Origin: Malassezia furfur
Lineage: Eukaryota
Strand: one strand, 5' to 3'
Assembly (NCBI GenBank): GCA_052055015.1
Contig: JBQJIT010000002.1
DNA: 33,623 nt
The translations under genes were made by a program, and so were the position numbers. Below the pieces are notes generated by a model. That model was not told where the DNA came from. It was given only the letters and a program-made list of their open reading frames with translations, and made no database searches. This document shows, in pieces, positions 1 through 33,623 of the stretch. Within the stretch, counting starts at the first letter, position 1, and the number at the start of each line of letters is the position of its first letter.

Positions 1-1
1 A

Positions 2-91
2 GTCTTGCTGGGCCTCGTCGGCGGCGCGTTCCTCGCGCTGGAGAACCGGTTGTATGTATTCCGCCGCGGTAGTTCTTCCTCCACTCGGTAG
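2..91 (+). CDS. 3' end of an upstream gene (partial, hydrophobic C-terminal segment)
   Basis: Open frame from the window start reads VLLGLVGGAFLALENRLYVFRRGSSSSTR* and ends at TAG 89-91. No family recognised. Confidence 0.4.
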   Translation, partial: VLLGLVGGAFLALENRLYVFRRGSSSSTR

Positions 92-115
92 CGCGCCTCC
101 ACGACGCGTCGGACC

Positions 116-1223
116 ATGTCTTCGAGCGCGGCCAAGGGCTACCAGTTGCCCTGGTACGTAGCGCTGCATGTGTGCCGCTGACCACAGGGTGGAAAAGTAC
201 CGACCGCGGCGTCTGGAGGATGTCGTGGGCAATGCGCCGACGATCGAGCGGTTGCGTGTGATCGAAGAAAACGGCAACTGCCCGCACCTGCTAGTGTCGG
301 TGCGTGTCGCAGACTCACGCAGGGCCTGCCCGGTATCGGCAAGACGACGAGTGTACATTGCCTTGCGCGTGCCCTGCTGGGTGATGCATACAAGGAGGCG
401 GTGTTGGAGCTGAACGCGTCCGACGACCGGTAGGTATCATGGGCTGACGTGCAGCGGCATCGATGTGGTGCGCAACAAGATCAAGGTGTTTGCCCAGAAA
501 AAAGTGTCGCTGCCCCCCGGGCGGCACAAGATCATCATTTTGGATGAGGCAGACAGGTGGGTGGCACGGCGCTGACGCAGCATGACGCCCGGTGCGCAGC
601 AGGCGCTGCGCCGAACGATGGAGATTTATGCCAACACGACGCGGTTCTGCTTCGCGTGCAATCAGTCAAACAAGATCATTGAGCCGATCCAGAGTCGCTG
701 TGCCATTTTGCGGTTTGGGCGTGTCTCGGACGAGGAGTTGCTGCGCCGGCTGGTGGAGATCTGCAAGGCGGAGCACGTCGAGTACGCCGACGAGGGCCTC
801 GCCGCGATCGTGTTTACGGCCGAGGGCGACATGCGCCAAGCGATCAACAACCTGCAGTCGACGTGGACAGGCCAAGGGTTCGTCAGCGCAGACAACGTGT
901 TCAAGGTGTGCGACCAGCCGCACCCGATGCTGCTGCACGAGCTGCTGACCGCGTGCCACCGCGGCGAGATCGATGCAGCGCTCGACAAGCTCGATGAGGT
1001 GTGGACGCTTGGGTACTCGGCACTGGATATTGTCACGACCCTGTTCCGCGTGGTGAAGACCATGGACGAGCTGCCGGAGCCGGTCAAGCTCGAGTACATC
1101 CGCGAGATCGGCTGGACGCACATGCGCGTGCTCGAGGGCGTCGGCACGCTGCTGCAGCTGAGCGGCCTGGTGGCGCGCCTCGCGAATCAGGCTATGGACC
1201 CACAGCGTTTCGTGATTGCATAA
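116..1223 (+). CDS. RFC4: Replication factor C small subunit (yeast Rfc4 / human RFC2 type), 333 aa
   Basis: Exons 116-153, 188-299, 323-429, 455-556, 581-1223; introns of 34, 23, 25 and 24 nt. Splicing restores PWVEKYRP, Walker [44 protein letters not shown] and the SRC motif. Confidence 0.95.
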
Positions 1224-1272
1224 TGCGTAGCGAGTCCTGCGTTCCATGCACAAAGAGAGCGTGTCTATGTAC

Positions 1273-4200
1273 CTATGCGTCGCCCGCGCGATACGCGCGC
1301 CCGGCCGACAACCCCCGCGTGGTGTCGTCGGCGTAGCCTGTCGCCGACGACGCGCGGCCCAGCCCCGCGCGCAGCTCTGCATTATCCTGGCGCAATTTGA
1401 GATGCTCGTCCTTGAGCCGGCGGAGCATGTTTTCCGTATTTCGCACAAATTGGACCGCGGTCAGATAGTCGTTCTCGAGCTGCGTCGTGCGTTCCTGGTG
1501 CGCGGCGGTGGCCTCTTCGAGGCGCGTCTCGGCCTCGAGCGCGCGTGCGCGCAGCGACTCAAGCTCGGCACGCGATGCGGAGGCCTCGCGTGCGCGCGCG
1601 TCGCGCTGCTGGCGCTCGAGGTCGAGATGCATCTGCTGCAGCTGGTCGCGCGCCAGCTCCAAGTCGCGCGTGGCGCGCTCGGCGATGCCGCGGCACTCGT
1701 CGAGCTCGCGCTGGAGCTGGGCAGTCTGCCGGTCATGCAGGTAGTCGGGGCGCTTGAGCGTCTCCTCGTCGGGGATCTCGACGTGGTTCTCGGCGAGGAG
1801 GCGGCGCAGCGCCAAGTTCTTGACGTGCGCCTCCTCGAGCTCGCGCGCGTGCGCCTCGGTAGAGCTGCGCGAGGTCTGCGACTGGTCGCGCACCTGCGCA
1901 AGCTCGTGGAGCGCCTGTGCGAGCTGCTTGCGCTGCGCGGTAACCTCACCGAACAGTTTGTTGTTGGTGCGCTGCAGCTGGTTGCTGCGCTCGGTCGCCT
2001 GTTGCAGCGAGGCGGCCATGTTCTGCACCGCGGCGCGCGACTCCTCGTGGAGTTGCCGCATGGCCAGCGCCTCGTCCTGCAGTGCCTGCACATGCTCGAG
2101 ATGCTGCTGCGAGACGTCGCCGCGCGTGTCCTGCGCTGCATCGCGCTGCGTACCCTGCGACTGCTGCAGTGCAAGCAACTGCGCGAGACCGCCCGTAGCC
2201 GCCTCGCGGTGCGCCTGCGCCTCGCGCTGCAGGTTGCTCACGATCGACTCGAGCTCGGCGACGACCGCCGCCTGCTGCTCGAGCTGCCCGTTCTTCATGG
2301 CGAGCTCCGCAACGCGCGCCTGCAAGTCGGTGCGCAGCTGCATCACCGTCTGGCTCTGCGCCTCGGCCTGCCGCTGGTGCTCGGCGCGCTGCCGCTCGTA
2401 CTCGGCGGTGCGCGCATGCGCCGCACTGAGCGCCTCTTGGAACTGGGCCAGCGTCGCACGGCTCGTGTCGGCTGAGCGGCTCTTGCTCGTGACACTCTGC
2501 TCGAGCGAGTCGCGCTCCGCCTGGTACTGCGCCAGGGACGAGGAGAGCGAGGAGATTTGCGCGGTTTGGTCGCGCAGCAGCGACTCGGTGACGTACGAGT
2601 GTTTTTGCAGCGTCGAGTACTCGTCGTACACCTTGATGTGCGCCTCCTCTGCCGCAACCGCCCGCTTGGTCGTCTCGCTCAGCCGGTCTTCGACCAGCGA
2701 GCGCAGGCGCGACTCGAGCTTCGCCTGGTCCACCAGCACGCTCACCTTGCGCTCAAGCTCCGTGTTCTCCTGCGTGGCGGTTGCCAGCAGCTTCTCGAGC
2801 TGGGCAACACGCTGCCGCTCGATCATTACCCGCTCCTCGACGTTGGTCGACTCGCTGGCAACCAGCTTCGCGCGGTAGTACGCGGCCTCTTGCAGCGCCG
2901 CAATGCGCGCGCGCTCCTGGCTCGCAATGCGTACCTCCTCGGCCTTGATCTGCTCGCCGAGGTCCGCACGGACCGAAGACACCTGCGTCTTGAGCGTGAG
3001 CAGCGACTTGATCATCGCTTCGCGCTCCGAGCCCTCGGCACCGACGTCGAGCTGCTCCACGGCCAGCGCATCGTTGACCGTCGGCAGCACCACACCCTGC
3101 TTCGCGGCAATCGCAAGCATCGAAGAGAGCCATAGCTCGCGGGTCCCAGGGGGGTCGCTCGCCTCGAGCAGGCCGCTCGCCTTCTCGGCCTCCCCAGGCG
3201 GCACCTCGACGGGCGCAGCACTCGGCCCAGTCGCCTGCGTCACGGGCGGCGCCGGCGGCGGAATCGCCGGCGGGCCCTGCGGCGCACGCGGCACGGCCGA
3301 CACGGGTGCCGCGGAGGGGGGCGCCGTGGAGGAGGGCGCCGTGGAGGCAGGCGGCGCATCGGTGCTTGCGACGCGATTCAAGTACACGGCCGTGTCGAGC
3401 GGCGGCGCAGCGTGTGGCACCGCATCGTCCGCATCGGTGGCCGGTGTGCGCGTCGCTGCCGCCAGCGCATCCGACGTCGGTGGCGCCGAAAGAGTGCCGT
3501 ACGTCGACGACGACGACGCACCGGACGGCTGAGGCCCCGTATACGGCGACGGCTGCGGTGGTGGTGCATACAGCCCCGCGCTCGAGGCGCCGCGTGTTGT
3601 GTCCACAGGCGTAGTGTTGGCCGGTGGCACAGGCGTCTGCATCGGCGGCGTCGCAGCACGCACCGGCGGCTGCGACTGCGGCGTGGGTGGTGCCGGCACA
3701 TTGGTCGCGGCGACCCCGGCTGCAGCGGGCGGCGCGCTCGGTGGTGCGCTGGGTGCGGGCTGCTGCGAGCTGCTCTCTTCGCTTTTGGAGTTGGAGCGCT
3801 CAGCCTTGGCGGGGTACTTGATCTTGGACGTGTCAAGCACATGCAGCGTTGTAGGGTCGTCCTGCGCTGCGCCCGTGAACGACTCGCCACCCACGACGAG
3901 GATCCGGTTCTGCGTGGTGACCATGGTGTGTCCCGAGCGCCCAAACGGGGCAGGGCCCATGTGGGCAAACATAAACCAGCGGTGGCTCGAAATCTTGAAG
4001 CTTGCCAAGTCGCCGAGGTCGTTGCCGTCGACGCCACGGCCGCCGAAGATGTACATGATGTCGTCGACCATGCACGCTGCGTGGCCCTCGCGCGGCGCAG
4101 GAATGTACCCGACGCACTTGAGCTCGGTCCAGGTCTGCGTCGCGAGGTCAAAGCACCACGTGTCGTTGTAGTGGTAGTTGCCATCCGTGCCGCCAAAGAT

Positions 4201-5412
4201 GTACAACCGGTCGCGGTACACCACCGCCGAGTGGCCCGTCCGCCGCGCGGGCGCCGGACCCGTGGGCCGAACGAGCTCCCAGGTGGGCGTACCCTTGAGG
4301 CTGTTCAGGTCAAAGCGCCACAGCTCGTCAAAGAAGGTCGTCTCCACTTGCCCGCCGAACACGAGCAGGTTGGAGCCGACGATCGAGAGCGAATGGCCAT
4401 AGCGGCCCACCGGGCCCGCACCTGTGTCGGACCCCGCCAGGACGCGCGTCCATTCGCGGTTGTTTAAGTTGAGCAAATAGAGCGCCTCGTCCTGCTTGTC
4501 CTCGGCCCGGATCTTGGTGTCACCTCCCCACAACACAAACACGTTGGACACCAGCACCGCGGCGTGGCCGACACGCGGCAGCGGCGCCTGGCCAGACGTC
4601 TGCACCAGCGTCGCATTCAGGCTCACATCCATCTTCATTCCCGTCGACCGCTGCACCTGGATCGGCTCCACACCCATGATGTACATGTCGTTCTTGACGC
4701 TGTCACGCACCAAGCCACCAAAGATGTACACCTCGTTGTTTGCGCTTGTCGCCTGGTTCGTCGCGTGGCCGTACCGCGGAAAGGGCGGCGGACTCAGCAC
4801 TCCCGCCGGTGCGCGGCGGTTCTCGTCGAGGAACCGCGGAGGGTTCATCGTGATCTGCTTCTTGCCCCACGGGTACACAATGTTTTGCTGTCGTGCACGG
4901 TCCGGCGTCGACGGCGCACCAGGCGTCGCGGCGCCCGGCGCCGGCACAGATGGCGCCGGCGCGGGCGGCGCACTCGCCGAGGTATTCGGAGCACCGGCGC
5001 CGCCCTGGCTTGTCAACGGATCGTCCACCGATGCGCCGGCGCTCGGCGCGCCCTGAACGGCAGGCGAGCCTCCCTCAAAACCGGCCGACGCACCGGGACT
5101 CGACGCGTCGGGAGGGAGACGCGCAGCGTACATGGGGTTTGGCGCGCCGCCATGAAACATCGGACGCGACCCATCGTCGCGCGACCCACGCATCGGGGCA
5201 CCTTGGTCTGTCGGCATCGACTGGCTCAGCATTGGTATGGGGGAGGCACCCAGGTTCGCTGCGGGAAAACCCTCGGAACGCACGGGTGCCTGCACCCCGT
5301 CCAGAGACACCGCTTCATGGGGTTCGCTTTCGGAGCGCGTATGCGACACGATCCGCGACACAAACCCGGGCCGGTCCTTCTCAGCAGACCGCTTCTTCCC
5401 AAAGATGCCCAT
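1273..5412 (-). CDS. Kelch-repeat cell-polarity protein with C-terminal coiled coil (Kel1/Tea1-like), 1379 aa
   Basis: First ATG at 5412. Kelch repeats (PRYGHA..YIFGG, PRVGHA..LWGG, RYGHS..VFGG, RTGHS..YIFGG, PREGHA..YIFGG, RSGHT..VVGG), a Pro/Ala-rich linker and a long heptad-rich C-terminus. Confidence 0.88.
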   Translation of the reverse strand: MGIFGKKRSAEKDRPGFVSRIVSHTRSESEPHEAVSLDGVQAPVRSEGFPAANLGASPIPMLSQSMPTDQGAPMRGSRDDGSRPMFHGGAPNPMYAARLPPDASSPGASAGFEGGSPAVQGAPSAGASVDDPLTSQGGAGAPNTSASAPPAPAPSVPAPGAATPGAPSTPDRARQQNIVYPWGKKQITMNPPRFLDENRRAPAGVLSPPPFPRYGHATNQATSANNEVYIFGGLVRDSVKNDMYIMGVEPIQVQRSTGMKMDVSLNATLVQTSGQAPLPRVGHAAVLVSNVFVLWGGDTKIRAEDKQDEALYLLNLNNREWTRVLAGSDTGAGPVGRYGHSLSIVGSNLLVFGGQVETTFFDELWRFDLNSLKGTPTWELVRPTGPAPARRTGHSAVVYRDRLYIFGGTDGNYHYNDTWCFDLATQTWTELKCVGYIPAPREGHAACMVDDIMYIFGGRGVDGNDLGDLASFKISSHRWFMFAHMGPAPFGRSGHTMVTTQNRILVVGGESFTGAAQDDPTTLHVLDTSKIKYPAKAERSNSKSEESSSQQPAPSAPPSAPPAAAGVAATNVPAPPTPQSQPPVRAATPPMQTPVPPANTTPVDTTRGASSAGLYAPPPQPSPYTGPQPSGASSSSTYGTLSAPPTSDALAAATRTPATDADDAVPHAAPPLDTAVYLNRVASTDAPPASTAPSSTAPPSAAPVSAVPRAPQGPPAIPPPAPPVTQATGPSAAPVEVPPGEAEKASGLLEASDPPGTRELWLSSMLAIAAKQGVVLPTVNDALAVEQLDVGAEGSEREAMIKSLLTLKTQVSSVRADLGEQIKAEEVRIASQERARIAALQEAAYYRAKLVASESTNVEERVMIERQRVAQLEKLLATATQENTELERKVSVLVDQAKLESRLRSLVEDRLSETTKRAVAAEEAHIKVYDEYSTLQKHSYVTESLLRDQTAQISSLSSSLAQYQAERDSLEQSVTSKSRSADTSRATLAQFQEALSAAHARTAEYERQRAEHQRQAEAQSQTVMQLRTDLQARVAELAMKNGQLEQQAAVVAELESIVSNLQREAQAHREAATGGLAQLLALQQSQGTQRDAAQDTRGDVSQQHLEHVQALQDEALAMRQLHEESRAAVQNMAASLQQATERSNQLQRTNNKLFGEVTAQRKQLAQALHELAQVRDQSQTSRSSTEAHARELEEAHVKNLALRRLLAENHVEIPDEETLKRPDYLHDRQTAQLQRELDECRGIAERATRDLELARDQLQQMHLDLERQQRDARAREASASRAELESLRARALEAETRLEEATAAHQERTTQLENDYLTAVQFVRNTENMLRRLKDEHLKLRQDNAELRAGLGRASSATGYADDTTRGLSAGRAYRAGDA

Positions 5413-5636
5413 CGTCAAGGCACCGTATCGTCAAGACGGCGGACGTGCGGGGGGGACAGGCACAATCTCCCAGCGAACGGGTCGGTGTGTATACGGAGAG
5501 GATAGGAAGCGCGGCGCGGCGGGTGTAGATGTGCGCCTTGCCACGCGCCGGCGCTCGACCTGCAGATTTTACGCGGGGGGGCACCTGCATCCCGCACTGC
5601 ACTAACCGGCAGGTGCAGCTACCTGCAGCATCTATG

Positions 5637-5656
5637 CACGTGGACCCACGTGGACC
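5637..5656. promoter_or_regulatory. Tandem CACGTGGACC x2 (two E-boxes 10 bp apart) in a divergent promoter
   Basis: Direct repeat seen in the sequence between the ATGs at 5412 (-) and 5683 (+). Function is inferred. Confidence 0.45.
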
Positions 5657-5682
5657 CAACGCCAGGGTTGCGGTGCAACACC

Positions 5683-6503
5683 ATGCTTCGGTGGTTAGGG
5701 TGTGTGTGGTGGCTTGTGCTTGTGGGCGTCTGCGCCGTTCACGCACACCGGCAGGAGACCCAGGGGCGCGCGAGCCCGGTGACTGCCGCAACACCAGGCG
5801 TAAAGGCGCCGGCAACGCCCACCCCATCCTGGCTCGCATACCATCGCGCCGCGCCCACCCTGGTGCCGCGCCAAAACGCCGGCACCACCAGCACGACGTC
5901 GGGCAGCAGCAGCGGTAGCAGCAGCAGCAGCGATGATGATGATAGACTCCCTGCTGGTGGCCTCACCGTCACGCAGCCAGCGCAGACCGCTGACGAGTCC
6001 TACTACAAGATCGCGCCGCACGAGACAGTCACGTTCGGATGGTCGTTCACCTCGCTCAAGACTCAGCCGGACCGTTTATTTGTGGTTGCATCGTGCTCGC
6101 AGAATGGATACACGTACCCGATTGCACCCTCGCCCCAAGGCATCCCCGGCGATGCGACGAGCGTCACTTGGTACCCCTATGGCTACCGCCTGAGCGCACA
6201 GGCCAATGGCCAGCCGGACCTGGCCGCGGCCAAGTACCGTCTCGTGATCTACGACGAGGAAGGACCGTCTGCCGCAGCCAGAGGCGGGCGTTTCTCGCCA
6301 AACAACGCGGTAGAATTCGCGATGTACTTCCCTCAAGCCTATACCCCTCTCGCTGGTACGTGTCTCTACCGTGCTTACATGCAGAATGGAACTGTCCATC
6401 GTGCAATGGTGCATCTGCGCTCTCCCTACGTTCACCGCTGGTCGTTGGTATCGGGAGTACGCTGCTCGTCGGCGCGCTCTCCACGCTTTGGCTCCTCCCG
6501 TAG
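5683..6503 (+). CDS. Secreted, probably GPI- or membrane-anchored fungal protein (DUF7137-like, family name from memory), 263 aa
   Basis: Signal peptide MLRWLGCVWWLVLVGVCAVHA, Ser/Thr-rich linker and a conserved-looking domain (YYKI..VTFGWSFTSL..ASCS). Intron 6356-6384 (29 nt) restores YTPLAEWNCPSC followed by a hydrophobic C-terminal tail. Confidence 0.75.
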
Positions 6504-6711
6504 CAACAAAAAGTGTTATTCACGTGACCAACGCGACGCGTCTGCCCGTTCTGTTTGTTGGGCTCGGCCGAAGAGAGTGTTGTGTTGCGCGGATCGGCGA
6601 GGCCTCCATCTTCTTGCAGCTGCAATCTCCCCAGAGCCGGTGCGGCCGCGCTCACTTGCACGGCTTGTTGTGGACTCGGACGCCGAAGTCGCAACCCTAT
6701 TTGTGCACAAG

Positions 6712-8616
6712 ATGCTGCCGAGTCCTGCGTTAGAATCGAGCAGCGGCGCGCTCCCGTCGCGCGAACCGTGGATGTGGGCCGCGCCGCCGATGGCCGGTGC
6801 GGGCGGGATCTCGGGTCCCAACACAGCAGCGTATTGGGACATGAGTGCCGCCGAGCGTACCGGCGGCTCCCCTTCACGCTATTCCATGTATCGTCCAGAC
6901 GCAGAGCATGCGCAGTTCTTTGCGCATCATCCCCACGCTGCGTCGGCACCCGCTGCGTCGCAATTCTTTTCCGCACCGCCCGCGCCCATGCTTCCCTATG
7001 GCATGCCCATGCACCCCGAGCTCATGCAGCATCTCCACCGTATGGGCGGTGGTGGCATGAACGGATACGCATTTATGCCCATCCCCGGCTACTCCATGGT
7101 CGACCATGCTCAGATGCCGATGTTGATGCACATGCCCCCCATGGGCAGCACCCCCTACCGCTTTGGCTCCGACGAAAAGACGCCGGGGCTGCTTGGACTC
7201 GATGCCGATCGCCGCGATGCGTCGCTCGAGGAAGCTTGGGACCGCCTGCGCTCCGAGGAGCCAGACCCACGTGATCATAACATGGAGGAGCTGCTGGCGC
7301 TCTCGCGCCAGGCGCAACTTGAGGCCGGCGGAAATACCAACGTGTTTGTGTGCCCGCACTGCGAAAAGCGCTATGTGGGAAAGCATGCGCGGAGCATTTG
7401 GCGCCGCCATCTGCAGGACAAGCACGCGATTCCCCTCAGCGTTCAACCCCGGCGGACGCGCTGGGACCGCGACGCGAACCGCCCGCGCAACGCTGAGGAG
7501 CGCCGCGAGCGCATGTTGGAGAGCAAGCGTCGGTGGGCGCGTAAGAAGCGCGAGCAGGAGCGCCGCGCCGCGAGTGCCGGGCGCGCCGAGTCGGAGAACC
7601 CGACCGAGACCCCTGCGCCGGAAGAGACCAAAGCCCCGTCTCCACCGACGCCCGTGCGCCCGACGCCCAAGCGTCCCGCCCTGGCGTCACGCGACCTCAA
7701 TGTGCCCGTGCACCGTGCCGAGCTGGTCAAGTCGCCGGCCGAGTCCAAGATTGCGTCGCCGATGCGCCTGCTGCACTCGACACCGCTTCGCGAGTGGCCT
7801 GCGCCGCCGGTCGCGCGCAGTCCCGAGCCAGGGCACGAGCCGATGAAGCGCACCACGGCGGCGCCCGCGTCGCTGAGCAAGCGCAGCGCGCTGGACCGTG
7901 CTGCGCTCGCCTCCTTTTCGCGTGTGGAGCCGTCCCCACGTGTATTCCCCCCGTCTGCGAGCAAGTTCGAGTCGCGCCTGGCATACAGCGACTTGCAGGG
8001 CAGTCCGCTGGCGCCCTCGCTGAAGCGCGACGGGCGCACGGGCGATCAGTTCTCGAGCCCACAACACCTGAACCTCACCCATTCGCTTGGACTTGCGCCC
8101 CACTCAGCGTCGAAGAACAGCGGCAACTTCGGCGGAATGTACCCGGGTGTAAGCATGACGCCCATGCAGGGCGGCATTACGCCGTACACCAAGATGCCCC
8201 TCGGCCTCACCCCCACGATCGGCGGCTTGTTGCGCGGCGACATGGCCGGTATGCCGCCGAACGCAGGCGGCTCAACCTTTTTGCAGAACGCGGGCGACTT
8301 GTCCATGTCGAGCTATCTGATGAACTACTCGGGCCTCGACACGCCCTCGGTGAATATCGCACGGAGCGCACGGCGCCGGCGCCACGCCGACGCCTCGTTC
8401 CACTCCTCGTCCGAACGCGAAGAGGAGGAAGAGTTGAACGACGAGAACGACCAACGCAACGCCTCGCCGTCCATCCGAGCACGCCCGCGGAGCTCGCTCG
8501 CCAAACCACTTACCCACGAGACACCATCCAAGGTGCCCCCTTCTGTGCGCTCCATCAAATTGCCTACACCACGGAGCCCCTGGCATCGCACCCCGCACAA
8601 CCATCGCCTTCGGTAG
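6712..8616 (+). CDS. Mostly low-complexity protein with one C2H2-type zinc finger and a basic helix; putative transcription factor, 634 aa
   Basis: FVCPHCEKRYVGKHARSIWRRHLQDKH followed by RERMLESKRRWARKKR and many S/T-P sites. Start taken as the first ATG after the upstream gene. Confidence 0.7.
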   Translation: MLPSPALESSSGALPSREPWMWAAPPMAGAGGISGPNTAAYWDMSAAERTGGSPSRYSMYRPDAEHAQFFAHHPHAASAPAASQFFSAPPAPMLPYGMPMHPELMQHLHRMGGGGMNGYAFMPIPGYSMVDHAQMPMLMHMPPMGSTPYRFGSDEKTPGLLGLDADRRDASLEEAWDRLRSEEPDPRDHNMEELLALSRQAQLEAGGNTNVFVCPHCEKRYVGKHARSIWRRHLQDKHAIPLSVQPRRTRWDRDANRPRNAEERRERMLESKRRWARKKREQERRAASAGRAESENPTETPAPEETKAPSPPTPVRPTPKRPALASRDLNVPVHRAELVKSPAESKIASPMRLLHSTPLREWPAPPVARSPEPGHEPMKRTTAAPASLSKRSALDRAALASFSRVEPSPRVFPPSASKFESRLAYSDLQGSPLAPSLKRDGRTGDQFSSPQHLNLTHSLGLAPHSASKNSGNFGGMYPGVSMTPMQGGITPYTKMPLGLTPTIGGLLRGDMAGMPPNAGGSTFLQNAGDLSMSSYLMNYSGLDTPSVNIARSARRRRHADASFHSSSEREEEEELNDENDQRNASPSIRARPRSSLAKPLTHETPSKVPPSVRSIKLPTPRSPWHRTPHNHRLR

Positions 8617-8656
8617 CCGTGTATTTTGTAATCCCTTTCCTTTGTCTTTGCTCCAC

Positions 8657-9676
8657 ATGGCCTTGGCGCGACTCGCGGTGTATGAGGCGCTCGGTGCACA
8701 GCGCCGGTGCCTCGACCTGCGCGCCGACGTCTCAGCAGGGCATCTTCGGCATGCCGTGCATGTCGCGCGCCTTGCATCGCTCAAGGCACGCTTCAGTACC
8801 TTGCCCAAACGCGGCGTACCGTTTCTGGTCGTGTGCGACGGCGAGGAACTTGCGGACGTCGTCCATGCCTTTGTCCCGCCTGAGCGGTGGAATATTGTGG
8901 CGATCCTGGGCATTGGCGCTCGCGATGCACCGCCGTGTGTACACCCGTGCTACGCGCTGTCGTGGGACGCACTCCGTGCGTGGGCTGTCGAGCGAGATGA
9001 ATGGACCACGGCGCACGATCCGCACCTCCTCTTTTCGCCCGCACCCGTTGTCGAACGCGTACTGCAGGGATGGGAGCCGCCGTACGATGCATGTCTTCTG
9101 GACATGGGGTGCGGCGCAGGGCGCGACGTCACCTACCTTCTTGTGGAAGGGCGTCGTCGGTCGGCGGCCTGGCGCGCGACCGCCGTCGATCGCTGGCGTG
9201 CTGCGCTCGACCGTGCCGCACTTCTGTTGCGCGACAACAACCTCCTAGAGGGCTCCGGTGCGCGTGCTGATGCGCTCCTGCCCATGAGTGTGCTCGACGA
9301 CGGGCAGGTGCAGCTCCATGGGCGCCGCTTTGCGTTCGCCGATGCGCCGCTCCCGCACACAAGCTATACCCTCATTTTGCTCATCCGGTTCTGGCACAGA
9401 CCACTGTTAGAGGCACTTCCGGCGCGTACAGCGCCCGGAACCCGCGTGGTGCTGAGCCACTTTGTGCACACCCCTGAGCAGATCGACGTGCCGCGTACCG
9501 CAACGTTTGTCGCCTACGAATCGCCGCCGCCGTCGGCACGCATCCAACCGGGTGACGTGGATACCCTACTTGCGCTCTGGAATAAGCACCAGTGCTGGCA
9601 CACCATAGACAACCGCATCGAGCCCGTCGAGGACGGTCGGCCCGTGCAGAGCGTCGTGCTGCAGCGGCTTCGGTAG
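8657..9676 (+). CDS. Rhodanese-like domain fused to a class I SAM-dependent methyltransferase (TehB-like), 339 aa
   Basis: N-terminal LDLR....GHLRHAVH...LP.R..PFLVVCD pattern (rhodanese-like), motif I LLDMGCGAGRD and ATAVD. Intronless. Confidence 0.7.
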   Translation: MALARLAVYEALGAQRRCLDLRADVSAGHLRHAVHVARLASLKARFSTLPKRGVPFLVVCDGEELADVVHAFVPPERWNIVAILGIGARDAPPCVHPCYALSWDALRAWAVERDEWTTAHDPHLLFSPAPVVERVLQGWEPPYDACLLDMGCGAGRDVTYLLVEGRRRSAAWRATAVDRWRAALDRAALLLRDNNLLEGSGARADALLPMSVLDDGQVQLHGRRFAFADAPLPHTSYTLILLIRFWHRPLLEALPARTAPGTRVVLSHFVHTPEQIDVPRTATFVAYESPPPSARIQPGDVDTLLALWNKHQCWHTIDNRIEPVEDGRPVQSVVLQRLR

Positions 9677-9694
9677 CCTCCACATTTCCCCTCC

Positions 9695-11915
9695 ATGGCG
9701 CTCGTGTAGGTGACGCGCTGATGCAGCTCCGTCGCGACCTGCTCGCTAAACCAGTGGGCCCTGGACTTTGACGGCAACCGCGACCGGATCGCGGCTTCGA
9801 TCCGTGCGGCCAAAGCGCGCGGATGCACGCTGCGCCTCGGACCTGAGCTGGAGATTTCGTAGGTGCATGCACTGACGCAGGGGATACGGAGTACGCTGCC
9901 ACGCGCGCTGACCCAGTGCTATGACCACTTCCTTGAACACGACACCGAGACGCACTGCTGGGAGGTGCTGGCCGAGCTTTTGAGCTCGGACCTCACCGAC
10001 AACATCCTGTGCGATGTTGGCATGCCGATCCTGCACCACTCGGTCCTGTACAACTGCCGCGTGATGATCGCCAACCGCCGCGTCGTACATGTGCGCCCAA
10101 AGATGTGGCTGGCTAATGACGGCAACTACCGCGAGATGCGCTGGTTCACGCCATGGATGCGCCCGCACGTCGTCGAGGACTACCGCCTGCCGCCGTGCAT
10201 CACCGATATCACGGGCCAGAGCCAAGTGTCGTTTGGCGACGCGCTGATCTGCACGAACGACACGGTTCTGGGCGTGGAGCTGTGTGAGGAGCTCTTCACG
10301 TCGGCAAGCCCCCACATCGTTCAGGGATTGCACGGCGCCGAGATCATTCTCAATGCGAGTGGAAGCCACCACGAGCTGCGCAAGTTGCACCGCCGTGTCG
10401 AGCTGATCAAGGAAGCAACGCTCAAGTCGGGCGGTGTGTACCTCTACGCCAACCAGCGTGGTTGTGATGGTGACCGCCTTTACTACGACGGATGTGCACT
10501 GATCGCCGCGAACGGCGCCATTGTCGCCCAGGGTGCGCAGTTTGCGCTTGACGAGGTCGAGGTTGTGAGTGCGACCGTCGACCTCGCCGAGGTGCGTGCG
10601 CACCGCACTGGCAAGAGCCGCGGGATGCAAGCCGCGTGGATGCAGAGCGGACACCTCGGCGTGTTCCCCGGCGGCCCGGCGCGTGTGGCCGTCGACATTA
10701 CGCTCTCGCGCACACGGGCGTATGACGAGGCGCCCACGCCGCCGATGGATGTGCACTACTCCACGCCCGAAGAAGAGATTTCCCGTGGGCCCGCGTGCTG
10801 GTTGTGGGACTATCTGCGCCGCTCCCGTACGCAGGGATTCATGTTGCCGCTCTCGGGCGGAATCGACTCGTGTGCGACGGCGACGATCGTGTATAGCATG
10901 TGTCGCATCGTGCACAAGGCGTGCGCGGAGGGTAACGATCAGGTCCTCGCCGACGTGCGTCGCATCGCGGGGGCCGACGCGCCATGGGTGCCCGCGTCTC
11001 CGCAGGACATTGCGCACCGCGTCTTTGTCACCTGCTACATGGGCACCACCAACTCGAGCAAGGAGACACGCGCGCGCGCCGCCCAACTCGCCGAGGCGAT
11101 TGGGTCCTACCACTACAACTTTGATATCGACTCGGTGGTGAACGCAGTCTTGTCGCTGTTCACTTTGGTGACGAAGCGCACGCCGCGCTTCAAGGTACAC
11201 GGCGGGACGCCGGCCGAGAATTTGGCCCTGCAAAACATCCAGGCGCGCTCGCGCATGGTGCTCGCGTACCTCTTTGCGCAGCTTGCACCCTGGGTACAGG
11301 GACGCGGCGGTGGCCTACTTGTGCTCGGCAGCGCCAACGTCGACGAAAGCCTGCGGGGCTACCTGACCAAGTACGACAATTCGTCCGCGGATCTGAACCC
11401 GATCGGGAGCATTTCCAAGACGGACCTGAAGCGGTTCATTGCGTACGCATGCGAGACGTTTGACATGCCAATCCTACGCGAGTTCCTCGAGGCACCGCCC
11501 ACGGCGGAGCTCGAGCCGATCACCGAGACGCACGTCCAGAGCGACGAGGCGGACATGGGTATGACCTACGACGAGCTCTCGGTAATGGGACGCATGCGCA
11601 AGGTCGAGAAGTGCGGGCCGTACTCGATGTTTGTACGCATCGTCCCGTTGTGGACGCCCAGGATGACGCCGATGCAGATTGCCGACAAGATCAAGCTCTT
11701 CTTCTTCGAGTACGCGCGCAACCGGCACAAGATGACCACCCTCACCCCGTCGTACCATGCCGAGTCGTATTCGCCCGACGATAATCGCTTTGATCTACGC
11801 CCGTTCCTCTACCCCAGTCACTTTGCACACCAGTTCCGTAAGGTGTATGCACTCGCTGAAGAGGTACGTCGCCGCACTGACCTAGATGATGCAGCAGCAA
11901 AACAAGCAGACGTAG
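9695..11915 (+). CDS. QNS1: Glutamine-dependent NAD+ synthetase, 709 aa
   Basis: Exons 9695-9705, 9727-9858, 9881-9890, 9917-11863, 11886-11915. Splicing restores [12 protein letters not shown] and GPELEISGYGCYDHFLE. Nitrilase-domain ELCEELF and synthetase motifs PLSGGIDS and [13 protein letters not shown] are present. The last intron rests on splice signals only; the unspliced frame would end at 12034. Confidence 0.95.
9706..9726 (+). other. 21-nt spliceosomal intron (QNS1 intron 1)
   Basis: GTAGGTGACGCGCTGATGCAG. It carries an in-frame TAG and must be removed to join ATG 9695 to the conserved [12 protein letters not shown]. Confidence 0.85.
9881..9890 (+). other. 10-nt microexon of QNS1
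   Basis: GGGATACGGA lies between introns 9859-9880 and 9891-9916 and supplies the conserved GYG of GPELEISGYGC. Confidence 0.88.
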
Positions 11916-11933
11916 CTGCGCACGGGCCATTCG

Positions 11934-12045
11934 GGACCTCCAGTTCGGCGGAAGCGTTAATTGGGCGAAATAAAGAAGCCGAGCCTCCTCGTTCTTTAGT
12001 CGGCCTCCGACGTACACCCTTTCGTCGTAGCTAACGGTGGGGTCC
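11934..12045 (+). ncRNA. Candidate structured RNA element of unknown class
   Basis: Six complementary segment pairs found by eye, all compatible with one nested fold (see findings). No known family recognised. Confidence 0.3.
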
Positions 12046-12088
12046 ATGACATTGCATCTCTATCCCCTGTCTGCACCTCGTCGGCTAC

Positions 12089-13096
12089 TTACTGCTTTTT
12101 GGCGAGCTGCTCCGCCTTGCGGATGGCACGCTTACGCGTGTTCAGGTTGTAGTCTGGGTCAGTCGTGCATCTCCACGTACCGTACGAGCGGCTGAGCATC
12201 AGGCCGGCGGGTGTCAGGTGCGACGTCGCCCAGTCGAGCCACGCATGTGCCGGCCAAGGAGTCATCGTGAAAGGCCTGCCGAGCGCACCCGTGGAGCGGC
12301 CGATGCGCGAGAGCGCCGCCTTGACGTAGTCGTCAGGGAGCGGAATCATCAGCGAGGCGCGGCGGATCTTGGACATACTGCTCACCACGAAGAAGGTGTT
12401 AAGCAGCTGCACGTCGACGTTTGCGCGGCGCATCTCTTCACCCAGCGCATACGTCCAGCCGATCAGGAAGGCCTTTGAGCCCGCGTACGTGGCCATCATA
12501 GGCGTGCCCCACTGGCCCGTGAACGAGCCGAGGTTGAGGATCAGGCCGCGCTTGCGCGCCACGAGCTTGGGCGCCACGAGTTTCGTGACGCGCTGCGTGA
12601 CAATCACGTTCATATTCGTGATGCGCTCAATCTCCGACTCTGCCATGTCCAGGAACGTCTCGGGCATCTCGTGCGATGTACCCACATTGTTCACGAGCAC
12701 GGCAATGTCCAGGTGGCTGATCAGGCGACCAAGGCCCTCGTACTCGGCCGCTGAGGCCACGGAGAAGTCCATGGCGTAGATGGCGGTCTTGGTGCCGACG
12801 TACTTGCCCTGGATCTCGCGGCTGAGTTCCTCGAGCTTGGCCTTCGTGCGACTCACGAGCACGACGTTGAACCCGTTCTTGGCCAGCTGCACGGCAAACG
12901 AGCGGCCAATGCCGTCCGTCGCACCGGTCACCAGTGCCCAGCTGCCAGCGCCGCGCGACTTGGTGTTAGCACCGTATGTCGTGAGCGGGATACCGGGAAG
13001 GACATGGATCTCGAGGATCAGATAGAGCAGGTACGCAGCCACGGCGATCAGGACCACCGCGCCGACCGCGGCGAGCGCTTTCGTTCCACAGCACAT
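12089..13096 (-). CDS. IFA38: Very-long-chain 3-oxoacyl-CoA reductase (SDR family), 326 aa
   Basis: N-terminal TM segment, [24 protein letters not shown] catalytic motif and C-terminal KKQ. Probable in-frame 27-nt intron at 12154-12180. Confidence 0.88.
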
Positions 13097-13122
13097 GGAT
13101 GGGAGTTGGACGGGGAACCTGC

Positions 13123-13129
13123 TGACTCA
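13123..13129. promoter_or_regulatory. TGACTCA (AP-1/Gcn4-type core) in a 48-nt divergent spacer
   Basis: Exact motif between the IFA38 ATG (13096) and the Med25-like ATG (13145). Confidence 0.3.
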
Positions 13130-13144
13130 GCTGTGCCAGGAACC

Positions 13145-15343
13145 ATGGCGGCGGGTGCATCGCCGGCTGTGGTCCAAGAGGATGCGCAGCGTATGCCCGA
13201 GGTGCTCCTCGTCTGCCTCGTGCATGACAGTGCCGCGCTGCGTGCACAATGGTCCGAACTGGACGAGGGCGCGCTTGGGCCGCTCTTTTTCGCGCTCTCG
13301 GCGCTCCAGCGCGACTCGCGGCTGTTGGTCGGCGGGGTCGTGTACCGCTCGGAGCCGAGCAGCGACCTGGACGCACTCGTGCGGCCATACGAGAGCATAG
13401 AGCGCATTACTTTTCTCCCTGCGACGCGCTTCTGTGCACGGATCAAGGAATCGCTGCAATCCAGCGAGGCGTCCCAGCGCCTGCAGCTCGACGCACCGAG
13501 CGAGACCGAGGCACCGCTCGCCGACGCGCTTGCGGCCGCCCTCGAGGTATGTGTGCACTGGTTGACTGACGCAGATGTTGCGTGCACGCGATCCACCGAA
13601 ACATATCGCGCCGTTTGCTCGCGCGGCGCTCCGTGCCAACTTCTCGCCTGTCCTGGCCAAGCACGTCGTGCACGTCTTTGCGCTTGAGCGCGCAGCGGAT
13701 GCACTCCCCATCCGCATCTCGTCTCAGATGCCCATGGTGAATGCCGATGCGCGCTTCGATCGGATGCCGGTGCATGACCTCATCGCCGACCTCAACCAGC
13801 GATCTGTGTCGATCACGACGGTGCTGAGCACCCGCGAGGGCAATGCACGCGCACGCTCAGCAACGGCGCGCAGTGCTCACGAGCTGCTTAGCACGCACTC
13901 TGAGGACCAGAATGTGGACGTGCATGAGCTCCTAGGCGCCCAGTGGAAGCCGCCCCCCCACGTCGAGATCCTCGTGACCGGGGCAGAAGTGGTGCAGGCG
14001 CTGCAGAAAGAGGCACGCACCTCGAACGATGCGATACCCAAGCCCAAGCGGACACGTACGAACGACTCGCCCATGACTACGGCGTCCATGCCACCCACGG
14101 CCAAGGCCGACCCGGCGCTCTTCAACAAGCTGATGTTGCTCCAGCAGCAGCAGTCGACCATGCTGAAAAACCTGACTCAAATCGCCTCGGCCCAGGACTC
14201 ACTGTCCGGTCAGACTGGGCGGGGTGACCATGCGGCGGGCACCAACCTGCAGGGCCAGATGCTCGAGCAGATCCGGCAACAGCGTACGTACCCCTACGAC
14301 TCACCTCAGTGCTTGTGCAGCAGGGTGCCATCAAGCGCCAGGCCGAGCTGCTCCAGAGCGGCAAGCAGCCAAACCTCGACCCGATTTTGCAGTCACTGAT
14401 CAACATCGACAAGGAGGCACGCGAGGCGAGCATTCACCTAGGCGGGCCGAGCAGCATGCTGGGCCAGGTGAAGCCGGCCCCAGCGGCGTCGGCCGTGCCT
14501 GCTCCGGGCGCGCCGCCTGCCACCAACGACGCCAAGCCGCGTGCCTTCTGGCAGGGCCTCATCAAATGGGGCTCGTCTGGCCAGAACGATGACAACATGT
14601 TCACCCTCGTGGTCGCGTCTGCGATGCATTTCCAAGCGGTGCAGCACTCGCTGGCCCTACCTTGGCCCAACTTGATGAGCATCAGCGCATTCGTGCCCGC
14701 AGCGCCCAACGTGCTGCAGCAACTCATCACCTCGAGACGTGTGCCGTGTGCGCTCCTTTCGCTCCGGCCCTTTCCGCCGAACATGGCGATCCGAGGCGCC
14801 GAAAACAACGAGCAAAACTATCGCATGCTCGCTGCGACGCTGCTGCAGAACCAACGCGCGGCCTACATTCCGCACGGCGAACCCAACTGCGGACTGCTCC
14901 TTGCCTCGGTGGCGCGCCGCTCAGGCGGTGCTCCGCAACTTTTGGCGCTCGTGTTCCAAACGCCGATCCCCCTAAACCAGCTGGCTGTGCAGCCGTCCGG
15001 CAGTATGACGGCCAATACACGCGGGATGATTTCGGTGCCACAGCCACAAAGTATACCCACGCCTACGACACAACCTACGGCATTTCCCACGCAGGACCCT
15101 CTGGCTGCCTCCCACATGGCCCCTGTCGTGTCGAACGCGTTCCCCCCCGCGATGCCAGCGGCGCCGCAAGGCAATCTCATGTCACAGCTGTTCGGCAACC
15201 GGTCGATGCCAGAGCAGCCCATCGACCCCCAGTCCGCACTCATTCAGAACCTACTTGGGCAGGCGCAAAGTGCTTCGGCCCAAGCCAGCAACCATGCGTC
15301 GTGGCCGGGTGACCCGATGCTGTCGATGAACTTAGGTTTGTAA
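13145..15343 (+). CDS. Putative Mediator subunit 25-like protein (VWA-like N-terminus, ACID/PTOV-like domain, Q/P-rich tail), 714 aa
   Basis: Exons 13145-13546, 13575-14283, 14310-15343 (introns 28 and 26 nt). Motif resemblance judged by eye: PLADALAAALEML, AFWQGLIKW, PWPNLMSI. The gene model is better supported than the family call. Confidence 0.6.
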
Positions 15344-15379
15344 AACCGTAGGCGGCCCCACAGTCCTTCCTCCACCTTC

Positions 15380-16280
15380 ATGTCCGGGAGCGGTCGAATT
15401 TCGCCCTCGCGCCTCGGGCCGACCGAGTACATGCAGGCGATGCAGGCGCGGCATCCTCAAGCTCATGTCTCGCCCGAAGTCTCCCGCAGGAAGCGGGGGA
15501 ACCGCATGTCGCTCTTCGCGCGTCAAATTAAGAACGACGATGCTATCTGGAAAGGGTACGAGCGGATCGTGGGATTCGATACGATGCCCGACGCCGAGGA
15601 CACGGTGAGCGGGAGTGCCTCGTATACGTTGCAAGTCAAATCACTGGGCTATTCGCGCACGAAGCATACGCGTACGTTTATGTGCGCTGTGGACGCGACA
15701 GAGAGCAGGTAAGTTGCCCTCGACTGACGCAGCGAACGTGCCCTGGAGTGGATCATGGAAAACCTCGTGGACGACGGGGATGAAATCGTCGCTGTGCGTG
15801 TGCTGGACAGCGAGCAGGACGGTGCGTGTGCATATCTTATGCAGTGGTCACACAGGAGAAGGCACGCGAGGGGGCGCACTCGCTACTTTCCTCCATCGTG
15901 GAGCTGAACGAGAATACGCGCAAGGTACGCTACACGCGCTCATCCAGATTTCTATCACCGTCGAGTTCTTGTCGGGACCCATCAAATCGTCCATCTTGCG
16001 CCTGGTAACCATGTACCGCCCAGAGAGCCTCACCATTGGCACGCGCGGCAAGCAGGTGAGCGCGTTGGAAAAGATGCTGGGAACAACACCACTAGGAAAC
16101 CTCAGCAAATCTCTCATTTGGCAATCGCCCGTCCCCGTGATCATTGTACGCCCCGAAGACCGCGTGAAAAAGCACCTGTTGAAGCGTATGAGCGACCCCC
16201 GCCGGCATGAATATTATGACCTCGTCCAGCACGACGACGACCTGCCTATGAGTCTCCCAAAAAATAAAGAAGCGAAGTAG
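15380..16280 (+). CDS. Universal stress protein (UspA) domain protein, 276 aa
   Basis: Exons 15380-15708, 15733-15821, 15845-15924, 15948-16280 (introns 24, 23, 23 nt). RTFMCAVDATESSERALEWIMENLVDDGDEIVAVRV ... LTIGTRG ... SPVPVIIVRP. Confidence 0.88.
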
Positions 16281-16409
16281 ACGAGTCCCTTCCCTGCAAG
16301 CCTAGTGTACGACGACCGTCGGTAAGCGCGCGTGGCGTGCCCACACGGCGCGCGCCGTCGCGTGGTGCCCCAATATTGCGGGCGCGGTTCTCCGCGTCCC
16401 GCCTCCACA

Positions 16410-18017
16410 ATGCCTGAGTCGACCCAACGGCTCGTGGTCGTGTCGAACCGGCTGCCGGTGACAATCAAGAAGGACGCGTCCGCGCCGGGCGGCTTTGCGT
16501 TTAGCAAGTCTCCCGGTGGGCTCGTGTCCGCACTGCGTGGCACGAAGAAGACGATGGACTTTACGTGGATCGGCTGGCCTGGTATTTCGGTGCCCCCGAG
16601 CAGTTTTCCGTTCATCGAGAAGACACTCAGCGAGGAGTACAACTGCAAGCCTGTGTGGCTCCCTGAAGAACTCGCCGAGCGACACTACAACGGATTCTCC
16701 AACTCAATCCTCTGGCCTCTCTTCCACTACCACCCCGGCGAGATGAACTTTGACGAGGCAAACTGGATCGCCTACCGCGAGGCGAACCGGCGCTTCGCTG
16801 CGACCGTGCGCCAAATTTTGCGGCCAGGCGACCGTGTCTGGGTGCAGGACTACCACCTGATGCTGCTTCCCCTGATGCTCTCAGGCCTGCTCGAGGATTC
16901 GGACATTGACGTGATGGTGCCGGGCGATTGTGCCAAGCTCGGCCTCACATCGGACCTCTACACGGACATTGTGTCCGAGTCGATGATGTTCCTCGATGCG
17001 CCGAGCGGTGGGAGCGCAAGCTTGCGGCGCAAAGACATCCACATTGGCTTCTTCTTGCATACCCCCTTCCCAAGCAGTGAAGTGTATCGGTACGTTGCCT
17101 CCTCCTAATCCAGCATTCTTCCCGTTCGCCGCGAGATACTGCTCGGCATCTTACACTGTGACCTGATTGGGTTCCATACGTACGACTATGTCCGCCACTT
17201 TCTGTCGTCGTGCTCCCGCATCCTGGGTCTGCCGACCTTCCCCAACGGTGCCGACTTTTGTGGGCGGCGCGTCCAGGTGCGGACCTACCCCATCGGCATT
17301 GAGCCGCAGCAATTCGAAGAGGCGCTCTTGCGCGAGCCTGTACAGAACCGCATTTCTGCGCTGAAACGCCGCTTCGAGGGGGTGAAGATCATTGTCGGGA
17401 TCGACCGGCTTGACTACATCAAGGGTCTGCCACAGAAGCTGCAGGGCCTCGAGACCTTCTTCGAGGACCACCCTGAGTGGATTGGGCGGGCGGTGCTGGT
17501 GCAGATCGCTGTTCCGTCGCGACAGGATGTTGAAGAGTACCAAAACCTGCGCGCCACTGTCAACGAGATGGTGGGCCGCATCAACGGCCGCTTTGGCACT
17601 GTGGAGAGTTTGCCCATCCACCTGTTGTATCGCTCGGTGAACTTTGACGAGCTGTGTGCCCTGTATGCCGTGAGCGATGTGTGTCTCGTCACCAGTACAC
17701 GCGACGGGATGAACCTCGTCTCCTATGAATACGTCGCGTGTCAGCAGGGACGCAACGGTGTCATGATCCTCTCCGAGTTTGCGGGCGCCGCTCAGTCGCT
17801 GAATGGCTCGCTGATTGTCAACCCGTGGGACCGGTTCGCGGTTGCCGACGCGATCCACACGGCGCTCACTATGGACTCGGAGACGCGCGAGAAGAATGCA
17901 GAGAAGCTGCTCCGCTACGTCAAGCGGCACACCGCCTCGTGGTGGGGCCGCAGCTTTGTGGAAGATTTGGGCCGTACACGGTGCGAGGGGATGGGCATGG
18001 CGATAGAACATGTTTAG
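16410..18017 (+). CDS. TPS1: Trehalose-6-phosphate synthase (GT20), 527 aa
   Basis: VVSNRLP, GGLVSAL, HYNGFSNSILWPLFHY, GFFLHTPFPSSEVYR|ILP (24-nt intron 17090-17113), DRLDYIKG, RDGMNLVSYEY. Confidence 0.96.
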
Positions 18018-18026
18018 ATTGGCTCT

Positions 18027-18386
18027 CTACCTCGACGAACAGCATCCCGAGCGCTCGCGCTCGATCTCGGCGGGAGTCTTGAGCCGCAGGCTCAGCGCGT
18101 GGACGCCGCGCTCGAATTCGGGCGCTAGCAGCGCATTCACCGCACGGTGCCGCGCGATCTGCGGCTTTCCCTGAAACTGCTCCGAAACAACTTCCACAAA
18201 AAAGTCTGAGTGAGTGTGTCGACGTACGTGTCTCGCCGTTGCCGCCGTTCTGGGCGGCCATCGCCGCGTGGTGCGCATGCTTGGACGAGCTGCATCAGAT
18301 ATACCCACTTACTCATTGCGGATAAACAGGTGAGAGGGCGCAAACGCATCTGCAATCTTTGCGCGGATGCTGTCTTCGACGGACAT
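18027..18386 (-). CDS. BolA-family protein (BolA1/Uvi31-like), 104 aa
   Basis: Exons 18386-18313, 18289-18228, 18205-18027 (introns 23 and 22 nt). Product contains NDSSKHAHH..GETHFFVEVVSEQF..IARHRAVN..GVHALSLRLKTP. The ORF track shows only fragments. Confidence 0.9.
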
Positions 18387-18491
18387 CACGCTTCGAGACA
18401 CGTAGTAGCGCACACCGCGAAACAAGCCCCCTGGCGTACGCAACATGAAATCGGCGGCGCACGAAACATCCGACACGCTTATGTCATCTAC

Positions 18492-19769
18492 TTATTCGAG
18501 CGCATAGGCCGCCTTGGTGTCGGCGCCCGCCTTGCCCTTTTCGGCCTGGCCCAGGCCGTAGCGGCGCAGGCGAATGGCCTGCACCGCAATGAAGCCCGAG
18601 GTATTTTCGGGCTCGAAACCGCCGAGCTCGTCCATGGACGAGAACTTCTCGTCGTAGAGCAGCTCGTTCGAGCTGCGGCCCTCGATAACGACGTTACCCT
18701 TGTACAGGCTCAGCTTCACCACACCGTTCACGGTCGTCTGGCTGGGAGGGATGCAGCCACGCACAAACTTGCTCTCCGGCGAGAAGAAGAAACCGTAGTA
18801 CAGGATCTCAGAGAACTTGGTCGTAACGAGCTGGTCGCGCAGGCGGCGCACCTCGCGGTCCAGCGTCAGGCCCTCGAGGTCGATGTGAGCTGCACGCAGG
18901 ATCGTAGCACCCGGCGACTCATAGCAGCCACGCGACTTGACACCGATGAAACGGTTCTCCACGATATCCACACGGCCAATGCCGTGCTTGCGAGCAAGCG
19001 CATTGAGCTGCAGGAACACGTCCACCGAGTCCGTGTAGCTCTCGCCCGACTCCGTCTTGGTCACCTTAACCGGAATGCCCTGCTTGAATTCAATAGTGAT
19101 CTTCTCGGGCGTGTCAGGCGCCTTTTGGGGCGACTGCGTGAGCTTCCACATGTCGTCCGGCGGCGTAGTGTTGGGGTCCTCCAGAATACCCGCCTCGTAC
19201 GAGATGTGGAACAGGTTCTCGTCCGTGGACCAGGGCTTCGACTTGGTCTGCGTGACGGGAATGCCCTTCGACTCAGCATATTCGAGCAGCGCACTGCGAC
19301 CAGCGAATCGCTCGTAGAACTTGGGAAGACGCCAGGGCGCAATCACCTTGATGTCGGGCTTGAGACCGTAGAAAGCCAGCTCGAAGCGGACCTGGTCGTT
19401 GCCCTTGCCGGTGCAGCCGTGCGAAACGTACTCGCACCCCTTCTTCATCGCCGTCTCAATCATGCCACGGGCAATGACAGGGCGAGCCAGAGAGGTACCC
19501 AGCAGGTAAACATCCTCATAAATGGCGTTTGCCTGTACGGCAGGGAAAATGAGCTCCTCGACGAATTCGCGACGCAGATCTTCGACGATGAACTCTTTCG
19601 CACCGCACTTGAGCGCCTTCTCGCGCACAGCGTCAAAGTCCTCCTCTTGACCAACGTTGGCAAGGTATGCAATCACCTCATAGCCCTCATCGATCAGCCA
19701 GGCAAGAATAGTCGAGGTGTCCAAACCACCCGAGTACGCAAGCAGCACACGTCCATGACTCGACGACAT
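18492..19769 (-). CDS. ARG1: Argininosuccinate synthase, 425 aa
   Basis: LAYSGGLDTS, YLLGTSLARP, HGCTGKGNDQVRFE, VENRFIGVKSRGCYESPG. Intronless. Confidence 0.97.
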   Translation of the reverse strand: MSSSHGRVLLAYSGGLDTSTILAWLIDEGYEVIAYLANVGQEEDFDAVREKALKCGAKEFIVEDLRREFVEELIFPAVQANAIYEDVYLLGTSLARPVIARGMIETAMKKGCEYVSHGCTGKGNDQVRFELAFYGLKPDIKVIAPWRLPKFYERFAGRSALLEYAESKGIPVTQTKSKPWSTDENLFHISYEAGILEDPNTTPPDDMWKLTQSPQKAPDTPEKITIEFKQGIPVKVTKTESGESYTDSVDVFLQLNALARKHGIGRVDIVENRFIGVKSRGCYESPGATILRAAHIDLEGLTLDREVRRLRDQLVTTKFSEILYYGFFFSPESKFVRGCIPPSQTTVNGVVKLSLYKGNVVIEGRSSNELLYDEKFSSMDELGGFEPENTSGFIAVQAIRLRRYGLGQAEKGKAGADTKAAYALE

Positions 19770-19859
19770 GATAGCAGACTGGGAAAGTTAATTCGGGCCT
19801 CGCCGGTCTTATCTGTGCATGGACCACGTGGCACTTTTTTCGCTCCTCCACAGCTGGAA

Positions 19860-21866
19860 ATGGTCCAAGCGGAGCGACGTCGCGCACCGAAGCGCAGCAA
19901 GCAAACGCAGGAGCCTGAGGAGACGCATGCCGAGGATCCAGAATGGGTGAACATGGGCGAGGCTAACACACCATTTGGGCTTGTTGCCCCTGAAATGCAA
20001 GCCTATTTCAAGGAGGTGAATGCTACTCTGACCAACCTTCTGCACAGCGAAGACCCCGATACCGGTAGTGAAGAGGCCGGGCTCCTACTTCAGGCGGCAC
20101 TGACCGAGATGGACGGAAATGAACTGTCACTTGCAACAGATCCGACATGCTCGCTTGTGCTTGAGAACATGGCGGGCATCATGAAGGAAAAGGCTCTTCG
20201 TGTTTTTTTCGATCGCATGTCAGGCAGCTACGTGGTCCTTGCAACGCATCGCTACGGCTCGCATGTTCTTCAATCAATGCTTTCTGCTGCACAGAAGATG
20301 TTAAATGGTATGGACCATACGAAACAGACGCCAGTGACGAAAGAGGGCGACTTACGAACGCTGCCTCAGCTCGTGGAGGCCATGTTCCGTGAAATTGAGC
20401 CTTCCCTCGAGGCAATGATGGCGGACCCATTCGCGACTCATGTCCTGCGGAGTATCATGGGACTCTTGACTGGTGTGCCAATCGTGTCTCTGGAAGACCT
20501 TCGTTCCAAGCGAAGCACCAAATATCGATCCAAAGAGCGGCAACGTGCGATGGTGGATACCTCTTCGGAGCCGGTCGAAACTGGGCCACTCAACGTCCCT
20601 TACAATTTCTTGCCTCTTGTCTACCAGCTGTATGAAGACCTTCATGCGTCACTACCGCCTACTACGCTTTATTCTCTCCTCCCAAATGCCGTCGTCGCAC
20701 CGACGCTTAGCCTTCTGCTCAAACTCGAAAGCGGCTTGCGTGATGGAAAGAAAAGCATGGCAGAGCGCCTCGACTCGCTGACCTCGCGTGTCCTCGGTGA
20801 CCTATCGGGCAAGCAGACCGAGCGCAGCGACGTCATTGAATCGGCCATTCGTGACGCTGTTGCAACACACGTCCTGGAGAGTGCCCTGCGTGGAGCTTCA
20901 GCGGCGACTTTGATCCGCTTCTACGACATGTACATTAACGGTCGGGTTTCCAAGCTGGGCGGTCACCCCTGTGCCAACTTTGTCGTTGCCACTGTCGTCC
21001 GTCTTTTGCCGCTACACTCCGAATCATTCCGCAAAACGATTGCTGAACTGGAACAGGCTGGCGACCACCTGGTGAAGAACCAGGTGCTTGGAGTACTGCA
21101 AACAGCCGTGGAACGTTGTGCCCAAGGAGATCATCTTGAGGAAGAGATCCTTCGGGCTGTCCTTGCAGCTTTCCGATTCCCCGAGGACGGCGATGCCGCA
21201 ATGTTTGTGCCCGTCGTGCTCAGCATGCGCACATTCAAAGCTTACACCCACACGATCGTGGAAGGCAAGGACAAGAAAAAGCGGAAAGAGGACGATGCAT
21301 TCACGACACAGGGCAGCATCTTGCTCCAACGCGTCGCGCAGCTGCATCCTCCTCGTCAAGACCTGCTGTTTGCGAGCCTCACCAAAAGCGAGCGTTTGAA
21401 GGAATGGTGCTGTTCTGCTACGGCCGTGCATGTCGTTTTAAGCGCTTTGACAGCTCCTACGGCGACTTTTGCTCAACGACGGTCCCTTCTTCGATCCCTT
21501 CTTCCCCTGCTCATCGAATTGTCAGACGATGCCTGGGGCAGCCGCGTTGCTGATGCTGTATGGAGCGCGGCAGACGGATTCACCAAAGACAAAATTGCTG
21601 AACTAGCTGTTTCGCACGAAAAGCAACTGCTCGCATCCGCGTATGGGCGATTCTTTGTGCGCAAACTTCGCCTGGGTCTGTATCGCAAGAGTTGCGGCGA
21701 ATGGAAGGAATGGGCCAAGGCCCAATCCACGCCTCCTGCGGCTGCGCCCTCCGATTCTACCAATGTCTTTGCATTTTTGCGGACACGCAAGCTCAGCAAA
21801 CCCTCCAAGCATGGCGATGCACAGGCAGACCAGCAACTCGCCGACATTCTCTCGGCTATTCCGTAA
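19860..21866 (+). CDS. NOP9: Nucleolar protein 9 (Pumilio/PUF-like repeats, 18S rRNA maturation), 668 aa
   Basis: PFGLV..EMQAYFK, ELSLATDPTCSLVLE, LATHRYGSHVLQ, DPFATHVLR, HPCANFVV, DAWGSRV, YGRFF. The true start is the ATG at 19860 inside the 1218-aa track ORF. Confidence 0.88.
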   Translation: MVQAERRRAPKRSKQTQEPEETHAEDPEWVNMGEANTPFGLVAPEMQAYFKEVNATLTNLLHSEDPDTGSEEAGLLLQAALTEMDGNELSLATDPTCSLVLENMAGIMKEKALRVFFDRMSGSYVVLATHRYGSHVLQSMLSAAQKMLNGMDHTKQTPVTKEGDLRTLPQLVEAMFREIEPSLEAMMADPFATHVLRSIMGLLTGVPIVSLEDLRSKRSTKYRSKERQRAMVDTSSEPVETGPLNVPYNFLPLVYQLYEDLHASLPPTTLYSLLPNAVVAPTLSLLLKLESGLRDGKKSMAERLDSLTSRVLGDLSGKQTERSDVIESAIRDAVATHVLESALRGASAATLIRFYDMYINGRVSKLGGHPCANFVVATVVRLLPLHSESFRKTIAELEQAGDHLVKNQVLGVLQTAVERCAQGDHLEEEILRAVLAAFRFPEDGDAAMFVPVVLSMRTFKAYTHTIVEGKDKKKRKEDDAFTTQGSILLQRVAQLHPPRQDLLFASLTKSERLKEWCCSATAVHVVLSALTAPTATFAQRRSLLRSLLPLLIELSDDAWGSRVADAVWSAADGFTKDKIAELAVSHEKQLLASAYGRFFVRKLRLGLYRKSCGEWKEWAKAQSTPPAAAPSDSTNVFAFLRTRKLSKPSKHGDAQADQQLADILSAIP

Positions 21867-21930
21867 CTATGAAGATAAGATTTATGCCACGGGGCTAACA
21901 TCGTAGCATGAGCTACAATAGCCAAGCCGC

Positions 21931-22711
21931 ATGGCACTTTCATCTCCGTCTCGACGAGCGCCCGCAATCCCCAGGGGTGTGCGCAAGCGCAGGGAGCGAG
22001 TGACTCTAAAGCCCAGACGTTGTTAAAGACATTAAGGAAGAAGAAAATCTTTGCGCGCGGCCGAATTTATTGCGCACGTGGTCAGGAGCACAGACCACCT
22101 CCGTCCCGCTAAGCCCCATGCCGGTCGCGCCGCCAAGCTCGTCGAGTAGCCGTACATTGCGCAAGTTTCGAGCAGTCCGCTCCCCTGAGAAGTCAAAGAA
22201 TCATGGGAGGGATCACGAAACGTCCGAATTAGCGGTCGAGCGCATCATCACCTCAACGCCCTGGCTCGCAGGCACGCGCCGGCTGGAAGGGGCTACTCGC
22301 ACAGAAATCTATGCACTTGTGAACGATCGCAGCGTCAGTGGACGCGATACCGACCATGAAAGCAGCGATGAGAGTAGAAAGCGCTCTGCGCTGGGAACGA
22401 GACGTGAATCTTCACGAAAGTCGGCGTCCAAGTCGGAATGGGAACATCTGGGGCTCCACAATTTGGGCAAGAAACGCAAAAGTTCGAGTCCGTATGCCAG
22501 TGAGGCCGGGAGTACAGCAGGAAGTGACTCAGAGTCTACGCTTCCCGCATCGCGTGGCTCACGTACACGCCGCATAAGTTCGAGACACAGTACACCTGTC
22601 CGTACTGTCGAGCTGGAAACTTTACCGTCGCGCCTCAATGCGGCGAATGCACCGGCGCATCCGAGCCCACTGGGCACACATGCTATCCTTGCTGAAGATT
22701 CCCCAAAATAA
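21931..22711 (+). CDS. Hypothetical Ser/Arg-rich low-complexity protein; 5' end uncertain
   Basis: Open frame to TAA 22709-22711 fills the gap between NOP9 and the TTL gene. Possible first exon 21931-21976 with a weak 40-nt intron (21977-22016), or an ATG at 22118. Confidence 0.4.
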
Positions 22712-22713
22712 GC

Positions 22714-24003
22714 TTATGGATCCTTCACCATTTCTTCCGCGAAACAGCAAGTTACACCATCATGACTCTCTCCCTTCTTCCATGGCGACGCAGGACGCAG
22801 CACCCCCAGTTGGAGGGCGCGTTGGAACACGTGCTCAATGGTTTGTCGGAGCGCTTCGCCGCTTTGCTTAAAGTCGGGTTGCTGTGTTAGAAGGGGACAT
22901 ACTGCATTGATCTCCAAGAGCCAAACATGAAGCGATTCGGGGGACAGACTAGCATCGGCCGTCACCATCAGGTCCACACCGAAGATTTCAAACGCGTTGG
23001 GCCACATTTGCCAGTGCACCGAGGCCTCACGCGCAACGGCCTCGAAGACGGTACCAATCGCTGAGACTGCACCCTTGTGGATCGCATCCATATGCATCTG
23101 CGACATGGTGCTCGCAGGAGACCCAGGCGTGCTGATTTCTTTGCCAAGAAGATCGCGTAGGCGGAACACGTTGGGGAGCACTGGGACCCCACGTGCTTGT
23201 GCCTCCCGCTCGCCCAGACATGTGTTACTCAGGTGTCCTTGCAGGTCTCCATCCTCTGAAGGAGCCGAATAGGGCACTGAGGCAAACAATGCAAGCATAT
23301 CATCATGAAGGTACACGGCAAGTCCTCCAACGCAAGTCACGTAGGCTCGCAGATGGAACTTGCGCAGCCCCCCCTCGCTCGGTGCCACAAGCAAGGGAGG
23401 CACCAAATATTGTTGTATAACGAAGTGGCGCAAATGACTTGCATAGGTTGTCTCCTCGTTGTCTTCGTCGTCGCTTGCGTCCTCCATGTCTTCAAAGATC
23501 TGTTGCAAGCGCTCGAGCGAAGAAAAGAGCTGGATGCCGTTGCCCTGATCAGCCATACCCGGCTTTAAAATGAACCATGTGGGATGGTTGGACGATTCGT
23601 TCGCGATGAGCGCGTCACGCACATCGTAGAGCTCGTCTGCCAACAGCTCGTCGAGCTCGTCAGCAAACTGGACATCTAGCGTCCATGTACGTGGAATCAC
23701 ATCCACGGGCATCCCACGCTTCACACCAAACATATGTAGCGCTTGTGCGAGATGATGTTTCCGAATAAGGGCCTTGCGGATGTAGTAACTGCTGCACAGG
23801 GCATTTTGCTGGGCGAGATTATCAAAAGGAAGAAGGTCATAGTCGACAACGTAGGCGTCGTAACCGGACGGGGTAGCATCCGCGTCTGCAGGGGAATCCT
23901 TTGGTGTATGTACCTCCCATCCCTCCAGCACGGCATTTGCCGCGGCTCGCGCAGCTTGTTCGGTGTATGGCGCACCAGGGAAGCATACGAACGCCTTCTG
24001 CAT
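22714..24003 (-). CDS. Tubulin-tyrosine ligase family ATP-grasp protein (Pby1/TTL-like, no SurE domain seen), 422 aa
   Basis: SSYYIRKALIRKHHL, WFILKPGMADQGNGIQLF, RHFVIQQY, RKFHLRAY, FEIFGVDLMV, WLLEINA|QPDF (21-nt intron 22882-22902). Confidence 0.88.
   Translation of the reverse strand: MQKAFVCFPGAPYTEQAARAAANAVLEGWEVHTPKDSPADADATPSGYDAYVVDYDLLPFDNLAQQNALCSSYYIRKALIRKHHLAQALHMFGVKRGMPVDVIPRTWTLDVQFADELDELLADELYDVRDALIANESSNHPTWFILKPGMADQGNGIQLFSSLERLQQIFEDMEDASDDEDNEETTYASHLRHFVIQQYLVPPLLVAPSEGGLRKFHLRAYVTCVGGLAVYLHDDMLALFASVPYSAPSEDGDLQGHLSNTCLGEREAQARGVPVLPNVFRLRDLLGKEISTPGSPASTMSQMHMDAIHKGAVSAIGTVFEAVAREASVHWQMWPNAFEIFGVDLMVTADASLSPESLHVWLLEINAVCPLLTQQPDFKQSGEALRQTIEHVFQRALQLGVLRPASPWKKGESHDGVTCCFAEEMVKDP
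22882..22902 (-). other. 21-nt in-frame, stop-free intron in the TTL-family gene
   Basis: GTATGTCCCCTTCTAACACAG on the minus strand. Removal restores LLEINAQPDF. Confidence 0.85.
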
Positions 24004-24259
24004 GAGTGGAGGTGAAATGCCACGCACGGATGAGAGGTCTACGCGCGGATTCTTTTCGGCAGCACAACGGCGATGGTCACGGCAAACGGATGGCTAATGG
24101 GTGTATAACTCCAAACGCAATGCATTGCATCGTGGTGTGCCCTTTGTGTTGGCGTATATCCCTAGGCTGTTACCGACCACGCGTGTTGGCCACGTCCGAG
24201 CGAGGCACACATGTGGAGGTGTCACCTTTTCGAGCTCCACCAGTTTCCCGCTCGCCACC

Positions 24260-25018
24260 ATGGTCACGGTCATTGTCGAAGAAGTCACGGACGCGCCTGA
24301 TTCGACGCTGTCGAACGTGCAGCCGTCTCGGATTTCGGAGAGAGAGAGTCTTTCTTCCCTCCTTTACATGCTTGATGACCCCCCCACTAAAGACGCATCC
24401 ATCATCGCCGATATCGACCGACTGATGGACCACGACCTTTTCGCAGACGCCATGGGCCGGCGCCTGCTTGCTGTTCTCGGCCACGACATCGAGGACGAAC
24501 GCCTCCTCGCAGCACAATACCTCCTGGACCATATCGACGCCGCTGACAGTGAAGAGCCGTTCGACGACGAGCGTCCAACCTGGCTGCCGGGCCGTGCGCC
24601 AGGCTCCGCGCTGGGCACGTGGCTCCGGGATCTGGCCTTGGGCTACGACCCATCGCCCGCGTCGTACCGTGTGTTGCCCGGCGGCTACGTATCGTCAATC
24701 GCATACCATGAGGACGATGCGGATGGTGATGTTGAGGAGGATGACGAGGACGAGCTGCTGGGCGAAGACGAGGACTACCTCGACTGGCTTGGCCTCCAAT
24801 TGCTCCACTGCCATTCCGGCATGCCCCCCTATATTATCGATGGCGTACATGAGTCCGGCGATGATACTGCCTCGGTATACACGCTGGAAGCAAGTACGTT
24901 CGTGTCCCCCCACCCCTTGGCGCACTAACCATCAGACGACCTTGACGCAGACCCATTGCTTGGCACGTCGCCGAACCAGCGACCACGTAAGTCGCTCCGA
25001 CTTCAGTCATATTCGTAG
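24260..25018 (+). CDS. Hypothetical highly acidic protein, about 238 aa
   Basis: ATG in GCCACCATGG context; D/E-rich. Probable 42-nt intron at 24894-24935 (GTACGT...CACTAACCATCAG) moves the stop from 24928 to TAG 25016-25018. Confidence 0.6.
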
Positions 25019-26419
25019 CTACAACCCCTCATCCCACACGTCACGCTTGGTGCCGTGCCGCAGTACACTAAGCCGGCTGCGGTAGTCGTCGTGCGGAACG
25101 TATGCGCCGCACAACCGGCGACTCCCCACAAACTGCGAGCGCCCGTGCAAAACACGGTGATTGTCAAAAATCATCGCCACTCCGGGATGCAAGGGGAACC
25201 AGTACTCGGTTTTTGCGTCTGTAATGATGGCATTCCACGTTCGGAGTGCCTCGTATACGCCCTCCAGCTGATTCGGAGGAACGTGCAATGCGCTGCGGTC
25301 GCTGTTGTTGTACCGGATCATGACCAAAGCATCCGTCACTGGGTCGTGCTCAAAGACCGAGTAGCCGCGCAGCAGCGGGGCAATCAACGTCGAGTCGTCT
25401 CCCGCCGAGTGGCCGCGGAAGCGCACCGTGCGTAGGATGTCGTACAGCTCTGGGTGCCGGTCGTGCAGCTGCTTCGCGGCATAGAACCCATCCACTAGGA
25501 GCGAGCTACCGCCCAGGGGCGCGCCAGTGTATTTGTCGACAAAGTCGGTCGGGGTCGGACTGTAGTGGTGCAGCAGGTGAAACAGCTGCAGGCCCGCAGG
25601 ATCGGTAAAGTAGGTTGTGTCGGTGTGTGCACCCAACGCAATGTCTGTGTACGCCGTATCACCGTGCGCCAGGTCTGACGTAAAGTCCCAAAACCCACCG
25701 TAGTGCGTTTCGCGGATAAAAGCAATTCGCCGCACGAGAGCTTCGGTCGCTTCGGGCGTGGTGGGGACGCCCGATACAAAGCTGAAGCCGTACTTGTCAA
25801 TGTTGTTCAGCCAGTCCAATACAACGCTTTCTGACTGCATCACCCCCTCGTATTCGACTGTAGGCTGCACGGAGGCGATCTCGGCGCCCCACAGCAGCTT
25901 TTCGGAAGCTTCCGAGCCGTGGCCCAGCCCACTGGTCTGGAACGTGAGCTCGTGCGAGCGCGTCTTGGGATCGTAAGCCTGACGCTCAAGCCAGGTCCAT
26001 GGGAAGAGCGAGGTGTGCTGGTCCGGCCAGACGACGCGGAGGCCATCGGGAAGCGCGGCGACTTCTTTGGGCTGGACGTCCGCAGGGATCGCAAACGTAT
26101 CCAGAAGCCGCTGCTTGGTGATCGGATGGTAGCAGTCTGGGCAACGACAGTGGTCGCGCAGCCAGAGCGGGTGGAAGTCGCCTTTCTTGCCGCTCGGCCA
26201 GGTGACATTGACCCAGCCCCCGGAGCGCGCAATGGTCGGGTGCGACAATGTCGATGTGGCCGATGCCTGTGTGGCCAGTGCGCGCAGCGGTACCCGTGTA
26301 GGGCATGACGACACCGGCGCAGTGGCGTATAAGTGCGATCGTGCCCTACCCCCGCGACGCAGCGCCGACCAGCCGTGCCGCATACCCCACATAGCACCCA
26401 TTTCGCACCGCGCCCACAT
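25019..26419 (-). CDS. Trimethyllysine dioxygenase (carnitine biosynthesis; TauD/BBOX-like Fe(II)/2-oxoglutarate enzyme)
   Basis: WLRDHCRCPDC Zn motif, FIRETHYGGFWDFT, AHTDTTYFTDPAGLQLFH, FDNHRVLHGR and an Arg-rich presequence. The start is uncertain (ATGs at 26419, 26401, 26392, 26383). Confidence 0.9.
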   Translation of the reverse strand: MWARCEMGAMWGMRHGWSALRRGGRARSHLYATAPVSSCPTRVPLRALATQASATSTLSHPTIARSGGWVNVTWPSGKKGDFHPLWLRDHCRCPDCYHPITKQRLLDTFAIPADVQPKEVAALPDGLRVVWPDQHTSLFPWTWLERQAYDPKTRSHELTFQTSGLGHGSEASEKLLWGAEIASVQPTVEYEGVMQSESVVLDWLNNIDKYGFSFVSGVPTTPEATEALVRRIAFIRETHYGGFWDFTSDLAHGDTAYTDIALGAHTDTTYFTDPAGLQLFHLLHHYSPTPTDFVDKYTGAPLGGSSLLVDGFYAAKQLHDRHPELYDILRTVRFRGHSAGDDSTLIAPLLRGYSVFEHDPVTDALVMIRYNNSDRSALHVPPNQLEGVYEALRTWNAIITDAKTEYWFPLHPGVAMIFDNHRVLHGRSQFVGSRRLCGAYVPHDDYRSRLSVLRHGTKRDVWDEGL

Positions 26420-26548
26420 CGAGTTCAATTCCACGTGTCAGCCCTGGCGTGTCCACTCGAATGTCGGACGCCGGGCGCGTCTTGGCATCCGCGTCGGACG
26501 AAAGCGGAGACTGTGTGGTCCCCCACGGCAGTGCTATGGGCGAGCTCC

Positions 26549-28411
26549 CTATCCAGGCATATCCGGGCGAAGGCCCTGCGGCCTACAGCCGCCTCGCTTG
26601 GACTCGGCGCTGTGCTGCGACACCCCGAGCGAGCACATCACAGCCGGTGCCGTGGCGGTCGGTGCGTCAAGCGTCTCGAGCTCGTGCGGCGCAAAGAGCC
26701 GCGGCACGAAATACACGCGGCACGGAATCATCAGAATGATTATCACAGGGAAGCCAATGGCGGCAATCGTCTGCGAGATGGCAATCGTCATGCCAAAGAA
26801 GAGCCACTGGATGCCGACAAATAGGGCGATGGTGCGCCGGCGCAGCTGCATCAGCGGCGGTCGCGCCGACTTGGCCATGGGAACAGCGCTGCGGTCCTGC
26901 AAAAGCGATAGCGTACGCAGGACGATTGGGTTAGACTCAATCGATGCCCAGCCGACCACAAGGAACACACCCGCAAAGACGGCGCGTGGCATGGTGCCAA
27001 GTGCCACAAGAATTGGGCGCGTCATGGCGCCAATGGTCAGAAGCCCAATCACGAAATGGCTCAGCCGCTGCTCGACGACGCGGGCGATGCGGACGTGCGC
27101 AAAATGCGTGATGTACAGCAACGAGGCATTCCCCGTGAGCGATACACGCCGTGCACCATGCTGTTCCTCATCGGTAATGGGTTCTTGTGTGTACACGGCG
27201 AGTGAGTCGGTGTGGTAAGGTGCCTGGGGTACCAGCCCGTTGGGCACGGGCAGTCCCAAGATACCCGACACGAACGTGGTGCAGCCCAGCAGGAAAAAGT
27301 CCCAGTGGAAACCGGCAGGTTTGGTGATGGGAAACTTGCGCGCCTGGGCCATCACACTCGACACGTTGTGGTCAAAGTAAAAGAGGAGTGTGAGCAAAAA
27401 GCCAAGCGGCGCGCCGACAAACACCCACTGTACCTCGGCGTTCCAGAAATCGACCACCCAGTCGCGGTCGAGCGTCGGAAAGAAGCTGCGGGTGATTGGC
27501 AGTCGCGACACGGCGACATCCTTGAGCGTGTGACCGGGGAAGTTGCTGAAACCGGTCCAGAACAGGCAACCTGCGACAAACGCCAGCTGACCGACGAGAC
27601 GGCGCAACTGGAACGGCAGGTAGGTCGACGCGCCCACCATCGTCGCAAAGTATACCGTGACGCTGAACAGTACCGCGATAGTCACCGCGAGCCAGCCCGT
27701 CGCATTGTCGAGCGGGGCAGGCCCAAATTCGCGGACGAGCAACTCAATGCCTTTCTGGACATAGATCACGCCGACGTACAGGCCAAACGTGTCCGAAATC
27801 ATATCGGTTACGAATCGCGTATAGTCGCACAAATTAAAGATGGCTGCAAGGAAGTGGAAGCCGGCGCCCCAGATCAGCATCCAGCATTGGAGGCGCAAAT
27901 ACTCTTGCCGGTTCAGGCCGTAGTGGTTGTGCGCAATGTCGTACACGGTGTAGTTCATTAGGTTTGTCAGGCCCGTCACGCCCACAAACGTGAGAGGCTG
28001 CACGCTGAACAGCGAAAATACGATCGCTGCAAGCGCGGACGCGAGGATTACTTCGTTCACGCCGTAGCTGCCGTCCGTGCGGTCGTACATGTCAAGAACA
28101 TACGCGATGGCCGGCATCAGATTAATGAAGAAGATCTGCACCACACTCGCCATAACGATTGGCAAGCTGCTCCCGCGCAGCGCATCGGTCCAGTCCGACG
28201 CGTAGTAAGGTAGGCGGCGGCGCACGTCCGCCCACATGCCGCGGAATGGTCGCAGCTCGTACCAGGCGCTCCGCGCTTCCCAGGGCACGCTGTTCTCGTG
28301 GTCGCGTACAGCTTCTTTGCGAAGCTGCGGCATACGCAAGGGCCGCAGTGCACCGGCGCGGGAGGCGCGCCCTTGGCTCGGGGCGCGCCGCTCCCCCAGT
28401 GCGACATACAT
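26549..28411 (-). CDS. BOR1: SLC4/HCO3- family anion transporter (boron transporter Bor1-like), 620 aa
   Basis: DVRRRLPYYASDWTD, QPLTFVGVTG, TLLFYFDHNVSS, KPAGFHWDFFLLG, NGLVPQAPYHT, VVEQRLS; multiple TM segments. Confidence 0.88.
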   Translation of the reverse strand: MYVALGERRAPSQGRASRAGALRPLRMPQLRKEAVRDHENSVPWEARSAWYELRPFRGMWADVRRRLPYYASDWTDALRGSSLPIVMASVVQIFFINLMPAIAYVLDMYDRTDGSYGVNEVILASALAAIVFSLFSVQPLTFVGVTGLTNLMNYTVYDIAHNHYGLNRQEYLRLQCWMLIWGAGFHFLAAIFNLCDYTRFVTDMISDTFGLYVGVIYVQKGIELLVREFGPAPLDNATGWLAVTIAVLFSVTVYFATMVGASTYLPFQLRRLVGQLAFVAGCLFWTGFSNFPGHTLKDVAVSRLPITRSFFPTLDRDWVVDFWNAEVQWVFVGAPLGFLLTLLFYFDHNVSSVMAQARKFPITKPAGFHWDFFLLGCTTFVSGILGLPVPNGLVPQAPYHTDSLAVYTQEPITDEEQHGARRVSLTGNASLLYITHFAHVRIARVVEQRLSHFVIGLLTIGAMTRPILVALGTMPRAVFAGVFLVVGWASIESNPIVLRTLSLLQDRSAVPMAKSARPPLMQLRRRTIALFVGIQWLFFGMTIAISQTIAAIGFPVIIILMIPCRVYFVPRLFAPHELETLDAPTATAPAVMCSLGVSQHSAESKRGGCRPQGLRPDMPG

Positions 28412-28650
28412 GGTGGTCTGATGTTGGGGTCGGACCTCAGATCGCTTAGCCGGTGTGACTCAGAAAAAAAACACCGCATGCCCTAATTTTGATTAAGCCG
28501 CGCATTGCCAAGCCCGGGCCTAAGCGGAGTAAAATCGAGGCGGTGGATGCCACCCAAAATGGGCGTTCCCCACGCAATGGCCAGTTGTGTCGCAAGAAAC
28601 AGGTGACGTGAATCTACACACAGAAGTAAAAAAACAAAGAACAAACTACT

Positions 28651-29664
28651 CTATACAGGTCGTGACAGGCTCAAATACGGCGAAGGCGTCGTCGATGCCG
28701 GTGTGCCGTGCGGCATAGACTCGGAGGTGATCCAGCGATCCACCGAGGGGATGCCCGAGGGATTCCGTAGCTGAATATCGCACGCAACGCACGAATTGCA
28801 ATCACGCATCCGCTCGCTCGGCCGCTCGGCGTGAGCGGCATTGTAGGGGCGACCCTGAGTGTGTTTCAAACACCCCGCACACCGGCACACCGGCCCACAT
28901 GTACATGGCGGCACATACGGGCGCGACATATCCGCAGCCTGGGCCAAGAGGCTCATGGTATCCTCGCGCCGGCGTTTGTTGGGCACGTGGGCCTCGTCTT
29001 CGGCCTCGCGGCGCGCACAGCAGCTGCCCGATGCCGTGGCGGGAGGGAGCTGCAGGGGCGGCAGCGAGGTGCGTGCCGGCAGCGTAGTGCGTGCAGGCAG
29101 CGTGTGCTCCTCCTTCACTTCGGGTTTGGGTGCAATCGGCGGCAGCGGAGGCTTACTCGCTTGGGATGGGGCGATCGGCTTTTTGCACTCGGCGCTGGGC
29201 CCGCAGGAGTTGCAGGCGGAGCCACATTCATCCTTGGCACACACCGAGTAGAAGGCGTTGGTGTCGCAGCACGTACAGATCCCTGTGCGCTTACACCGGC
29301 ATGGGTTGAGCAGGTTGGCGAACGAGAGCGGCGACGACGCCGAACGTGCGGAGCTGTCCGGCACGTCGGCGGACGCCTTCGAAGCAGGCGCCGCGTTGGC
29401 TGGGTTGGCGGTGGCGGTGGGATGGTTGCGCTGGGTGCGTGGCTTGGCGTCACAGATGCACCGGGTGTGTCGCCCGGTCTTGAAGCGCTTCTCGCGGCAT
29501 GCTTGGCACTGTGACAGGGGCCGACCGCGCCGCTTGACGACAAGCAGGGGCCCCTTGGACCCGTCCTGGTGTTTGCACGTCGACGCGCGGTGGCCCTGGA
29601 TGCAGGTGGCACACGCGAGCTTCACGGGCGGCTCGGTGGGCGGCGGTGGCTCCGGCGTGGGCAT
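28651..29664 (-). CDS. Copper-fist DNA-binding transcription factor (Cuf1/Mac1/Ace1 family), 337 aa
   Basis: KLACATCIQGHRASTCKH..KRRGRPLSQC copper fist. Cys clusters CRCKRTGICTCC and CTCGPVCRCAGCLKH. An in-frame upstream ATG exists at 29781. Confidence 0.88.
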   Translation of the reverse strand: MPTPEPPPPTEPPVKLACATCIQGHRASTCKHQDGSKGPLLVVKRRGRPLSQCQACREKRFKTGRHTRCICDAKPRTQRNHPTATANPANAAPASKASADVPDSSARSASSPLSFANLLNPCRCKRTGICTCCDTNAFYSVCAKDECGSACNSCGPSAECKKPIAPSQASKPPLPPIAPKPEVKEEHTLPARTTLPARTSLPPLQLPPATASGSCCARREAEDEAHVPNKRRREDTMSLLAQAADMSRPYVPPCTCGPVCRCAGCLKHTQGRPYNAAHAERPSERMRDCNSCVACDIQLRNPSGIPSVDRWITSESMPHGTPASTTPSPYLSLSRPV

Positions 29665-29913
29665 GAGGCAAAAGGCAAGGGACGGCGCCGGCGGACCTGA
29701 CTCCACGCCGACCCAAGGGCCAGTGAAGCAGGCTGAAATTGTGCTTGGCTGCTGCAAACCGGCTTGGGTTGTGCCAATCATGCATCGGTGCCAAGATTTC
29801 CGGTGGCTATATCCCCGCGACCGACCGATTGGCGCGCCGCCAGGCCCGATTCGCGTCACGTGCGTGTCACGCCCTGCTGGCCGGCGGCTGCGCGCGCGGC
29901 GAGGCGACGCGCG

Positions 29914-32132
29914 ATGAGCAGCATGGCGGCCGAGGGCCATGCGCCCAAGATCAAGAACCGTGCGCCGGCGCCGGTGCAGATCACCGCGGAGCAGTTGCTG
30001 CGCGAGGCCCAGGAGAACCAGGAGAAGCCCAAACTCAAGAGCCAGCGGCATCGCATCGAGGATTTTGAGCAGCTCGAAGAATACCGCGCACGGAAGCGCA
30101 CCGAGTTCGAGGATGCCGTGCGCCGGCTCCGGGGGAATGTACGTGCACTCAGCTCACCCAGATGGTCGCGTGGATCCGGTATGCGACGTGGGAAGCGAAC
30201 CAGGGGCTGATGGACCGCTGCCGCTCGGTGTTTGAGCGCGCGCTGGACGTGAATCCCCACCATGTGCCGCTCTGGCTGCGCTACACGGAGCAGGAACTCA
30301 AGATGCGCAACGTGAACCACGCACGCAATCTGTTTGACCGCGCGGTCGCGATCCTGCCGCGCATCGACCAGCTGTGGTACAAGTACGTGCACGTCGAAGA
30401 GCTCCTCGGCAACGTCGCCGGCACGCGCGAGATCTTTGAGCGGTGGATGGGCTGGGAGCCGGACGAGCGCGCGTGGAACGCGTACATCGCATTCGAGGTG
30501 CGCTACAAGGAGCTCGACCGCGCGAGCGCCGTGTGGGAGCGCGCCGTGACATGCCACCCCGAGCCGCGGCAGTGGATCCGGTGGGCAAAATTCGAGGAGG
30601 AGCGCGACCGGCTCGACAAGGCGCGCGACGTCTTCCACATGGCGCTCGACTTCTTTGGCGAGGAGGAGGCGGCGCTCGAGCGCGCCCAGACCGTCTTTAC
30701 CGCGTTCGCCAAGATGGAGACGCGCCAGGCGGAATACGACCGCGCGCGGATGATTTATAAGTATGCGCTCGAGCGGCTGCCGCGCGCCAAGAGCGAGGGC
30801 ATCTACGCGAGCTATACGCGCTTCGAGAAGCAGTTTGGCAATATCCAGGGCGTCGAAGATACCGTCACGCAAAAGCGGCGCCTGCAGTACGAAGAGGAGC
30901 TCGACACGGCGCGCGAGGCGACCAACTACGACACGTGGTTCGACTACACGCGCCTCGAGGAGGACTCGTACCGCGCGCTCGTCGAGCAGGGCGCGCCGCC
31001 GTCGCTGCTTGACGCGGCGCGCGACAAGGTGCGCAGTGTGTACGAGCGCGCGATTGCTCAGACGCCGCCCGCGGACGAAAAGCGGCTGTGGCGCCGGTAC
31101 ATCTACCTGTATCTCCGCTACGCGCTCTTTGAGGAGATCGACACGCGCGACCTCGAGCGCGCCAAGGCGGTGTACGCGTCGGCGGTCGCCGCCGTGCCGC
31201 ACCGCGCGTTTACCTTTGCCAAGCTCTGGCTGGCGTACGCCTACTTTGAGATCCGGCGGCGCAATGTGCAGCTCGCACGCAAGATCCTTGGCACGGCCAT
31301 CGGCCTCGCGCCCAAGCACAAGCTCTTCACCGGCTACATCCAGCTCGAGCTCGAGCTCAAAGAGTTCGACCGCGTGCGCAAACTGTACGAAAAGGCGCTC
31401 GAATGGGACGCCAGCAGCGCCGCGACGTGGGTGCAGTTCGCCGAGCTCGAGCAGAACCTGTACGATTTGGAGCGCGCGCGCGCCATCTACGAGCTCGCCA
31501 TCGAGCAGGCCGAGGCCGAGGCCGGCGGACTCGACATGCCCGAGGTCGTCTGGAAGGCGTACATCGACCTCGAGTTTGCCGAGCGCGAATGGGCGCGCGT
31601 CGATGCGCTGTACGAGCGCCTGCTCGACAAGACCGGGCACGTCAAGGTGTGGATCAGCTACGCCCAGAGCAAGATCTCTGCGGCCATCGCACTCGAGGAG
31701 GATGCGGATGCAGACGCCGAGGAGCAGGCCGAGGCCCAAGGCGCCACCTACGCCCCGAGCGCCGAAGAGCAAGCGGCGCGCGCCGCCCAGCGCGCCGAGG
31801 CGGCCGAGGCGTCGCGCGCGCTGTTCGCGCGTGCCTACGACCGCCTGCGTGCCGACCAGCTCAAAGACGAGCGCGTCGTCCTCCTCGAGGCGTGGAAGGC
31901 GTTTGAGACCGAGCACGGCGACGAGGCGCACGTGGCCGCCGTGCAGGCCAAGTGGCCGCGCGTGGTCAAAAAGCGCCGCGAGATCGCCGAAGGCGCCGGC
32001 GCCACCGAAGAGGTACGTGGCGTGCTCACCCAGTATTACGACCTCGTCTTCCCCGACGAAGAGACGCAGCAGCCCGCGCTCAAGCTGCTCCAGCGCGCCC
32101 ATGCGTGGCGCGCGCAGCAGGCGGCTCCGTAG
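29914..32132 (+). CDS. CLF1: Pre-mRNA splicing factor Clf1/Syf3/crooked neck (HAT repeats), 724 aa
   Basis: [52 protein letters not shown]. Exons 29914-30138, 30162-32012, 32034-32132 (introns 23 and 21 nt). Confidence 0.95.
32013..32033 (+). other. 21-nt in-frame, stop-free intron in CLF1
   Basis: GTACGTGGCGTGCTCACCCAG. Removal restores [11 protein letters not shown]. Confidence 0.82.
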
Positions 32133-32185
32133 TGTGTTGGTGGGGAAATATGCGCTTGCGCCGGTGCGTCGCCGCTCCACCGTGC

Positions 32186-32630
32186 ATGGCGTCGAGCGAT
32201 CCGGCGTTTACGCGGCTCGGCGCGCCCGCCGCGCCCCCCGCGCCCGCCGCGTCCAGCGTGCTTGCCGTGGCGCCGGCGGCGTACACGTGCACGCCGGTGA
32301 GCGCGTGCATGCCGTGCCCGGCGGACGACGTACGTACGCCCGCGTGCTCACCCGCAGCTCGCCTACCCGTACTGCCGCCCGTACAACAACCGCCAGGCGG
32401 TGCAGTGCGTCGCAAACGCTAGCACCCCGGCGGTCCACGGATGGAGCGCGTGCGGTAAGTTCATCGGCGCCGAGGTGCGCGCATACGGCAAGTTTGTGCT
32501 CGCCAACGTCGTCGTCGTCGTCGCGGCCCTCGCCCTGTACGTCTGGCGCCAGGTGCACCAGACGCGCCGCTTCCACGGCATGCTCTACGCACGCGTCCAC
32601 GGCCGCGCCCAGGCGCGCCGCACACACTAG
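32186..32630 (+). CDS. Small Cys-rich single-TM protein, JTB-like pattern, 138 aa
   Basis: Exons 32186-32329 and 32358-32630 (28-nt intron) give CTPVSACMPCPADDLAYPYCRPYNNRQAVQC...WSACGKFIGAE..YGKFV, then a TM segment and RQ. An alternative in-frame ATG is at 32150. Confidence 0.65.
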
Positions 32631-32731
32631 CTGCTTGCACGCAGGCCACTAGCCAAATCTACCCCGCGCACCGTCCGAGCGCGGACTGTGGTGCGCGTCT
32701 ATACAACACGATGCACCCGCCTGCGTGCGCG

Positions 32732-33623
32732 CTACACACACAGGCCCCACACCCATAGCGTCGCCCAGATCCCGAGCCCACTGAGCACGGGGATGAACAG
32801 ATTGTCGTCGATGCCGCCCAGGTCCAGCGACTCGGTCACGCCGGCCACCAAGCCCGCGGCAACGTACAGCAGCCACGCAGGCACCGCCGGCGCACCGCCG
32901 CCCGCCGCCACCGCGTGCGCCCACACCGACGCATCGCCGCGCGCCACAAACCCGCCGCGGATGCCCGTCCAGCCCGTGTGCAGCAGGCCGGGCGCCTGGC
33001 GCGTCCCAAACGTCGCCGTCCCGCCGGGCGTCCACGAGAGACCCGACGCACGCTCGCCACGCCGCGCCAGGCTCGTGCCCCAAAACAGATAGGTGGTCAG
33101 CGACCCGGCCAGCACCGCGGCCAAAAAGCCCGCGAGCGACTTGCGCTGCGCAAACAGCGGCGCGGGCATCGACGGCGTATACCGCCCATACAGCCGCCCA
33201 AACGTCGACGCACACGGGTCACACCACGACAGGATCATGATGCTCACACACGCAATGTCCTCGGGGAACAGGCGCAGACTCGCCAGCACGCCGACCAGGT
33301 ACCACACCACGCCGTTCACGCGCTCCTAACGGTCAGTATGCACGCGACGCACCCGTTCTCCATCGCGCATCAGCGCACCGACCACCGCCTCGTACGCGCG
33401 CTCAAACCCAGGCAGGTTCAGCCGCAGCAGGTCCATCGACGCAATAAACGCCAGCATGTAGCTCAGCACACGCACAATCCGGTCCAGGTCCACATTGAGG
33501 CCATACAGCGCAAGCACCACAAACCCGATGCTCGCGTGCAGCACCTTGCGCGGCACCTCCCACTTGACCACGATCTTTTCCCAGCGCGCCGAGTGCAGCG
33601 GGTGCACGGCGCGCTGGGAAAAG
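32732..33623 (-). CDS. DGK1: CTP-dependent diacylglycerol kinase (5'-partial)
   Basis: WEVPRKVLHASIGF, DLLRLN, LMRDGER|ERVNGVVWYL (27-nt intron 33326-33352), LSWCDPCASTFGRLYG, KSLAG, DDNLFIPV. Confidence 0.9.
33575..33623. repeat. Perfect 17-bp inverted repeat ending at the last base of the window
   Basis: CTTTTCCCAGCGCGCCG (33575-33591) and CGGCGCGCTGGGAAAAG (33607-33623), 15-nt spacer. Confidence 0.9.

Follow-up and report, generated by a model that had tools for sequence, protein, structure and literature searches.

The metazoan initiator (Inr) has the consensus YYANWYY or BBCABW, and plant promoters carry a 'Y patch', a pyrimidine stretch, sensitive to direction, that lies a few bases before a start obeying the YR rule (C or T, then A or G); the patch is an element of composition with no fixed word and, to our knowledge, has been described solely in plants. 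Sites of the CreA/Mig1 type (consensus SYGGRG) work in both orientations, further upstream, and on carbon-regulated genes.

Closer to the present case are signals reported from fungi and from genes with very short leaders. Start sites of A. nidulans are TC-rich from −50 to +25 with a TT/TC peak near −10, have C at −1 in 63% and A at +1 in 66% of cases, followed by C, and show an A/T peak at −45 to −30 (PMC4046813). In Coprinopsis cinerea, 83% of the canonical TATA boxes are reported to start at −38 to −31, most commonly at −34 (PMC12230235). Microsporidia, including Encephalitozoon cuniculi, have a CCC-like motif immediately before their start codons, and 5′UTRs of less than 7 nt were shown there by RACE (PMC2803860). 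The mammalian element TISU is single, unidirectional and strictly placed, serves both transcription and translation, includes the AUG at a set position and is recognised by YY1 (PMC2518114).

Here we show that in a 33.6-kb window of a Malassezia genome (the whole stretch of DNA that was analysed, from which all results below are drawn) the hexamer CTCCAC is enriched, is specific for one strand and for the 5′ ends of genes, has flanks of its own and lies within a short zone free of ATG. Malassezia is a dominant human skin fungus, and its genome ranks among the most compact of any free-living fungus; the DNA of the window is itself compact and GC-rich. As in the fungal start-site signature described for A. 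nidulans and C. cinerea, the motif brings a T/C tract, C at −1, A at +1 and C at +2, an AT-rich box starting at −36 to −33 in 5 of 11 copies, and CACGTG boxes in the same promoters. The reported signature differs in that it amounts to a weak preference for two bases (CA, present at 49% of the tight start sites) with mapped starts and much longer leaders, whereas here there is an exact word of 6–7 bases and the starts are predicted from sequence. With the microsporidia the window shares a compact genome of the fungal lineage, a C-rich coding-strand word just before many starts, leaders of a few nucleotides (predicted here, measured there), overlapping transcription of neighbours and a use in correcting start calls; the microsporidian signal is, however, a different word in an unrelated lineage, a C triplet preceded by an AAATTT-like signal where some CTCCAC copies have an AT-rich box of other sequence, and is an analogue of CTCCAC and not a homologue. 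Like TISU, CTCCAC is unidirectional and close to the ATG, with leaders that would be very short and possibly a dual role in DNA and RNA, but it never includes the ATG, its spacing varies and its sequence is another. With the metazoan Inr it has in common a pyrimidine-pyrimidine-A core and strand specificity; when the nine start-proximal copies were scored against the two consensuses, one matched YYANWYY in full and five matched BBCABW. The plant Y patch differs from CTCCAC in lacking a fixed word. The earlier note that first picked out the motif knew of no description of it, and we likewise found none for this word in Malassezia among open-access papers and bioRxiv preprints, nor any mapping of Malassezia transcription starts in the same sources.

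Results

CTCCAC precedes nine of the 19 start codons of the window

The motif had been reported at nine of 21 complete genes. All nine genes stand, and the coordinate and strand of each site, together with its distance from the ATG and the C or G that precedes it in every case (9/9), were verified in the sequence; the denominator, however, is 19 start codons under our revised gene models. The revision was made because the ORFs beginning at 13145 and 14456 are a single gene joined via a 26-nt intron, the Clf1/Syf1 start is at 29914 and not at 30162, and the copper-fist gene starts at 29664. The starts of NOP9 and of the gene at 8657 were backed by N-terminal alignments with 19 and 17 relatives respectively, and for TPS1 the Pfam domain, which begins at residue 7, supports the start. 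RFC4, QNS1 and the Usp-domain gene have an in-frame stop no more than 13 codons upstream of the start, and in the TTL-family, 'acidic' and 8657 genes the start is the first ATG of the ORF. The start of the small Cys-rich membrane protein is ambiguous, as there is also an in-frame ATG at 32150, and the name 'JTB-like' that it had been given found no support in a Pfam search. Rfam and tRNA scans of the whole window revealed no RNA genes, including no rRNA, and a bacterial promoter and terminator scan of 8400–9800, a method not meaningful for fungal DNA, gave nothing.

At six genes the motif lies on the + strand behind a gene or ORF of the same orientation. Before RFC4 it is at 97–102, 13 nt from the ATG (116) and 5 nt past the stop TAG (89–91) of the upstream ORF; a second, distal copy (79–84, + strand) falls within the final codons of that ORF, and an AT-rich box at 50–60 starts 33 nt upstream of the A of this distal copy. 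For a methyltransferase-like gene, the copy at 8651–8656 abuts the ATG (8657) and lies 34 nt past the stop TAG (8614–8616) of the DUF7137 gene, with an AT-rich, TATA-like box at 8620–8632 (+ strand; −35 to −23 from the A of the motif). For QNS1 the motif (9678–9683) begins 1 nt past the previous stop TAG (9674–9676) and ends 11 nt before the ATG (9695). That of the Usp-domain gene (15370–15375; 4 nt before the ATG at 15380) lies 26 nt past a stop TAA (15341–15343), which is overlapped by an AT-rich box at 15337–15346 (+ strand; −37 to −28). TPS1 has its copy at 16403–16408, 1 nt before the ATG (16410) in a 129-nt tandem spacer, with a box at 16371–16378 (+ strand; −36 to −29). The sixth copy (32175–32180) precedes the ATG (32186) of the Cys-rich membrane protein gene by 5 nt and follows the Clf1 stop TAG (32130–32132) by 42 nt, and a box lies at 32145–32152 (+ strand; −34 to −27). 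This last box includes the alternative in-frame ATG at 32150.

The other three genes have the motif in divergent promoters. NOP9 (19846–19851, + strand, 8 nt before the ATG at 19860) shares a 90-nt spacer with ARG1, in which a CACGTG is also present (19825–19830). For the TTL-family gene the copy is on the − strand (24006–24011, 2 nt before the ATG at 24003), and for the acidic protein, to which no family was assigned, it is on the + strand (24235–24240, 19 nt before the ATG at 24260). Together with a distal − strand copy (24213–24218), 16 nt from it and facing TTL, whose ATG is 209 nt away, the latter makes an inverted pair; this distal copy is itself immediately followed by an ATG that opens a 16-codon ORF. 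A further distal copy (29701–29706, + strand) lies in the copper-fist/Clf1 divergent spacer in the sense of Clf1, 207 nt before its ATG (29914).

The frequency of CTCCAC is well above expectation. Over both strands of the window there were 35 copies, compared with 17.7 ± 4.2 (maximum 26) in 100 shuffles, and C or G precedes 24 of the 35 (P = 0.019). The number of genes expected by chance to have the motif end 0–19 nt before the ATG is 0.20 from its frequency in the window and 0.36 from local composition, compared with the nine observed (binomial P from 1e-13 to 2e-11). To correct for the choice of the motif after inspection, all hexamers were counted in upstream windows of 25, 30 and 40 nt: CTCCAC came out top in all three, with nine genes, followed by CCTCCA with six, and in 2000 dinucleotide shuffles per setting the best count for any hexamer was 6–7 genes and never 9. 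One-mismatch variants were not found in positions −30 to −1 of any of the 10 motif-less genes, where 1.5–2.4 would be expected by chance. It had also been noted that every gene less than 60 nt behind a co-oriented neighbour carries the motif, and this is indeed so for all five (spacers of 24, 40, 18, 36 and 53 nt; hypergeometric P = 0.011, post hoc).

CTCCAC is specific for one strand and for gene 5′ ends

Within the window the motif keeps to one strand and is linked to the 5′ ends of genes. Positions −25 to −1 hold nine sense and no antisense copies, positions +1 to +60 hold no sense copy, and all 12 copies outside gene bodies in the first gene table point toward a gene downstream of them. 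Across the six convergent spacers, 749 nt in all, CTCCAC is absent. Of 9 tandem junctions, 6 have a copy no more than 150 nt past the stop; of 12 convergent 3′ ends only 1 does, with about 0.9 expected there by chance. An intron, or a splice or trans-splice acceptor, was considered and rejected: AG occurs between motif and ATG in only 2 of the 9 genes, and a loose 5′ splice-site pattern within 100 nt upstream was seen in 3 of the 9, none of them among those two.

Upstream of the motif the pyrimidine content of the sense strand reaches 0.71 (−10 to −6), and T at −15 to −6 makes up 0.33–0.38, compared with 0.13–0.20 at the 23 copies inside genes. This T/C tract is followed by C(−1) A(+1) C(+2), the C-A-C being given by the motif itself. 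AT-rich hexamers (at least 5/6 A/T) begin −36 to −33 from the A of the motif in 5 of 11 independent copies, a register with P = 0.041 against a circular-shift null, although all five boxes are at tandem junctions, which should also carry 3′ signals belonging to the gene before. These boxes are candidate TATA boxes. Their distance to the upstream stop varies (−43, +4, −6, +94 and +14 nt), and AT-rich stretches come after most stop codons in the window; the three copies in divergent promoters have no AT-rich box in this register. In the seven motif-less genes with a box, the one nearest the ATG was followed by CA 33–36 nt further on in four (ARG1, g22118, DUF7137 and Clf1), a sample too small and too post hoc to build on.

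The region immediately before the start codons is free of ATG. None occurs at −35 to −1 of the 19 genes compared with 4.3 expected, a depletion of which one third is an artefact of picking the first in-frame ATG, and the triplets of the same composition (TGA, GAT, AGT, GTA and TAG) occur 2–7 times each. Further upstream, at −70 to −36, there are 13 ATGs (7.1 expected), several of which start out-of-frame ORFs that extend across the start codon.

Relatives provide a lead on conservation

A search for Malassezia contamination among contigs of bacterial and archaeal genomes, using the NOP9 alignment and Clf1 protein queries, returned nothing usable, the sole match being 38% identical over about 50 residues of a bacterial MAG. 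Four relatives (three distinct NOP9 proteins and a single one related to the 8657 gene) have protein models that extend upstream of the conserved first Met, and in all four a peptide compatible with CTCCAC occurs within 25 residues. The chance of such a peptide is 34% per 25-residue window, and in the present window only 8% of compatible peptide patterns are truly encoded by CTCCAC, so that the peptides may be taken as a lead on conservation only.

Discussion

Two functions had been suggested for the motif, an initiator that gives near-leaderless mRNAs and a signal for translational reinitiation on read-through transcripts. The former fits the anatomy of the motif best because of the strand specificity, the location in 5′ spacers, the T/C tract with C-A-C, the AT box and the ATG-free zone of about 35 nt; that transcription starts at the motif is deduced. 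Our tentative preference is thus to see CTCCAC as a lineage-specific, initiator-type core-promoter word giving leaders of 2–21 nt. CTCCAC, in most cases as S-CTCCAC behind a T/C-rich tract, would be a sharpened, lineage-specific form of the fungal initiator, a pyrimidine tract with C(−1) A(+1) C(+2). RNA polymerase II would start at the A of the motif or a few bases off; where an AT-rich (TATA-like) box exists, this box would lie about 33 nt upstream of the start. The resulting mRNA leaders would be only about 2–21 nt long. The gene could thereby start 18–53 nt past the stop of its neighbour, with a leader free of the neighbour's ATGs.

Several observations fit this less well. A CA-type initiator would be expected to have a degenerate consensus with many near-variants, which CTCCAC does not, and the absence of near-variants from the 10 motif-less genes makes it unlike a degenerate initiator and more like the site of a sequence-specific factor. 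Outside their C-C-A core the canonical initiator consensuses are matched poorly by the nine copies. The leaders of 2–7 nt predicted for five genes also count against it, because AUGs so placed are expected to be scanned past: in Cryptococcus, whose leaders have a median of 105 nt, AUGs closer than 20 nt to the start site are reported to be skipped (PMC7049704). Annotated 5′UTRs of M. sympodialis, which has the fewest uAUGs among 242 fungi, have a median of 33 nt (PMC7889888); these published figures speak for the initiator, yet the median is longer than the proposed 2–21 nt and to that extent counts against it. A bolder version, which we regard as rather doubtful, is that a dedicated exact word, read by a specific factor, replaces the loose fungal initiator in Malassezia. 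Transcription would then begin 2–21 nt before the AUG and yield many capped, nearly leaderless mRNAs, the ribosomes would accept cap-proximal AUGs that other basidiomycetes skip, and a motif right after the stop (of the type TAG-C-CTCCAC-ATG) would permit packing at 18–53 nt. If true, this would be the counterpart in a free-living yeast of the microsporidian solution to genome compaction.

The strict sense bias and the nearness to the ATG could also be accounted for if CUCCAC acted in the RNA, with transcription starting 20–35 nt before the ATG and a protein or the small ribosomal subunit reading the word in the leader; as in TISU, the word might help to find the cap-near AUG, possibly in addition to a role in the DNA. 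This idea seems to us unlikely. An ATG-free zone reaching to about −35, together with the 33-nt median of M. sympodialis, would place the motif within the leader, and an exact, non-degenerate word would be well suited to base pairing or to recognition by a specific RNA-binding protein. A purine is found at −3 in 4 of the 9 motif genes compared with 7 of the 10 others, suggesting that the motif genes may depend less on Kozak context, and TISU provides a precedent (PMC2518114). However, the spacing of 0–19 nt shows no preferred distance, unlike TISU or elements of the Shine-Dalgarno type, and the AT box, where present, is 35–40 nt before the ATG and would therefore leave little room for a start upstream of the motif.

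Promoter compression could also have brought next to the ATG a site bound by a sequence-specific transcription factor, for example one with two C2H2 fingers. This is decidedly improbable, even though the reverse complement, GTGGAG, matches the CreA/Mig1 consensus, the hexamer is exact, without near-variants in the other genes, and the motif is present in only about half of the genes. An orientation bias of 9:0 is unusual for activator or repressor sites and, like the location 0–19 nt from the ATG, is not how CreA/Mig1 sites behave. The genes concerned cover replication, NAD synthesis, trehalose synthesis, ribosome biogenesis and tubulin modification, and with such mixed functions do not resemble one regulon. 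YY1 in TISU admittedly offers a precedent for a zinc-finger site that is fixed in both place and orientation (PMC2518114), but in A. nidulans most CreA-type sites fall between −50 and −100 relative to the start site in the account that also mentions the related SYGGGG (PMC4046813).

It is very improbable that the motif is an intercistronic signal, by which tandem genes 18–53 nt apart would be co-transcribed and the hexamer would aid reinitiation or mark a site of RNA cutting. Reinitiation after ORFs of 340–980 codons is inefficient in known eukaryotic systems, and it cannot be general here because four of the nine motif genes lack an upstream neighbour of the same orientation within 120 nt (NOP9, TTL and 'acidic' have divergent promoters, and TPS1 follows its neighbour at 129 nt); the splice-acceptor count given above likewise speaks against it. 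Reinitiation on read-through RNA is thus disfavoured, and this part of the earlier proposal could hold at most for the five very short tandem junctions. There, the presence of the hexamer at all five is joined by the octamer TCGGTAGC, whose TAG is the stop codon, just upstream at three of them, and these are its only three occurrences in the window. Overlapping UTRs have been reported for M. sympodialis (PMC5389616) and polycistronic transcripts are cited for other basidiomycetes (PMC12230235).

The order stop, AT-rich, T/C-rich and C-A at tandem junctions is reminiscent of a polyadenylation signal with a cleavage site behind it, and the motif might then belong to the 3′ end of the upstream gene and have no connection with the downstream start; as a general explanation this was rejected and we give it almost no weight, since among ends that face another 3′ end the motif occurs at chance level and three copies are in divergent promoters with no same-strand gene upstream. 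Least credible of all is a by-product of C/T-rich upstream DNA (C 0.39–0.42) and a CCACC-type Kozak context such as the nCC(A/G)CC of M. sympodialis (PMC7889888), as, even for a motif chosen after inspection, shuffles of the same windows never exceeded 7 genes per hexamer, and a Kozak-type context would have a fixed −6 to −1 register with a purine at −3, a register found in one of the nine copies only (TPS1), the distances being 0–19 nt.

If the pattern were to hold genome-wide, it would give Malassezia its first defined core-promoter or start-proximal word and could serve as a minimal promoter part for expression tools. It would show how transcription units stay separate with 18–53 nt from one stop to the next start, and would put to the test the translation of mRNAs with leaders of a few nucleotides in a basidiomycete, which the Cryptococcus data make doubtful. 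It would also provide a simple rule to call start codons and to split tightly packed genes, wrong starts and merged neighbours being a known problem of Malassezia annotation (PMC5389616). One such case is in the window itself, where the motif at 32175–32180 argues for the ATG at 32186 over that at 32150.

CTCCAC upstream of start codons

The sense-strand word CTCCAC, ending 0-19 nt before an ATG, was confirmed at all nine sites reported in the earlier note (97-102, 8651-8656, 9678-9683, 15370-15375, 16403-16408, 19846-19851, 24006-24011 on the minus strand, 24235-24240 and 32175-32180), each time preceded by C or G. The distances to the start codons of RFC4, the methyltransferase-like 8657 gene (numbered genes are named by their start positions), QNS1, Usp, TPS1, NOP9, TTL, the 'acidic' gene and the 32186 gene were likewise as reported, at 13, 0, 11, 4, 1, 8, 2, 19 and 5 nt. 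The denominator of that count did not stand, as the present gene models give 19 start codons rather than 21, and nine genes in 19 compares with an expectation of 0.20 from the window frequency of the word or 0.36 from local base composition. Because the word had been chosen after inspection, all 5-, 6- and 7-mers were counted upstream of each of the 19 genes, in windows reaching to -25, -30 and -40. The top hexamer in every window was CTCCAC (nine genes; the runner-up, CCTCCA, was found in six), and when the windows were shuffled 2000 times per setting with dinucleotides preserved, the best hexamer of any kind reached at most seven genes. Composition does not account for the enrichment of the motif, which is real; the window-internal statistics are strong and the reading coherent, on a base of 19 genes from one genome window.

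Start codons were assigned without regard to the motif, and the gene set consisted of these 19 inside the window plus two genes truncated at its ends. The window (GC 0.55-0.69) is densely packed with eukaryotic genes, the Pfam families being RFC small subunit, Tea1-like kelch, DUF7137, glutamine-dependent NAD synthetase, short-chain dehydrogenase, Usp-domain, trehalose-6-phosphate synthase, argininosuccinate synthase, NOP9, TTL-family ligase, TauD-family dioxygenase, bicarbonate-type transporter, copper-fist factor and Clf1/Syf1. RFC4 was started at 116, followed by a 34-nt intron after which the frame resumes into ...VEKYRP..., and Clf1 at 29914, 5' of a 23-nt intron; the ORFs beginning at 13145 and 14456 were taken as a single gene spliced via introns of 28 and 26 nt. 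For the copper-fist gene, whose DNA-binding domain has to lie at the N-terminus, the start was set at 29664. For NOP9 (start at 19860), M1 and R6-R12 were at least 90% conserved in an alignment of 20 sequences; the protein matched exclusively Malassezia, with M. yamatoensis as the best match bearing a species name, at 65% identity, and other records at 94%, 80% and 71%. M1 of the 8657 gene was invariant in 18 aligned sequences, and the GT20 domain of TPS1 begins at residue 7. The starts of the other motif genes are the first in-frame ATG of the ORF or after a stop, except for the 32186 gene, which has a further in-frame ATG at 32150. Its 'JTB-like' label (32186-32629) was not borne out, as Pfam gave no JTB match and only a sub-threshold match to CopD, and the labelling of 22118-22711 as a gene is weak: Pfam gave no match for this ORF of 197 codons, its GC3 of 0.55 is unremarkable, and the model may not represent a gene. 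Introns, with boundaries placed by eye, are extremely short at 21-34 nt (e.g. 155-188, 9706-9726, 17090-17113 and 30139-30161); they open with GTRNGT, carry a branch-like CTSAC box and finish in YAG. The predicted intron of QNS1 (9706-9726) follows the 11th base and, at 21 nt, would be close to the shortest spliceosomal introns known.

Location and orientation of the motif

In the first gene table, the sequence outside gene bodies amounted to 2,604 nt (7.7% of the window) and held 12 of the 35 copies of CTCCAC, six times more than expected. Each of the 12 was in a spacer containing a 5' end and was oriented toward a downstream gene, and the six convergent spacers (749 nt) held no copy. When the first 115 bases were re-read, an ORF upstream of RFC4 was found to stop at a TAG at 89-91 (frame GC3 0.76), so that the distal RFC4 copy at 79-84 lies within the final codons of this ORF, which a spacer of 24 nt separates from RFC4. 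Between -25 and -1 there were nine sense and no antisense copies, and the first 60 nt of coding regions had none. The claim that every tandem junction shorter than 60 nt carries the motif held for all five, namely upstream ORF/RFC4, DUF7137/8657 gene, 8657 gene/QNS1, 13145 gene/Usp and Clf1/32186 gene (24, 40, 18, 36 and 53 nt), compared with one of four longer tandem junctions and three of ten genes in divergent pairs. Within 150 nt after a stop the motif was present at only one of 12 ends facing another 3' end (about 0.9 expected) and at six of nine with a co-oriented gene next, which rules out a general 3'-end signal; a purely intercistronic role is ruled out by the three copies in divergent promoters. 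The motif belongs to the 5' ends of genes.

The TTL/'acidic' divergent spacer contains an inverted pair at 24213-24240, GTGGAG followed after 16 nt by CTCCAC, which may be two back-to-back start elements. The minus-strand copy at 24213-24218 is directly followed by an ATG opening an ORF of only 16 codons. A 45-codon upstream ORF begins 73 nt after the distal Clf1 copy (29701-29706), its TGA stop overlapping the Clf1 start codon (ATGA).

Sequence around the motif

On the sense strand, the sequence preceding the nine proximal copies had a pyrimidine fraction of 0.71 at -10 to -6, and T was at 0.33-0.38 from -15 to -6, against 0.13-0.20 at the 23 genic copies. AT-rich hexamers (at least 5/6 A/T; 2.6% of window positions) began at -36 to -33 from the A of CTCCAC in five of 11 independent copies, namely those of distal RFC4, the 8657 gene, Usp, TPS1 and the 32186 gene. 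This register is of marginal significance (P=0.041 by a circular-shift null allowing for bin choice), and all five boxes in register lie at tandem junctions, in a stretch of genome where AT-rich sequence follows most stop codons. The distance of the boxes to the preceding stop varied (-43, +4, -6, +94 and +14 nt), which suggests that their position is set by the motif rather than by the stop.

No ATG was found at -35 to -1 of the 19 genes against 4.3 expected, whereas triplets of the same composition (TGA, GAT, AGT, GTA, TAG) occurred two to seven times; one third of this depletion is an artefact of taking the first in-frame ATG. At -70 to -36 there were 13 ATGs against 7.1 expected, several of which open out-of-frame ORFs that cross the start codon. 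The remaining depletion points to leaders that are seldom longer than about 35-40 nt in this genome.

CACGTG was not enriched overall (17 copies against 18.9 expected in the window), and six of the 17 lie within about 1.85 kb of promoter-containing spacers (5637-5652, 19825-19830, 22075-22080, 26432-26437 and 29857-29862), two of them in tandem ahead of DUF7137. Only 48 nt (13097-13144) separate the divergent starts of the dehydrogenase (13096, minus strand) and the 13145 gene; this spacer contains TGACTCA, an AP-1/Gcn4-type sequence, and both genes lack CTCCAC.

Possible functions of the motif

We tentatively read CTCCAC as an initiator-type core-promoter word, which it may quite possibly be. 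Transcription would begin at its A or close by, some 33 nt 3' of a TATA-like (AT-rich) box where one is present, with predicted leaders of 15, 2, 13, 6, 3, 10, 4, 21 and 7 nt for the nine genes; a gene could then follow directly on the stop codon of its neighbour with a leader free of upstream ATGs. Several observations weigh against this. One-mismatch variants were present in none of the ten motif-less genes (1.5-2.4 expected), the word being all-or-none; the initiator consensuses YYANWYY and BBCABW are matched by only one and five of the nine copies; and the register of the AT-rich boxes is marginal. In addition, Cryptococcus is reported to skip AUGs less than 20 nt from the start site (PMC7049704), and the predicted leaders are shorter than the annotated M. 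sympodialis median of 33 nt (PMC7889888).

In 5'-specific RNA-seq of A. nidulans, the sense strand is described as TC-rich from -50 to +25 with a TT/TC peak near -10, start sites have C at -1 (63%), A at +1 (66%) and then another C, A/T peaks at -45 to -30, and CACGTG peaks about 70 nt upstream (PMC4046813). Canonical TATA boxes in C. cinerea, a basidiomycete, are reported to begin at -38 to -31 in 83% of cases, with a mode of -34 (PMC12230235). Provided that transcription starts at the A of CTCCAC, the word and its flanks in Malassezia would be a sharpened copy of this measured fungal picture. The nearest known counterparts are the fungal CA-initiator signature, a microsporidian motif and TISU; the CA-initiator signature has the same anatomy but is a weak preference with long leaders, not a fixed word. 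The M. sympodialis annotation covers 5'UTRs for 41.55% of genes (medians elsewhere: C. neoformans 94, S. cerevisiae 53 and S. pombe 173 nt), and this species is stated to have the fewest uAUGs among 242 fungi, with a start context of nCC(A/G)CC (PMC7889888). Together with an assembled M. globosa NDK1 transcript whose 5' end is 25 nt before the ATG (PMC12506658), these data independently indicate short leaders for the genus. A CCC-like start-proximal motif follows the same logic in another compact genome, that of microsporidia, with a different word; leaders there of less than 7 nt were proven by RACE (PMC2803860). We found no description of the CTCCAC word and no start-site mapping in the Malassezia literature (open-access papers and bioRxiv).

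A less probable, though still appreciable, alternative is an RNA-level leader element that would help to select the AUG when leaders are short, with a function like that of TISU, which is likewise unidirectional and serves short leaders but contains the AUG (PMC2518114). The exactness of the word and the ATG-free zone of about 35 nt would suit such an element; its variable spacing to the ATG and the AT-rich boxes just 35-40 nt from the ATG would not. A zinc-finger factor site is unlikely: GTGGAG matches SYGGRG, the CreA/Mig1-type pattern, but the orientation is 9:0 and the functions of the motif genes are mixed. An intercistronic or reinitiation signal would accommodate the short tandem junctions and the octamer TCGGTAGC, whose three copies all place a stop-codon TAG just upstream of a motif, but it does not account for four of the nine motif genes and is very improbable. 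A 3'-end signal, with convergent ends at chance level, is hardly credible, and chance or composition, with no shuffled hexamer in more than seven genes, least of all.

Gene ends

The TPS1/ARG1 convergent spacer (18018-18491) is 474 nt long, compared with 2-90 nt for the other convergent spacers, and contained no Rfam family, no tRNA and no ATG-started ORF of at least 100 codons. Among 21 gene ends (e.g. 1221-1223, 8614-8616, 9674-9676, 15341-15343 and 32130-32132) the stop codons were 12 TAG, nine TAA and no TGA, in a genome of about 62% GC; the chance of finding no TGA under equal usage is about 2e-4. As no gene in the window has an in-frame TGA, this looks like avoidance rather than reassignment. 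Exactly three copies of TCGGTAGC occur in the window (85-92, 8610-8617 and 9670-9677, all on the plus strand), in each of which the TAG is the gene's stop codon and a start-proximal CTCCAC follows 4-33 nt downstream. At least three copies were obtained in seven of 100 shuffles, so that the count alone is not significant and it is the placement that stands out. The 11-mer CTTCGGTAGCC is common to the ends of two consecutive genes, both of which end ...Arg-Leu-Arg-stop.

Follow-up and report, generated by a model that had tools for sequence, protein, structure and literature searches.

Does a stretch of DNA 33,623 nucleotides long from the skin yeast Malassezia furfur (hereafter, the window) harbour real introns of only 21-34 bases, and, if so, which signals would allow the spliceosome to recognize segments of this size? 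A sequence-only reading had proposed 23 such introns, and all 23 segments were found where that reading had placed them (Table 1). Several lines of evidence presented below indicate that these segments are most likely real M. furfur introns, and that they very probably represent U2-type GT-AG nuclear introns of a miniaturised, genus-typical class with a branch-AG layout anchored at the 3' end.

Composition and signals of the intron set

Eighteen of the introns lie on the plus strand and five on the minus strand (12154, 18206, 18290, 22882, and 33326), which amounts to about one intron per gene (~22 genes in the window). They are 21-34 nt long, 24.6 nt on average, and our recount reproduced the proposed median of 24 nt and the three introns of 21 nt; their G+C content is ~59%. 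All 23 donors fit GTRNGY, as had been claimed, in the forms GTACGT (10 introns), GTGCGT and GTAGGT (three each), GTACGC, GTATGT, and GTAAGT (two each), and GTGGGT (one). Each intron also carries a single CTNAY motif, although this universality is partly circular because the introns had evidently been found by searching with the same motif. The putative branch adenosine of CTNAY is located at -6 in 17 introns, -7 in two, and -8 in four, again in agreement with the earlier count, and 21 of the 23 introns end in CAG. A polypyrimidine tract had been reported as absent throughout; this holds for the segment between the putative branch adenosine and the AG, which is just 3-5 nt long, whereas 9-nt pyrimidine runs lie upstream of or overlap the branch motif in two introns (17090 and 22882).

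Table 1. Introns, microexon, and unclaimed pattern matches in the window, with the evidence used for each
Feature	Gene	Position	Strand	Length (nt)	Evidence or remark
Intron 1	RFC small subunit (CDS 116-1223)	154..187	+	34	NF001679; frame shift; internal stop
Intron 2	RFC small subunit	300..322	+	23	NF001679: exon 2 = 9-44, exon 3 = 46-80
Intron 3	RFC small subunit	430..454	+	25	NF001679: exon 3 = 46-80, exon 4 = 82-113
Intron 4	RFC small subunit	557..580	+	24	NF001679: exon 4 = 82-113, exon 5 = 115-318
Intron	DUF7137 secreted/membrane protein (CDS 5683-6503)	6356..6384	+	29	P0001; homologues
Intron 1	Glutamine-dependent NAD synthetase (CDS 9695-11915)	9706..9726	+	21	CN_hydrolase; 6ofb_A
Intron 2	NAD synthetase, upstream of microexon	9859..9880	+	22	6ofb_A; Pfam
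Microexon	NAD synthetase	9881..9890	+	10	6ofb_A; Pfam (as for flanking introns)
Intron 3	NAD synthetase, downstream of microexon	9891..9916	+	26	6ofb_A; Pfam
Intron 4	NAD synthetase, near C-terminus	11864..11885	+	22	Open frame and codon usage only
Intron	Very-long-chain 3-oxoacyl-CoA reductase (CDS 13096-12089)	12154..12180	-	27	In frame, stop-free; P0072
Intron 1	Q-rich protein, no family match (CDS about 13145-15343)	13547..13574	+	28	Open frame; codon usage
Intron 2	Q-rich protein	14284..14309	+	26	Frame open only after removal; codon usage
Intron 1	UspA-domain protein, Usp (CDS 15380-16280)	15709..15732	+	24	P0193; Malassezia orthologues
Intron 2	Usp	15822..15844	+	23	Codon-usage frame; orthologues
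Intron 3	Usp	15925..15947	+	23	Codon-usage frame; orthologues
Intron	Trehalose-6-phosphate synthase, TPS1 (CDS 16410-18017)	17090..17113	+	24	Glyco_transf_20; metagenome loci
Intron 2	BolA-like (CDS 18446-18027)	18206..18227	-	22	P0217; P0219
Intron 1	BolA-like	18290..18312	-	23	P0217; P0219
Intron	Tubulin-tyrosine-ligase family, Pby1-like (CDS 24003-22714)	22882..22902	-	21	In frame, stop-free; 6y3p_A; 6y3z_P
Intron 1	CLF1/crooked-neck splicing factor (CDS 29914-32132)	30139..30161	+	23	Cwf4 (9esh_R)
Intron 2	CLF1	32013..32033	+	21	In frame, stop-free; 8c6j_S; 9l5r_J; C-terminal motif
Intron	Small membrane protein (CDS 32150-32630)	32330..32357	+	28	Open frame; codon usage
Intron	Membrane protein (33622-32732, off window end)	33326..33352	-	27	In-frame stop; codon usage
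Stray strict match		25664-25685	+		Not a claimed intron
Stray strict match		9577-9603	-		Not a claimed intron
Stray strict match		23998-24027	-		Not a claimed intron

Confirmation of splice junctions

Comparison with homologous profiles, solved structures, or orthologues confirmed 18 of the 23 junctions to the residue, which bears out the proposal that most of the introns restore conserved motifs, while the remaining five (11864, 13547, 14284, 32330, and 33326) are supported by reading-frame continuity and codon usage. The best matches were M. furfur proteins with 100% identity to the queried exons, and the splices are already used in two public M. furfur protein records. Removal of the introns joins open frames, and codon-usage frames match the spliced expectation at all flanks, the 10-nt microexon being too short to score; since part of the training set of the codon-usage model came from RFC exon 5, NAD synthetase exon 4, TPS1 exon 2, and CLF1 exon 2, the flanks within these four exons are not independent tests. 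The codon-usage map of the window revealed no within-gene frame change outside the 23 introns.

In the RFC gene, exon 2 begins at NF001679 position 9 after a split codon and aligns over 36 of 37 residues; the coding frame shifts as expected across intron 1, whose retention would lead to a stop within the intron, the split codon at intron 3 accounts for the single profile position between exons 3 and 4, and intron 4 contains an in-frame stop. Intron 1 of the NAD synthetase gene encloses an in-frame TAG, and the exon 2 frame, as read from the sequence, meets a stop at 9719-9721 and lacks an ATG; exon 2 aligns from position 2 of the CN_hydrolase profile and from residue 8 of 6ofb_A onwards. On 6ofb_A, the same exon reaches as far as residue 49 and the alignment resumes with exon 4 at residue 54; the four residues in between are accounted for by one split codon plus the microexon, and Pfam gives an equal count. 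The microexon encodes three residues (GYG) and one base of a split codon. A single 58-nt intron in place of introns 2 and 3 was also considered and ruled out, as it breaks the frame. At the fourth intron of this gene (11864), codon usage shifts frame as predicted.

Among the other plus-strand genes, the spliced DUF7137 product (263 aa) matches the public M. furfur protein P0001 at all but one residue, and the C-terminal W.C..C motif, common to basidiomycete homologues, is present only once the intron is spliced out. The spliced Usp product and the public M. furfur protein P0193 are both 276 aa long and align with no gap; Usp intron 1, which contains an in-frame TAA, has a junction colinear with other Malassezia orthologues. 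TPS1 exon 2 starts at Glyco_transf_20 position 183; of 79 TPS1 loci from metagenomes, 73 show an unbroken alignment of the spliced protein over the junction, and the remaining six have a gap of 46-97 nt there or close by. In CLF1, residues 9-73 of exon 1 correspond to residues 4-67 of Cwf4 (9esh_R) and residue 3 of exon 2 to residue 72, an exactly colinear arrangement. Profile searches gave no family match for the Q-rich protein and a weak JTB-family match, limited to exon 2, for the small membrane protein; the frames at 13547 and 32330 are open only after intron removal, with codon-usage frames as predicted on both sides.

Introns that are in frame and stop-free (12154, 22882, and 32013) form the riskiest class, and homology confirmed all three. 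The spliced reductase matches the public M. furfur protein P0072 at every one of 326 aa, and orthologues lack the nine residues that read-through would insert. The Pby1-like gene, translated with its intron retained, carries exactly seven extra residues at the intron compared with 6y3p_A and 6y3z_P. The seven read-through residues of CLF1 intron 2 fall at gaps of four and nine residues relative to 8c6j_S and 9l5r_J, and splicing restores the conserved C-terminal motif. On the minus strand, the spliced BolA-like product is also gapless and colinear with the BolA homologues P0217 and P0219. The membrane protein at the window end found no family match in profile searches; the TAG of the 3' splice site of its intron (33326) is itself an in-frame stop, and a strong coding signal is present in the same frame on both flanks.

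Architecture of the 3' end and a proposed splicing mechanism

These introns carry a branch-like motif anchored at their 3' end: the putative branch adenosine lies 6.4 +/- 0.8 nt from that end (n = 23), and intron length correlates with branch position (r = 0.97), which means that length varies almost wholly between donor and branch. In all introns the AG used is the first one past the putative branch adenosine, and in four of them an AG that precedes the branch motif is left unused. The information in each intron lies in the 6-nt donor and a ~9-nt composite element (CTNAY, 2-4 nt, AG). From its agreement with the branch consensus we infer that the CTNAY adenosine is the putative branch point; putative pairing of the motif with U2 would comprise only 3-4 bp.

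Each intron is probably recognized as one unit by intron definition, in which the donor would be paired by U1 and U6 and the short CTNAY branch site would be read by SF1 and then U2. The first AG to follow, only a few nucleotides on, would serve as the 3' splice site; once branching has taken place, the catalytic centre could already reach it, which would leave a pyrimidine tract without a role and require little or no help in positioning the 3' splice site.

Alternative explanations

Matches to a strict pattern (21-34 nt, branch adenosine at -6 to -8) were counted on both strands of the window and in 200 dinucleotide-preserving shuffles. The window contains 28 matches compared with 4.2 +/- 2.2 in shuffled sequences (maximum 12), comprising the 23 introns, two alternative donors nested inside claimed introns, and three matches elsewhere (Table 1). 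The five unclaimed matches are thus at chance level, and, since about four arise per window by chance, GTRNGY and CTNAY as written cannot be the entire recognition code. Such a background, together with the five extra matches, might suggest that some of the 23 are accidental matches in coding or untranslated sequence, the candidates being the five introns without cross-species homology support. This appears very unlikely, as four of these (11864, 13547, 14284, and 32330) are not multiples of three and the codon-usage frame shifts by exactly the intron length, the fifth (33326) has an in-frame stop yet the coding signal continues in the same frame, and the in-frame stop-free introns are all confirmed by homology. 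A different concern is that CTNAY...AG might be an extended 3' splice-site motif read by a protein, with the true branch nucleotide further upstream: 22 of the 23 introns offer at least one other internal adenosine, and nine motifs are CTYAY instead of the usual CTRAY. However, the CTNAY adenosine is the sole internal one in the homology-confirmed intron 32013-32033, and several others have just one further adenosine, 7-11 nt from the donor; moreover, CTNAY fits the fungal branch consensus, such as the ctgac-type motif of Ustilago maydis (PMC2483917), and in Yarrowia and Trichomonas the motif anchored in this manner is the accepted branch site (PMC2483917, PMC12316389). We therefore regard an upstream branch nucleotide as very unlikely.

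Real introns branching at CTNAY might still be processed by an altered spliceosome, in which U2AF and/or Slu7, Prp18, and Prp22 would be lost or changed and the branch site and AG read as one element. The 3-5 nt separating the two are too few for a canonical pyrimidine tract; Slu7 of budding yeast is dispensable when the branch-to-3' splice site distance is at most 9 nt (PMC10158995), a range that includes all 23 introns; some short human introns depend on SPF45/RBM17 in place of U2AF (PMC8363638); and Cryptococcus mutants of RBM17, CCDC12, FAM32A, and FAM50A affect introns with unusual branch-to-3' splice site distances (bioRxiv 10.1101/2021.03.19.436190). On the other hand, a pyrimidine tract is absent in most fungi, and the -6 spacing is also seen in Yarrowia, whose introns have an ordinary length (median 204 nt) (PMC2483917). 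Changes of U2AF would not be required, because both U2AF1 and U2AF2 are retained in Stentor (15-nt introns, branch adenosine at -6; PMC9505925) and in myxozoans (median 22 bp; PMC13644364), whose introns are equally short. A literature search with the names of U2AF and step-II factors found no Malassezia paper. Overall, an altered spliceosome seems unlikely, although a change of step-II factors in Malassezia remains a fair hypothesis given that yeast Slu7 is unneeded at such distances.

Comparison with known systems

The earlier statement that Malassezia introns are known to be short agrees with published data for the genus (PMC5389616 Table 2, PMC7426719). In M. sympodialis, a different species of the same genus, 5350 introns in 4493 genes have a mean of 30 bp and 99% RNA-seq support (Zhu et al., PMC5389616 Table 2), a density and size comparable to those of the 23 introns here; the parts of that article covered here give intron sizes and counts and do not give the branch site or 3' architecture. 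Our literature search found no description of an anchored branch-AG 3' architecture in Malassezia. Very short introns in this genus and branch-AG anchoring elsewhere are already published and are not novel; the window combines a 3' layout of the Yarrowia, Trichomonas, and Giardia type with very short length and about one intron per gene.

The fungus Yarrowia lipolytica has no 3' pyrimidine tract and ends its introns with the branch motif, 2 nt, and AG, placing the adenosine at -6 as in 17 of our 23 introns (Irimia and Roy 2008, PMC2483917). However, its introns are long, with a strict branch hexamer (71% actaac), and its genome is intron-poor (PMC2483917), in contrast to the degenerate CTNAY, the 21-34 nt length, and the intron density of the window. 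Trichomonas vaginalis and Giardia lamblia, metamonads of a lineage unrelated to Malassezia, use a 12-nt 3' element that includes the branch site, with 4 nt from motif to AG and the adenosine at -8 as in four of our introns, and have short type B introns down to 23 nt (PMC12316389, PMC2483917); Trichomonas has ~63 introns genome-wide with a near-invariant consensus and a T-rich body (PMC12316389, PMC2483917).

Ciliates have thousands of introns of a similar or smaller length class, about 25 nt in Paramecium (PMC8997360) and 15-16 nt in Stentor (PMC9505925), which are AT-rich with a weak branch consensus, unlike the G+C-richer introns of the window with their recognizable CTNAY. The CTNAY adenosine occupies position 16 in all three 21-nt introns, as had been noted; its interpretation as a lower limit on lariat size does not hold in general, considering that it concerns three introns only and that Stentor branches at position 10 of 15-nt introns, equivalent to -6 (PMC9505925). 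In Encephalitozoon cuniculi, introns measure 22-76 nt and their donor and branch motifs are strict (PMC3629993), and the pyrimidine tract is missing or very short in the ultra-short introns of myxozoans, which keep U2AF (PMC13644364). E. cuniculi and the myxozoans/dicyemids are parasites with reduced genomes, whereas Malassezia is a culturable yeast; microsporidia have only a few dozen introns, their spliceosome is depleted, and they splice inefficiently (PMC3629993).

Signals and chance expectation of the 23 introns

All 23 introns proposed in the sequence-only reading were recovered at their positions (18 as GT...AG on the plus strand and five on the minus strand), and on the coding strand every one starts with GT and ends with AG, with CAG as the 3' terminus in 21 of 23. 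The signals described in that reading were likewise reproduced: intron length ranges from 21 to 34 nt with a median of 24 (mean 24.6), the donor is GTRNGY in 23/23 introns, and each intron contains exactly one CTNAY, whose putative branch A lies at -6 (17 introns), -7 (2) or -8 (4) counted from the intron 3' end. This adenosine occupies position 16 in all three 21-nt introns, and there is no pyrimidine tract between it and the AG, the two being separated by merely 3-5 nt. The putative branch motif takes the form CTRAY in 14 introns and CTYAY in the other nine, amounting to eight different pentamers, and the two bases before it are not conserved. The introns have a G+C content of 59% and are distributed over 12 of about 22 genes delimited in the window; a density of about one intron per gene and a size near 30 bp match the Malassezia short-intron class. 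The host is M. furfur: the best protein matches are from this species and are 100% identical to the queried exons, followed by matches from other Malassezia species.

When both strands of the window were searched with a strict pattern, limited to lengths of 21-34 nt and to an A between -6 and -8, 28 matches were observed, compared with 4.2 +/- 2.2 in 200 dinucleotide-preserving shuffles (maximum 12). Five of these matches are not among the 23 introns: in two, an alternative donor is nested inside one of the introns, and three lie at other places; since this number is close to the chance prediction, the 23 introns constitute the excess.

Coding and homology evidence for splicing

Once the introns are removed, the open frames join into 12 genes. 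A codon-usage model trained on the long exons of the window chose the frame expected from splicing on both flanks of every intron, except for a 10-nt microexon that is too short to score, although the flanks of some tested introns are not independent because four training exons adjoin them. Where the length is not divisible by three (15 introns), codon usage shows the coding frame moving by exactly the intron length. Retention would disrupt the reading frame in 20 of the 23 cases, introducing a premature stop in 17 and, in three, a frameshift without a stop before the modelled coding region ends. The three introns listed in the table as multiples of three contain no stop, and their retention would add 7-9 residues in frame.

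Splicing was also claimed to restore conserved proteins, and 18 of the 23 junctions are indeed colinear with homologues at the residue level. In the RFC small subunit gene, the four exons after the first cover successive stretches of the archaeal profile NF001679 (9-44, 46-80, 82-113 and 115-318). One profile position is skipped at each junction: at two junctions it is the split codon, and at the first junction it is the final residue of exon 2, which stayed unaligned. For NAD synthetase aligned with human NADSYN1 (6ofb_A), exon 2 stops at residue 49 and the large exon begins at 54, and the four residues between them are accounted for by one split codon and the microexon; the 21-nt first intron of this gene is needed because the sole ATG would otherwise be unlinked from the conserved N-terminus. 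Splicing of the DUF7137 gene brings back a C-terminal cysteine motif common to basidiomycete homologues and yields a product differing by one residue from the public M. furfur protein, while the spliced 3-oxoacyl-CoA reductase is identical to the public M. furfur protein (326 aa), its nine read-through residues being absent from orthologues. No gap interrupts the alignment of the spliced Usp-domain product with a 276-aa M. furfur record, and the junctions of this product are colinear with other Malassezia orthologues. Homologues are colinear at both junctions of the BolA-like gene, as are Cwf4 and CRNKL1 at both junctions of CLF1, and reading through the 21-nt intron of the Pby1-like ligase produces an exact 7-residue insertion. 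The five junctions starting at 11864, 13547, 14284, 32330 and 33326 are supported by open frame and codon usage only, and Pfam and NCBIfam searches with exons of the Q-rich protein gene, the small membrane protein gene and the last gene gave no usable family. On this coding and homology evidence, the 23 segments are most likely genuine introns; the observation made in the sequence-only reading is confirmed, and the interpretation offered along with it is supported in part.

Features of the window discussed in the text
Feature	Coordinates	Strand	Remarks
Methyltransferase-like gene	8657-9676		begins 41 nt past the upstream stop; 18 nt separate its end from the NAD synthetase ATG (9695)
Microexon of NAD synthetase	9881-9890	+	between 22-nt and 26-nt introns; 9859-9916, 58 nt in all
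3-oxoacyl-CoA reductase gene	12089-13096
In-frame intron	12154-12180		multiple of three
Gene of unknown Q-rich protein	13145-15343
Usp gene	15380-16280
TPS1 intron	17090-17113		24 nt
Serine- and arginine-rich ORF	22118-22711	+	occupies the space separating NOP9 from the Pby1-like gene
In-frame intron	22882-22902		multiple of three
Rejected extra intron	23998-24027	-	30 nt
Candidate intron	24894-24935	+	42 nt; GTACGT...CTAAC...CAG, A at -8
CLF1/crooked neck gene	29914-32132	+	23-nt and 21-nt introns
In-frame intron	32013-32033		multiple of three
Small membrane protein gene	32150-32630
Last gene (membrane protein)	33622-32732	-

The TPS1 junction in metagenome fungi

A metagenome scan with TPS1 exon 2 as the query retrieved 79 loci (43-73% identity), none of them similar enough to come from Malassezia. 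The spliced TPS1 protein is uninterrupted at the junction in 73 of the 79, whereas a 46-97 nt gap lies at the junction or close to it in the other six (L014, L069, L025, L028, L029 and L041), compared with the 24-nt intron in M. furfur, and in two of these the phase is the same. Such gaps in metagenome fungi fit an older intron that may since have shrunk in M. furfur. The 97-nt TPS1 intron of L014 also has a branch-like motif at -6.

Architecture of the 3' end and possible mechanisms

The distance from the putative branch A to the 3' end is nearly constant at 6.4 +/- 0.8 nt (SD 0.77), whereas that from the donor to this A varies from 16 to 28 nt and is correlated with intron length (r = 0.97). 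The first AG past the putative branch A is the one used in 23/23 introns, and four introns have an unused AG 5' of the branch motif. In one intron confirmed by homology, the A of CTNAY is the sole internal adenosine. The spacing, the use of the first AG, the outcomes of retention and the sole-adenosine intron fit a mechanism in which the introns would be recognised by intron definition with a short branch site, and the 3' splice site would be the nearest AG downstream of it. The U1, U6, SF1 and U2 steps of such a mechanism would be those of splicing in general.

A more far-reaching candidate, which we consider unlikely, is that CTNAY-N2-4-AG acts as one composite 3' element, with pyrimidine-tract reading by the U2AF large subunit and 3' splice site positioning by Slu7/Prp18 being dispensable or modified, and with a hard lower limit of about 16 nt on the donor-to-branch distance, a value derived from three introns. 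If this were true, a culturable and transformable yeast would offer a working model of a full-size spliceosome acting on introns near the physical minimum. The related proposal of the sequence-only reading, that U2AF or step-II factors are altered in Malassezia, may have some plausibility: Slu7 is reported to be unnecessary when the distance from branch to 3' splice site is 9 nt or less (PMC10158995), a range that includes the spacing seen here. However, U2AF is kept in other lineages with tiny introns, since both U2AF1 and U2AF2 are retained in Stentor, which places the A of its 15-nt introns at position 10, i.e., -6 (PMC9505925), and U2AF is retained in myxozoans, whose introns have a median of 22 bp (PMC13644364). 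Searches of the whole window with Rfam (with an E-value threshold on 21800-22800) and a tRNA scan revealed neither an snRNA nor any other kind of RNA gene; the matches were confined to two microRNA models, both far under their gathering scores.

Comparison with known intron systems

Very short introns have been stated for the genus Malassezia (PMC7426719), and the M. sympodialis study lists 5350 introns in 4493 genes with a mean of 30 bp, 99% of them with RNA-seq support (PMC5389616 Table 2), a support that pertains to M. sympodialis introns only, the 23 of M. furfur being known from DNA sequence. As regards the 3' end, a branch motif anchored near the AG, with no pyrimidine tract, has been described both in Yarrowia lipolytica, with 2 nt between them and A at -6 (PMC2483917), and in Trichomonas and Giardia, with 4 nt to the AG and A at -8 (PMC2483917; PMC12316389). 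The M. furfur introns resemble the anchored branch point-AG class (Irimia and Roy 2008) in the small fixed distance from motif to AG and in the lack of an intervening pyrimidine tract, but differ from it in having no near-invariant branch hexamer and in belonging to a genome that is not intron-poor (about one intron per gene). Judged by these features, they work like that class, yet are not a typical member of it. They are also unlike the tiny introns of ciliates and nucleomorphs, whose bodies are AT-rich and whose branch consensus is weak or lacking, in having 59% G+C and one CTNAY each.

The architecture as such is not new, and what M. furfur presents is a combination, of a kind already known, of anchored spacing, degenerate CTNAY, a length of 21-34 nt and about one intron per gene. 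No description of the branch or 3' architecture of Malassezia introns was found in the literature searched, outside which most subscription journals fall, and the supplement of PMC5389616 gives none.

Consequences for annotation

Introns of this size are missed or misplaced by gene callers and read aligners that keep their default minimum intron length, and annotation and RNA-seq mapping in Malassezia need this minimum set below 21 nt together with support for microexons. Among the retrieved public proteins, two annotated Malassezia records (one from M. psittaci and one from M. furfur) omit Usp exons or read through them, against the colinear model, and many ORF calls of assemblies read through introns, with 'GT'-type residues exactly where the introns sit. 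The public protein records that mishandle introns are P0194, P0196, P0002, P0003, P0073, P0077, P0082, P0192 and P0205. The read-through ORF calls also indicate that the intron positions are common to Malassezia species. In the part available of a 2026 paper on ultra-short introns, ciliates, microsporidia and dicyemids are named as exceptional in falling below about 30 bp, and Malassezia is unmentioned (PMC13644364); this omission, as far as that part goes, suggests that too little use has been made of this genetically tractable genus in the study of minimal-intron splicing.

Additional observations in the window

The candidate intron in the table exceeds the size range of the 23 and lies at the 3' end of the gene of an unknown acidic protein (ATG near 24260), where a stop follows shortly downstream in both the spliced and unspliced versions. 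The 30-nt minus-strand segment was not counted as an extra intron, because the Pby1-like gene has no in-frame ATG other than the one inside this segment. The codon bias of the serine- and arginine-rich ORF is weak, Pfam gives no match to it, and it terminates 3 nt from the Pby1-like stop codon. CLF1, itself interrupted by two short introns, encodes a core splicing factor. Usp exon 1 has 94% identity to the best M. furfur records, whereas identity reaches 100% between the reductase and a record of a different M. furfur strain; the strain of the window diverges unevenly along the region from annotated strains. Around the methyltransferase-like gene, the gene spacing is extremely tight.
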